NCBI GenBank assembly: GCA_030390025.1
Contig: CM059452.1
Coordinates: forward strand, 6,572,001-6,636,000
Length of the DNA stretch: 64,000 nt
Direction of reading: 5' to 3'
Origin: Squalus acanthias
Taxonomy: Eukaryota
Below the pieces are notes generated by a model. The model was not told where the DNA came from. It worked only from the letters and a program-made list of their open reading frames with translations, and did not search any database. Each line of letters begins with the position of its first letter. The stretch's first letter is position 1. Shown piece after piece: positions 1 to 64,000 of the stretch. The translations under genes and the position numbers were made by a program.

Positions 1-122
1 TGATTGATGTTCTGCAGGAAGTGACATTCGACCAGCCCCAGCCGGTGATCTCAGCTCCTACTATTTGATGTTCTGCAGGTTTCTGAGACACAAAAAGTCC
101 CTCGAATTGCGGAGCAGCAACA

Positions 123-1200
123 ATGCGGCTCCCTGTTCTCTCTGTGGTGTGGGTGACATTCATTTTCGGTCAGAATTTTATAACTTTTAAAACGGCTTAA
201 TTCGTCGAGGAATAAAATTGAAAACCAGAGAAGTTACTTAAACTTGTGTCGAACCTTGGTTAGATCACACTTGGAGAGCTGTGCACAGTTCTGGTCTCCA
301 TAATAAAAAAAGGATATAGGGACACTGGAGCAGGTGCAAAAAATTACAAGGATGATACCAGAACTGAGAGGTTGTAACTATGGAACAAGTTGGGGCTCTT
401 TACTCTAAAAAGAGAAGACTGGGAGGTGACCTGATAGAGGTCTTCAAAATTATGAAGGTTTTTGATACGATAGACGTAGAGAAGAGGTTTCCACTTGGGG
501 GGATTCCTAAACTAGGGACCATAAATATAAGATAATCACAAATACATCCAGTAGGGAATTCAGGAGAAACGTCTTTATCCAGAGAGTGGTGAGAATGTGG
601 AACTCACTACCACAAGGAATAGTTGTAGCGAATGGCATAGAAGCATTTATGGGAAAGCTAGATAAGCACACGCGAGAGACAGGAATAGAAGGAAATGCTG
701 ATAGTGTTAGAACAAGAGTGGTGGGAGGAGGCTCGTGTGGAGTATACACACGGACATAGACTAGTTGGCCGAATGACCTATTTCTATACAGTAAATTCTA
801 TTCAATTTTATGTAAAACTCAATGCGAATTTTCACCGTCAGTTGGTTCAGTTTGAACCTTTAATGCATATTTTTCGCTTTCTTTCACCGTGTGTTCCAGA
901 TCTGAGCGATGCAGATTCTGTTACTCAGCGGGAGTCCTCACTCACACAGACAGAGGGAGAAGATGCCACTTTAACCTGCACCTATTCCGCCAATGGTTAC
1001 GTATTCTGGTACCGCCAATACCCAGGCAGACAGCCTGAGTTTGCAGTCCAGAGGTACACGAGCGGCGGTTCTGAATATCAGCCGGATTTCGCTCAAGGCC
1101 GGTTTTCTGATACAGTCCAGCGGTCAGACAAGTTGTACCGATTGACCATCTCGGGGCTGCGGCTGACTGACACCGCGGTGTATTACTGTGCACTGAGGCT
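123..1200 (+). CDS. TRAV: TCR alpha/delta V segment, intact (leader exon 123-168, V exon 900-1200)
   Basis: Leader MRLPVLSVVWVTFIF then GT donor; AG acceptor 898-899; DSVTQ..LTC..WYRQYPG..DTAVYYCALR; intron contains a CR1 fragment. Confidence 0.9.
220..810 (+). mobile_element. CR1-type LINE 3' fragment in V leader intron
   Basis: Degenerate RPHLE..QFWSP, RGDLIEVFKI and RVVRMWNSLP-like sequence. Confidence 0.75.
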
Positions 1201-1239
1201 CACAGTGATGGGAACGAGCTAAAGCCTCGTCCAATAACT
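1201..1239 (+). other. 23-RSS
   Basis: cacagtg + 23 bp + ccaataact. Confidence 0.85.
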
Positions 1240-1909
1240 GCCGCAGGTTTCTGTGTCACAGCTGCTGCCTGTTGTGGGCTGTTTATCACAGCGGGTCAGA
1301 CACTGACACGTGACTACATTCCTGTGCGCACAGACCCCGAGCAGAATCCACATCAAACTCAGATAAAACCGTTCACATCGAATACTGATTCCGTCTGATT
1401 ATTGTATTAACTGTGTGAGGTCAGCATTGGCTGCTGTTTATTTGTGTATCTTTGAGAAACTCCAGTCCCATTGAGAATAAACACACCTGCGGGTGGCCTG
1501 TATCTGGTGCACCGCTGCTTCGGATATAACGCACGGCAAAGGGACAAATAATGATTGGTTTGAAATATCAGTCTACAGTGTAGACAGAGATAGGTCGGGT
1601 GGGGAAGATCCCAATAATTCTAATAACGTTATTAAAACTTTCTCAATATTATAAAGACTTGCCCATATATAAAGTAAGAATCTGCAGTAAAAGCAGGTTC
1701 CAGAAGGTCAAATTCAGAACAGGATAAGAAGCTAATGAACAAACATTAATCGAATAATAATCTCTAAGGACGGACATGGTGTGTACTTGGCTCCGTGCCA
1801 GATAGTCAGAGGACCGGCTGAATACAAAAGACTAACTGAGAAGGTATCAGAAGAGATGAAATAGTGAGATACAAACCGTGAAATGAAAAAAAATAATTAA
1901 AGATTAAAC

Positions 1910-2290
1910 TGGACCCTGTCTCTGTTTGTATTACACTAGGCCCTGTCTCAGTTATTAATGCACGAGACCCTGTCTCTATTTATATTGCTCTAGGTCCTGT
2001 CTCAGTTATTACTGTATTAGGTCATGTCTCTTTTGTATTACACTAGGCCCTGTCTCTATTTATATTACGCTAGACCTGTCTCTTTTATTAATGCATTCGA
2101 CGATCGTTTTGTTTGCATAACACTAGGCCCCATCTCAGCTATTGCTGCACTAGACATGTCTCTGTTTATACTACACTTGGCCCTGTCTCAGTTATCACTG
2201 CACTAGACCATGTCTCTGTTTATATTACACTCGACTCTATCTCAGGTATTATGAAACTAGGTCATGCCCCTATTTATATTGCACCGTTCT
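1910..2290 (-). repeat. Degenerate 27-bp minisatellite, same family as 20950-22770 but inverted
   Basis: Repeated tagaccctgtctctgtttatattacac-like units. Confidence 0.8.
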
Positions 2291-4325
2291 ACAACACATT
2301 TTAAATACATATGCAGTGAGACAGAGAGTTTAAAGATAGTGACATTCATCAACCTGAGTGCAGCTCGGTGGCTGTGACCTCCTCTGACATAGCAGAGGTT
2401 TGTCACTCAAACCCCCTCCGCCCAATCCCGAACCCCTCACCTACCATGTAACAGCTTTCTATGTCTCTGACCCCGCCCTCCACGTGTGGGAGAGTCCAAG
2501 GTGAGTCTGTCTGTAGCTATGCCGGGGTGGGGGGCGGGGGGTGGGGTGGGTGCTGGGTGGACAGTCTTCCATGTGACTCTGTCGTGAATGGTTCCTTCCT
2601 GGGCCTGTGTGGGACCTCTCCCGCTGGGACCCATGTCTAAGAGTTGCTACCTGGGGAAAACCTTTCAACCATTGAGTACAGACAGGCACTGAGCTGATCC
2701 ACCGCGAGGGGCCTCACTCACCTGCTCAGGTACATTGCTCAGATCTTCCTTTCATTCAGTCACTTCCATTGTCCTTTTCCATCAATTTCTTTGTTTGATT
2801 TTAACCTGCTGTTTGTTTTTCTTTACCTGTCTGTTCATTTTTGCCTCTGTTTCTGATGATTTTCAACATCTGTTCTGCTCATTTCACCCCATCTCCCTCA
2901 TTCCCTTTACATTTCACAGATTCCACTCATTCCCATGTCCCCAGGTGACACCATGCATTCTGCAGTTTGTGTGTGTGTGTCTGAGCTTCAGTCAGCGTCA
3001 GTCTCTCCGGCCCTGTGTCCGTGTGAGTCACTCTACCTCAGTCAGGCTGTGTTTAATCAGCCCTCTCATTGTCCATTTGTATTACACAGAACAGTGCCGA
3101 TCCCTTTATCCCGCTGCACGGCTTCAGGGGTTATCCTCATGGCGCAATAGTCAGCACAACCCTTATTAACTGTTCCCGTTCTGTGTCTTTATATTTATAC
3201 GTCTGGATCAATCTCCCTCTGTTGGTGTCTCACTGTACTCAGTCTCACCTTTATCTATCTCCCTCTCAAAGTGTACAGACAGACCAAGAGCTGATCAATG
3301 GAGGTGGCTTCATTCACCTACACAGCTCCATTGCCTAAATGTTTAACCATGGAGGACAGACAGGCACTGGGCTGATCCACTGAGGGGTTCCTCACTCACC
3401 TGCACAAGTACATTGCTCAGATATTCCTTTCAGTCAATCACTTCTATTGTTCAATTTCAGAATTTGAACCTGCTGTTTGTGTTTCTGTTCCGTGTCTGGT
3501 TGTCCTTTCGCTCATTTCTCCCCATCACTTCCATTCCCTTCACAATCCCCAGATTTTCCCATTCCCATGTCCCCTGATGACATCGTGCAGTCTGCAGTCT
3601 CTGTGACGTCAGTCTGCAGTCACTGTGACGTCAGTCTGCAGTCTCTGTGACGTCAATCTGCACTTGCTGTAGACGGTTCCCTATTAACGTGTACAGCCAG
3701 AAGGGATCATCGGGGTCAAAGCATTAAAGATGACTGAAGTACAATTAATAATTTCTCCCATTTCTATTCTGTAAACTTGAAGAATATGTAATGTAGCATT
3801 GAGCTTCAGTCAGCGTAAGTCTCTCCCGCTCTGTGTTCGCGTGACGTCAGTCTGCAGTCCCTGTGACTCGCTGTCGGACATGTTGAAGTGATGTGCCGTC
3901 GGCCATGTTTGAGTGACGTGCCGTCGGCCATCTTTGGGTGACTTGTTTCGGCGATATTTGAGTGACGTTTCAGTGTCAGCGACCTCTTTATCGGAGCTGA
4001 TCTGAACATCGATCCATGATTTTAAGGGGAAACAGCAGATCAGAAGCAAAAAGGACAGTTTAACCGGTCGGATCATTCTCTGATCGATCTTTTGAGCCGA
4101 TTGGATTCTGTAGTTTGTTTTCTCGGCCGCTCCTGGAAACAGTTGGGTGACAGTTTGATCCGAGGTTAATTTGGTTCCTCTCGGTGTGTGTTTGAGCGCC
4201 TGACAGCGCGCTGCTCATTGTGGCTGCATCTGCCCGCGATTCTACACAACTCCAACAGAAAGGAGCTCCGCCCTACAGTCCAATGGCAGTGTTTGTACGG
4301 GGTGAGACTGCTTTCCATCACTGTG

Positions 4326-4780
4326 AGTCTCAGGGCGCAGTAATACACGGCAGCGTCAGTCAGCTGCAGCCCGGAGATGGCTTAACTGGTGAATTAATTC
4401 GAGGTCTGGAGCACAGCAGAGAAACGGATTCCGAAACCTTCTCCTCTCTGTTCCTATGTGTTCCAAGAAAGTCTCCTGATTACAAACTGGGGCTCCTTCT
4501 CTGGTTGTTGCCGGTACCAATATAAATAATAGTCGTTGGCTGTGGTACTATAGGTGCATCTTATAGTCAGCGCTTCAGCTTTTCTTCTGCTGACTGAAGT
4601 CTGGGACTGAGTAACAGAATCTCCATCACTCTGATCTGTAACATGTGTTCAGGAGCAAGATAAGACCGAGTATTAAAACCTGAAATAATATTAACACTTT
4701 AGTTTGAACACGACATGATTGGAGTCATCCTTACCGACAATAAACACCTCAAACACAACCAAGGCGCTGAATATCCGCAT
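4326..4780 (-). pseudogene. TRAV: TCR V pseudogene (leader 4735-4780, V exon about 4326-4635)
   Basis: Leader MRIFSALVVFEVFIV; DSVTQSQ..IRCTYS..WYRQQP..YYCALRL with in-frame TAG and TAA; RSS heptamer 4319-4325, nonamer acaaacact. Confidence 0.88.
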
Positions 4781-6534
4781 GGCCGCTGCCGAGCCCAAAC
4801 CTGTCGGTCTCTTGAAAAGCACAATTCCGGACCGGAATCGACCTCGTCAGAGGCTCCTATTGGTCCAACGTCATTTCCTGCTCTCATTGTCCCACTCCAA
4901 TGACACCTTCTCCAATACACCCGCCATATATTGAAATGAGATTCAAGTGAGGCTCATGCCTCAGTTGAAACCCCTTGAACCACAGTATTAAGTATCTGAA
5001 GGTGGAGCCAATCACTCAGTGAGCGCTGCCTATGGTGTGAAGAAAGTTTCAGTTTTGCTGAGGTTTGGGGATTTATTTAATGGGCCCGAATTCGTCACAC
5101 TGAGTGTTTGTTTATTTTATGTCGGTGTGTGACGGCTCACCGAGAGCGTTAACGTCCTTCTCCTGCTAACAATTTTGTTTACACTGAACTATCCGCTCTG
5201 TGCGGTAGATTTAGTCTGGTCGCTATTTCTAACGAAATAGTGAACACATTCTAAAATAAAAAGCTTGCGATTTCGTTAAAACAACTTGTGGATGAGATTT
5301 CCAGAGAGAGACCAGAGGAAATCTTCCCACTATGGGTCCCCAGCAGCTTAATCAAACCCGACTCCCCGTCAACCACCTCAGTCTGATTAGTGGCAGTGAT
5401 TGAAATAAACAACAGCTTCATCTACTTTCAAACCGATAATTTTTTGTCACTTCGAGATGATATCTGACCGCCATCATCCGACTGTGTTGGTAATTGCTCG
5501 GAGGGGAATATGAGCCCCTTCCCCAAATATCTGCTGAACACGTTAGATTAATGTCTGCCTGAAACTCACAGGAGGCGCTATTCCACTGTGCTGAAATTAA
5601 TCACATGGGAAGTGAAATGGTGGTTATTGACACGGGAGAAACTCCTCGCCCGGGTTACAGTCCCATCTCTCTGAGTGTGCCCTTCATTCCAGATTTTAAT
5701 ATGTAAGGGTTTTTTTCAAACGGCAGCTACCAAAGATGTCACTCGCAGTCGCTTTAAGATTTGCAGTATAAGGAAATACTTCATAAGCGTGGTAGAGATT
5801 GTGACGATGAATAGCTGACAATTAAAAGAGAGGGGGGAAACTTTGCTGAATCGCACGAACACAAACGCAGTAGGCTTTGAAATTATGATGCGTTTACACA
5901 AATCAGGAAGAACAATGGTTCGAGTCCCGAGGGAGCAGCGAGAACCTTGCGACCACGGCGCCCTCTGGCGGATACGACGAGACCTTTTACATTGTTCGGA
6001 TATTGGGTGAAAACAGACAATAAGTGTGTGTATGGGGCAGTTCCCAGTGTCCATTTATGGGAAGGTCTGTTGCGGTGATGCTGATGGCGAATGTCGAGCA
6101 TTGTACATCAACACTTACAGGGACAAAAACATTAATTAGATGAAGTGGAGCTTGGAAATTCACAGTTTCCGCTGGGAGATTTGACCCTTTCTGATCCGCA
6201 CAATAAACAACAACAACCCGCAATCCGCATTCATAACAACTGACTTTCATTTCCTTTCAGTTCAACTGGTGCCGGATGCCCGTGGTCATTGTTCTGTGTC
6301 TGCACTGGGGAAACCCTGATACAAGCTGCCCCACCCCCCTGCTGAGGGAGAACAAGTGAGCGAGGCGCAGAGAGGCCGCTGTCCATCTGTCTGTCAGTCA
6401 TCAGCCTGGTTACCTCAATAAAGGCATTTCGCTCATCCAGCTACATTTGTATATAAATATTATACATTTATTATTAATAAAGGTACATATGCATTATAAT
6501 GAACAGAATAAGGTCTAATCTACAAGTACGAGGG

Positions 6535-6990
6535 GGTCAGCCTTGGCTCAGTTGGTAGCACTCTCGCCTCTGAGTCAGGACATTGTGGGTTCAAGTCACA
6601 CTCCAGAGACCTGAGCACAAAATCTAGGCGCACCCTCCCGATGTCAGTACTGAGGGAGTGCTGCACTGTCGGAGGTGTCGTCTTTCGGATGAGATGTTAA
6701 ACCGAGGCCCTGTCTGACCACTCAGGAGGACGTAATGAATCCCAATATTTCGAAAAAGAGCAGAGGAGTTATCTTGGTCAATATTTATCCCTCAAGCAAC
6801 ATTAGTAAACAGATTATGTGGTCATTATCATGTTGCTGTTTGAGGGAGCTTGCTGTGCGCAAATTGGCTGCAGCGTTGCCTACATTACAACAGTGACGAC
6901 ACTTCAAAAAGTACTTCATTGGCTGTAAAGCGCTTTGGGACGTCCGCTGGTTGTGAAATGCGCTGTAGAAATGCAAATCTTTCTTTCTTT
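6535..6990 (+). mobile_element. tRNA-derived SINE with Deu-domain-like core (SacSINE1-like)
   Basis: A box tggctcagttgg, B box gggttcaagtc, core ggaggtgtcgtctttcggatgagatgttaaaccgaggccc, tail ending gaaatgcaaatctttctttc. Confidence 0.75.
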
Positions 6991-7330
6991 CAAAGGGAAG
7001 CGAGAATGTGGAATGTTCTGGAGAAAGTGTTGTTGGCTCAGATTCCTGTGGAGGGCCAAAGGGATTTGGGAGTCCAGGGACTTTCCAGATATTTTCAATC
7101 TGTGATCAACAATAACAACATCATCCGTTCACACAGCTGTCTGTCTGTCTGTCTGTCTGTTTATGACACGTTGAGGAAACATTTTGAATGGAAGAATTGT
7201 TGTCCTCCTTCAGACTACACAGTGACATTGAACCAAGAGATAAAATAAACCAGAGAGTTCACTGTCACAGTCTGCCGCGCCGGAGCACATGTAGTTTATT
7301 GTCGGCTCTTGCTCTAAATACAGCACCGTG

Positions 7331-7637
7331 TGCGGTGTTATGACCCAGAAGTATTTCCTGGAATCCGCAGCTGTCAGCTGTGAAACCCTTAAAATGACGG
7401 CTCTGTAAGTTTGGGCCAAAGATGTGGTGAAGCGCCGTCTTGCAAAGTTCGCATCGTCACTGAACCGGTCGGTGCAGCGGATGAGGATATTCTCCGGGCC
7501 CACGGACCGACCCTCCCGGTACCAGGACAGGCAAACTCTCGCCACCTCTGTATAGGAGCTGGTTATTGTCGCGATATCTCCCTCCTGAGCGGTCACCTCT
7601 TCCATTGGCCAATGAGCGATCCATCCAATGACGCTGT
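7331..7637 (-). pseudogene. Divergent TCR V pseudogene, both canonical Cys lost, no leader found
   Basis: ..AQEGDIATITSSY..WYRE..RF..LTAADSRKYFWVITP followed by cacggtg (7324-7330) and an acaataaac-like nonamer. Confidence 0.75.
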
Positions 7638-7769
7638 CTAATGGACAGAGAGGGAAACGTTTAGATAAAGTTCCAATAACTGTGAGTAATAAATCCCAAC
7701 ACGCGGAGAGATTGTCGCTCACACAACAAAAGCGGGATAGCATTTCAGAATAGGAGTTCTCAGAGTGAC

Positions 7770-8035
7770 TGTATCCAAACAGAAATATATGAAGAGTTTT
7801 GATGAAGTAAATAAGGAGAAACTGTTTCCACTGGCAGGAGGGCCTGTACCCAGAGGACAAACACATTGAAGATACTTGGCAAAAGACCCAGACAGGAGAT
7901 GAAGAGATTTGTTTCTTTATTCAGTGAGTTGTTGTGATCTGGACTTCACTGCCTTGAAAGGACGGTGGAAGCAGATTCAATAATAACATTCAAAGTGGAA
8001 TTGGATAAATACTTAAAAAGAGACAAATTGCAGGA
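7770..8035 (+). mobile_element. CR1 LINE 3' fragment
   Basis: gagaaactgtttccactggcagg..gttgtgatctgg..gaagcagattcaata..ggaattggataaatactt. Confidence 0.7.
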
Positions 8036-8198
8036 AGAAAGATACCTATATATTAGAATTAACAGCACAATGTCTAATCACAAATACAGGGACCAGCTGA
8101 GACTCGCCCCTGATCACAATGTTCCCCTGACGCGCTGACATGTTGAGCGACGCTCTGACAGTTTGTGTACAGGTCCAGCCCCGCTCCGTGTCTCTGTG

Positions 8199-8365
8199 GG
8201 GCTCAGTGCGCAGTAATACACCGCGGAGTCTGTCAGTTGTGTTTCAGACACATTCAGCGGGACGGTTCGGCTCAAATCATCGACCTTCGCTGAAAAACGG
8301 ACCCCTGGAACTTTCCCTTCGATCTCGCTGTATCTTGTTCTCTGCAGCAGATACTCTATGGATCC
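8199..8365 (-). pseudogene. 3' half of a TCR V segment with RSS
   Basis: GSIEYLLQRTRYSEIEGKVPGVRFSAKVDDLSRTVPLNVSETQLTDSAVYYCALS, then cacagag (8192-8198) and acacaaact. Confidence 0.8.
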
Positions 8366-8431
8366 GGAGCCTCTGATCTACAAAGCGGAGGGAGTTTTTG
8401 CACGACGGTTTAACGGGTTTCCATCACTGTG

Positions 8432-8979
8432 AGTCTCAGGGCACAGTAATAAACTGCAGTGTCGGTCAGCTGCAGCCCCGAGATGGTTAAACTGGTGAAT
8501 TTAGTGGAGCTGTCAAGTTGTGCTGAAAAACGGGTTTGGGCAAAATGTGCTTTATCTTCAGAACCGCTCGCGTATTTCGTCAGAATAAACTCGGGCGGTG
8601 TTCCAGGGTGTTGCCGGTACCAGTACAAATTATAGCTGCCGCTCTGTGTAGTATCATAGGTACAGTTTAAAGTCACCGCTTCTCCTTCTGTCTTAACACC
8701 TGAGGACAGTGGCTCAGTGAGAGAATCTCCAAGACTCAGATCTGAAAAACATGTTCAAACAGGAAAAGATCAGACCGGCGGGTGTTTGAAATTCAGATTA
8801 AAAACATGTTAGAAATTAGAGTAAAGATGAAATGTGTCTAATTCAGCATCATTGTCATCATTTCACCAATAACAACATCTGGGTTCCCGCAGTCAGGGGG
8901 AGAATTGATGTTTACTGGGGAGGAATTACTTACTGAGAAGTGATATAATGATGAGGAGCGGTGCGAGACGGATACACAT
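8432..8979 (-). CDS. TRAV: TCR V segment, open frame (leader 8934-8979, V exon 8432-8741)
   Basis: Leader MCIRLAPLLIIISLL/gtaagt; LNCTYD..WYRQHPG..DTAVYYCALRL; RSS heptamer 8425-8431 + 23 bp + gcaaaaact. Confidence 0.88.
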
Positions 8980-9884
8980 GATGCTCCCTGAATCTGTAGC
9001 TCTGCAGTCCGGGAAATCCTCTGTGGGAGCAGAAATGCAGATCCCCTCCCCACTACACTGCTGATCCAACCAATGCCAAACAGGTAACAGCGGCAGCAAT
9101 CTCTCCAATAACACAGGGCAGGCAAGGCGGGTCAGAGCGAGAGCAGCAAACGGAGGCTGTGGGCGTGGCTGCCGCGGGAAGTGTATTAAAAACATATCCC
9201 GCAATATTACTTTAAATTGAACTGTTTGAAGTAGAAAAGGGAAGCACGGGATCACAACATAAAATGTAAATATAGGACAATATCTTCTTCATACTCGGAA
9301 AGTTGTGAATGCATGGAATAATTTTCCGAATACAGTGGTGGAGGAACATATCCTAGAATCTTTTGAGGAAAAGTTTGAGGCCACAGTGGGGCCGGGAGAT
9401 AGTATCTCTCTGGATGGATGGGACAATACGGGCCGAATGGCTTCCCTCATTCAGAATGATCTTGTGAATAGGAACAGGGCAGGACTTTTACCTTGTCGTT
9501 ACATGCAGTCGCCACCGGAGGGCAGTGCGAGGATGTGTTCACTGTGTTGGTTTCAGTATCGAGGCGGTCACAGCCTGAGAACATTGTTCAGTAACTTTAT
9601 TGAAGACATTAAAGAAGCAGATTCGGAAATAGAGGCTTTACTTTTAAATTAATATCAGTGTTTATATGGCTTATTATCAATTTTCATTATGATTTATCAA
9701 TGTTATTATTACTATTGATATGTTCTAAATATTAGCATAAAAATCCCACTCCATCCTTCTGGGGAAGCACACGGAATAAAATTTTAAAGGGAGATTTTAG
9801 GACTGGTATCAGGAAATTCCTCTTCACAAACAGGGAGTGATCAATGTGTGGAATAAACATAACGAGGGGCCGTTGTACTGCTGC

Positions 9885-10250
9885 CCGATGTGAGCTGACA
9901 GACAGTGTGAGCTGGTGTCAGTGAGAAACATTGAGTGTGGACGGCCCGGTGTGAGCTCAGAGACAGTGTGAGCTGGAGTCATTGAGAAAAACTGGGTGTG
10001 GGCGGCCCGGGCTGAGTTCAGAGACAGTGTGAGCTGGTGTCAGTGAGAAATACTCAGTGTGGGCGGCCCGGTGTGAGCTCAGAGACAGTGTGAGCTGGTG
10101 TCAGTGAGAAATACTCAGTGTGGGCGGCCCGGTGTGAGCTCAGAGACAGTGTGAGCTGGTGTCAGTGAGAAACACTGAGTGTGAGCGACCCGCAGTGAGC
10201 TCAGAGACAGTTTGAGCCGGTGTCAGTGAGACACTGAGTGTGGGCAGCAC
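9885..10250. repeat. About 61-bp tandem repeat, about 6 copies
   Basis: gagacagtgtgagctggtgtcagtgagaaatactcagtgtgggcggcccggtgtgagctca repeated. Confidence 0.9.
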
Positions 10251-10429
10251 GAGTTGGGTAAACCCCGAGATGCAGCTTGTTTTGTTTATTCGCCAGGAAG
10301 AAGCCTCTGAGTTGGACATGAATCGGAGTTTGGCTCCTTGTTAATTACCCTGAATATATTATCCGTGTCCTGGTTCTAACCCGACCTCTGTGTACATTTC
10401 TTTCAGCCTCCTTTTCATCTGATCGGATA

Positions 10430-10763
10430 ATGCTTCGGATTTACAGAGTTTCCCTGCTGATTTACACTCTGATCTGCACGGATGTGAGCGGTGAGGATGA
10501 GGTGAAGCAGCTCCCTCGGCGGGTGGTTGTTAGTGAAGAGGGAAGCGTGTCCATCAACTGCACCACGACCTTTGTGTTTAGCGTCCTGCGCTGGTACAGA
10601 CAGCACCCGGATCAGACCCTCCAGCATCTGATGATGGCCACAAGCGGGACCGATCAACACGGGAGGATCACTGCTTCAATCGGGGGAGGCAATAAACTCA
10701 GTGCCCTGACTGTGAGAGACGCGCGAGTGACAGACAGCGCCACCTATCTCTGCGCCGTGAGCC
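10430..10763 (+). CDS. TRAV: TCR V segment with leader and V apparently in one exon
   Basis: Continuous ORF MLRIYRVSLLIYTLICTDVSG-EDEVKQ..INC..WYRQHP..DSATYLCAVS; RSS cacagtg 10764-10770 + 23 bp + acagaaatc. Confidence 0.82.
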
Positions 10764-11609
10764 CACAGTGTAACAAACAGGCGGAAAGTCCGCACAGAAA
10801 TCTGCGCGGAGGGGGAGAGCCGCTCTGCTGTGTTTGGAGCAACGGGATTGGGAGGGGCCCGGTTATAATAATCGGAGGACAGAGGGAGTGAGCACAGAAC
10901 AATTCTGATATATTGAAGAGAATGATTTAAAGAAAGTGAGAAATGAAGAGAATTGGAAACATAGACAGAGAAAAAGAAAGAGAAAACCCCAAAGAAAGAA
11001 TGAGAGAGAGAAAGAGAAAAAGCGGTGTAATAATGAGAGTGTAGAGGACAGCAAATTAGGAAAGATGGGAAAGAGAAATGAAAGAAAGTGAGAAATAACG
11101 AGTGAGAAACACAAAGCTAAAAGGTGAGAAAAGCCCTAAAGAAAGAGATTCAGAAATAAAGTAAAATGTCCTTTCTTTTAAATTCACTCACTTTTCCCTT
11201 CCCTATTTACAAAGCTGAATTGTCTGAAACAATACACATTGTCTCCCAATAACAGACCTCTGGAAACTGCCCCATCGATAAACGTACACTTTATTCTGTC
11301 CATTATCCTGACAGTGTGAAATTCTCAGAGTCACCGGCAGAGGGCGCCGTGGTCACATGATTGTTGCCGTTATCAACTGGAAATGATGGAGACAAAGCTT
11401 GCGGTAACACTGCCCGCGCCAGCCCCGCCCACAGCTTCCGTTTGCTGCTCTCGCTCTGAACCGCCTTGCCTGCCCTGTATTGGTGGAGAGATTGCTGTCG
11501 CTGTTCCCTGTTTGGCATTGGTTGTTTCAGCAGTGCAGTGCGGCGGGGATCTGTATTTCTGCTTCGACAGAGGATTTCCCGGACTAGAGAGTAACAGACT
11601 CGGAGCATC

Positions 11610-12121
11610 ATGCGGAACCGTCTCGCACCGCTCCTCATCATTATATCACTTCTCAGTAAGTAATTCCTTCCCAGTAAACATTCATTCTCCCCGTGACTGC
11701 TGGAGCCCCGGTGTTATTGTTGCTAAAATGATGATGATTATGTTGCTAGAGATGACATTGATGGTGATGGTGGTGGTGATGATGATGATGATGATGATGA
11801 CTATTATTTTGTTTTAGAATGGAGCCACCAAGACACAGTGGAACAGCCGGTCCCTGAAATGACGGTTGAAGAGGAAAGTAATGTCATACTAACCTGCACC
11901 TTGAAAACAAGCGATACTAACCCTTATGTGTACTGGTACAGTCAGCACCCCGGGAAGCCTCCACAGTACGTGCTTCGTCTTATCGGAGGGAATGTGAACC
12001 GGAACCCAGACGTTACTGACCGATTCAATTCTACGTTTAATAAAACTACCAAGATTACCGAGCTAACGATCGGCAAAGCCCTGATCTCCGACACCGCCGT
12101 GTATTTCTGTGCCATGAGCCC
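11610..12121 (+). CDS. TRAV: TCR V segment, intact (leader 11610-11655, V exon 11818-12121)
   Basis: MRNRLAPLLIIISLL/KWSHQDTVEQP..LTC..WYSQHPG..DTAVYFCAMS; cacactg 12122-12128 + 24 bp + acaaaaacc. Confidence 0.9.
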
Positions 12122-12290
12122 CACACTGCTGCAGAGATATAGCGGATCCCGTACAAAAACCCACACTGAGAGTTCCAGTTAGTGCTCACCAGAGGGCGCT
12201 CTCACACCGATATACAAGCGATAATTCAGCCTCCACAGTGAGAGTCACAGGGACCTTCTAAAAAGGGCGAGAAAGCAGAACACTCCACAA

Positions 12291-12600
12291 GTCACCGCTT
12301 CTCGTTTTGTCTTAATTCTTGAAGACAGCGTCTGAATGACAGAATCACCATGTTTCAGATCTGAAAAAACATGTTCAAACAGGAAAAGGACAGACCAGCG
12401 AGTGTTTAAAATTCAGATTTATACCATGTTGGAAATTAGAGACAAGATGAAATGTGTGGTGATCCACCATCATCATCACCATTTCACCAACAATAACACC
12501 TGGGTTACAGCAGTCAGGGGGAGAATGGATGTCTACTGGGGAGCAAATACTTACTGAGAAGTGATATAATGATGAGGAGCGGTGCGAAACGGTTCCACAT
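12291..12600 (-). pseudogene. Truncated TCR V (leader 12555-12600 plus first about 70 nt of V exon)
   Basis: MWNRFAPLLIIISLL/gtaagt, intron like that of the 8432 gene, V exon start ..GDSVIQTLSSRIKTKREAVT then breaks off. Confidence 0.8.
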
Positions 12601-14550
12601 GATGCTCCCTGAGTCTGTAACTCTGCAGTCCGGGAAATCCTCTGTGGGAGCAGAAATACAGATCCCCGCCCCACTGCACTGCTGATCCAACCAATGCCAA
12701 ACAGGGAACAGCGGCAGCAATCCCTCCAATAACACAGAGCAGACAAGGCGGGTCAGAGCGAGAGCAGCAAACGGAAGCTGATGAAGAGGGAGTGAGAAGA
12801 ATGAAATAGTCGCCTGGTGCTGACTTTCTCTCGCAACGACCACATTCTCTGAAGTGGAATGATGAAGGGGATGGGCACAGGAGCTATTTTAAGTAGCAGC
12901 GTGTCCCAGTGCCCGACTGCAATGACCCCAAGAGGAGTATCAGCATTAAAACCGAACCCGCAATATTACTTTAAACTGAGCTGTGGAAGTAGAAGCTGGG
13001 GACACGGGGTCAATGTATAAAAGCTCATTTTAGGGCTGGCACCAGGAAATTCTTCACACACACAGAGTGATTAATGTGTGGAATATACTTCTGGATAGAG
13101 TGGCCGAGGGAAATACCCTGGAATCGTTTAAGGAAAAGTTTGAGGCTGCAGTGAGGGGCGGGAGTTAGGATCTCTCTGGATGGATGAGACAAGACAAGCC
13201 GAATGGCCTGCCTCATTCTCAGTGATCTGGTGAACTGCAACACGACGGGATTTGTACCTTGTAGTTACAGGTAGTCGCCACCAGAGGGCAGTGGGCGGAT
13301 GTGTTCACTGTTGGTTTCAGTGTGAGGGCGAGTTACAGACGGACAACACCGTTCAGTTCCTTTATTTAATAAAGGGATTCAGAAATAAAGGCATTAATTT
13401 CAAATGGAAGCATTGTTTTATTTTAATGTTATTGTGATTTATTAAAGTATTATTAATGACATGTTGTAAATATTTTAATGACCAGCTCACCGTGGTATCA
13501 CTGAGCCTATCCGCTGCTCGCATCCTCCCATTCTGCTCAAACATGTCAGTCATTCCCCATTTCATTCATATAACAGGTGGCGTTTGTACAATTTACCGTA
13601 TCGTTGTGTTTATGTCCCACACGACCCGCTGGCCGTCTATATTCCCCTTTATATCGGCAGTGGGTAGATCTAATGGTTAGTGAGCAGCTCTTTTAATCGG
13701 AGCCTCCGGCACTGATACCAGAACAACATTAACTATTTCCCTTTACTGCCCCCACCGCACAGATTGCACCTGTTTAGTGAATTTAGATCCCATTGCATCT
13801 GAAAACAGAATGTGGACGAGTTGTTGCCCAAACAATGCGACATTTATGTCTTTATCCGTTCAGGGACCTGCACTCATCAGTTAAAGACAGCAGCAAGTAG
13901 ATCGCACCGAGGGAACGGGGTTGTGCTGATTGTGTCCAGGAAGAGAAGCGAGAAAGGACAAATATACAACCCGTGACTCAGGGATGAGCGGGTGCAGCTT
14001 GTCACATGATATTCAGAAATTGTCTGATTGGTTGGGAAACATTTTGGCACATTGTTGAGAGACGGAATGAATCCAATTTTAGAATAGTTTGCTCCAAGTC
14101 TGTTTCTCATTCATCTCAAACAATTCACAACTGAATATACATCATTAACATCCACAAGATATCAATCATTGTGTGCCCGTCTGTGTTTATTCTGGTATGT
14201 GTGTCTGTGTGTGTTTGAGTGTGTGTGTGTGTGTGTCTGTCTGTCTATGTGCAGGTGTCTGTGGTCATGTGCTTGTTTCCAATGCTCTGTGTGAGGCTTG
14301 TACCTGACACAGGAGTGCGCTACCTGGTCACTTGTTAAAGAGCTTGCATCTCAAGCAAAGTACAACTGAATATACGTCATTAACCTCCAAAGATATCAAA
14401 CATTCTGTGTATTTTTGTTAATGTTGGTGTGTGTGTAATGTAATTCCTATTCTTAAGATTGCAACTGTTAATGGGACACAATGACTTCAGGAATTTCTTC
14501 ACATTTCACCTTAGTTAGAGAGCGACAGAGATAGAATGAAAGGAAAAGAC

Positions 14551-14585
<35 letters not shown>

Positions 14586-14877
14586 AACCGTGACTCAGAT
14601 AGAGACACCGAGTTAAATAGACATATATATAGAGAGAGATAATGACACACACAGACAGGCAAGGAAAGAGTTTGAAGAGATCCTGCAGTAATTGGACACA
14701 AATAACACTCATTGGTGCAAAGCTGAAGACAGTTCTGAGAGACCAGCCAATCATGTCCTGGGAAACGCCCCTCAGTTTCTCAATAAGTTAAGCCTGCCCC
14801 TGATCTGGGTTTAATCTTTAATATCGCACATGTTTAGAACATTCTGTTATTTTCTGTCGAACTCTAAACCAGACATC

Positions 14878-15317
14878 ATGTGCTCCCCGTGTTCTTTACT
14901 AATAATAATGGTCGTGCTGCCCAGTGAGTCTATGTTTAAATGGCCAGTGTGTGTTCCATGGGTTGTATTCACTGCCAGGCTTTTCACACATTCTGTATTT
15001 TGTTACAGGTACGAGTGGAAAAGACGCAGTATTTCAGGATCCGCCAGAATTAACCGCTCAGGAAGGACAGACCATAATACTGAACTGTCGTTACTCGGCA
15101 GAGTACACTGGCTCAACCCTCTTCTGGTACATCCAGTATCCCGGGGAAGCTCCGAGATATTTACTGAAGCGATATAGCTCGGTGTCCGGAGAAAAGGCTC
15201 CAGATACCCCAGAACGGTTCTCTGCTGATTTGGACCAAGACAACAAAACGGTTCCTTTAAATGTCTCCGGAGCGCTCATCTCTGACTCTGCCGTGTATTT
15301 ATGTGCGCTGAGCGCCC
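14878..15317 (+). CDS. TRAV: TCR V segment, intact (leader 14878-14923, V exon 15009-15317)
   Basis: MCSPCSLLIIMVVLP/STSGKDAVFQDP..LNC..WYIQYPG..DSAVYLCALS; cacactg 15318-15324 + 23 bp + acaaaaact. Confidence 0.92.
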
Positions 15318-15712
15318 CACACTGTTACAGGGGCGCAGTCAGTCCGTACAAAAACTAGCAAAGGACTCTCACCTCCTCTCAATGAATCAGATCTGTGACC
15401 TGGATTATGATCAGATAATAGAACGGAAACCAAATTATAAAGACGAGTTTGGCTGAATGGCCTGTTTCTGTGCTGTACACAGTGTAATTCTATGTAATAT
15501 CCCCATTTATATCGGCTGTGGGTAGTTCACATGGTCCGTGAGCAGGTGTTTTAACGGGACCCTCCGGCACTTATACTAAACAACATAACCATTTCCCTTC
15601 ACTGCTCCCAACGCACATACTGCCCCTGTTAAAGGGCGAACATTGGGTTTAATCCCCGTCCAGTTCTCTGTTGTGAGGAGAACAATTTCACTCCGTTCCC
15701 CGCTCCCCGCTC

Positions 15713-15870
15713 TGACGTCATGAGTTGGAGAACAAAGGAGCTGTGAGATGATTGGATGATTGGGAGAACAAAGGAACTGTGAGCTGATTGGATGAATTGG
15801 AGAACAAAGGACCCCTGAGTTGATTGGATGTCACCTGTTGACTCTGTCAGGAATGAACCAATCGGCAGAG
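15713..15870 (+). promoter_or_regulatory. Putative V promoter: CRE, 3x (aacaaag + inverted CCAAT), E-box
   Basis: tgacgtca 15713-15720; three ggagaacaaagg..tgattgg units; cacctg; conserved in paralogs at about 60640-60790 (-) and 62808-62960 (+). Confidence 0.6.
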
Positions 15871-15964
15871 AGACGGATATTACTCAATATCTTCCCAACT
15901 CTTGACTAAAACAATTACATGTTCAACCCGTTCTGTTCAAATCCGCCATCAACTCTCTGCAAAC

Positions 15965-16488
15965 ATGTTGGGTGGGACTTTTTACTCAGTCCTCACAGCT
16001 GCAGCTCTATTAAATGGTAAGTTCACAAGTTACACAAACTTCCTCTTGCAGGTGTCACTAACATAGAGAATCTTTTAACTGTGTTTCTCTATACTTGCCA
16101 TGCATTCCGTCACCTTTATTATATTAGTTATAATTAAATGACAGTGAGAGCTTACAGTTCTGTATTTCTAAATTTCTGCAGGTGTCAGTGGTGCGGACTC
16201 GGTCTCACAGGGGCCGGTTACAGCGATGCAGTTTGAAGGAGACTCGGTGACCATCAATTGCAATTATTCGACCACTGCTACTTTCTATTTCTTACAACTG
16301 TACCGTCAGGACCGGGACAAAGGCCCCACATTCTTGATCTACATCCCTTCTGGTGGGGATGTTTCCAAAGCAGAGGGGGCGGGGGCTCGATTTTCAGCAT
16401 CTCTCGACACTTCGAAAAGTGAAGGGAAATTCACCATCGGCGGCCTGCGGCTGTCTGACAGCGCGGTGTATCACTGCGGGCTGAGAGA
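15965..16488 (+). CDS. TRAV: TCR V segment, intact (leader 15965-16016, V exon 16182-16488)
   Basis: MLGGTFYSVLTAAALLN/GVSGADSVSQGP..INCNYS..LYRQDRDKGP..DSAVYHCGLR; Leu at the conserved Trp position, also in paralog 60009; cacagtg 16489-16495 + 23 bp + acaaaaaca. Confidence 0.85.
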
Positions 16489-18018
16489 CACAGTGACAGG
16501 AACCAGAGGGAGCCTCGTACAAAAACACTGCTGGAACATAACAAGGTCAGCGGGATAGCGGGCAGTGTGGAGAGAAACGGGGACTTTCTAAACTTGTGAC
16601 CAGAAGGTGCTGATTTAAAATATACCCAAATAAACAGCAAGCAGGGAGCAACTGATAAGCATTGGGGAAACTTTCCTCTGGTGCTTCTGGGTTGAATACA
16701 TCCTGAGCATAATGAAAAGATGTGTTTAGAGAATTTATACCAGTTCATAAATTAAAGATATTGCGGCAGAAACACTGCCCAAACAATTTGACATTGTGTT
16801 CCAGCCGTTCAAGGAGCTGTACACACCAGGCAAACCCAGCGGCAGGTCTATAACACCGAGGGAACGCGCTGAATGTCTGCAGGAAATATGATCAAAAATT
16901 TGTATTTACATAAAGTCTTATTCATTGTGTTCAGATTCCCCTAAGTGCTTCTGATGTGCGGTCAAGTAATAACTGAGTTACATATTTAGACTGATTTGTT
17001 TCTGAATAAACCACCTATCATCGTTATTTTGATTAATCTAAATTTTGAAACTTGTTTTATTCGTGTTACTAGCATCACCTTATCTATCAAGCGCAGTTTA
17101 TTTCTTGGTTAAGCTCTAATTGCCAGAACACGGCGAAATTCACCTTTCTTCGTGTCATCTGGCATTTTCTTAAGAATCTGTCCCGCAGCACCGCGTGCAA
17201 TGTTTGGGCCAGCCACCAGGGGGCGGCGGGACTCCACCCTTCCGCTCAGTGAAGTCGCCGCCTTAGCTTCAGATGGAGTTTGTCAACTGAATATGAGGAA
17301 GCAGTTGGCTGCCGGAAATTATTGCAATGGAAAGGGGTTCGATCGAAACCAACTCCTGATGTGACGATCTGAAACACAGAGGAACCGTCAATTCACCAAA
17401 TTGGTACAATATTTATTTAAAAACCAAGGTGGTGACACCGAGAATTCTATATACCTTTAATGAACGACCACTGACGGTGAAGGAAGGGGAGCGGATACAA
17501 TGATCAGTGTGAGGTGATGTCGGTCACGTGTTGAATTGGTTCAGGATCATTTTTTAATTCATGTTTTTAATTCATGTGGACTTCGCTGGCAAGACTGGCA
17601 TGTACTTTCCAGTTCTACTTGCACTGATACAACTGGCGGTCTTGCTGGGCCACTTCATAAGGCAGCTAAGAGTCAACCACATTGGTGTGGGACTGGACTG
17701 GACTCACCATTTCAGGACAACGGGGGACCGGCAATAAAGGCGGCCTCGCCAGCGACACCTGCAGCCCGAGAATGAATTAACACGCCACTTCTATTTATCC
17801 AATCAAACATTGGTCTCTCTCTCTCATATATCCAATCATCGCAAGGACCGTTCACGGACGGTTCCGATTGGTTTAAACTGGAGCACGTGATTTGTCATTG
17901 AAGAATATTGCCGCGAGCTGCTCAGTGCAAAAACTGGATCAGCTTCCCAGCAAAGGAGAGAGTATTGGAAATCAGCTCGACCCGGAGAGGCCCACAGTGG
18001 CGGGGATTGTCGGAGACC

Positions 18019-18483
18019 ATGCATTTCAAATTCACCCTTTTGACTACACTCACCTGCTCAGCATTTAGTAAATCTTTAAAGGATGATATAGTACAAAGCT
18101 ACGTTTAACAAAGTTTGATTGTAAACCCACAATTATCATCCAATCAATACTTTCAGTCTTTCCACCAGATCTGAGTCAGGGAGATTGTGTCTCAGGATTG
18201 GTCGGCTGCAGTCCTGAAAATGGGACAGACTTTCAGGGCGCAATGTAGCTATTCGGCAACAGCAGGCTGGTACGACCTGTACTGATACCGAAAGTATCCC
18301 GATACACCCCCGGAGATGATCGTGTGGAGAAGTTCCGGCAACAGTTGGGGAAAAGCAAAAAATATTGGGAATCGCTTCAATTCTGAATTAAAGACATGTT
18401 CAGAAGTGTCTATTTTAACCGTCACTGATCTCCAGCTGAGAAACACGGCGCTGTACATCTGTGGATTTGCCCCATCGCTCCGA
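18019..18483 (+). pseudogene. TCR V pseudogene (leader 18019-18067, V exon 18169-18483)
   Basis: Leader MHFKFTLLTTLTCSAF; frameshift near start of V; conserved Trp mutated to TGA (LY*YRKYP); ..NTALYICG; cacagag 18484-18490 and acaaaagct. Confidence 0.82.
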
Positions 18484-18599
18484 CACAGAGATATGACCTA
18501 GTTCTCCTCTCGTACAAAAGCTGCCTGCGGTCTGTTTTGGCGGAGGATGAGTTTCAGTGCGGTCAGAGAGAGCTGCAGCACCGAGTGCAATTCCTGTGG

Positions 18600-19060
18600 G
18601 CTGAATCATTGAATTATACAGCACAGAAGGAGGTCATGGTGTCTGTGCCGGCTCGTTGAAAGAACTGTCCGATTAGTCCAGTTCCCCGATTTTTTACCCA
18701 TAGCCCTGCACATTTTTGCTTTTCAAGTATATATCCAATTCTCTTTTGAAAGTTATTATTGATTCTGCTTCCACCACCCTCCCAGACAGTGCGTTACAGA
18801 TCATAACGACTGAGTGCCTGAACAAATTTCTCCTCCTCTCCCGTCTGTTGTTTTTGCAAATTATCTTAAATCTGTGTCCTCCAGTTACCGACCCTTGCGT
18901 CAGTGGAAACAATTTCTTCCTATCTACTCTATCAAAACTCCTTATAATTTTGAACACTTCTATTAAATGTCCTCTCAACTTTCTCTGCTCTATTGAGAAC
19001 AAAACCTGCTTCTCTAGTCTCTCCACGTGACTGAAGTCTTTCCTCCCTGCATGGCAAGAG
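18600..19060 (-). mobile_element. CR1 LINE 3' fragment
   Basis: ORF 18694-19026 LRGHLIEVFKII..GHRFKI..FKRELDIYL. Confidence 0.85.
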
Positions 19061-19099
19061 AGCCCCAGGTGAGCAGAGGAAACACTTCAAGGACACCCT

Positions 19100-19655
19100 G
19101 CATCCTGCAGTTTTGGTCTCCTTACCGAAGGAAGGATATACTTGCCATAGAGAGAGTCCAACGATGGTTCACCAGACTGATTTATGGGATGGGAGGATTG
19201 TCCTATGAGGAGAGATTGAGTAGACCAGGCCTATATTCTCTAGATTTTAGAAGAATGAGAGGTGACCTCATTGAAACATACAAAATTCTTACAGGGCTCG
19301 ACAGGGTAGATGAAGGGAGGATGCTTCTCTTGGCTGGGATGTCTAGAACCAGGGGTCACAGTCTCAGAATAAGGGGTCGGCCATTTAGGACTGAGATGTG
19401 GGGGACATTTCTTCACCCAGAGGGTTGTGAATCTTTGGAATTCTCTACCCCAGAGGGCTGTGGAGGCTCAGTCGTTGAATATATTTAAGATAGATGTCAA
19501 TAGATTTTTGGATGTTAAAGGAATCAAGGTATATGGGGATAGTGCAGGAAAGTGGAGTTGTGGTGGAGGATCAGTAATGGTTTTATTGAATGGCGGAGCT
19601 GGCTCTTGGAGCCGAATGGCCTACTCCTGCTCCTATTTATTATGTTCTTATGTTA
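19100..19655 (+). mobile_element. CR1 LINE 3' fragment
   Basis: QFWSPYRRKDILAIERVQR..RMRGDLIETYKIL; tail gccgaatggcctactcctgctcct. Confidence 0.9.
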
Positions 19656-19669
19656 CCTGAGATAAGGCC

Positions 19670-19940
19670 TTTTATAATATAAACAAAGTCATGGGCTGTA
19701 ACAAATAAGGCAGGGCCTAGTGCAATAATTACTGAAACAGCAACTGGTGTAATATAAACTGAGGCAGGGTCTAGTACAGTAATAACGGAGACAGGGTCTG
19801 GTGTAATATAAACTGAAACAGGGCCTAGTGTAATATAAAGAGAGACAGGGGCTAGTGCAGTAATAACTGAGACAGGGACTAGAGTAATATAAACTGAGAC
19901 ATGGTCTAGTGTAATATAAACTGAGACAGGGCCTCGTGTA
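19670..19940 (+). repeat. 27-bp minisatellite, short array
   Basis: gtgtaatataaactgagacagggcctagt units. Confidence 0.85.
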
Positions 19941-20934
19941 ATGAGAGAAATAATAGTCAGATAATTACAAATTTATGAACCCCATGTCAGGTACAGTTTC
20001 ATTTTTACCATCACTTACACCAATCATCACACACTCGAGGTGTATATCAGGAAATTCTGTGTGATGCTGAGGTGATCACTGGACAATAATGCGCAGAGAC
20101 TGGTGGGTAGCTGCTCATTATCCTCGGTGTGATTTAATCCCCTTTCCAACTGAATACTGCGGACAGTCATGCTTGACTTGGTAACGGAATGGTCAGTGAC
20201 ATCGCTTTCTAAACAAGAGCACTCAAGAGAATCGGTTATTAATCAATGTAAAATATATTAAGCAATTTGCAATTACATTCTGAATACAAGAAAATGTTCA
20301 AAAATAATTGTGAAGATAATCATTTATCATTGCAGAATGCACTTGCAAACATCAAAAATGATGTATTTCGTACACTCACATTGACACTCACACATATATC
20401 AAACACTCTGTATGTGATCTTTTCAGTTGTTCCTCTCAACCAGATGGTAAATGATCCGGTGGACATTAGGACCCTGCAGCCGCCCATCGGCGGTGCTGTG
20501 AGGTCACGATTCCAGGTGCTGTCACACAATCAGTGGGTGACGTGAAAGCTAAATAGAAAATACTGCAGGAAAGAAATCCTTAACATTAAAAAGATTGTGA
20601 GCAATTGGCACATTCCAACACAAGTGTGAATTAGTAAACTTTAACACAACGGAGTTTGCTACTAAATAGGGCAAAGGGCAGGGCACTATTGCTCACCTTT
20701 AGTTCTGCCCCTCAATCGCAGTTCATCTCTGGCAGATTGTTACAAGATTCACCCCATCCTTTCAACACAAATATTACCGACAAAATACCAGTTCAATTAG
20801 AAATTGCACACTGCTCCTGATACTGATCAACAACAGTAAAGGTATGCTTGAAACCATAAATGTTTGCATCCTCCCGCCCACTCACACATATATCTTTATT
20901 TACATTAATACCTATCTATCCATCCAGCAGAGAT

Positions 20935-22770
20935 CTGGTCTAGAACAATGATAGCTGAGAAAGGGCCTAGTGTAATATAAACAGAGACAGGGTCTAGTGT
21001 AATATAAAGAGAGGCAGGGTCTAGTGTAATATAAACAGAGACAGGGTCTAGTGTAATATAAACAGAGACAGGGTCTAGTGTAATATAAACAGAGACAGGG
21101 CCTAGTGTAATATAAACAAAGACAGGGTCTACTGTAATATAAACAGAGACAGGGCCTAGAGTAATATAAACAGAGACAGGGCCTAGTTTAATATAAACAG
21201 AGACATGGTCTAGTGTAATATAAAGAGAGGCAGGGCCTAGTGTAATATAAACAGAGACAAGGTCTCGTGTAATATAAACAGAGACAGGATCTAGTGTAAT
21301 ATAAACAGAGGCAGGGTCGAGTGTAATATAAACAGAGACAGGGTCTAGTGCAGAAATAACTGAGACAAGGTCTAGTGTAATATAAACAGAGACAGGGCCT
21401 AGATTAATATAAACAGAGACAGGGTCTAGATTAATATAAACAGAGACAGGGTCTAGTGTAATATAAACAAAGACAGGATCTAGTGTAATATAAACAGAGA
21501 CAAGGTCTAGTGTAATATAAACAGAGACAGGGTCTAGTGTAATATAAACAGAGGCAGGGTCGAGTGTAATATAAACAGAGACAGGGTCTAGTGCAGAAAT
21601 AACTGAGACAAGGTCTCATGTAATATAAACAGAGACAGGGCCTAGATTAATATAAACAGAGACAGGGTCTAGTGTAATATAAACAAAGACAGGATCTAGT
21701 GTAATATAGACAGAGACAGGGTCTAGTGTAATATAAACTGAGACAGGGTCTAGTGTAATATAAACGGAGACAGGGTCTAGTACAGTAATAACTGAGACAA
21801 AGTCTAATGTAATATAAACAGAGTCAGGGCCTAGAGTAATATAAACAGAGACAGGGACTAGTTTATTATAAACAGAGACAGGGTCTAGTGTAATATAAAG
21901 AGAGGCAGGGCCTAGTGTAATATAAACAGAGACAGGGTCTGGTGCAATAATAACTGAGACAAGGTCTAGTGTAATATAAACAGAGACAGGGCCTAGATTA
22001 ATATAAACAGAGACAGGGTCTAGTGTAATATAAACAAAGACAGGATCTAGTGTAATATAAACTGAGAGAGGGTCTAGTGTAATATAAATAGGGACTGGGT
22101 CTAGTGTAATATAAACAGAGAATGGGTCTAGTGTAATATAAACAGAGACAGGATCTAGTGTAATATAAACAGAGGCAGGGCCTAGTGTAATATAAACAGA
22201 GACATGGTCTCGTGTAATATAAACAGAGACAGATCTAGTGTAATATAAACAGAGGCAGGGCCTAGTGTAATATAAACAGAGACAGGGCCTAGTTTAATAT
22301 AAACAGTGACACGGTCTAGTGTAATATTAACAGAGACAGGGCCTAGTGTAATATAAACAGAGACAGGGTCTAGTGTTATATAAACAGAGACAGGGTCCAG
22401 TGCAGTAATAACTGAGACAGGGTCTAGTGTAATATAAAGAGTGACAGGGCCTAGTTTAATATAAACAGTGACACGGTCTAGTGTAATATAACCAGAGACA
22501 TGGCCTAGTTTAATATAAACAGTGACACGGTCTAGTGTAATATAAACAGAGACAGGGTGTAGTGTAATATAAACAGAGACAGGGTCTAGTGCAGTAATAA
22601 CTGAGACAGGGCCTCGTGTAATATAAACAGTGACAGCATCTTTTTCAGTAATAACTGAGACAGGATCTGTTGCAATATAAAGAGTGACAGGTTCTAGTGC
22701 AGTAATAACTGCGACAGGGTATAGTGTAATCTAAATAGTGACAGGTTCTAGTGCAGCAATAACTTGAGGC
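20935..22770 (+). repeat. 27-bp minisatellite, about 1.8 kb
   Basis: gtgtaatataaacagagacagggtcta repeated dozens of times. Confidence 0.97.
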
Positions 22771-23559
22771 AGAGCCTGTTTAGTGGAAGAAAAACAATCG
22801 AGCTTTTGCTGCCAACTAGTGGCAAAACTTTGCCATTACTCCTATTGGGAAAATAGCAGGTCAGGCAGCATCTGTGAAGAGAGAAATATTTTCTGTTTTT
22901 CTTTCAGATTTCCAGCATCTGCAGTATTTTCTTTTTGTATTAGGGGAAAATTAAGATGTCAGTTACTGTTTCTGATATTAATGTATCAAGAAACACCTTT
23001 CATTCAAGGACCACCTCATCACATTCTACGGGAGTTCCCGAAGGATTTAAAGTGCAACTAATTGCACGTGAACGTGGCCGATTCGCGCACAGAAAGATCA
23101 GCAAAAGAGCAAAGTGGCTCGATTCCTGTTATTGTGTTTCTGTTGAACTTGGTTGAAGTGAGGAATTTTGATCCGGATACAGTCTGGGGCCCTGGGAGCT
23201 TTAATGCCCACCTCAACAGACAAGGTGCGGCGAGCGGGGAGACACTATTCCTTCAGGAAAGGTAGTTCCTTTTCAGTGCTGCACCCATTGGACGCCTAGT
23301 TAATGTGCTTAGGTTCTGAAGTTGATGTGAAGTCTACAATCTGCTGATGCTGAAACCAGAATAAAGTCACTTTAGCCAAGCTGTTACTACAATGCTTAAT
23401 GGGTTTAGGTGACATTTGCGCAAAGAAAGTTCAGCAAAACTATTTTAAAATAATACCGGTTAATATTGTTGATATTCAGCGTCCATATACTAATATCACA
23501 AATAGTAACTTCAACAATACAATTACAAAACTTTTGATTCGTGCAATTTAAATTCACTG

Positions 23560-24080
23560 AATCATGGGATCTTACAGCACAGAAGGAGGCCATTCGGCCC
23601 ATCGTGCCTGTGCCTGTTCCAGCTCTTTGAGTGAGCTATCCAATTACTTCCATTCTCCTGTTCTGTCTCCAAAGCCTTGCAAATGTTTCCTTTCAAGTAT
23701 TTATCCAATTCCCTTTTGAAAGATACTGTTGAATCTGCTTCCGCCACCCTTTCAGGCAGTGCAATCCAGATCATAACAACTCGCTGCAAAAAGAATCTCC
23801 TCATATCCCCGCTGTTTTTTTGGCAATTATCTTAATTCTGTATCCTCTGGTTACCGACACTCCTGCCAGTGGAAACATGTCTCACTGTCAATTCTATCAA
23901 ACCCTTCATGATTTTGAACACTTCTATTAAATTCCATTTAAACTTCTCTGCTCTCTTCTCCCAGCTTCTCCAGCCTCCAGTTTCTCCACATAACTGAAGT
24001 CCCTCATCCCTGGTACAATTCTAGTAAATCTCCTCTGCACCCTATCCAAGACCATGACATCCTTCCTAATGTGTGGATTG
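23560..24080 (-). mobile_element. CR1 LINE 3' fragment
   Basis: MRRFFLQRVVMIWIALPERVAEADSTVSFKRELDKYL. Confidence 0.85.
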
Positions 24081-26189
24081 AAATAAATGCAATATTTATT
24101 TCTCCTTCAGATTATGTCTAAGGGTACATGCTCTCTTAAAATTGGACTGAGCAGTAATCTGAGTATTATCAATATTGATAGCAATGATATTCCTTGTTCC
24201 GACAGTGACTTGTGGGCACAGCAACATCGGCCTCTGCAGGATTCATGTTTCAATAAGATCACTGTCGCCACCTGCTGATGAACAACATCTACTACAGGCC
24301 CCTGAGTTTATTAAACATGATTCATAATTCCGCATTTACCGAGTTACGTTCACCTAGAGGAGTTTCTCAGGCGAACCAGAAGAGGGGCAATGGATCAGGA
24401 GGAATTAAAGGCGGAATGGCTAAAATTACTGTTATAAATTCAACTTCACCTCTTCTTTGGCCAAAACCTATCGAGCGGTCAGTTCAAGGGTTCCACAGGT
24501 GACAGCCGGATATTCCAGGAAACACTTCAGTGTTTTAACACCGCACACGCTGGTGTATTTAGGGCAAGAGCCGACACATAAACTGCAGGTGTTAGGTGGC
24601 GGGAGTCTGTGACATGGTCCAATCTCACGGTGTAGTCCGAAGGAGAAGGATAACAATTCTTCCATCCACAATGTTTCCTCAATGTGTCATAAACAGACAG
24701 ATAGACAGAGAGTTGTGTCGATCATTGTGTAACCAGAGCATATTGTAATTATTGACTACAAATTGATATAATCCAGAAAGTAGCTGGAAACCCAAATCCC
24801 TTCACTCCTCCACCAGAGTGGGAGTCAAATATACTTTCTGGCAGAGAATTCCACATTCTCACCTCGCTCTGTGTAAATCATGTTTTCTAACCATAAAATG
24901 TATCTTTTGCCGCGTCATATTTACATAGAATATACAGCACAGAAACAGGCCATTCGGGCCAAGCAGTCGATGCAAAAAAGACAATCTCGATTTTGTTTAT
25001 TTCTGTATCCAATATTAATAAAGCAGTAGGAAAATAGGAACACAGGAGAAGGCCCTTCAGCCCCCCGAGACTCTTCCGCCATTCAGTTAGATCATGGCTG
25101 ATCTGTATCATAACTCCATCCACCCGCCTTGGTTCCTAACCCTTAATAGCCTTTCCTACAAACATCGACCAATCAATCTCTGGCAACAATCAGAAATGAA
25201 TGCCACTGCCTGTTAACACTTTCCAATTCTTATTAATTCCCGAGATGTGGGCACCGCTGACAAGGCCGGAATTGACTGCCCATCCGCGAGTTGCCCCTTG
25301 AGGAGGTGGTGGGGGGCCTTCTTCTTCAACCACTGCAGTTCTGCTCTTTCCAGCAGTTTCATGCAACTGAGGGGCTCGCGAGGCCACTTCAAAGGACAGT
25401 TAAGAGTCAACCAGGTTGGTGTATGACGACAGTCGTATATCGGTCAGACCAGATGAGGACGGCAGGGTTCTTTCCTCAAAGGGTCATTAGTGAACCAGTT
25501 GGGGTTTCACCACAATCCTATAGTTTCATGATCAGTCTCACTAACACCAGATTATTTATTTCCAGCTTTTAAAAATCTGAATTGAAATGCCATGATGAGA
25601 TTTTAATTGATGAATTATTAGCCCAGGCCTCGGGATTGCTAATCCAGTAACATTACCACTACACTACTGCATCCTTTTATGTTCTCTGCCTCGGCCATTC
25701 TATGTGGCAAAGTATTCCAATGCTCCAACAACCCCCTATACCGATATCTCCTGACCTCTCTCTCTCTTATTGACTATTGTAATTTGATGAAGTTTTGGTT
25801 GCAGACTCCTCAAGCAGAGGCATCAGTCTTTCCATCTTCCCTCCAGTAAAGCTCTTTTAGCAATTAAGAAAAACTCGATTCGATTCCTTACCCTTTGAAA
25901 AACACGATGAAGGCCGACAGTATTGAGCAATATTATTTGTTTAGTAATATGACGGCCCGGGAAGTACCCATTGGACCGGAAATCTCTCTCCGTCCATCTG
26001 TCGCTATTTCTGTAAGTTGGCACAGACACAGTTTGTTACTCCTGAGTGTGAGGTATTGAGCGGGAATGGGAACTGTGCACAAACCACATTAATAATCCGT
26101 CGATTATGGGAGAGCGCCTCTTATACAAGGGGGAGGGGGTCAATCAGGAACCAATCAACTCGAAGCCATTCGCGGAAAACCACATCACC

Positions 26190-26625
26190 AATCTTCTTCT
26201 TAGGTAGTCCCTCGGATGACTTGCTTCCACACTAAAAATTAGTTCTCAGGGAGGTGACTGATGAGTCCAATGCTGGACCTACAGTCTCTGTCACAGGTGG
26301 GGCAGACGGTGGTTGAAGGGGCGGGTGGGTGGGGTGCTTGGGTTGACGTGCGCTCCTTCTGCTGTTTGCGCTTGGCTTCCGTTTGCTCCCGGCGAAGAGA
26401 CTCGAAGTGTTCGGCGCCTTCCCGGATGCTTCTCCTCCACTTTGTGCGATCTTGGGCCAGGGATTCCCAGGTGTCGGTGGGGATGTTGCACTTTTTCAAG
26501 GAGGCTTTGATGGTGTCCTTGAAGCGTTTCCTCTGCCCACCTGGGGCTATTTTGCCGTGTCGGAGCACCGAGTATAGCGCTGTTTTGGGCGTCTCGTATC
26601 GGGCATGCGGACATCACCAATAACA
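26190..26625 (-). mobile_element. RTE-clade LINE 3' fragment
   Basis: LRHGKIAPGGQRKRFKDTIKASLKKCNI..WESLAQDRTKWR..CPTCDRDC..SH, typical RTE C-terminus. Confidence 0.8.
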
Positions 26626-27609
26626 CTGCAATATTATCAATTCATTTTAACTCACTTTGATGCATTAAGAAACGGTTTGAAGCTATATATTTAGACCAGA
26701 AAATGACGTGGATAAGTAATTTCCAAATATTCTTATAATGGCACCTTATTTCAGTCTTTATATCCCTATACCAGCTATCCACGAACCTAAACAAGGAGCA
26801 CAAAAAGTGCAACCTTCTGAGAAATAAGAGTTTGATTTAACCTCATGTCATAGAGAACTGAGCCTATAACCTTGTCCAAAATTGTCATTCAAATCACCAT
26901 ATTCGGCAACTTCACCGACTCAGCTCTGTCTCCATGATGTACCATGTCCACTCTAACCATATATCTCCATCACGGTGACCCCATCAACCTGAGCACATCT
27001 CAGTGATGTACTGACCTTACCCGCCCAACTGGTGAACAATTCATTCAGTGAATGAATGGGCTGAATGGAAAGGCTCTGGGGAATGCGGTTAAAGGGGTTA
27101 AGGGCATTTCAATTTGCGGCCACAATGTCCAAACCCACAGGACATATTTCACTGTGGCAATGACTTACAATGACTATATGGCGGTAAAGAAATTCACACT
27201 TCATGCTCCTTTTGTCCGTGTGTTTAGAATGGTGTGACTGCACCAGTCCCACAGAGGAGCAAGGATTTAGTTAGGGAAGGAGAAAAATTATGTACCCATT
27301 GATCTGCTATGTATCCGCATTGATTGAAGTAATTCGGGTGAGGATATATTGAGTGCTTTGTTGTACATGAAAGGGCCACATGTTCCAAATATTACACTTG
27401 TCCCTTCTCAACCCAGACATGAGCTCGCTTTATATTTCTGAGATGAAGATTCCCATCACCACAGAAGGATCATCAGTATCGCGTGGATAGCTTCAGGCTT
27501 CTCTTCGTGATGTTCAGCTGGTTAGACATGGACACTGTATGGAGTGAAATGATACAGAAAGTCAGGAAGGACTGAAGGCGCCACACTGACACAAATGTAA
27601 AGGGGCTGC

Positions 27610-27780
27610 NNNNNNNNNNNNNNNNNNNNNNNNNNNNNNNNNNNNNNNNNNNNNNNNNNNNNNNNNNNNNNNNNNNNNNNNNNNNNNNNNNNNNNNNNNN
27701 NNNNNNNNNNNNNNNNNNNNNNNNNNNNNNNNNNNNNNNNNNNNNNNNNNNNNNNNNNNNNNNNNNNNNNNNNNNNNNNN
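27610..27780. other. Assembly gap (171 N)
   Basis: Run of n. Confidence 1.
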
Positions 27781-29304
27781 TAATGTGCTGGACAGACCCT
27801 CCTGCTGACTGCTGCTACTGACAGGATGTCTGAGACGCTGGATATATTTCCTATCCTGAGAGATGGGAACAGTTACACACAGTTACACAACTAAATAATT
27901 AAAATTGACTCCAGTACTGTTGCTAGGCAGATTTGTTTATCAATAGGCCTCACTCACAATGTTAAGTGTTTGAAGTTGGCTTTCAGCCAAGCGGTCAGCA
28001 CTGAGGAAACAGACCTTTGATTCACTGCACAGAACCGCCAGATGCTTCCTGTAAATGACATTGGGTGTTCGAGCCTCACTGGCGGCAGTCGGCTGGGCTG
28101 CTGCCAAATACTGTGTGGAGCAGATTGGAGTGAATATGAATTGGGAAACAAGATGGGATTTAACTATTTGAACATTAAATTATTCAGCAGCGCTCTTACA
28201 AGAAAGAAACATTTTACATGGTATAACATCTAAAGAAAGACTTTCGGTAAATTCCTTGCTCACAATATTATAAAATAGGTTCGGAAAAATTATAGGATCC
28301 ATATACTAATTAATTAAAAATTCCAAATAAAGATAATTCGAGATAATTCAGTCGGTTTATTCAGCACTGCACGAAGTGCTGGAGAGAGATTTTAATGACT
28401 CCACACCCACACTGTAATGAGATCAGTGGGAATCGCAAAGTAAATAAAACAATCGGTGGAATTTCCTCGATCCCGCTGCACTTCCTTGAATATTCTCAGA
28501 TTAGTGAGCCTGATTGAAACTAAGGGCTCCCTTATTACTGATTAGCAGCCGCGCACTGGGCCGTTTAATTTTGCTGATTTGAATTCCTAAACAAGCCCTC
28601 TCAGAGCCCGGCTACCAAAGGTCAGAGAAATGCTCAGTTTGTGATCTGTTTCAGCGGGAGATGAAGCATTTATTCTTGTGATATTCTGTAACATACCGCT
28701 ATGTCCTGATATACTGTGTTCCTGATACCAGTGTATGTTACACAGTCGGTCGCTATTAAAGTTCGCTGCAATGATTTAGATGCGGGGGTTTGCTGATCGC
28801 ATTATCGGTTCTGATTAACCAGCTTCTCTTTACCAAAAGCTGATCTGAAGCGGGCGGGCCCCACATTCTTATGTGTCTCCGTCAACTCACTCCTTAATAT
28901 CAGGCAAGCGAATTTAGTTTAAACCTAATTTTATAAAGGACTGTCTTAGGGTCACAGACTCAGGGGCAGTTAGAGAAATGCAATGAGAGACACTTGTATA
29001 ATGTGAGGGCTTTCTACTCATCTCCGGATCCAAATCGTGTAGCAAAAGCCATCCACATTGTAAATAGAATCACATCACCCATCTCCCGCATTCAGATAAA
29101 TAGACCTAAAGCGATTCATAATATAGGGGATACTTTATTGGTACAGAATAGATAGCGGGAGATGGAGTCACACATACTGGCAGTCTCTTTAGACCCTGAT
29201 AATGTAATTTAATCTGAGAGATTCACATCTCCTGTGAAGCAGTGAGGAAATAAAGGGATTTAATTGACAGTCCAGATGTGAGTCCATTCTGTTGGTGATG
29301 TGGA

Positions 29305-29395
29305 GGGTGTGACGTGGATCCAGTAGCCGCCTCTATCAGGGAATCAATAGGCGGCGCCTGTAACCTCGCCCCCTTCTACCGGGTATTTAACGGCC
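29305..29395 (+). promoter_or_regulatory. Putative IgH V promoter (CRE-like tgacgtgg at 29310, TATA-like gtatttaa at 29383; no ATGCAAAT octamer seen)
   Basis: Motifs about 100-175 bp upstream of leader ATG 29483. Confidence 0.5.
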
Positions 29396-29482
29396 GGTCA
29401 CTGGGACCGCAATACAACAGTCCGGGAGCGGGTTTGCTCAGTGAGTTCTTGTCAGAACCATTTCCCACACATTGCCAGGAGG

Positions 29483-29970
29483 ATGAGGTCGGCGATTTCT
29501 CTCAGTCTGTTGCTGGCTTTCTTATCCGGTGAGTAGTTTTTATTGTCCAAGTCTCTCACTGTTACTGTCTCAGTGTTAGTCTCTCTCTGGAATGTTACAG
29601 AGTCAGGAATCATTTCACCAGGATTAATTCTCGGGGTCTTTGATTGTTTTTATAGGTGTCCAGTCGGATGTCGTGTTGACTCAGCCAGAGGCAGGGACCG
29701 GGAGTCCCAGAGGCTCCCTGAGACTGACCTGTAAAACCAGCGGGTTCAATCTTGGTAGCACCTACATGTACTGGGTCCGACAGGTTCCCGGACAGGGGCT
29801 GGAGTGGCTGCTTGAGTACTACAGTTCATCGAACAAGAACTACGCCCCAGGGATTAAGAGCCGATTTACTGCCTCCAAAGACACTTCAAACAACATCTTC
29901 GCTTTGGACATGAAGAACCTGAGAACCGAAGACACCGCCATCTATTACTGTGCAAGATACTACAGTGGGT
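29483..29970 (+). CDS. IGHV: IgM heavy-chain VH already joined to a D segment (leader 29483-29528; VH 29656-29957; D 29958-29970)
   Basis: [67 protein letters not shown] followed directly by tactacagtgggt (YYSG). Confidence 0.95.
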
Positions 29971-30008
29971 CACGGTGCTGTACAGAGCGAGCTCCTCATA
30001 CAAAAACC
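29971..30008 (+). other. 22-spacer RSS 3' of joined VD
   Basis: cacggtg + 22 bp + acaaaaacc. Confidence 0.92.
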
Positions 30009-30321
30009 CCAGACAGCGAGTTTGCTCACACCTGCGATCACTGCCACGGCAGGAGCGTCGAAGAAAACGAGGCTTAAATTAAAATAATGGGTAAAAGTAA
30101 CATAGATTTATAAAAATGTCTAAAAGTGTTCTGCTTTATTAGTGTTGATTGTCGTGCTAAGTCTGCACAGATGCATCAGAAGTTTTCCAATTCCCTTTAT
30201 AAAGATAATGACCAGCACAAACTGAAATATCTCACTGGTTCACTCTTAGGGGAGTCGGAATCAGGGTTTTGAGAGCGCTGTGGAATTTCATCTCTGTATT
30301 TTACAGTTAACAGTCCGCCGG

Positions 30322-30349
30322 AGTATTGGGCACGGCGAGTCTCACTGTG
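30322..30349 (-). other. 12-spacer RSS 5' of joined DJ, degenerate nonamer
   Basis: agtattggg + 12 bp + cactgtg. Confidence 0.75.
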
Positions 30350-30409
30350 GTACAGTGGATGGCGCCATGGGAGACTGGGGCCAAGGCACCATGGTGACGG
30401 TGACTGCAG
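30350..30409 (+). CDS. IGHJ: IgH D segment joined to JH (DJ)
   Basis: gtacagtggatgg runs without any RSS into AMGDWGQGTMVTVTA, followed by gtaag donor at 30410. Confidence 0.9.
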
Positions 30410-33400
30410 GTAAGAAACATTCACTCTTTCAGCAACTGTTGTATTTGTGCCTTTATTTTATATTTCTGTTTATTTCAATAATTCATTCATTCACTGAAAC
30501 TTGGGTTCGGTGGATTCTGTATTGAGATTTTTTGCAATGTTTCATTTGATTCTGCTGCAAAGGGATAATAGATTTAAACAGTTTCTTCAGGAAAAATGTT
30601 GTTGAGGGATTGAGTCCCTGATTGATGTGATTTGGTGTTTATCTGCTGATGAGACTGTGAGCCTGGGTTACTTTAAATACCCAACGGTTGTTGAACTGTT
30701 TGGCGTTTCTACAATGTTTACTCTCGGTGAAATCTAATAGTTGTAGGTTTTCTGATCAAATGTAAACATTATGTGACTAAATGTGTTTGAAATAAGATTG
30801 CAGACAGAAAACAGAAAGCTTTAGCGGTCAAAAATAATCTTAAGATATTTTAATTTATTTTTATTTGTGATATTTACATTGTCAGCTTTTAATCTAATGT
30901 TCACCAACGGTCATATTCAATACGTGAAATATTACTGTAATTTATAACTAAATAATTAACAAATTTGTAGCCTGAATGAGATTTAACTTAATATAAATAA
31001 AGTTATCATATGTAGTAATATCACTCAATATTACAACAATATGCTATATCAATAGTAATTTATTAAACCTGATCCGTCTACTCACAATTCCGCTGTCATT
31101 ATTTTATATTTTTGTTTATTTCAATAATTAATTCGTTCAGTGATAGATGGGTTCGCTGGATTCTGTATTGAGATTTTTTTGCAATGTTACATTTGATTCT
31201 GCTGAAAGGGTTTATAGAATGAAGCTGCTTCTCCACAAAACGTTCTGTTGCGGGATTCAGCCCCTCAGTGATGTGATTTGCTGTTTATCTGCTGAGGAGA
31301 GTGTGTGCCTGGGTTACTTTGAATAAGTAAAGTTTGTGAAACTGTTTGGAGTTTCTGCAATGTTTAATCTCGGTGACATCGAACTGCTGCAGGTTTTCTG
31401 ATCTGTTTAAACTGTTTGAAAGATGATTGTAGGCAGACAACAAGTAGGTTTTATAAATCAAAAATCATTTAAAATAATTTAATGCATGTTTTTATTTAAG
31501 TGAGAGTTACAGATTCAACTATTAATCTATGGTTTACGGTGCTCACATTTAATAGGTGAAATGTTACTGAATTACGAATTATATAATTAACAATTGGCAG
31601 GTTGAAGGAGAGTTAAATTAATATAACTCAAACGATTAGAATGCGGTAATATTGCCCAATATCACTAAATATGTTGCAGTATTAATATTAATGTATTAAA
31701 CATTATTCGCCTTCCACAATTCTGCTGTGCACTGGTCACAATTAACCTGAGCGGAGAATTTTAGAGGCTGGAGACAATTTCTGATTATGTCTGAAATTAT
31801 TTTAATAACAGCAGACTGATTCCACCGCAGTGTTCAGTTTAATGAGGGTTTGAAATTAATTGTTATCTCCCTGTTTCACACAGATGAATGACAGATTGTA
31901 TTTAATTATGCATTAAATGCGAGTATAAATTGCAGTTTGTAAATGTAATAAATCTGCCGGGTTATTAAATTCTTACTGTGCAGCGGAAACCATGTTATTC
32001 CTTCAATATTATTTGTTGTTTGATAGCGAGACAATTATCACTAAACTAATCTTAAACAGTTTGTAAGATCATAGGCTGAGCGGTCGCTGGCAGTCAAAGA
32101 ATTGTTCATATGATTCTATTTAAATTCACGGAAGGTGCAGACTGCGTAAGGCTGGAGACAGACAAATAACCCATTGACATTCAAGCAGATTAATTAAATT
32201 ACAAAAGGTTAATATTAGTTTTGAATTTAATAACAACATCCTGTCTCCCATAGCTGTGCTGTATACGGGATAGAATTATAGACAGTGAACAGATTACATC
32301 TGAGAGTTATGTTTAATTCTCATTAATGTTAAATTGATCAACAAAATCTCTCCTCCATCTGCTCATTAAATTTCAGTGTCGCAGATGGTCTGATTGATTT
32401 GTTCTCCGCCAGTTTTACATTGATCATTCTGGAACTGATTTTCAATAAATAGCAGAATATATTTAATAATTAATTTACGGGCATTGTGTGAATTACGGGA
32501 GTAAAGTATAAAAAGATTGTCTGTGTTATTAAATAGCGGAGTCTCTGTTACTGACTGCAAACTGGCCGGTTGTCTTTTAATTCACGAAAATAGTATTTAT
32601 AGTTAAGATTGAGGACAATGTTTAAACTCGAGAGCCCTGCTTTAGTAAACACACGGTGTTACAGTCCATCGGTAGTTAGTGAGATGTGACCACGGCCAGA
32701 CTTTGAACTATTTAAAATAGTCCACTCCTAAATCCATCATGTGAAATCCACTCTGAGAAAAGATGGAGTTTATGTTGTATCAGAGAGTTCAGAAACATGC
32801 AGAGTTTACAAGTGTGTAGATAGAGAGCGGGAATGTATTAGAAGTTAGTGACCATTTTAACTTATTCAAATGTGATTTGATTTAAATAAAAATAATATAT
32901 TTGTCTGAATGTCTTTATCTATTAATATGATTTTTAATATTTTAATATTGATAAGTGTCATGTTAATTTAATTGAAACCCTATAAGTTCACAAGTTACCA
33001 GGCAGAAACAGGATTAAAATTAATATCAACTAATTTTAATATAATGCAGCTAACATCAATATTAACTTAGAATATAATATGAGTGCGAATTTATTAAACA
33101 TAAATGACCTCCCACATTTGCGTTGTATACTGGACAGGATTACAGTTACTGTAAAATCTCAAGGGTTGGAGAGAATTTTAAATTATGTCTAAAATTAATT
33201 TAGAAACAATACATGTCTTACTCAGCTGTGCTCAGCTCGAGAAGGTGTCGCCGCAGATTTCAAAGAATTAACTTCGATGATTTTACCGGTTATATTTAAT
33301 TATGAAATTATATTTACCCAGTGGTTCCTAGTTCGTTAAATTCTTACTCTGTCACGGAGTCCCTGTTATATGCAGCAAATTACCCTGGAATGTGAATTAT

Positions 33401-33889
33401 TTCAGTAAACTAGTTTTCAGGGAAGCTAAATCTTATTTGTTTGTAAGATTGTAGACAGGGAGGGAGAAATGGTTGGAAGTCGAAGAACTTTTTCAAATTA
33501 AGATCAGTTTAATTTCAGAAAACGTGCAGACTTGAGGTGGTCGGAAATTGACAAGAGATCAATCAGAAATCAGCTTCATTGAAATTGACAGATTGAAGAG
33601 ATCTATCTGCTGAGAGCACGATTGTTGCACCGTTTGTGTCTGTTCTGTTTCTGTGCGCCTGCTCACTGTGTGAGAATCAGGAGTCCTCCTGACTGCTTGT
33701 AAACCTGCTGGTTTGTTCTCTTGTGTTTCATGGAGTACAATTCGACTCATTTATTTCAGAAGCTTGTATCTGTGAGAAATGCGATAGTTTGACTTTAAGT
33801 TTGAGGAGGCGCCTCCGAACTGGACTCAGTAACCCAGTTTGTGATAATCAGAAGGAGCATTTCAGAAACACGTCTGGCAGACTGTAGAA

Positions 33890-35250
33890 GGAGCTTTAAT
33901 CAGTTTCTAACCCGTGCCGTACCTGCCCTGGGAGTGTTTGATGGGACAGTGTAGAGGGAGCTTTACTCTGTATCTAACCCGTGCTGTACCTGCCCTGGGA
34001 GTGTTTGATGGGACAGTGTAGAGGGAGCTTTACTCTGTATCTAACCCGTGCTGTACCTGCCCTGGGAGTGTTTGATGGGACAGTGTAGAGGGAGCTTTAC
34101 TCTGTATCTAACCCGTGCTGTACCTGCCCTGGGAGTGTTTGATGGGACAGTGCAGAGGGAGCATTACTCTGCATCTAATCCGTGCTGTACCTGCCCTGGG
34201 AGTGTTTGATGGGACAGTGTAGAGGGAGCTTTACTCTGTATCTATCCCGTGCTGCACCTGCCCTGGGAGTGTTTGATGGGACAGTTTAGAGGGAGCTTTA
34301 CTCTGTATCTAACCCGTGCTGTACTTGTCCTGGGAGTGCTTGATGGGACAGTGTAGAGGGAGCTTTACTCTGCATCTAATCCGTGCTGTACCTGCCCTGG
34401 GAGTGTTTGATGGGACAGTGTAGAGGGAGCTTTACTCTGTATCTAACCCGTGCTGTACCTGTCCTGGGAGTGTTTGATGGGACAGTGTAGTGGGAGCTTT
34501 ACTCTGTATCTAACCCGTGCTGTACCTGCCCTGGGAGTGTTTGATGGGACAGTGTAGAGGGAGCTTTACTGTGTCTAACCCATGCTGTAGCTGCCCCAGG
34601 ATTGTTTGATGGGACAGTTTAGAGGGCGATTTACTCTGTATCTAACCCGTGCTGTACCTGTCCTGGGAGTGTTTGATGGGACAGTGTAGTGGGAGCTTTA
34701 CTCGGTATCTAACCCGTCCTGTACCTGCCCTGGGAGTGTTTGATGGGACAGTTTAGAGGGCGATTTACTCTGTATCTAACCCGTGCTGTACCTGTCCTGG
34801 GAGTGTTTGATGGGACAGTGTAGTGGGAGCTTTACTCGGTATCTAACCCGTCCTGTACCTGCCCTGGGAGTGTTTGATGGGACAGTGTAGAGGGAGCTTT
34901 ACTCTGTAACTAACCCGTGCTGTACATGCCCTGGGAGTGTTTGATTGGACAGTGTAGACGGAGCTTTACTCTGTATCGAACCCGTGCTGTTATGCCCCGT
35001 GAATCTTTGATGGTTCAGTGTAGAGGGAGAATTTACTCTGTATCGAGCCGATGTTGTACCTGCCCTGGGAGTGTTTGATTGTGCAATGTAGATGGGGCTT
35101 TACTCTGTATTTAACCAGTGCGGTGCCTTACCCGGAGTGTTTGAGAGTGCTGTGCAGACTTGGCGTTGCTCGGAATCAATCCCTTCCTATACCTGAGGGT
35201 ACAGCGCATGGCAGGGCAGTGCAGAGGGAGCTTTACTCTGTATCTGTACT
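33890..35250 (+). repeat. 67-bp minisatellite in the JH-Cmu intron
   Basis: ccgtgctgtacctgccctgggagtgtttgatgggacagtgtagagggagctttactctgtatctaac, roughly 18 copies. Confidence 0.97.
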
Positions 35251-36004
35251 GTAACAGATCTGTGAGTGCTTTGTCCCGTGTTGTTCAAGGAACCTTAATG
35301 TGCATCCAACTAATAAAGTGTGAGTTCTCCGAGCCAGATATATAAAGATAAAACTTTCCATTGCTCCGATGAAACAACCGCGCATTAATTGAGTTTAACC
35401 TCATTGCAAATAAAACTGCCCATTTTTTAATGAATTGATAAACTTTAAACATTTTGAGTATCAGATAATGATTGAATGAGATTGGCCTGATCCTGAGCTC
35501 ACTTTCAGAACAAACAGTTTCAGGAAGTGACTGTAACGCTCCAGAAAGCAGCGCCTGTTCTGATCTGATGGGAGGCTGGAAGTTATTTTGAGAATTTAAA
35601 TGGAGAATGTCGAGACTCCCGCTCCAAATAACCATCCTGGGAACCTTATGTTTGAAAGCATTATTTTGTTCAATTGTTTTTAAAAAGGTACCAGGCAGGG
35701 ACAAACTCGGGTGAGGTGCAGCTATTGGACTGGGTCACAGCACAAGGCTCACAGTCACTGAGCCGCACCTCTGTGGAACATTTAAAGAGAAACAGTCAGC
35801 CTGCGATGAGTCGCCATTCACAATAAGCTTTAAGACTCTGTGACAGTATCCGATTGAATCATTTGTGTCAAATTCCTCAGTTCCTTTATTTTAAATATCC
35901 TCTTGTATTATAACAAACAATAAAATAGATCTGATAGAGGTGTTCAACATTATGAAGCGTTTCCTTCCATTAAATCGGGAAGAACTAATTCCGCTGAGCC
36001 GTGT

Positions 36005-36670
36005 AGAATCACAGAATCTCAGAGCACAGAAGGGGCCATTCGGCCCGTCTTACCTGTGCTGGCTCTGAAAGAGCTGTCCAATCAAATCCCAGCTTTTTCC
36101 TCGTAACCCTCCAATGAGTCCTCTTCAAGAACATGTCCAGTTGCCTTGTGCATTCCAGAAATTAACAACCCTCTGTTTGAAAAAATGAGCCTCATTTCCC
36201 CTCTAGATATTTTGCCAATTATTTTAAATCTGTGACCTTTGGTTACCGACATACTCGCCAGAAGAAACCGTGTCTCCCGACTTGCTCTGACAAAACCTCT
36301 CACAATTTTGAACAGCTCTATTAGGTCTCCCCTAAACCTTCTCTGCTCCAAGGAACAATCCCAGCTTATCCAATCTCTCCACATAACTGAAGTCTCTCAT
36401 CCCTGGTATCCTCCTGGTCAACCTCCTCTGTACCCTCTCCAAGGCCTTGACATCCTTCCTAAATTGTGGTGTCAGAATTGAATACACTACTCCATCTGTT
36501 GCCTAACCAGTGATTTGTAAAGGTTTAGCAGGACTTCCTTGTTTTTGTATTCAATGACCCTTTTACAATGGCAAGTATCCCACACACTTCCGGAACTGCC
36601 TGATCAACTTACCCTGCCACCTTCACAGATTTGTGAATAAGCTCCCCAGGTCCCTCTGCTCTTGCACCCC
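36005..36670 (-). mobile_element. CR1 LINE 3' fragment
   Basis: SLEQRRFRGDLIELFKIVRGF..GHRFKIIGK. Confidence 0.85.
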
Positions 36671-38395
36671 CGCACAAACCAGAAGCCAGAGTTGCCCACA
36701 TCAGCAGTCAGCACATTAGTTATTGTTTGTCCTTCCTTGCATAGAACCCGCTGATAACCAATCGATTTTTAATGTTTAAGGATTGCCAATATTAGATATT
36801 TAGAGAAGAAACCTGTCCTGATGTTTAGATTATGTTCGGTACAAACAGCAACAAGAAGTGACTGTAACGACCCAGAAAGCAGCGCCTGTTCTCACTGGTG
36901 GGAGGTTGGAAAGTAATTTGGAAAATGAAATGGACCATTTAAAGAGCATCGTTCCATATAATCGGCTTTGGGAATTGTACTTAATTCGGGTTATTTAATT
37001 GAGTGAGTGGGAGGAGGGAACTCAGGAGACATCCATTCAGTAGAATGGGACAGAGCACAAGTCACACTGCATCGCTCTCCCTCCAATTGTGAGAAGGAAA
37101 GAGAGAAACTCGAATCAATCCCGATTCATCTAAAGCTTGAATCTTAGAAACCAGGATGTGCAAAAGTTCCCGATTCAAAACTGTGGGCTTAATTATTCCG
37201 TTCACATTTTAATGGAGACTGCACCCATTTATTGTAAACGTCCTTTATTGTCATGGGAACAAAGAAGATTTAGATGAGGTCTGATAGAGGGGTTTGGAAT
37301 TATGAAGGGTTTTATGAAGGGATTCGGGAAACATATTTCCCGGGTCGGTGAGTTGGTGAGTAAATGGCACTGATTGAAAATCAGCAGCAACAGAATGAAG
37401 GGAGCGGAAATTATTCTACTTTTCTACACAGGGGGTTGTTGAACATGGGATGTCCTATCAGAAATTGGGCTGCATGCAGACTCCATAATAGCTCGATAAA
37501 ATGCACAGTTGAGAAGATTGGGAATTGGAAGTTGCACGGGATTGGTGGAGAGATCTTACAGAGGCGTGATTGGCCGAATCGCCTCCTTCCGTGCTGTAAA
37601 GTTGTATTATTTTATAATTCCGGTCATGCTCTATAAACATGCTGGGATTTGTTTTAAAGGTAATACAACTAGTAGATCTAGCTGTAGGAGTTGTGTGCCT
37701 AGGAAAAATAATCCCACCGCTATTCAAACAAGTCTATCCCCTGAAAACAACAACTTGCATTTATATAGCGCCTTTAACGTAGTAAAACCTCCCAAGACGA
37801 TTCACAGGAGCGGAAGCAGATACAATCTGACACCGAGCCACATTAGACACATAATTTTATTCTTTAGTATGGTTGGTAATTACTCTGACAGTTGACCAAA
37901 AGCTTGGTCAAAGAGGTAGGTTTTAAGGCAGCATCTTACAATGGAGAGATGACGACACTTTGATATCATGGAATGGCCTGATTCTGTGCTGATAATAAGA
38001 GGCTGACAGCAAAAGGATGTAGGGAGGAGCTCAGTGGACAGAATGTGAAAGAATCTAATGTGAAAGTGGTTGAGGAATGAGGGGAGTGTTCCATAACAGG
38101 GGATCAAGAGCTGGAGGAAGTCCACGATACAATATTCCGGCATTCACTCGGTATAAAGGGGCCTCATGGGCAGAATGCCCATTTCAGACTCCTGACTTTT
38201 CTTATGTACAAGACTGCAGTCACATGAAGGCATTTCACGTCGGGTCTCACAACTCACAGAAACTCAAATGCTGATCTAGGTTTTGATCGGCAAATGATGG
38301 AATTAGTTCATCCTGTAGTCACATTTCGAGTTGTTGGTTGTGTTGTAAGCACGGATTACAGAGTCTAACTTGTTCAATTGGCCATTCTTTCCCAG

Positions 38396-38695
38396 CGACA
38401 CAGTCTCCTCCCACCCTCTACGCCCTGCTCTCCTCCTGTGAACAACCCAACACCGGCGGCCCCGTCACCTACGGCTGTTTGGCGATGGACTACTTCCCGG
38501 AAATCACCAGCCTTTCCTGGAGTAAAGATAAAGAGCCGATCACCACTGGATTGAAGACCTACCCGTCAGTGTTCAACAAGAAGGGAACCTACACCCTGAG
38601 CAGCCAGTTAACCATCACCGAGTCAGAGGTGGGGAGCAGCACAATCTACTGCCAGGTTCGACAAAGTGGGTCGGACTTAAGCGTCAAAATGCCAG
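38396..38695 (+). CDS. IGHM: IgM constant exon Cmu1
   Basis: AG/GT bounded, phase 1; [40 protein letters not shown]; retains the N-terminal Cys expected for light-chain linkage. Confidence 0.95.
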
Positions 38696-38789
38696 GTCAG
38701 TTTTGTGGGATACAGGGGGGGAGCTGTGAAAAGGTGAGGCGTTATGCTCAACTTTTGCCGAAACCTGGTTAGTCCACACTTGGAGTATT

Positions 38790-39990
38790 GTGGACAGTTT
38801 TGGTCTCCATATCACACTTAGTGTACTTTGCAGAGTTCCAGTCTCCATATTACACTTAGTGCATTGAGCACAGTTCTGGTCTCCATATCACACTTGGAGT
38901 GCTGAGCGCATTTCTGGCCTCCATATCAGATTTATAATACTGTGCACAGTTCTGGTCTCCACAACATACTTAGAGTATTGTGAACAGTTGTAGTCTCCAT
39001 ATCACACTTAGTGTACTGTGCACAGTTCTGGTCTCCATATTACACTTACAATTCTGTGCACAGTTCTGTTCTCCATATCACACTTACAATACTGTGCACA
39101 GTCCTGGTCTCCATATCACACTTGGAGTGCTGAGCACAGTTCTGGTCTCCATGTCACACTTAGTGTACTGTGCACAGTTCTGTTCTCCATATCACACTTA
39201 GTGTACTGTGCACAGTCCTGTTCTCCATATCACACTTACAATTCTGTGCACAGCTCTGTTCTCCATATCACACTTAATGTACTGTGCACAGTTCTGTTCT
39301 GCATATCACACTTAGTGTACTGTGCACAGTTCTGTTCTCCATATCACACTTAGTGTACTGTGCACAGTTCTGGTCTCCATATCACACTTAGTGTACTGTG
39401 CACAGTTCTGGTCTCCATATCACACTTACAATTCTGTGCACAGTTCTGTTCTCCATATCACACTTAATGTACTGTGCACAGTTCTGTTCTCCATATCACA
39501 CTTAATGTACTGTGCACAGTTCTGTTCTCCATATCACACTTAGTGTACTGTGCACAGTTCTGTTCTCCATATCACACTTAGTGTACTGTGCACAGTTCTG
39601 TTCTCCATATCACACTTAGTGTACTGTGCACAGTTCTGTTCTCCATATCACACTTAGTGTACTGTGCACAGTTCTCGTCTCCATATCACACTTTGAGTAC
39701 TGTACACAGTTCTGTTCTCCATATCACACTTAGTGTACTGTGCACAGTTCTGTTCTCCATATCACACTTCCTGTACTGTGCACAGTTCTGTTCTCCATAT
39801 CACACTTAGTGTACTGTGCACAGTTCTGTTCTCCATATCACACTTAGTGTGCTGTGCACAGTTCTGTTCTCCATATCACACTTAGAGTACTGTGTAGAGT
39901 TCTGGTCTCATAGCACACTTCCTGTACTGTGTAGAGTTCCGGTCTCCATATCGCTCTTAGAATACTGTGCAAAGTTCTGCTCTCTGGAAG
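38790..39990 (+). repeat. 38-bp minisatellite in Cmu1-Cmu2 intron
   Basis: tgtgcacagttctgttctccatatcacacttagtgtac, roughly 30 copies. Confidence 0.97.
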
Positions 39991-40102
39991 TGCCAGGTTA
40001 GTGTGAGCCTGACAGTAAAGGGCCTGTTAAAATATAAGGACACTTTGCATTTCTTAATCATTTATTTTATAAGGAATGTCATTAACATGTGTTCTTTTGA
40101 AG

Positions 40103-40420
40103 GTTGGAAACGTGATATCGTCCCTCCAACTGTGATCCTCACCCTGAGTTCCAATGAAGAAATCATCAGCAGCAGGTCTGTAACCGCCGTGTGTTCAATC
40201 ATCGATTTCCGTCCAAAGTCACTGACCGTGAATTGGCTGAAGAAAGGACAACTCATGGATTTAGGCTTCGTTACCTCTCCCGTCTTTGAAGTGAACGGGA
40301 ACTTCTCGGCGACCAGTCGGCTGACATTCCCCGCCAGGGATTGGTTCGCCGACTCAGTCTATACCTGCCAGGTCTCTCATCAAGGGGTCACCCAAAGCAG
40401 AAACATCTCCAGATCTAAGG
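40103..40420 (+). CDS. IGHM: IgM constant exon Cmu2
   Basis: [45 protein letters not shown]; AG/GT bounded. Confidence 0.95.
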
Positions 40421-40734
40421 GTAAGTGACACAACCCCGGGAAGTTCCAGATCATTCTGAGCGCCGATCTCAGTCAGGACTTTTATTGGAATTAGTAAAAA
40501 GCACAGAACTGTTTCTAATTTCCAATCATACAGTTTATGTTTCCTTCCGATGTCAGTGCTGACTCAGGGTTCCTCACGGTTCAGGATTCCATCACTTCGC
40601 CAAAGGTTTCCCTCAGCTGTGATGTCAGACAGTGAGTGAGGTGTTCTTAGTCTCAGGTTTACCCTGAGAAAGCTCTATTTCTAATTTCCAATCATGCTGT
40701 TTGTGTTTTCTTCCAATATAAAATAAAAGAAAGA

Positions 40735-41160
40735 ACTGCCTTTACATAGCGCCATTCCCGACCTCCAGACGTCCCAAAGCACTTTACCGCCAAGGAAGTA
40801 CTTCCTGAAATGTGGTCACTGTTGTAATGTAGAAATCGCGGCGGCCAATTTGCAGACAGTAAAGTCCCACAAACAGCAATGTGATAATGATCAGATAATC
40901 CTGTTGTTTAGTGATGTTTGTTGAGGGAGAAATATTGGCCAGGACACCTGGGAGAACTCCCCCGCTCTTCCTCGAAATAGTGCCATAGGATCTTTGGCGT
41001 CCACCTGAGAGGGCAGACGGGGCTTCGGTTTAACTTCTCAAGCGAAAGACGGCACCTCCGACAGTGCAGCTCTCCCTCAGTGCTGCACTGGGTGTGTCAA
41101 TTTACATTTTGTGTTCAAGTATCTGGAGTGAGACTTGAACCCACTATCTTCTGAATCAGG
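40735..41160 (-). mobile_element. Deu-domain-like tRNA SINE, inverted copy of the 6535 family
   Basis: Reverse complement similarity to 6535-6990 including cggtttaac..aaagacggcacctccgacagtgcagc. Confidence 0.75.
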
Positions 41161-41349
41161 ATTCCTCAGGTTCATGATTCCATAACCTCGCCAAAGAAGG
41201 TTTCTCTCTGCTCTGATGTCAGTCAGTGAGTGAGGTGTCCTCGGTCTCAGGTTTATCCTGAGTTGGCTGATCATATTCGGAGCGACAGTAGGTGTCTGGA
41301 ACTCTTTACTGGTAACTGTCTCGGGACCCACTGCTAGAAAGGGCATCTG

Positions 41350-42045
41350 TTCTATTTAGAGAACTGCGTTCAATTCTGGGCACCGCCCATCAGGAAGGAT
41401 ATATTGGCCTTGGATGGGCCGCAGTGCAGATTTAATAGAATGATGTGCGGGTTAGGTTGATTTGGCTATGATAAATTGACCCTTAGTGTTAGGGGGATTA
41501 AATACGTGGGGTTACGGGGATAGGGTGGGATATGTGTCGGTGCAGGCTCGATGGGCCGAAACGGCCTCTATCTGCACTGTGGGGATTCTGTGATACCGGG
41601 GATAAAAGTGTTAAATAATGAGGAGAGGCTGCACAGGATAGACTCGTATTCCTCTGAGTATAGAAGATTAAGAGGTGATCTAATTGAGGTGTTTAAGTTG
41701 ATAAATGGAATTGATAGGGGAGATAGAGAGAAACTATTTCCTCTGGTGCGGGAGTCCAGAACAAGGGGCATAACCTTAAAATTAGAACCGAGCCGTTCAG
41801 CGGTGATGTCAGGAAGCACTTCTTCACACAAAGGACAGTGGAAATCTGGAACTCTCTCCCCCAAAAGCTGTTGAGGCTGGGGGTCAACGGAAAATTTCAA
41901 AACTGAGATTGATAGATTTTTGTAAGGCAAGGGTATCAAGGGTTACAGAAACAAGGCGGGTAGATGGTGTTGAGGTGTAGATCAGCCATGATCTCATTGA
42001 ATGGCGGAACAGGCTGGATGGGCTGAATGGCCTACTCCTGTCCCA
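41350..42045 (+). mobile_element. CR1 LINE 3' fragment interrupted by an HE1-like SINE 3' piece (about 41445-41594)
   Basis: CR1 motifs RRLRGDLIEVFKL either side of gggttagg..aaattgacccttagtg..gatgggccgaa..ggcctc..ctgcactgt..gattct. Confidence 0.75.
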
Positions 42046-42751
42046 TGTTGCTATTACTGCCCTGCGGTCATATTTCCTTCTGACTGTCTCTCACCAGACA
42101 TGTTAAGTGCTCACTAATGACAGAAATGAACAAACTACTTCACATCGGCATTACACATTATTCACCACCACAAAGACCCCTTGGAACTCCATTCTCCCGA
42201 CCTTTCACTTCTCCTCTGACGGGGCCTGCAACTGATTCCTGCACATTTTCATCGCCCCCAAAATCGCAACAAGACATCAGAAAATTAACTTTGTTTCCTG
42301 TTGCACCATAAATCCTGGATTTCATTTGACACTCGGTTTGAACCAGTGTAATTTTCGTGTAGAGCTCTTGACCCTGGGGGCGGAGCCATTATAATGAGCG
42401 GGAATGCGTTCGGGCACAAGGATCTATAGACGGGCGTAAAGGAGCAAGGGATTTCGGGAAGATCGCTATTTACTGCCTAATAAAATTGCGCCCGAATTTA
42501 TTCATTTTTTACGCCGGGTATTTGCTTCACAGCCCATTACAGGAGGATCTGGGAGCAAATACACAGGAAATGTTAAAGAGTCTCCCGGAATCGTTGTCAA
42601 TTCGTTGTCCTTCCAATAACGATGGTGTTTATGCAACAGCGAGAGGTTAATCTCTCAAAGGTGATTTATTCTCCCTGAGAGAGTGAAGGCTGAATACTGG
42701 TGTCCTGATTCTGAAGATGAAGCTTTGCTTGACTTTCATTTCTGTTCACAG

Positions 42752-43060
42752 ATGAGATCCAATGCAACGATCCAGAAATCACTCTTCCGCAACCGTCACT
42801 AGAACAGGTCTTACTGGAGGCGACGGTGACCTTAACCTGCGTCGTGTCTAATGCTCCTTATGGAGTCAACGTGTCCTGGACCCGAGAAAAGGAGACTTTG
42901 AAATCAGAGATTGCCGTCCAACCCGGAGAGGCTCCCAACAGCGTGATCAGCAACTTAAACATCTCGACACAAGCCTGGCTGAGTGGGGATGAGTTCTACT
43001 GCGTGGTGAGCCATCAGGATATGCCGACTCCTATAAGAGATTCCATCCACAAGGAAAAAG
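42752..43060 (+). CDS. IGHM: IgM constant exon Cmu3
   Basis: [47 protein letters not shown]; AG/GT bounded. Confidence 0.95.
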
Positions 43061-43578
43061 GTGAGCGGTGAGATTGTAGCAATAAGTGAGACTCTGTGAC
43101 TATTTCCGGTGCTTGTGCACGGCCCAATTCGTTCTATTAAGTGTTTTAATGGACTGCTCTGATAATTCAATGGGCAATTCCACTAACTAAACCCTCTGGG
43201 ACCAGAGATGATGCATTTAAAGGGAAGCTGGATAAGTTAATGAGGGAAAAAGGAATAGAAGGATATGTTATTAGGGTTAGATGAAGTAAGGTGGGAGGAG
43301 TCTCGTGTGGAGCATAAACAGCGGCATTGACCAGTTGGGCCGAATGGTCTGTTTCTGTGATGTGAATTCTATATAATTTTCCAGTCCAACTCTTCAAGCT
43401 CCCAGAGAGAAGGATTGTATCCTCCTCTGCTCCGGGCTGGAAAACCGGACAGGACACAGAGGGGGAAAAGGAATCCTTTAAAATTCAGCGCAAAGCACAT
43501 TTCTCTCACATCTAACCGCCGGTTTCATTGTCTCTGGAATTCTCCAGTTTATTGACCTTTATTGTAATTGTTCTGCAG

Positions 43579-43970
43579 CTAAACATCCGCGGGAACCGTC
43601 CGTGTCTGTCCTCCTGCCCCCGGCAGAAGAAGTCTCCGCTCAGAGGTTCGTCAGCCTCACCTGCTTAGTGAGAGGTTTCTCCCCCCGAGAGATCTTCGTC
43701 AAGTGGACCGTCAATGACAAGCCGGTGAATTCCGGCAACTACAAGAACACCGAGGTGATGGCGGAGAACGGCAGCAGTTCCTTCTTCATGTACAGCCTGT
43801 TATCCATTGCAGCGGAGGAGTGGGCCAGCGGCGCTTCTTACTCCTGTGTGGTGGGACATGAAGCGATCCCCTTGAAGATCATCAACAGAACGGTTAATAA
43901 ATCCAGCGGTAAACCCAGTTTTGTCAACATTTCCCTTGTTCTGATGGACACCGTCAATTCTTGTCAATGA
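43579..43970 (+). CDS. IGHM: IgM constant exon Cmu4 plus secretory tailpiece
   Basis: [62 protein letters not shown]; tailpiece N-glycan site and penultimate Cys; internal donor after 43908. Confidence 0.97.
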
Positions 43971-43998
43971 GAATCTCTCGATTGCATTTCAGTTCTTG

Positions 43999-44014
43999 AA
44001 TAAAAACCAATAAA
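43999..44014 (+). promoter_or_regulatory. Secretory-form polyadenylation signals (2x AATAAA)
   Basis: aataaa at 43999-44004 and 44009-44014 just after the stop. Confidence 0.8.
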
Positions 44015-44399
44015 GGCCTTTTCTTCCAATCGTCAGTTACACACACAGCCGCTCAATTAATTTTGTTTCCCATTTTTGCCAAGGGGAGGGCTGTTTATCT
44101 GAAGCAGGATATTTGCCGGTCTCGGGCCCAAGGCTTGTACAGCCAGCGCTCCCAGCTCAGATACACCACGGGTTAGAGACAGACTGAAGCTCTTTCATGA
44201 CAGGATTCCTCAAAGTCACTTCAGCAACTTTCGTCCCGCTGGGGGGAATCTAAAAGTTCCCATTTCAGACAAACAAACGCAGCACATTTAGATCTCGGTG
44301 TCCCTGTTTCCCGTGTTGTCCAACCCTTCAGAATTGGGGCCAGTTTTATTTTGCAGCATCGCACCCTCTGGGATCTGAAATAAGGCCACACACGAACAC

Positions 44400-45825
44400 G
44401 AACTGTACCCCCACTCCCCCACCAGAGAGAGGGGAAAGGGTAATTGTTAACCCACTGTACCTCCACTCCCCCACCAGAGAGAGGGGAAAGAACATAAGAA
44501 ATAGGAGCAGGAGTAGGCCAATCGGCCCCTCGAGCCTGCTCCGCCATTCAATAAGATCATGGCTGATCTGATCCTAACCGCCAATCTACTATCTACTATC
44601 ACAGAACCATCTCCTGCATCTAACAGAATTGCACACACGAAATAGGAGCAGAATCAGGCTACACGGTCCCTGGGCCCGCTCCACTACCCACAGGGCCATG
44701 ACCGATCCGAACCTAGACTCATGTCCAAATTCCTGCCCGCTCCCCGTAACCCTTAATGCCCTTTACTTCTAGGAAACTGTCTATTTCTGTTTTAAATTTA
44801 TTTAATGATGTAGCTTCTACAGCTTTTTGTGGCAGCATATTCCATGGACCTACCACCCTCTGAGTGAAGTAGTTCCTCCTCATCTCAGCAATTGTTAACC
44901 CACTGTACCCCCCTCTCCCCCACCAGAGAGAGGGGAGAGGGCAATTGTTAACCCACTGTACCCCCACTCCCCCACCAGAGAGAGGGGAAAGGGTAATTGT
45001 TAACCCACTGTACCCCCACTCCACCACCAGAGAGAGGGGAGAGGGCAATTGTTAACCCACTGTACCCCCACTCCCCCACCAGAGAGAGGGGAAAGGGCAA
45101 TTGTTAACCCACTGTACCCCCACTCCCCCACCAGAGAGAGGGGAAAGGGCAATTGTTAACCCACTGTACCCCCCACTCCCCCACCAGAGAGAGGGGAAAG
45201 GGCTATTGTTAACCCACTGTACCCCCACTCCCCCACCAGAGAGAGGGGAAAGGGCAATTGTTAACCCACTGTACCCCCACTCCCCACAAGAGAGAGGGGA
45301 AAGGGCAATTGTTAACCCACTGTACCCCCACTCCCCCACCAGAGAGAGGGGAAAGGGCAATTGTTAACCCACTGTACCCCCACTCCCCCACCAGAGAGAG
45401 GGGAAAGGGCAATTGTTAACCCACTGTACCCCCCACTCCCCCACCAGAGAGAGGGGAAAGGGCAATTGTTAACCCACTGTACCCCCACTCCCCCACCAGA
45501 GAGAGGGGAAAGGGCAATTGTTAACCCACTGTACCCCCACTCCCCCACCAGAGAGAGGGGAAAGGGCAATTGTTAACCCACTGTACCCCCCACTCCCCCA
45601 CCAGAGAGAGGGGAAAGGACAATTGTTAACCCACTGTACCCCCACTCCCCCACCAGAGAGAGGGGAAAGGGCAATTGTTAACCCACTGTACCTCCCACTC
45701 CCCCACCAGAGAGAGGGGAAAGGGCAATTGTTAACCCACTGTACCCCCACTCCCCCACCAGAGAGGGGAAAGGGTAATTGTGAAGCCACTGTACCCCCCA
45801 CTCCCCCACCAGAGAGAGGGGAGGT
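44400..45825. repeat. 52-bp minisatellite, interrupted by a CR1 3' end at about 44490-44890 (-)
   Basis: aattgttaacccactgtacccccactcccccaccagagagaggggaaagggc tandem; LINE piece MRRNYFTQRVVGPWNMLPQKAVEA. Confidence 0.95.
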
Positions 45826-46189
45826 GAACCAATCTCTATTATATGAACTCAGTTGCCATCAGTAAAAAGTCAGCTTTAACTCACAGTCTAAAAACGTTAA
45901 AGTTGCCGGATGAGAATCATATTGTAAAATAAATATTTATTCAACAACTTATCTTTAACTAGTGTTTGGGGTAAATCTGTCCCTGTTATTCATAAACTAA
46001 CAGATTGAATTTTAATAGTCCAAATCTGAACTGGTGATTGAATCCTCTGCGGGTTTCTCACGGTTGTGTCCCTGAAGATTCTGAGGCCCATCGGCTGACG
46101 TCACATTGCGTCTCACACAGAACACATTTCCACAGAGCGGGGAAGAATGCGTGTAAAGTGAGTGTGTCTGTGTTTATGTGTAAGTGCTT

Positions 46190-46960
46190 TTGCGATTTTG
46201 TGTGTGTGTGTGTTTTTTGTAAGTGCACACTTACACATAAACACACACAGACTTACACATAAACACACGCATTAACACATTGACATAGAATATTACACAT
46301 ACCCAGAATATAATACACACCGTCATTGTCAGACCCAGTTATTGGTACTCTCTGAAACTTTGAACAGTACCGGAAATACACACGCGCACACCCTTAAACA
46401 AAACACACACAAACACACGCATTAACACACACACACTTACACACCCATAAACTCACACATGAACACAAACACACACACACAAACACACACTTACAAACAA
46501 ACACACAATTACACAGAAACACTCACACGCTTACACCTGAACATACACAAACACTTCCACATAACCATAAACATAAACATAAACACACACATGGACGCAC
46601 ATACACAAAAAACAAACACACAATTAAACATAAACACATTTACAAATAAACTTACACACAAACACACACACAATTACAAATAAACACACACACTTATACA
46701 AAGACTTACACATAAACATACACAAACTGACAAAAATACACGCACACTTACACATAATCACACACTTACACATAAATACACATATATAGAATTACACAAA
46801 CGCAAACTTAAACATCAGCACACACACAATTACACATAAACACACGCACACACACTTACACATCAACACACACACACTTACACAGCAACACACACATTAA
46901 CACACAAACACAGACTAAAACAAAACAAGAGATTGTTATACACACATACGCAAATACGAA
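46190..46960. repeat. CA-rich low-complexity region
   Basis: Imperfect (CA)n/(ACAA)n. Confidence 0.9.
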
Positions 46961-47601
46961 TGCGCGAAAAAACCTCAGGCTATAGACGATTGTAGAATTA
47001 AAATGCACTTTTTGAACGAGCACAGTTTCCAACGATTGTTCTGAATGAATAATTCCTGATACCATAACATCTCACATTTCTCTATTCTGGTCCTACACAT
47101 ACACTGAATCAATGTTCTTGTTGGAAACTGATACAAGTTAATTATGTTCAGAGCACTGCCATAACAAATAAATAAACAAGATTATAACTCACATCTGATC
47201 TCTTACCCAGCCCCATTGACAGTCTCCAAATAAGTAGCTATCTAAACCTATCGTTAAAATAATCGATATCAATCAGTAAACCTCCCTCGATATTTCATCA
47301 CATAATTCCCGAATGATAGATTGTACGAAATTGATGCAAAATCAATTAGCGTGTGACATTGAAGAAAAAACTGTCGTTTTTTCCAGCACAGACTATAGGA
47401 GGATCATAAAGGAAGAGCGACTGTGGAGTTAGGAACAGAGATAGATTGCTGAGAGTGATTAACTTAACTCAAGATATACATTGAAAATTCAATTAGAGAA
47501 CAAACTAATACCTTAAGGAAAAGAAGAGAATATATAATAATAATATGATATCTTGGATTAATAAAGGATCTGAATATATTTCCGCCTCTACATCCCCGTA
47601 G

Positions 47602-47729
47602 ATTCCTCAGACCACATCTTGATTGAAGACTATGAGGAAGAGAGCGGCAACATCTGGACAACCGCTTCCACATTCATCATCCTGTTCTTCCTGAGCATGG
47701 CCTACAGCGCTGCCGTCACTCTAGTGAAG
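47602..47729 (+). CDS. IGHM: IgM transmembrane exon TM1
   Basis: DSSDHILIEDYEEESGNIWTTASTFIILFFLSMAYSAAVTLVK; antigen-receptor TM motif; AG/GT bounded. Confidence 0.95.
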
Positions 47730-47869
47730 GTGAGAAGATTCAATCCACTCACACTTCGATCTGACTGAAGCGGTTTGACAAATCTCTAAAAGTTTCATTG
47801 ATAAAAACCCTGAGATAAATGCCCCAAACCACTAAATCTCTGCTTCATTCTTTTATCCCTCTTTTACAG

Positions 47870-47878
47870 ATCAAGTGA
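47870..47878 (+). CDS. IGHM: IgM transmembrane exon TM2 (IK-stop)
   Basis: cttttacag|atc aag tga; aataaa at 47942 and 48335. Confidence 0.88.
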   Translation: MK

Positions 47879-48689
47879 ACGGTTGAATTTCGGACGCCGT
47901 GGATTTTCCTCATCTGTTTATTAACATCTCTGTGTCCTGAAAATAAAATATGTCCTCTTGGTGATTCTCAGAGTCAAATGCCTTCAGTTAATAGATCCGA
48001 ATCTGTAGCTGAGAAAATCATAACCGGGATTTCCGTCTCTCTGTTTGAAATGTGTGAGATAATCGTGGCTATAATGTAAATGAATCTTAGAGTTTCACCG
48101 TTGTTTGAATATTTCATGTGTAAATAAGTCACTTTTCTCATTCGTAATTCACAATTGTTCCCTTCCCTTTATGTAGAGCCCCTGTTTTCTCTCCCTGGTG
48201 TCTGTTACAGTTGTACAGATAACTGGCAGCTCAGACCGCCTGTGTTCTGGTCTCAATGTGACGCTCTGTTGTTATATTCACTTTGTGTTAACTTTTTAAA
48301 AACTTCACTGTAAATTGTTCTCTGTGAAATTGTTAATAAATCTGGAATGACAAATTGACTAACTTGGACTTTGCTGAATTCCTTTCTCCAAGGCTGCTCC
48401 ATACCGCTCCATTTTCCCTATCACACTTTGTTTTATTTCCCTGACAGGTATTTTTCACCCGTCCTGTCTGGGTTGTGTTTAAACCCAAGTCCCTTCGGTT
48501 AAGGAGCCACTGCGCCACATAGTGCCCCATCAGAGTAAAGACACCTTTACCCGTGCCTTTTTATGTCAAGACCCAGAGGCGGAATGACTGCATAGCGACC
48601 AACAGCGACCAGGCGCACCACGCAGTCTTCTCTAATATTATGGTCTGTAACAGTGACATGCCAGGTTCTAATAAAGAGCATTACAGTAC

Positions 48690-48895
48690 ATGGCAGAGTA
48701 AATCTCCCTCTACACTGTCCCATCAAACACTTCCAGAGCAGGTACACACTTGTTAGATACAGAGTAAAGCTCCCTCTACACTGTCCCATCAAACACTCCC
48801 AGGGCAGGTACAGCATGGGTTAGATACAGAGTAAAGCTCCCTCTACACTGTCCCATCAAACACTCCCACGGCAGCTGCACACTTGTTAGATATCT
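48690..48895 (-). repeat. Three inverted copies of the 67-bp minisatellite unit
   Basis: agagtaaagctccctctacactgtcccatcaaacactccc. Confidence 0.9.
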
Positions 48896-51544
48896 GACAC
48901 AGACACACTGGGGAGCACAAACCCTGGAAATGATTCTCAGAGTCTGGGGCCTATCCGGCACACAGGCTCTCTCTCCAGCTTTTCTGTTATACACACTCAG
49001 GCACTCTTCACTTTACTGTTATAAACACAGAGATTCTGTTTCCAACTTCTCTGTTATAAACACAGACTCTCGAACTTCCCTGTTACACATTCACTCTTTC
49101 TCTCCACCTATTCTGGTGTATACGCACACAGACACCCAGGGCAGAGAGGAAAGAAGGAGAGATTGTATTTGAGGGAGAGGGGATTAGGATCACGCGGTGT
49201 CCTCAGGTATATTTGGTCACTGCTGGACACAGGTTGTGTGACAGTCGGACAAAATCAAATTCTGATGGAATATCGTTCTAGTTTTGTTCAGGCCAAGTGA
49301 GCGAGTGTAGCCCTCCTCTCGGGGAGGGCGCTATAGAATGTATTTTTTGTTTTGGATTAGACCCTTTAATGGAGTCCCGAGTCCAAATGGTCCACACAGA
49401 CCAATGAAAGAGTAGGCCCAGCACTGGGGTAACCACTTCCAACCCTTCTCCAATCTGAGCCACACCCATTTACCCTGACCATCTGTCTCCTGTATCCCTG
49501 ACGACCTTTCTCCCTGCTCTGCTCCATTCCCTCTTGTACCATCTCCATGAACTCAGTGAACATCACTACTGTGTACCGCCAGTGACCTTCAGATCTCTGA
49601 TCCCTGTTTCCCTGTAGTTTTGCTCCACGTCCTTAACCGGATCCTCGGGCTCTTTCGATGCCTCCCCGCCCCGGGAACATCTCCAGAGGTTTCTGGCCAG
49701 ACCCGAGTATCTTCTGGCATTCTCCTTTTGATGCAGTGCTGCTTTCCCTCTGAGCTCCTGGAGTCCAGGCGCGAGGTCTCCTGTGGTTGACTATAAGATC
49801 GGGTTGAGGAACGGATGAATTAGGCGGCCCTTCTGAAGGGCTGAGAAGGAACATTGCAAATGGATGGAGTTGCTGTTTAAACTATGTCTCTGCCCCAATT
49901 TCTCTCCCTCCCCTCAAAGCGACAAATACCTTCAGCCACCATTGCTGTCTCTCCCGGCTCTGTATCCTGTCCCCAGGCTCCGAGAATATCGGGTGGTGCA
50001 GGGCCCATTGAAGACTTTCCGAGCTGACCCCCCAGGGTCACAGCCCTGGGTCAGGGGTCATAGGCTGCACACACGCGGAATCTTTAGCGCTGACCGGAGC
50101 CTGGAGACTGCCCGTGACCTCTGACCCTCAATGAATGTGAAAAACAGCCAATCGCGGTGCTGTGACATGCGAAAAGCATTGTGGCGTCATCCAGTGCAGG
50201 GCAAAGCGGTGACGGCCATGTTTGTGTGACGTGCGGTGTGACGTGTGACTTCAATTCCCACAAAAGAAACGGTCTCCCTTTCTTAATAAAAAGGAGAAAA
50301 TATGAGACAGAAATAAAGATACAGACAACAATAATTGAAGCGGTTGGCGAGTTGCGCATGTGCGAACAGTGCTCCCAGGGAGCAGCACGGCCCGTGGTCT
50401 ACATTGGGCCTATTCTGGCCCGCTGTGCATTGTGGGAATCACTGTCCTTCATGGCTGCTTAAATCACTGACAGGGTGTGAGCCAACTGAACCACTGAATA
50501 GCAATTTATTACAGCCTCCCTCGGGGAAACTGCCACACAGTCAGAGTTCTCCTTACAGGCCAATAGCACTTGGTCAGATTTATTGCAGGTTAACTGACGC
50601 ACGGAAGTTCAATGAGGCAACCAGTGACCGGAACAGCAAGAATAGCGAAAGAGATCAGAAATCTCTCTATTTTCTCCACAGATCTCCCGAAACATTCAAC
50701 TAATTTTCTCTTTCATGTCCTCTCCCATTCGGTTGTGGGTTTCCAACACCTCTGTTTTCAAGCTTGGAAAGTGTCATCTAAATATAGTGAAACTAAAATA
50801 GAGTAATGGGTCGGAGGATTTCCCGAGCACCCCAATACATTAAGTACTTGGTTTTGAAGGAATACACGAGATGAAATAACACACACAGGCAGAATATGGG
50901 AACCAGATCCTGTCCCATTAACGGAGCGACCAGCAGGAGGTTCCTGGCCCTGTCAGCAACCTCTTTCTCGGAGCTGATCTTAACATTATTCACTGACCTG
51001 TCTGCAGTTCCTGTTTATGGGAAGCTGGGTTAGAGCGGTTCTGAATTAATATGCCGTGCAGCAGTAAAGGTTTTATATCGTTAAACTAAAGACTGGAAGA
51101 AGAAAGTCCATACGATTAGTAAAGAGTGGAGACAAGGGATGAGAAGAGACAGGCAGGCCCGGAAATTACATCAAAAGACAAAAGGTGAGTTGTGGAACCA
51201 CAGACATGATTGCTGAAGTTCATTTTTAGTATAAATGCGAGTTGAAATCACAAACTAATATAATTCGGCCAGGGGACCTCACCTGTTCTTGTTGAGTGCT
51301 GTGTTTTTTTGTACTTTTAAGGAGGTCCGTGTGACTCTCACTGTGGAGGCTGAATTATTGCTTCTGGTTATCGGTGTGAGAGCGCCCTCTCAGTGGGCGT
51401 TTTGGTACACTAGGGACGTTGAAAAGTTACAATTTATGCTCATTGAGGTTCCTTCCAGATATTGGGCTTCTGTTGGCCACTGCTTGAAGGAGTCTCCAGA
51501 ACTCAGTTCTGCAGAAAACATTCCTGGTTTCCCATGGAAACAGA

Positions 51545-52103
51545 ATGAAAGTGAGAGTGACTGCCCTTGATATCAAGGCAGCATTTGACCGAGTGTGGCA
51601 TCAAGGAGCCCGAGTAAAAGGGAAGTCAATGGGAATCAGGGGGAAAAGTCTCCACTGGCTAGAGTCATACCTAGCACAAAGGAAGATGGTTGTGGTGGTT
51701 GAAGGTCAATCATCAAAGCCCCAGGACATCGCTGCAGGAGTTCCTCAGGGCAGTGTCCTAGGCCCAACCATCTCCAGCTGCTTCATCAATGACCTTCCCT
51801 CCAACATAAGGTCAGAAATGGGGATGTTCGCTGATGACTGCACAGTGCTCAGTGCCATTCGCAACTCCTCAGAAAATGAAGCAGTCCATGCCCGCATGCA
51901 ACAAGACCAGGCAATGACTATCTCCAACAAGCGACAGTCTAACCACCACCCCTTGACATTCAATGGCATTACCATCGCCGAATCCCCCACCATCAATATC
52001 CTGGGGGGGTGGTGGGGGGTCACCGTTGACCATAACTAACTGGACCAGCCACATAAATACTGTGGCAACAAGAGCAGGTCAGAGGCTGGGTATTCTGTGG
52101 CGA
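51545..52103 (+). mobile_element. CR1/L2-group LINE reverse-transcriptase fragment
   Basis: LDIKAAFDRVWH..GVPQGSVLGP..FINDLP..FADD. Confidence 0.85.
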
Positions 52104-52133
52104 GTTATCATGAGTGATTTTAATCTACATATA

Positions 52134-54884
52134 AGAACATAAGAACATAAGAAATAGGAGCAGGAGTAGACCAATCGGCCCCTCGAGCCTGCTCCGCCAT
52201 TCAATGAGATCATGGCTGATCTGATCCAACCTCAACTCTAAAGAACACAAGAAGCAGGAGCAGGACCCGGCCACTCAGCCCCTGGGCCCACTCCGCCACC
52301 CACAGGGCCTTGACCGATCCGAACTCAAACTCATGTCCAATTTCCAGCCCGCTCCCCGTAACCCTGATTCCCTTTACTTCTAGGAAACGGTCTATTTCTG
52401 TTTTAAATTTATTTAATGAAGTAGCTTCCACAGCTTCCTGGGGTAGCAAATTCCACAGACCTACTACCCTCTGAGTGAAAAAGTTTCTCCTCATCTCAGT
52501 TTTGAAAGAGCAGCCCCTTATTCTAAGATTATGTCCCCTAGTTCTAGTTTCACCCATCATTGGGAACATCCTCACCGCGTCCACCCGATCAAGCCCCTTC
52601 ACAATCTTATATGTTTCAATAAGATCGCCTCTCATTCTTCTGAACTCCAATGAGTAGAGTCCCAATCTACTCAACCTCTCCTCGTATGTCCACCCCCTCA
52701 TCCCCGGAATTAACCGAGTGAACCTTCTTTGTACTGCCTCGAGAGCAAGTATGTCTTTTCTTAAGTATGGACACCAAAACTGTATGCAGTACTCCAGGTG
52801 CGGTCTCACCAATACCCTATACAACTGCAGCAATACCTCCCTGTTTTTATATTCTATCCCCCTAGCAATAAAAGCCAACATTCCATTGGCTTTCTTGATC
52901 ACCTGCTGCACCTGCATACTAACTTTTTGATTTTCTTGCACCAAGACCCCCAGCTCCCTTTGCACTGCAGTACTTTCCAGTTTCTCGCCATTAAGATAAT
53001 AACTTGCTCTCTGATTTTTCCTGCCAAAGTGCATAACCTCACATTTTCCAATATTGTATTGCATCTGCCAAATCTCTGCCCACTCACCCAGCCTGTCGAT
53101 ATCCCCTTGTAGGTTTTTTATGTCCTCCTCACTCTCTACTTTCCCTCCCATCTTTGTATCATCTGCAAACTTTGATATGTTACACTCGGTCCCCTCCTCC
53201 AAATCGTTAATATAGATTGTAAAGAGTTGGGGACCCAGCACCGACCCCTGCGGAACACCACTGGCTACTGGTTGCCAGTCCGAGAATGAACCATTTATCC
53301 CAACTCTCTGCTTCCTGTTAGATAACCAATCCTCCACCCATGCCAGAATATTACCCCCAATCCAGTGATTTTTTATCTTGAGTAATAATCTTTTATGTGG
53401 CACCTTGTCGAATGCCTTCTGGAAGTCTAAATACACTACATCCACTGGTTCCCCTTTATCCACCCTGTACGTTATGTCCTCAAAGAACTCGAGCAAATTT
53501 GTCAGACATGACTTCCCCTTCATAAAGCCATGCTGACTTTGTCCTATTAAATTATGTTTATCTAAATGTTCCGTTACTGTCTCCTTAATAATAGACTCCA
53601 AAATTTTACCCACCACAGATGTTAGGCTAACTGGTCTATAATTTCCAGCCTTCTGCCTACAACCCTTTTTAAATAAGGGTGTTACATTAGCAGTTTTCCA
53701 ATCTGCCGGGACCTTTGCTGAGTTCAGGGAGTTTTGGAAAATTATTACCAAAGCATCCACAATTCCTACTGCCACTTCCCTCAAGACCCTAGGATGTAAG
53801 CCATCAGGTCCAGGGGATTTATCCGCCTTGAGTCCCATTATTTTACTGAGTACCAATTCCTTAGTGATTTTAATCGTATTTAGCTCCTCCCCCACTAGAG
53901 CCCCCTGTTTGTCCAGTGTTGGGATATTCTTAGTGTCCTCTACCGTAAAGACTGAAACAAAATATTTGTTCAGCATTTTTGCCATCTCCATGTTTCCCAC
54001 CATTAATTTCCCGGTCTCATCCTCTAAGGGACCTACGTTTGCCTTAACCACCCTTTTTCTTTTTATATAACTATAGAAACTCTTGCTATCTGTTTTTATA
54101 TTTTTTGCTAATTTATTTTCATAGTCTATTTTCCCTTTCTTAATCAATCCTTTAGTTACTTTTTGTTGTCTTTTGAAGACTTCCCAATCTTCTATCCTCC
54201 CACTAACTTTGGCTACCTTATATGTCCTTGTTTTTAGTTGGATACTTTCTTTAATTTCTTTACTTAGCCATGGATGGCTGTCATTTCTTTTACACCCTTT
54301 TTTCCTCAGTGGAATATATTTATTTTGAAAGTTGTAAAATAACTCCTTGAATGAACACCACTGCTCATGTACCGTCTTACCCTTTAATCTATTTTCCCAG
54401 TCCACTTTAATCAATTCTGCTCTCATGCCATCATAGTCTCCTTTATTCAAGCTCAGTATGCTTGTTTGAGAACCAACCTTCTCACCCTCTAATTGGATAT
54501 GGAATTCAACCATGTTATGGTCACTCATTCCAAGGGGATCCTTAACTAGGACATTATTAATTAATCCAGACTCATTACACAGTACCAGGTCCAAGGTTGC
54601 TTGCCCCCTTGTAGGATCAGTTACATACTGCTCAAGAAATCCATCCCTAAGACACTCAATAAACTCTTCCTCAAGGCTGCCCTGCCCAATTTGATTTGTC
54701 CAGTTAATATGATAGTTAAAATCCCCCATAATTATAGCTGTTCCCTTATTACATGCCCCAACTATTTCCTGATTAATACTTCTTCCAACAGAGTTGCAAC
54801 TATTAGGAGGCGTATATACTACGCCCACCAGTGTTTTTTCCCCTTATTATTCCTAATCTCTACCCAAACTGTTTCATTATCCTG
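52134..54884 (-). mobile_element. Young 5'-truncated CR1 LINE with 872-aa ORF2 (partial endonuclease + RT), flanked by atata target-site duplication
   Basis: ORF 52210-54828 with GDFN, SDH, KSPGPDG, YRPVSLTS, LDFQKAFD, GVPQGSVLGP, FADD; (aagaacat)n tail; atata at 52129-52133 and 54885-54889. Confidence 0.95.
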
Positions 54885-56915
54885 ATATAGATTGGGCTAA
54901 CCAAATTAGTAACAATACCGTGGAGGAGGAATTCCTAGAGTGTATACGGGATGGTTTCCTGGACCAATATGTCGAGGAACCAACTAGAGACCAGGCCATC
55001 TTAGACTGGGTATTATGTAATGAGAAAGGATTTATTTGCAATCTTGTTGTGCGAGGCCCCTTGGGGAGGAGCGATCATAATATGACAGAATTCTTCATTA
55101 AGATGGAGAGTGAATTAGTTGACTCAGAGACTAGGGACCTGAATTTAAATAAAGGAAACTACGATGGTATGAGGCGCGGGTTGGCTAGGATGGATTGGGG
55201 GACGTTACTTAAAGGGTTGACGGTGGATAGGCAATGGCAAACATTTAAAGATCGCATGGATGAACTACAGAATTTGTTCATCCCTGTTTGGCATAAAAAT
55301 AAAACAAAAAAGTTGACTCAACCGTGGCTAACAAGGGAAATTAGGGATAGCATAAAATCCAAAGAGATGACATATAAATTGGCCAGAAAAAGCAGCAAAC
55401 CTCAGGTTTGGGAGCAGTTTAGGATTCAGCAAAGGAGGACAAAGGGATTAATTAAGAGGGGGGAAACAGAGTATGAGAGTAAGCTTGCAGGGAACATAAA
55501 AACTGACTGTAAAAGCTTCTATATATATGTAAAGAGAAAAAGATTGGTGAAGTCAAGCGTAGGTCCCTTGCAGTCAGAATCAGGGGAATTTATAATGGGG
55601 AACAAAGAAATGGCAGACCAATTAAATACATACTTTGGCTCTGTCTTCACAAAGGAGGACACAAATAACCTCCCAGAGATGTCGGGGAACATAGGGTCCA
55701 ATGAGAGGGAGGAACTGAATGAAATCAGTATTTGTAGGGAAATGGTGTTAGGGAAATTGACGGGATTGAAGGCCGATAAATCCCCAGGGCCTGATAATCT
55801 ACATCCTAGGGTACTTGGATAGAGAACTGGTTGGCAGACAGGAAGCAAAGAGTTGGAATAAACGGGTCTTTTTTCCGAGTGGCAGGCAGTGACTAGTGGG
55901 GTACCGCTGGGATCGGTGCTGGGACCCCAGCTATTCACAATATATATTAATGATCTAGGCGAGGGAACTAGATGTAATATCTCCAAGTTTGCAGACGACA
56001 CAAAGCTGGGTGGGCGTGTGTGCTGTGAAGAGGATGCAGAGAAACTCCAGTATGATTTGGACAGGTTGGGTGATTGGGCAGATGCATGGCAGATGCAGTA
56101 TAATGTGGATAAATGCGAGGTTATCCACTTTGTTGGCAAAAACAGGAAGGCAGATTATTATCTGAACGGCAATAGATTGGGAAAAGGGGAAGTGCAACGA
56201 GACCTGGGTGCCCTTGTGCACCAGTCGCTGAAGGTAAGCATACAGGTGCAGCAGGCGGTTAAGAAGGCAAATGGTATGTTGGCCTTCATAGCGAGAGGAT
56301 TCGAGTACAGGAGCAATGATGTCTTGCTGCAGTTGTACAGGGCCTTTGTGAGACCACACCTTGAGTATTGTGTGCAGTGTTAGTCGTCTTATCTGAGGAA
56401 GGATGTTCTTGCCATGGAGGGAGTTTAGCGAAGATTCACCAGACTGATACCTGGGATGGCATGAATGACGTATGAAGAGAGATTGGGTCGATTAGGCTTA
56501 TATTCGCTAGAGTTTAGAAGAATGAGAGGGGATCTCATTGAAACTTATAAAATTCTAACAGGACTAGACAGACTAGATGCAGGAAGGATGTTCCCGATGG
56601 CGGGGGAGTCCAGAACCAGAGGTCACAGTCTAAGGATAAGGGCTAAGCCATTTAGGACTGAGATGAGGAGGAATTTCTTCACCCAGAGAGTGGTGAACCT
56701 GTGGAATTCTCTACCACAGAAGGCAGTTGAGGCCAATTCATTAAATATATTCAAGAAGGAGATAGATATATTTCTTAAGACTAAAGGGATCAAGGGATAT
56801 GGGGAGAAAGCAGGGACAGGGTACTGAATTTGGATGATCAGCCATGATCTCATTAAATGGCGGAGCAGGCTCGAGGGGCCGAATGGCCTACTCCTGCTCC
56901 TATCTTCTATGCTTC
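54885..56915 (+). mobile_element. Older CR1 LINE, host of the 52134 insertion; internal deletion near 55815 and stop codons
   Basis: ORFs 54920-55822, 55889-56383, 56465-56827 are consecutive ORF2 pieces; its 5' part (IMSDFNLHI) lies at about 52105-52133. Confidence 0.92.
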
Positions 56916-56958
56916 TAAAATGATCTGCTGTTTTCTGTCTAATTCTAAACCAGACACC

Positions 56959-57390
56959 ATGTGCTCCCCGTGTTCCATACTGATAATAATGGTCGTGCTG
57001 TCCAGTGAGTACATGTGTAAATGGTCATTGTGTGTTTCGCGGATTATCCTTACTCCCAGACTTTTGACACATTCTGTGTTTTGTTACAGGAACGAGTGGC
57101 AAAGATTCAGTGTCCCAGGATCCGTCTGAATTAATGGTTCAGGAAGGAAAAAACATTATATTGAACTGCAGTTACTCGGCAGCTGCTCCAACTCTGTTCT
57201 GGTACATCCAGTATCCCGGGGAAGCTCCGAGATATTTACTGAGGATATATAGCTCGGGGACGGTAGACCGGTCTCCAGATTTCCCAGTCCGGTTTTCTGC
57301 TGTTTTGCACAGAGACAGCAAAACGGTTCCTTTAAATATCACCGCGGTTCTTGTCTCCGACAGCGCCGTGTATTTCTGTGCCATGAGCCC
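56959..57390 (+). CDS. TRAV: TCR V segment, open frame (leader 56959-57004, V exon 57090-57390)
   Basis: MCSPCSILIIMVVLS/RTSGKDSVSQDP..LNC..WYIQYPG..DSAVYFCAMS; cacactg 57391-57397 + 24 bp + acaaaaacc. Confidence 0.9.
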
Positions 57391-57684
57391 CACACTGCTG
57401 CAGAGATATAGCGGATCCCGTACAAAAACCCACACTGAGAGTTCCAGTTAGTGATCACCAGAGGGCGCTCTCACACGATAACCAGCAGCGATAATTCAGC
57501 CTCCACAGCGAGAGTCACAGGGAGATTCTTAACAGAGCGACATGTCACAACACTCAACAAGAACAGGTCAGGTCCACTTGGGGATCTTTTAGGTGATTTC
57601 AACTCGTATTTATAATAAAAATGAACTTCACAAATCATGTCTGTGGCGCCTTAACTCCCCTTTTGTCCTTTCTCTATTGTGTAC

Positions 57685-58190
57685 ATTTCTGGGCACCACA
57701 CGTTAGGAAGGATGCCAAGGCCCTGGAGAGGGAACAGAGGAGGTTTACCAGGATGATACCAGGGATGAGGGACTTCAGTTATGTGGAGAGATTGTAGAAG
57801 CCGGGATTGTTCTCCTAAGAGCAGAGAAGGTTAAGGGGAGACCTAATAGAATTATTCAAAATTATGAGGGGTTTTGACAGAGCAAATAGGGAGAAACTAT
57901 TTCCTCTGGCAAGTGGGTTGATAACCAAAGGGAATAGATTTAAAATAATTGGAAAAAGAACTAGAGTGGAAATGAGGAGACATTTCTTCACAAAGAGGGT
58001 TGTTAAGATCTGAAAGGCAATGCCTGAAAGGGTGGTGGAATCAGATTTCATGGGAACTTTCAAAAGGCAATTAGACATGTACTTGAAGAGGACTAATTTG
58101 CAGGGTTATGGAGAAAAAGCTGGGATATGGGACTAAACAGGCACGACAGGCCGAATACCCCTTCTGTGCTGTAAGATTCTATGAATCTAT
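57685..58190 (+). mobile_element. CR1 LINE 3' fragment
   Basis: tttctgggcaccacacgttaggaaggat..ggggagacctaatagaattattcaaaattatg.. Confidence 0.85.
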
Positions 58191-58742
58191 GATGCCCCTT
58201 CCGTGCCTGCCTGCAATATTGTGCAGCCCTTTACTCATCTCCCCTGTCAGTGTCCCGGACCCTTTGATCGCGGCCTGTACACAGGGTTTATTTGATCAGA
58301 GTATGTTGCTGGGTCAGAGACAGTTTATACACAATGAACAGATTTCACAAGGTAGTGATTGTGCTCTTTAAAACAGGCCCCAAGCACAGAGTTCCCCCAA
58401 TGTCCATTGTCCTTCAGAATGTCTCTTTAATGCTGGAATATTTTCCGTCACCATTAACAATCCCTCAGCTTCCCGGTTCCAATAACCAGACAAGAGTTTC
58501 ATTCCCACCCCCGGTCTCTAAAAGCGGAACCATTCCCCCAAAAGGACACTGACTGTAGCCCAGCTCGGGGTGTTTCCATTCACTGGCAGCCAGCTCACCA
58601 CCTACCGGTCTCACAGCACCACTGGGGACACCAGGAAGTGAGGTGAGAGCATCCTGAGACACGACAGCAGATTATTGAGGGCGGGGATTAGAACGGGTGT
58701 CTTCAAATATCCAACCCCCCTTTTACAGAGCGGACAGCGACA

Positions 58743-59218
58743 ATGCGGCTACTCAGCATCTGGGCTGTGTGGGGGGCATTTCTGACAGGTAATTGTGGAC
58801 CAAACACATTTCATCTTTTCTCTCATTTCTAAACATGGTTTGAATCTGAATTTTAAACACCCGCCGGTCTGATCTTTTCCAGTTTGAACATGTTTTTCAG
58901 ATCTGAGTCTTGGAGATTCTGTCACTCAGCCGCTGTCCTCAGGAGTTAAGACAGAAGGAGAAGCGGTGACTGTAAACTGTAGCTATGACACTAAATGGAG
59001 CACCTTTAATTATTTATATTGGTACCGGAACCACCCAGACACACAGCCCGAGTTTATACTGTGGAAGGATCATGATGGTGTTGATGGTGTTGAGCATAAA
59101 GCAGATTTTGGTAAAACCCGTTTCTCTGCAGAAATCCAGACCTGGACTAAATTCACCAGTTTAACCATCTCGGGGCTGCAGCTGACCGACACTGCAGTTT
59201 ATTACTGCGCCCTGAGAC
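58743..59218 (+). CDS. TRAV: TCR V segment, intact (leader 58743-58788, V exon 58901-59218)
   Basis: MRLLSIWAVWGAFLT/DLSLGDSVTQP..VNCSYD..WYRNHP..DTAVYYCALR; cacactg 59219-59225 + 23 bp + acagaaact. Confidence 0.92.
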
Positions 59219-60008
59219 CACACTGATGGAAACCAGTTAAACCCTGGTACAGAAACTCCCGCCGCTTTGTAGATCAGAGGCTCCGCCTGCTGAAGCCGGA
59301 TATAAGGCTCACTTTGTGCTGTTTGCGGTTCCGGCCATCCTGAGAACTGTTCCCAAAGTCTCTCATTTGTCGGTTGGGTTCAGTCTGTGCAGTTTCCGCG
59401 TTGTTTTCCCTGTTACTCACTGGGAACTGTCTCTCCTGAATCACTGCCACCTTCATCTTCAGACTATTGACTGTTGCTCTTTTGCCTGTTTTCTGGACAG
59501 TTTTCTCTGAGTTTGCGCACCAGCTGGGGAATGGGAGTCTCGCGGGGTCAGAGTTCAGCCGAGACTTCTTTGTTCTGAAGGTGTTTTGACTCCTCAATGG
59601 TTTATTACATCGTCACTGAATGTGTTCCCTCCGTTCAGTTCATTTCCTGCCGACTGGAGCGCCAGGTCTGAGTGCGATTCTGACACTGAATGAGAACTGG
59701 TTTATATTTGTTTCACTAAGTTTGAAAGTTGAGGTGCCCATTACATGAACAGGGATTGGAAGCACCGTCCCATCGAATACCTTATTATCAAATTAGCAAC
59801 ACGATTATTTTTATTAATAATAAACATGATGTTTCCTGTTCTGTACTGTTAGTTGGATAGCGATTGATTTGTCAGTTTTTACACGGACACTCTCCTGTGA
59901 GAAGTACTGACAGTCCCCGTTTCTCCCCACACTGCCCGCTATCCAGTTGTCCCTGTCACATTCCGGCAGTGTGTTTGTACGAGGCTCCCTCTGGTTCCTG
60001 TCACTGTG

Positions 60009-60539
60009 TCTCTCAGCCCGCAGTGATACACCGCGCTGTCAGACAGCCGTAGGCCGCGGATGGTGAAATTCCCCTCACTTTCTGAAATGTCGTGAAATGC
60101 GGAAATTCGAGCCCCCGCGTCCTCTGCTTTGAAAACATCTCCGTAAGAAGGACTGTAGATCAGCAATGTTGGCCCATTGTCGCGGTCCTGACGGTACAGT
60201 TGTAAGGAATGTGAAGGAGCAGTGGTCGAATAGCTGTAATTACTGGTCACCGAGTCTCCTTCAAACTGCATCGCTGCAAGCGGCCCCTGTGAGACCGAGT
60301 CCGCACAACTAACACCTGCAGAAATATAGAAATACACAACTTTAAACTTTTATTATCATTTTATTATAACTGATAGCATCAAGGTGACGGAATATACAGG
60401 AAATAGAGGGAAAATACAGTTAAAAGGAAGATTCTCTATGGCAGTGATACGTGCAAGAGGGAAGATTGTGTAACTTGTAAACTTTACCAGTTAAGAGAGC
60501 CGCAGCTGTGACGAATGAATAAAAAGTAACTCCTAACAT
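60009..60539 (-). pseudogene. TCR V with open frame but first canonical Cys mutated to Tyr (leader 60488-60539, V exon 60009-60315)
   Basis: Inverted paralog of the 15965 gene; DSVTSNYSYST versus DSVTINCNYST; RSS heptamer 60002-60008. Confidence 0.85.
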
Positions 60540-61184
60540 GTTTGCAGAGAGTTGATGACAGATTTGAACAGAACGGGTTAAACCTGAAATATTTTAGTCA
60601 AGACTTGGGAAGGTGTTGAATGATATCCGGCGTCTCTGCCGATTGGTTCATTCCTGACAGAGTCAACAGGTGAGATCCAAGCAGCTCACAGCTCCTTTTT
60701 ACTCCAATTCTTCCAATCAACTCACAGCTACTTTGTTCTCCAATTCATCCAATCAGCTCATAGCTCCTTTGTTCGTCACTTCATGACGTCTGTGGTCAAA
60801 ATGCTCTTGCTGACTGAACAAGCGACTGGGAAGAAATAGAGTGAGTGCGTAATTAAGGGATTATACCGCATCAGAAATAATGAGCGGCTTTAATCAGCTA
60901 TAATCTTGATCTTTGAGAGCCAATAGCTGGCAATCGTGTTTTTATACATGACCAAAAACCTTAAATCTCCTCAATGACCTCATTCTAAGGCTTAGGTAAT
61001 ACAATGCGCCAGCAGAGGGCGCCAAACTCAAGAATGATAATTAGAAAGTCATGTGATGTAAACGCCAAGGCCAACAGCAATCGAAGCCTGAATGAGGTCA
61101 CAATGGGGACGCCCCCTGCAGTGTGTGGGTGGAACAATGAGCTGAACAGCCCGGGTTACCGCTCTCCTTCTCAATCTCTGCCTC

Positions 61185-61570
61185 ATTGAAGCATACAAAA
61201 TTATTACAGGGCTTGATAGGGTGGATGCTGGGAGAATGTTTCCCTTGGCTGGGGAGTCTAGAACCAGGGGCCACAGCCTCAGGATAAAGGTTAGGCCATT
61301 CAGGACTGAGATGAGAAGAAATTTCTTCACACAGAGGGTGGTGAATCTTTGGAATTCTCTACCCCAGAGGGCTGTGGAGGCTCAGTCATTGGGTATATTC
61401 AAAACAGAAGTCGATAGATTTCTGACTAGTAAGGGCATCAAGGGATATGGCGATAGGGCCGGTGAATGGAATTGAGGCAGAAGATCAGCCATGATCTCAT
61501 TGAATGGCGGAGCAGGCTCGAAGGGCCGAATGGCCTACTCCAGCTGCTATTGCTTATGTTCTTATGTTCA
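61185..61570 (+). mobile_element. CR1 LINE 3' fragment
   Basis: DAGRMFPLAGESRTRGHSLRIK..NLWNSLPQRAVEA. Confidence 0.9.
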
Positions 61571-61589
61571 TTCAATTGCAAGTCACTGT

Positions 61590-62121
61590 GAGAGATTCAG
61601 TCAATTTCTAATAATACTGGCGGCTGTGTTGAACAGTAAGTATTGGATTATATTTAAAACACAGGTTAGCTGGTTGATGCAAAGAGCGTGTGCAGGGATT
61701 TAGTGCAATTACCGATCAGAAATGTCCACATGATGGACAGCTGTGTAGATGGAGGGTTACCCACTCTCATACAGATAGACACAAGTTTCGATTTAATCTT
61801 CTGCTCTTCTGTTCCCCTATCTTCACAGGCGGGCTGTGTGCAGATCCAGTAACTCAGTCTCCGGTGACAATTGCCGTGTCAACAGGGGGTTCGGTGCAGT
61901 TAGATTGTGAAAATAAAAGCCCGGATATTGACTACATGCAATGGTATCGGCAGAAATCGGCACAGCCACCAAGCTGGATAATTAGCAAAGTGGTAGCACT
62001 GAAGGGAGACGAAATCTCAGGACAATATCTGGCAGCTGCTAATACGTCTAGAAAGTACGGTTACCTCAATATAAGCAGCATGAGTGTGGAGGACGGAGCG
62101 GTCTATTACTGTGCAGTGAGG
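61590..62121 (+). CDS. Divergent TCR V segment (V exon 61829-62121 open; leader about 61590-61636 lacks its ATG)
   Basis: ERFSQFLIILAAVLN/gtaagt; ADPVTQSP..LDCEN..WYRQK..EDGAVYYCAVR; cacagcg 62122-62128 + 23 bp + acaaaaacc. Confidence 0.75.
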
Positions 62122-62269
62122 CACAGCGTCAGATAAAAGCAAAGGCCCCGGACAAAAACCTCAGCGAGAATTTACAGCTCCATTAAGTGTTCTTTTGTGC
62201 TGCTTTCTGTGGGGTTAATTTGATCCCAAACCCACGGAGACTAAAGACAGCCAGGTTTCTATTTCAACG

Positions 62270-62645
62270 AGTTGTATTTGTGTCTGTGTCTTTGCCCAAA
62301 TCAGCGGAGAACCGGTCTGGGAAATCTGGAGACTTCACTCCCTGCCCCGAGCTGTATCTCCTCATTAAATAACTCGGATCTTCCCCGGGGATACTGGTTG
62401 TACCAGAAGAGGTAGGGAAATCTATCGGCTGTGGAGTAACTAGAGTTCAGTATTAAGATCTGTCCTTCCTGAACCGTTAATTCAGGTGGATCCTGGGAAA
62501 ATGAGGCTTCACCATTGTAACAAAATACTGAATCTGTCAGAAGTCTGGGAGTAAATATAACCCATGAAATACATACGATATTTTAAACATAGACTCACCG
62601 GGCAGCACGACCATTATTATCAGTAAGAAACATGGGGAGCATGGT
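62270..62645 (-). pseudogene. TCR V pseudogene of the 14878/56959 family, damaged and 3'-truncated
   Basis: Leader ..LLIIMVVLP/gtgagt; FSQDPPELTVQEGQILILNSSY (Cys lost)..WYNQYP..RFSADLGKD; no YxC or RSS. Confidence 0.8.
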
Positions 62646-63059
62646 GTCTGGTTTAGATGGGAGTCTCCGGCTCTGATACCAGAACAACATTAACTATTGG
62701 TCACTGGCCCCATCTCACAGACTGACGCTGCTAAAGGGCGAACATTGGCTTTAATCCTCGTCCAGTTCTGAGGAGAACAATTTCGCTCCGTTCTCGCATC
62801 CCCGCTCTGACGTCATGAATTGGCGAACAAAGTAGCTGTGAGCTGATTGGTTGAATTGGAAAACAAAGGAGCTGCAAACTGATTGGATAAATTGGAGAAC
62901 AAAGGACCGAGAGCTGATTGAATGTGATCTGCTGACTCTGTCGGGAACGGACCAATCGGCAGAGACCGGATATGACTCAACATCTTCCCAATTCTTGACG
63001 ACAAGACAATTTCAGCTTCAAACCGTTCTGTTCAAATCCACCACCAACTCTCTGCAAAC

Positions 63060-63111
63060 ATGTTGGCTGTTACTTTTTATTTATTCGTCACAGCTGCAGC
63101 TCTCTTAACTG
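63060..63111 (+). pseudogene. Orphan V leader exon of the 15965 family with mutated donor
   Basis: MLAVTFYLFVTAAALLT then ataagt instead of gtaagt; promoter conserved upstream; no matching V exon follows. Confidence 0.75.
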
Positions 63112-63664
63112 ATAAGTTCACAAGTTACACAGCATTGTGTTTCACATCTGTATCATACATTATATTTAATCGGTCAGTTCCCTGAACACATGAATATCAA
63201 TAGGTTGATCCGAAATGAAGAAAACCATCAGGATCCACCTTGACTCAACACTGAACACTGTTTGGGGAAACTCGACAAACTCCCTCAGTGAATGAAAGCG
63301 GATGAGTTGAGGTGAGATTACAGGCGAATGGCAGACAGACAAGCCCGTCGGCGTCAATGACGGACATTGACAGACACACGAGTCTTAAACCCACAGACAG
63401 TTTGGAGTTTTCCCTTCACATCACAAGAGGTGAAGGTGAGGAACTGATCCCGTTGGAAGGTGCTGAAGGTTAATTAAAGGGTGTTTATTCAGTCGATCCC
63501 AGCGCCATCCCGTGAGCAGCCCCTGAGCTGTGGGGATATATATTTATGTTCAACTGCCCTGATTTGCTTCACATGTAAGTGTTGGGGGTGACGGGCTGAA
63601 TCTGGGCGGTAAACACAGTGAAGTGACATTGTTTAATTTAATATCGCTCTGGGCTCTTGCACGA

Positions 63665-63768
63665 GATGGGCGAGGAGACTCCGGTTCACAGACACCGGCT
63701 GTAACCACAGTAAATGAAGGAGACGGTGTTCAGTTGTATTGTAATTATACAGCCACAAGCATCAATCA

Positions 63769-63770
<2 letters not shown>
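63665..63770 (+). pseudogene. 5' fragment of a TCR V exon ending in a microsatellite
   Basis: DGRGDSGSQTPAVTTVNEGDGVQLYCNYTATSIN; damaged leader ending in gtaagt near 63575. Confidence 0.65.
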
Positions 63771-63854
<84 letters not shown>

Positions 63855-63855
63855 C
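63769..63855. repeat. (TATC)n microsatellite
   Basis: About 21 tandem tatc units. Confidence 0.98.
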
Positions 63856-64000
63856 CTATATATATGTATATATATTATCCAGGTAGATGAGTGAAAGTCT
63901 TTCATAGAGGTAACCAGGCTGCTGACTGAGAGACAGATGGACAGCGGCCTGTCTGGGCCTCGGTCGCTTGTTCTCCCTGAGCAGGGGGACCAGTTTGTAT

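What the first reader, a model, noticed from the sequence alone, without database searches (positions are those of the whole stretch)
900..30409. RSS geometry permits reciprocal TCR-Ig chimeric receptors in cis
Seen: at least five intact + strand TCR V genes with 23/24-RSS lie upstream of, and in the same orientation as, a pre-made DJH carrying a 12-RSS. The pre-joined VH-D has a 22-RSS with consensus nonamer in the same orientation as the TCR V genes. Established: 12/23 rule; TCR D-delta and J-alpha carry 5' 12-RSSs. Inference: (a) one deletional join could give TCR-V/DJH/Cmu, an antibody or BCR with a TCR V domain; (b) the VH-D unit behaves like one more V in the array and could join D-delta or J-alpha to make VH-bearing TCR chains with a germline-encoded CDR3 start. 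Germline joining makes each chimera a one-step event at this cluster.
Basis: inference. Interest (0 to 1): 0.85.

Follow-up and report, generated by a model that had tools for sequence, protein, structure and literature searches.

The report
IgM gene cluster inside shark TCR V array
A complete, partly pre-joined shark-type IgM heavy-chain gene sits among T-cell-receptor V genes whose recombination signals would formally allow hybrid antibody/TCR chains, but this layout is already published and no hybrid was seen here.

Summary
The sequence elements are real. Five open + strand TCR alpha/delta-type V exons carry 23/24-bp-spacer RSSs at 1201, 10764, 12122, 15318 and 16489. A complete IgM minilocus spans 29483-47878. 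Its VH is joined in the assembled genomic sequence to D1 and keeps a 22-spacer RSS with a perfect nonamer. Its D2 is joined to JH and keeps a 12-spacer RSS with a perfect heptamer and a weak nonamer (5 of 9).

DNA-like contigs of relatives or paralogues show unjoined D1, D2 and JH on the same flanks, which confirms both joins.

The assembly gap at 27610-27780 lies between the upstream V genes and the cluster, and I could not test continuity across it. More TCR V genes (57-64 kb) lie on the cluster's gap-free side, so the interleaving does not depend on the gap.

The 12/23 logic holds, but it applies to any shark IgM cluster with an exposed 5' D signal. Ig/TCR interleaving, VD-DJ germline joins and VH-to-TCR-delta chimeras are all in print. 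No TCR D, J or C lies in the window. Two RNA-like runs (contigs only, low power) showed ordinary VH-J-Cmu joints and no chimera.

The scan noted the same idea on other DNA of this genome (s1-888242, s1-889956, s1-889813).

Verdict: a real, ordinary instance of a known architecture carrying an untested hypothesis.

The parts
900..1239 (+). TCR alpha/delta-type V exon (900-1200, ends ..YYCALR) plus 23-RSS (1201-1239). The leader is unclear.
8393..8979 (-). Intact - strand TCR V: leader 8979-8930, V exon about 8734-8432, 23-RSS 8431-8393.
10430..10802 (+). TCR V read from ATG 10430 without a leader intron to 10763 (..YLCAVS), plus 23-RSS.
11610..12161 (+). TCR V: leader 11610-11655, V exon 11818-12121 (..YFCAMS), 24-RSS with perfect nonamer.
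14878..15356 (+). TCR V: leader 14878-14923 (donor GTGAGT), V exon 15009-15317 (..YLCALSA), 23-RSS.
15965..16527 (+). TCR V: leader 15965-16016 (donor GTAAGT), V exon 16182-16488 (..YHCGLR; Leu at the Trp41 place), 23-RSS.
27610..27780 (.). Assembly gap of 171 N between the upstream TCR V genes and the IgM cluster. Not filled.
29483..29528 (+). IgM VH leader exon.
   Evidence: spliced joint 29528>29656 in RNA-like run X1
29656..29970 (+). VH exon (to 29957, ..YYCAR) joined to D1 (29958-29970).
   Evidence: An unjoined D1 with its own 12-RSS is seen before 29958 in X15 and X17.
29971..30008 (+). D1 3' RSS: CACGGTG, 22-nt spacer, ACAAAAACC.
30322..30349 (+). D2 5' RSS: nonamer AGTATTGGG (5/9), 12-nt spacer, heptamer CACTGTG.
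   Evidence: Unchanged in X15/X17 contigs that run on into an unjoined D2.
30350..30409 (+). Joined D2-JH (..GDWGQGTMVTVTA), splice donor after 30409.
   Evidence: The loose end at 30409 in X2 equals the first 30 letters of the Cmu1 exon.
38396..38696 (+). Cmu1 exon.
40103..40420 (+). Cmu2 exon (acceptor position approximate).
42752..43059 (+). Cmu3 exon.
43578..43970 (+). Cmu4 exon with secretory tail and stop.
47601..47878 (+). Membrane exons: TM1 (about 47601-47729) and TM2 (about 47870-47878).
57068..57430 (+). Downstream TCR V (coding ends 57390; frame open from 57068) plus 24-RSS. Same gap-free stretch as the IgM cluster.
58888..59257 (+). Downstream TCR V (coding ends 59218) plus 23-RSS.
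59970..60539 (-). Downstream - strand TCR V: leader 60539-60488, V exon 60315-60009, 23-RSS 60008-59970. It is the only V on the gap-free side that could reach the DJH by inversion.
61829..62160 (+). Downstream TCR V (coding ends 62121, ..YYCAVR) plus 23-RSS with perfect nonamer.

Best explanation
The window is a piece of a cartilaginous-fish antigen-receptor complex. A complete IgM heavy-chain minilocus lies interleaved with TCR alpha/delta-type V gene segments. The minilocus has a leader, VH joined to D1, D2 joined to JH, Cmu1-4 and two membrane exons.

The cluster is of the known, partly germline-joined VD-DJ type. Its one remaining recombination step is the join between the D1 3' 22-RSS and the D2 5' 12-RSS, whose near ends lie 334 bp apart. 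That step most likely stays inside the cluster.

The neighbouring TCR V genes most likely serve TCR alpha/delta rearrangement to D, J and C segments outside this window.

The signals would formally allow a TCR V to join the DJH, or the VH-D1 unit to join a TCR D-delta. These are inferred possibilities, not observations. If they occur, the TCR-V-to-DJH direction is expected to be a rare by-product, mainly in thymocytes, where both kinds of segment are open to RAG. It is not expected to be a designed one-step route to a receptor.

Shown here: the elements, their order, the two pre-made joins and the splice sites. Inferred: which segments actually pair.
For: - All IgM exons are open with AG/GT borders. 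Spacing is 380 bp from VD to DJ and 8.0 kb from J to Cmu1. The figure 1 legend of PMC2435157 gives about 400 bp and 6.3-6.8 kb for nurse shark clusters.
- Both joins are confirmed by DNA-like contigs (X15, X17). These carry the same flanks but an unjoined D1 behind a 12-RSS, an unjoined D2 followed by a heptamer, and an unjoined JH behind a heptamer (table 7).
- RNA-like runs X1 and X2 show the leader intron spliced (29528>29656) and the J donor spliced to letters that equal the first 30 letters of the window's Cmu1 exon.
- TCR V genes lie on both sides of the cluster, and the same V families occur on both sides.
- VH scores as Ig heavy V. V15317 aligns end to end with TCR alpha V chains, among other V domains.
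- In print: IgH clusters linked to TCR alpha/delta, with TCR-alpha/delta-type V exons between IgH clusters (PMC12227049, section 6); VD-DJ germline-joined clusters (PMC5192425, passage); rearrangement only within a minilocus (PMC2435157, abstract).
Against: - No read or contig evidence bears on which RSS pairs are used in this animal. Contigs drop rare forms.
- Expression of this exact VH copy was not shown. At 29709 all 22 X1 contigs and all 12 X2 contigs carry another letter, and likewise at 29695 (table 3).
- Malecek 2008 also reports partial IgH rearrangement in nearly every thymocyte. So RAG does reach IgH signals in cells that are rearranging TCR genes, which leaves room for cross-joins.
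- The assignment of the V genes to TCR alpha/delta rests on their V-end motifs (CAL/CAM/CAV), the 23-RSS, the lack of an adjacent J-C, and PDB matches in which Ig light-chain V domains score similarly.
Confidence: 0.75

Rival explanations
1. TCR V segments next to the cluster really do rearrange to the pre-made DJH and give TCR-V/Cmu heavy chains. The VH-D1 unit really is used as an extra V by TCR delta or alpha. Together these would be a two-way Ig/TCR chimera system in cis.
For: Compatible spacers and orientation. The VH-D1 RSS has a perfect nonamer. IgH signals are cut in thymocytes (PMC2435157, abstract and discussion). Ig V joined to TCR D-J-C is reported in nurse shark (PMC5931798 discussion; PMC12227049).
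Against: There were 0 chimeric joints or loose ends among those listed for two RNA-like runs (low power). No V-J joint enters the DJ before 30364 or leaves the V after 29960, so even this cluster's own VD-to-DJ join was not seen. The 12-RSS nonamer is weak (5/9). The in-cluster partner is about 40 times closer. Rearrangement is reported only within a minilocus in B cells. No Ig transcripts are reported in thymus (PMC2435157). Four paper searches turned up no paper, by title or abstract start, on a TCR V joined to an Ig constant region in sharks.
Confidence: 0.08
2. The cis link between the five upstream V genes and the IgM cluster is a scaffolding artefact. The gap joins two pieces in the wrong order or orientation.
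For: A 171-N gap sits exactly between them. Its flanks share nothing that bridges it. The region is repeat-rich and paralogous.
Against: TCR V genes of the same families lie on the gap-free side of the cluster too. First readers' unchecked notes report IgM clusters beside TCR V arrays in several other windows of this genome. Published maps of four other elasmobranchs show the same interleaving (PMC12227049, section 6).
Confidence: 0.1
3. The VH-D1 and D2-JH joins are somatic, from lymphocyte DNA that entered the assembly, and not germline.
For: Partial VD-DJ rearrangements are common in shark thymocytes (PMC2435157). Unjoined copies with near-identical flanks exist in DNA-like runs.
Against: An assembly consensus reflects the majority of cells. 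Germline VD-DJ clusters are a known class (PMC5192425). The V-D1 join has no added letters.
Confidence: 0.05

Closest known systems
Elasmobranch antigen-receptor complex: IgH miniclusters linked to and interleaved with TCR alpha/delta (Flajnik et al. 2025, PMC12227049)
   Same: An IgM cluster kept as a unit, with TCR-alpha/delta-type V exons between IgH clusters. The authors discuss closeness as favouring VH-to-TCR-delta transrearrangement (sections 6 and 15, read).
   Different: That paper maps four named species at gene-model level. Its coordinates are in table S1, a supplement I could not open. In the sections and passages I read it discusses neither RSS spacers at single clusters nor a TCR-V-to-IgH join. 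Whether this species and this cluster are in its table is unknown to me.
Partly germline-joined shark and skate IgM clusters (VD-J, VD-DJ, VDJ), as reviewed in PMC5192425
   Same: V joined to D1, D2 joined to J, and one signal pair left. The cluster is otherwise complete.
   Different: None in kind. Here both joins are backed by unjoined copies seen in DNA-like contigs. Expression of this copy is not shown.
Ig VH used by TCR delta: nurse shark IgM/IgW V trans-rearrangements and TAILV, and VH-delta of frogs, birds, coelacanth and monotremes
   Same: A VH with a 23-type RSS near TCR alpha/delta V genes could join a D-delta 12-RSS.
   Different: In the known cases the transcripts were found. Here none was seen, the donor would be a VH-D1 unit using the D1 3' signal, and the TCR D, J and C are outside the window. 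The primary papers (Criscitiello 2010, Deiss 2019, Ott 2021) are not held. I know them only through citing papers.
Aberrant inter-locus V(D)J joins in mammals (for example VH to J-alpha in inv(14) T-cell tumours). Recalled; no call.
   Same: RAG joining across Ig and TCR loci wherever 12/23 pairing allows.
   Different: Those are rare pathological events between loci megabases apart. Here the segments are 14-30 kb apart in the normal genome.

Membership tests
Cartilaginous-fish IgM heavy-chain minilocus, VD-DJ germline-joined type | Leader, VH, D1, D2 and JH within about 1 kb, followed some kb later by Cmu1-4 and membrane exons, all open. | tested here: met
   VH matches Ig heavy V domains
Cartilaginous-fish IgM heavy-chain minilocus, VD-DJ germline-joined type | V fused to D1 and D2 fused to J, with only the D1 3' and D2 5' signals left. 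| tested here: met
   Unjoined D1, D2 and J on the same flanks in X15/X17 contigs. RSS scan.
Cartilaginous-fish IgM heavy-chain minilocus, VD-DJ germline-joined type | The joined state is germline, that is, present in non-lymphoid DNA. | not testable with these tools
   Only the assembly consensus is available. The tissue of origin is unknown.
TCR alpha/delta V gene segments | V-set domain with Cys23, Trp41 and Cys104, a leader, and a 3' 23-spacer RSS abutting the codons after Cys104. | tested here: met
   Exceptions: V16488 and V60009 have Leu at the Trp41 place, and the V1200 leader is unclear.
TCR alpha/delta V gene segments | Closer to TCR alpha/delta V than to Ig light or heavy V. | tested here: inconclusive
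   One search tested one of the five + strand V genes. TCR alpha V chains align end to end, but Ig light-chain V parts of scFvs score as well. The CAL/CAM/CAV ends and the lack of an adjacent J-C favour TCR.
TCR alpha/delta V gene segments | Found rearranged to TCR J-alpha or D-delta/J-delta and spliced to C-alpha or C-delta. | not tested
   No TCR D, J or C in the window. The read-laying run was used on the Ig stretch.
Ig/TCR chimeric receptor chains (VH on TCR delta, or the proposed TCR V on Cmu) | Transcripts or DNA joints that link a segment of one receptor type to a J and C of the other. | tested here: not met
   0 of 9 V-J joint rows (15 contigs) and 0 of 12 listed X1/X2 loose-end rows show a non-VH partner. 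Contigs only, 20 loose-end rows over the four runs not shown, tissues unknown. This is a weak negative.
Ig/TCR chimeric receptor chains (VH on TCR delta, or the proposed TCR V on Cmu) | 12/23-compatible signals in an orientation that leaves the coding joint on the chromosome. | tested here: met
   Deletional for the five upstream + strand V genes if the scaffold is right. Inversional for the - strand V at 60009 on the gap-free side.

The most novel reading that the evidence does not exclude
In this shark, TCR alpha/delta V segments that flank VD-DJ-type IgM clusters are used at a low but regular rate with the pre-made DJH. They would give heavy chains with a TCR-type V domain on Cmu. This would be the mirror image of VH-delta, and would make the Ig/TCR boundary two-way at the DNA level.
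Probability: 0.07. Interest if true: 0.8.

Novelty: new member of a known kind. Interest (0 to 1): 0.3.

Why it matters
If TCR V domains were shown on IgM constant regions, antibodies and T-cell receptors in the oldest jawed vertebrates would share V genes in both directions, not only VH to TCR delta. That would bear on how the two systems separated.

As it stands, the window adds one well-resolved example of the published Ig/TCR interleaving. It gives exact signal sequences and a concrete, cheap test: Cmu1-primed long-read cDNA. It does not add a new phenomenon.

Tried and rejected
**Hunt for chimeric proteins.** I searched the Cmu1 exon alone (100 aa) in the 5.8-billion-protein collection. 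It gave 1 candidate, 73% identical, labelled as a Salmonella partial protein and evidently a contaminant. That collection holds almost no shark proteins, so I did not spend the other two searches. Exons were searched one at a time and the joined step was left out.

**Gap continuity.** BLAST of the flanks (25600-27609 and 27781-29400) against the window gave one 48-nt match only. Continuity cannot be judged from the window.

**TCR D or J in the window.** A scan for [F/W]GxG plus a phase-1 donor behind a heptamer and nonamer found only the DJH. The other three places reported have a stop or no credible signal.

**Membrane exon by a published primer** (from the PMC2435157 text): 0 matches at up to 3 mismatches. 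TM1 was then found from open frames.

**Ig octamer near the VH promoter:** the only exact match in the window is at 6971, not near the VH. I did not pursue it.

**PDB search to separate TCR alpha/delta V from Ig light V**: not decisive.

**Scan notes for the place of TCR C, D and J in this genome**: none found.

**Papers.** Criscitiello 2010, Ott 2021 and Deiss 2019 are not held. Supplements are closed, so table S1 of PMC12227049 was not seen. It may list this very locus.

**Rejected reading: the V genes are Ig light-chain V genes.** They have no adjacent J-C, they have 23-RSSs, and they end in CAL/CAM/CAV.

Full report
**What is in the window.**

The 64-kb window has one N run, 27610-27780 (171 letters). 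Upstream of it lie V-type exons, each ending at a heptamer. Five on the + strand are open up to the signal: coding ends at 1200, 10763, 12121, 15317 and 16488. Their signals have 23- or 24-nt spacers, heptamers matching 6-7 of 7 and nonamers matching 6-9 of 9.

Leader exons with good donors and matching phase are present for V12121, V15317 and V16488. V10763 reads from an ATG without an intron. V1200 has no convincing separate leader: only an in-frame ATG at 863, or weak donors. V16488 has Leu where the conserved Trp41 stands.

On the - strand upstream there is one intact V (8432), one with stops (4326), one without the second Cys (7331) and one fragment (8199).

RSS-like sites with 22-24-nt spacers number 24 in the window, against 4.8 +/- 2.3 in 100 Markov shuffles.

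**The Ig cluster.**

From 29483 to 47878 there is a complete IgM heavy-chain minilocus:

- leader 29483-29528
- VH exon 29656-29957, ending ..YYCAR
- 13 further letters (29958-29970)
- CACGGTG, a 22-nt spacer and the perfect nonamer ACAAAAACC (29971-30008)
- 313 bp of spacer DNA
- nonamer AGTATTGGG, a 12-nt spacer and heptamer CACTGTG (30322-30349)
- a 60-nt coding unit ending ..GDWGQGTMVTVTA with a splice donor (30350-30409)
- Cmu1 (38396-38696), Cmu2, Cmu3, Cmu4 with secretory tail, and two membrane exons, all open with AG/GT borders

The VH matches Ig heavy-chain V domains in the PDB.

A join of 29970 to 30350 without trimming would be in frame: 1 + 2 letters, making a Cys codon (read).

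**Are the two joins real?**

Yes. I laid four runs on 29300-30800. X15 and X17 cover introns and spacers evenly and look like DNA of relatives or paralogous clusters, at 95-99% identity. Their contigs show three things:

- Before 29958, a 12-RSS ending in CACTGTG plus one G. It is followed by the same 13 letters and the same 3' flank out to 30041. This is an unjoined D1.
- A match through 30349 that then runs into a different 12-letter D2, followed by a heptamer.
- Before 30374, a heptamer followed by an unjoined JH.

So 29958-29970 is D1 fused to VH with no added letters, and 30350-30409 is D2 fused to JH.

No other letters are listed between 30256 and 30433 in those runs. So the 12-RSS at 30322-30349 is the ordinary D2 5' signal. 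This matters because the signal is weak by score alone: nonamer 5 of 9, and sites of that quality number 2 in the window against 0.7 expected.

**The gap, tested first.**

No exon or signal spans it. The last upstream V ends at 16488 and the Ig leader starts at 29483. The flanks share no colinear repeat with the rest of the window (one 48-nt match). My single read-laying run did not cover the gap. So the order and orientation of the five upstream V genes relative to the cluster rest on the scaffold alone.

The interleaving itself does not depend on the gap. On the gap-free side, TCR V genes follow the cluster: + strand coding ends at 57390, 59218 and 62121, and a - strand V at 60009. They belong to the same V families as the upstream ones.

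On that side, only the - strand V at 60009 could reach the DJH while leaving the coding joint on the chromosome, and it would do so by inversion. The + strand V genes downstream would leave their coding joint on an excised circle. This is inference from signal orientation.

**Does the geometry permit chimeras?**

Formally yes. A 23/24-RSS V upstream in the same orientation and the 12-RSS of the DJH are a legal pair. The VH-D1 unit carries a V-like 22-RSS. Three qualifications apply.

- The pairing is not a product of germline joining. Any unjoined cluster exposes a 5' 12-RSS on D1 (seen) and on D2.
- The in-cluster partner lies 334 bp (RSS to RSS) from the 12-RSS. The nearest TCR V signal is about 13.9 kb away plus the gap.
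- No TCR D, J or C segment is in the window. The DJH is the only J-like unit found. So the cis claim for the VH-to-TCR direction cannot be judged here. The scan's notes gave no position for those segments.

**Expression evidence.**

X1 and X2 behave as RNA. Depth is confined to exons. The leader intron is spliced (29528>29656). The J donor at 30409 runs on into 30 letters identical to the start of the window's Cmu1 exon.

There are 9 V-J joint rows (15 contigs), with 12-40 letters between the two sides. All leave the V at 29954-29960 and enter the J at 30364 (2 rows), 30374 (5), 30376 (1) or 30377 (1). None runs through D1 to 29970 and none enters at 30350-30363. So not even this cluster's own VD-to-DJ join is visible.

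At 29695 and 29709 every RNA contig carries another letter than the window (for example 22 of 22 in X1 and 12 of 12 in X2 at 29709). The transcripts seen therefore come from paralogues or from other animals.

Of the 12 listed loose-end rows for X1 and X2, none lies at the D1 end or the DJ start. Twenty further rows over the four runs were not shown.

This is a weak negative. Logan contigs drop rare forms, and the tissues are unknown to me.

**Literature.**

- Flajnik et al. [quoted passage not shown] They state that TCR-alpha/delta-type V exons lie between IgH clusters, and that the closeness supports VH-to-TCR-delta transrearrangement. Their coordinates are in a supplement I could not open.
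- PMC5192425 (passage) lists VD-J, VD-DJ and VDJ germline-joined clusters.
- Malecek et al. 2008 (PMC2435157; abstract and passages) report rearrangement only within a minilocus, partial IgH rearrangement in nearly all thymocytes, and no Ig transcripts in thymus.
- PMC5931798 (discussion passage) restates Ig-V/TCR D-J-C chimeras from Criscitiello 2010.
- Criscitiello 2010, Ott 2021 and Deiss 2019 are not held.
- Searches listed no paper that, by its title or the start of its abstract, reports a TCR V joined to an Ig constant region in sharks. That is as far as my statement that it is not in print goes.

**Verdict.**

The elements are real and well resolved. They form one more instance of a published architecture (an Ig cluster among TCR alpha/delta V genes) and of a known cluster type (VD-DJ). 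One direction of the proposed chimerism is already known in sharks. The other is an untested idea that follows from the 12/23 rule for nearly every cluster in this genome. The scan had already noted it on other windows (s1-888242, s1-889956, s1-889813).

I put the chance that TCR-V/Cmu chains occur at a regular, detectable level at about 0.07. It would be of high interest if shown. The finding as it stands scores about 0.3.

Noticed in passing
window 44888-45822: A 52-bp satellite, 17.9 copies at 96% identity, sits between Cmu4 and the first membrane exon of the IgM cluster. CA-rich low-complexity DNA follows at about 46000-46900.
   Followed up: partly
window 57329-57444 compared with 12060-12175 and 15256-15371: The V ending at 57390 is a mosaic. 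Its body is like the V15317 family. Its last roughly 85 letters, with the whole 24-RSS and flank, are identical to V12121. This suggests gene conversion or unequal exchange between V families on the two sides of the IgM cluster.
   Followed up: partly
window 16182-16488 (+) and 60009-60315 (-): A V family with Leu in place of the conserved Trp41 (..LQLYRQ..) is kept open in two copies, one on each side of the cluster, about 85% identical over 885 nt.
   Followed up: no
window 7331-7650 (-) and about 24300-24545 (+): Two relics of a V family lack the second Cys (..YFWVITP / ..HFSVLTP). They have similar heptamers (CACGGTG, CACGCTG) and related spacers. The second copy is full of stops.
   Followed up: no
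window 29970/30350: A join of the VH-D1 end to the D2-JH start without trimming or additions would be in frame and would create a Cys codon at the junction (read).
   Followed up: no
window 52210-54828 (-), also 54920-56827 (+): A long open reverse-transcriptase-type LINE ORF (872 aa), with further LINE pieces beside it, lies between the IgM cluster and the downstream TCR V genes.
   Followed up: no
protein P0001: The only database match to Cmu1 (73% identity, 132 aa) is filed as a partial hypothetical protein of Salmonella enterica on a 480-nt contig. It is most likely fish or shark contamination of a bacterial assembly.
   Followed up: no

Follow-up and report, generated by a model that had tools for sequence, protein, structure and literature searches.

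How many of the joins that build an antibody heavy-chain V exon are left to the lymphocyte, and how many can be inherited ready-made, is the question raised by a locus of Squalus acanthias (GCA_030390025.1, contig CM059452.1, positions 6,572,001 to 6,636,000 of the forward strand), where a VH segment runs directly into D-like letters and a second set of D-like letters runs directly into JH. Partly joined heavy-chain clusters are of interest both as a record of RAG action in germ cells and as natural experiments on how much junctional diversity an antibody needs, and what makes the present copy useful is that unjoined members of its family are available for comparison at both joins. The whole stretch analyzed, 64 kb in length and referred to below as the window (positions are counted from its first letter), holds one complete IgM heavy-chain minicluster, with all of its exons on the plus strand. 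Our preferred reading, to which we give a probability of roughly four in five, is an inherited, partly pre-joined (VD-DJ) IgM heavy-chain minicluster of an elasmobranch.

The cluster is an elasmobranch IgM heavy-chain minicluster, intact from leader to TM2, and its leader, V, four Cmu, secretory tail and TM exons are all open and carry good splice sites. The leader exon (29483-29528) starts with an ATG at 29483 and has a spliced RNA contig to support it; 17 of its 19 residues agree with Heterodontus francisci HV01, which is the nearest match and not an identical one. The V exon follows an acceptor ending in ttttatag, and its VH coding part (29656-29957) is recognized as a Pfam V-set domain (E 5.1e-17), the best database match of the exon being, at 82% identity, a Heterodontus francisci heavy-chain V region, with Chiloscyllium (up to 79%) and Scyliorhinus models following in a range of 74-79%. 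Junction letters and JH together occupy 30363-30409 (..AMGDWGQGTMVTVTA), with JH translating as WGQGTMVTVTA before a gt donor at 30410. The constant part consists of Cmu1 (38396-38695; Pfam C1-set, E 4.5e-14), Cmu2 (40103-40420; C1-set, E 2.2e-16) and Cmu3 (42752-43060; C1-set, E 8.2e-10), each with its splice sites read, and of Cmu4 with the secretory tail and stop (43579-43970; C1-set, E 9.5e-23), whose boundaries were likewise read and where residues 5-127 of Cmu4 plus tail can be aligned (E ~1e-49) to the corresponding region, Cmu4 and tailpiece, of IgM mu chains of solved structure. Two further exons, TM1 (47602-47729) and TM2 (47870-47878), both read by translation and splice sites, jointly translate as ..NIWTTASTFIILFFLSMAYSAAVTLVK, and we take this pair (47602-47878) to be the IgM-type TM exons.

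Between V and Cmu1, the borders depart from a simple row of separate segments. VH ends in TGTGCAAGA, that is TGT GCA AGA (29949-29957), and a 13-letter D-like piece, tactacagtgggt (29958-29970), abuts it with no recombination signal sequence (RSS) between, giving CARYYSG in translation at this border. Directly behind this piece stands an RSS (29971-30008) with the heptamer CACGGTG (29971-29977; six of seven letters as in CACAGTG), a 22-letter spacer (29978-29999) and the nonamer ACAAAAACC (30000-30008), which matches at all nine letters. After intersegment DNA (30009-30321) comes a second RSS (30322-30349) in the opposite orientation, whose heptamer CACTGTG (30343-30349) is perfect as a reverse complement (7/7), with a spacer of 12 letters (30331-30342) and a nonamer, agtattggg (30322-30330), that agrees at only five of nine positions. 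The distance from heptamer to heptamer, 29971-30349, is 379 bases. A second 13-letter piece, gtacagtggatgg (30350-30362), then enters J, again with no RSS, and is translated as TVDGAMGDWGQGTMVTVTA at the border; J ends in ..GTGACTGCAG at 30409, directly followed by the donor gtaag. Each of the two 13-letter pieces occurs once in the window.

How much weight the two signals bear differs. Within the window, nonamers with nine of nine matches were found at only four places by the RSS scan (signals at 12122, 29971, 57391 and 62122), each directly after a V domain, and a chance origin of the 22-spacer RSS was rejected on this ground. The scan used a nonamer cut-off of 6/9, below which the 5' RSS of D2 falls; moreover, CACAGTG occurs 11 times and CACTGTG 12 times in the window, for a total of 23 perfect heptamers, so that the D2 heptamer taken alone could be due to chance. 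The credibility of the D2 signal comes instead from its context, namely its place and its presence in unjoined relatives, and not from its own score. Taken as a pair, the two remaining signals have spacers of 22 and 12 letters and thus obey the 12/23 rule, and an untrimmed D1-D2 join would keep the frame open all the way from the start codon of the leader to the 3' end of J.

The identity of the 13-letter pieces can be read from relatives of the cluster in public data. Logan contigs of four public runs were aligned on 28300-32800 with a likeness threshold of 90%. X1 and X5 are DNA runs of one organism, from two samples and studies; X7 is a DNA run under another organism label; and X14, from the same organism as X1, has an exon-only depth profile and was treated as RNA. 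Relatives of the D1-D2 intersegment DNA with at least 90% likeness are present in all three DNA runs. One X5 contig follows the window from 29958 on and is preceded there by a nonamer-like AGTATTTGT, 12 letters, CACTGTG and a single G, which makes it a free D1, with body and 3' RSS as in the window and a 12-RSS on its 5' side. For the second piece, a contig of X1 runs past the second heptamer to 30354 and then continues with a further nine D letters, different from those of the window, and with CACAGCA, which is heptamer-like; it has the structure of a free D2 that keeps a 3' RSS of its own. Furthermore, contig 27 of X7 (867 letters) differs from the window at four of 157 letters over 30207-30363, a span that includes the weak D2 nonamer region, then has 402 letters of its own after 30363, and returns at 30374-30681 (15 of 308 letters differ), which amounts to an unjoined D2...J. 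An X1 contig that reaches 30374 with CACTGTG plus 12 coding letters in front of it represents the free J of a relative.

Because these relatives carry the extra letters as free D segments, the comparison identifies the two 13-letter pieces as D1 and D2, the window D1 being without the first G of the relative's free D1 and D2 being whole. Judged from the contigs, the layout of the family is V / 12-D1-22 / 12-D2-12-type / J, from which the window cluster has lost the RSS pair between V and D1 and the RSS pair between D2 and J. In its first letters, AGTATT, the 5' nonamer of the window D2 resembles that of the relative's free D1. In the nurse shark, IgH segments lie ~400 bp apart according to the available sections of one study (PMC2435157), and the spacing in the window fits this value.

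The arrangement is best explained by two joins in an ancestor. From an ordinary starting layout, V(23) / (12)D1(22) / (12)D2(12) / (23)J, the V-D1 and the D2-J pairs of RSS, out of three, would have been removed together with the intervening DNA, such that V came to abut D1 and D2 came to abut J. The agent was most likely RAG-type recombination in the germ line of that ancestor, as has been proposed for joined genes of sharks. Left over is the 22-RSS of D1 opposite the 12-RSS of D2, and, much as in a light-chain gene, one somatic deletion across the DNA between them would complete the V exon. Both joined borders are set, and trimming and added letters would act at a single central CDR3 junction. 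On the D2-J border, centered at 30363|30364, stands ATGGCGCCAT (30359-30368), a perfect palindrome of 10 letters that could represent P nucleotides from hairpin opening or a product of chance; the division of the letters at this border among D2, P, N and J needs a free J of the exact lineage. Compared with the J of most family transcripts, the window J differs in one block of three adjacent letters (30371-30373), reading MGDW versus MDYW. The preliminary description had proposed the VD-DJ arrangement from the letters alone, and all the letters that it quoted are present in direct reading, with the relatives in agreement; its further claim, that a single D-D join is left to complete the gene, is supported in that the 22/12 pair obeys the rule and the untrimmed join stays in frame.

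Whether such a cluster is used can be approached through X14. Its depth is 0 upstream of 29206, ranges from 21,589 to 119,353 in the bins from leader to V, falls to 10-18 in the D-D gap and is 3,464 in the J bin. One contig skips from 29528 to 29656 with GT..AG ends, the leader intron being spliced out, and at least six contigs pass 30409 and continue with letters identical to the start of Cmu1 in the window (30/30). Most rearranged transcripts depart from the window at 29954-29958. One contig, with a depth of 49.6, instead follows the window to 29967, has 20 other letters and resumes at 30367, in frame by hand count. It enters J seven letters before 30374 and has the window cluster's own J letters; compared with the window, its VD end is trimmed by three letters and its DJ end by 17, which takes all of D2, and 20 letters have been gained. 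All of the other seven V-to-J joints listed resume at 30374; those of X14, mostly with 24-37 letters between, are assigned to other clusters because they have the usual family J letters at their end.

On these features, the contig joining 29967 to 30367 has the best claim to stem from the window cluster or from an identical copy. The transcript evidence consists of this one contig at 90% likeness, for which a near-identical copy could be the source, and use of the window copy itself is putative. The same contig limits what is germline-set in the finished product. Since the transcript lost all of D2, and its junction was both trimmed and filled, the V-D1 border alone stayed fixed; the middle of CDR3 is thereby no less free than other junctions. 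The earlier proposal that both ends of CDR3 are hard-wired, giving a semi-invariant receptor, is not supported as worded by the one fitting transcript among those listed, with its lost D2 and 20 gained letters, and only the V-D1 part of it was kept.

The upstream region of the cluster was also inspected for promoter elements. No copy of the octamer ATGCAAAT was found on either strand in the 480 bases before the leader ATG; in the region 29000-29483, the one-mismatch site lying nearest is at 29028. A TATA-like tatttaa is present at 29385, and the RNA depth of X14 begins in the bin 29357-29507.

Other readings of the locus have to be set against a pre-joined, inherited cluster. One of these, named as a refuting case when the arrangement was first described, holds that nothing is fused at all and that the 13-letter pieces are the long ends of an ordinary VH and an ordinary JH. 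The weak nonamer before J would speak for it, and a J of 60 letters falls in the range known for JH segments. It is scarcely credible in view of the relatives, in which the first 13 letters are a free D1 between a 12-RSS and a 22-RSS, the second piece is a free D2 lying 402 letters from J, and the free J starts only 12 letters before 30374; moreover, the ordinary layout does not set a 12-spacer JH against a 22-spacer VH. Long V or J ends were accordingly rejected on the contigs of unjoined relatives, and the claim that the extra letters belong to ordinary segments is contradicted by free D1, D2 and J alike. A second alternative accepts the joins and places them in a lymphocyte, the assembly having caught a two-join intermediate at a locus whose germ line is V-D-D-J. 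Such an intermediate does exist, as VD-DJ has been documented in B cells and thymocytes of the nurse shark in the sections available of PMC2435157, and among the contigs listed for the DNA runs none bridges 29957/29958 or 30362/30363, so that a bridging contig from known non-lymphoid DNA is missing from those listed. In addition, the window's letters at positions 29695 and 29709 are shared by none of the aligned contigs, in any of the four runs, and no run is thereby shown to contain the exact window copy. We nevertheless regard a somatic origin as highly improbable. The VD-DJ form is present in the assembled genome, which favors the germ line, since a consensus needs most reads to agree and lymphocyte clones are a tiny part of tissue DNA, such that a rare clone would not be expected to enter it. 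X5 DNA further contains a fully joined VDJ form, with 28 letters between V and J (29954-30374), at a depth of 96.6; the listed X5 contigs with mismatches have depths of ~24-37, which puts the VDJ form at about three times single contigs. A depth of this size, at or above that of a single copy, points to VDJ-joined relatives in the germ line of the same organism. Lastly, two X5 DNA contigs (loose behind 29965) and one X14 RNA contig (to 29969) pass the V-D1 border and only then diverge, which hints that several inherited copies share the V-D1 join. It is thus likely that both joins of the window cluster lie in the germ line.

A germline position could still go together with disuse, and the cluster might be a VD-DJ relic that is rarely or never completed and is carried along in a large, duplicating cluster family. 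Several observations fit such a relic: the 5/9 nonamer on the 5' side of D2, the missing octamer upstream of the ATG, the three-letter block by which J departs from the family J, and the single RNA contig, among those listed, that fits the cluster. Lee et al. 2000, who questioned any use of joined and of partly joined H chain genes, can be counted in its support. The exons are nonetheless all open, with good splice sites; the region of the weak nonamer is kept in the unjoined X7 relative; and the one fitting transcript is rearranged, in frame and has the window's J letters. On balance we find a relic unlikely and prefer a pre-joined cluster that can be completed, noting that the candidate in-frame transcript bears on the doubt of Lee et al. 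about use.

Set among known systems, the cluster probably belongs with the partly germline-joined IgH genes of cartilaginous fish (VD-J, VD-DJ and VDD-J), with which it shares the fusion of V to D1 and of D2 to J, the loss of the RSS at these points and an otherwise unchanged minicluster. VD-DJ germline clusters are named in the portion available of a 2016 review (PMC5192425), and in the searched literature only this review and Malecek et al. 2008 came up, neither of them a primary account that gives the junction letters of such a cluster. Compared with the published partly joined clusters, the junctions of the window are defined against unjoined relatives and accompanied by one candidate transcript. 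The same configuration, with the same RSS pair and a spacing of ~400 bp, is known as the somatic VD-DJ ('2R') intermediate of the nurse shark (Malecek et al. 2008, PMC2435157). According to the sections of that study at hand, however, these intermediates were seen in lymphoid DNA and single cells and not in red-cell DNA, whereas the window form stands in a genome assembly and its family, unlike the '2R' intermediates, has other joined forms in DNA runs.

Other comparisons concern how much of the V exon is fixed in the germ line. The nurse shark IgM1gj, a neonatal gene with a fully germline-joined VDJ, resembles the window cluster in that its CDR3 is partly or wholly germline-set, and it is the model for the possible early-life use suggested in the preliminary description; as far as the available parts of PMC4279169 and PMC5192425 describe it, IgM1gj needs no rearrangement and is without Cmu2, whereas the window cluster needs one join and has four Cmu exons. 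Light-chain-type V-J clusters are alike in that a single 12/23 join completes the V exon, the differences being that in the window cluster the junction is formed by two D pieces, at the center of CDR3, and that the gene is a mu heavy chain. The VD-DJ configuration, the proposed mechanism and a setting among TCR-type V exons are all already in print, and the general picture is unchanged by this cluster.

The surroundings of the cluster were charted with the RSS scan, in which 12 other V segments on both strands (1201-16527 and 57391-62160) flank the IgM cluster. Each ends in a YYC/YFC-type motif, behind which stands an RSS whose spacer has 22 to 24 letters. A homology search returned one unnamed sturgeon match, and a PDB search was dominated by multi-domain scFv chains. 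The flanking segments are putatively of TCR alpha/delta type, in keeping with the setting described by Flajnik et al. 2025 (PMC12227049). The accessible part of that report describes a linkage of IgH clusters to TCR alpha/delta, V exons of TCR type being interspersed among the clusters, and the window cluster, among its 12 V segments on both strands, shows a likewise interspersed arrangement.

The shared V-D1 border and this setting invite a wider and distinctly doubtful reading, in which the V-D1 join was made once and was then copied, giving rise to a used sub-family of VD-D-J, VD-DJ and VDJ clusters with a common border. Trans-rearrangements of Ig to TCR delta are known in sharks. Because the VD unit has kept its 22-RSS and sits inside an array of V segments putatively of TCR alpha/delta type, it could also be passed on, as a V-D made in advance, to TCR delta D segments. 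If true, a copied-join sub-family of this kind would counter the old doubt about joined heavy-chain genes.

Repeats are frequent around the exons. The J-Cmu intron contains a tandem duplication of 646 bp (30448-31740), the copies of which are 80-88% alike, and forms in the DNA runs leave out 647 or 653 letters or step back by 626, suggesting that the copy number of this repeat differs among relatives or individuals. The Cmu1-Cmu2 intron at 38970-40000 is mostly made up of tandem repeats (with repeated open frames CTVHSSVLHITLSVLCTVLFSISHL..), and directly 3' of Cmu4 lies a satellite of ~52 bp units (44452-45790), with long repeated open frames and, on the minus strand, a word of eight letters that returns at intervals of 50-53 bases. 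Another long satellite of short units, on the minus strand (19640-22730; repeated frames ..VSVYITLDP..), lies in the stretch that separates the V array from the IgM cluster. Finally, 52213-56824 holds long open frames of 877 aa on the minus strand and of 321 and 173 aa on the plus strand, which look like a LINE-type endonuclease and reverse transcriptase.
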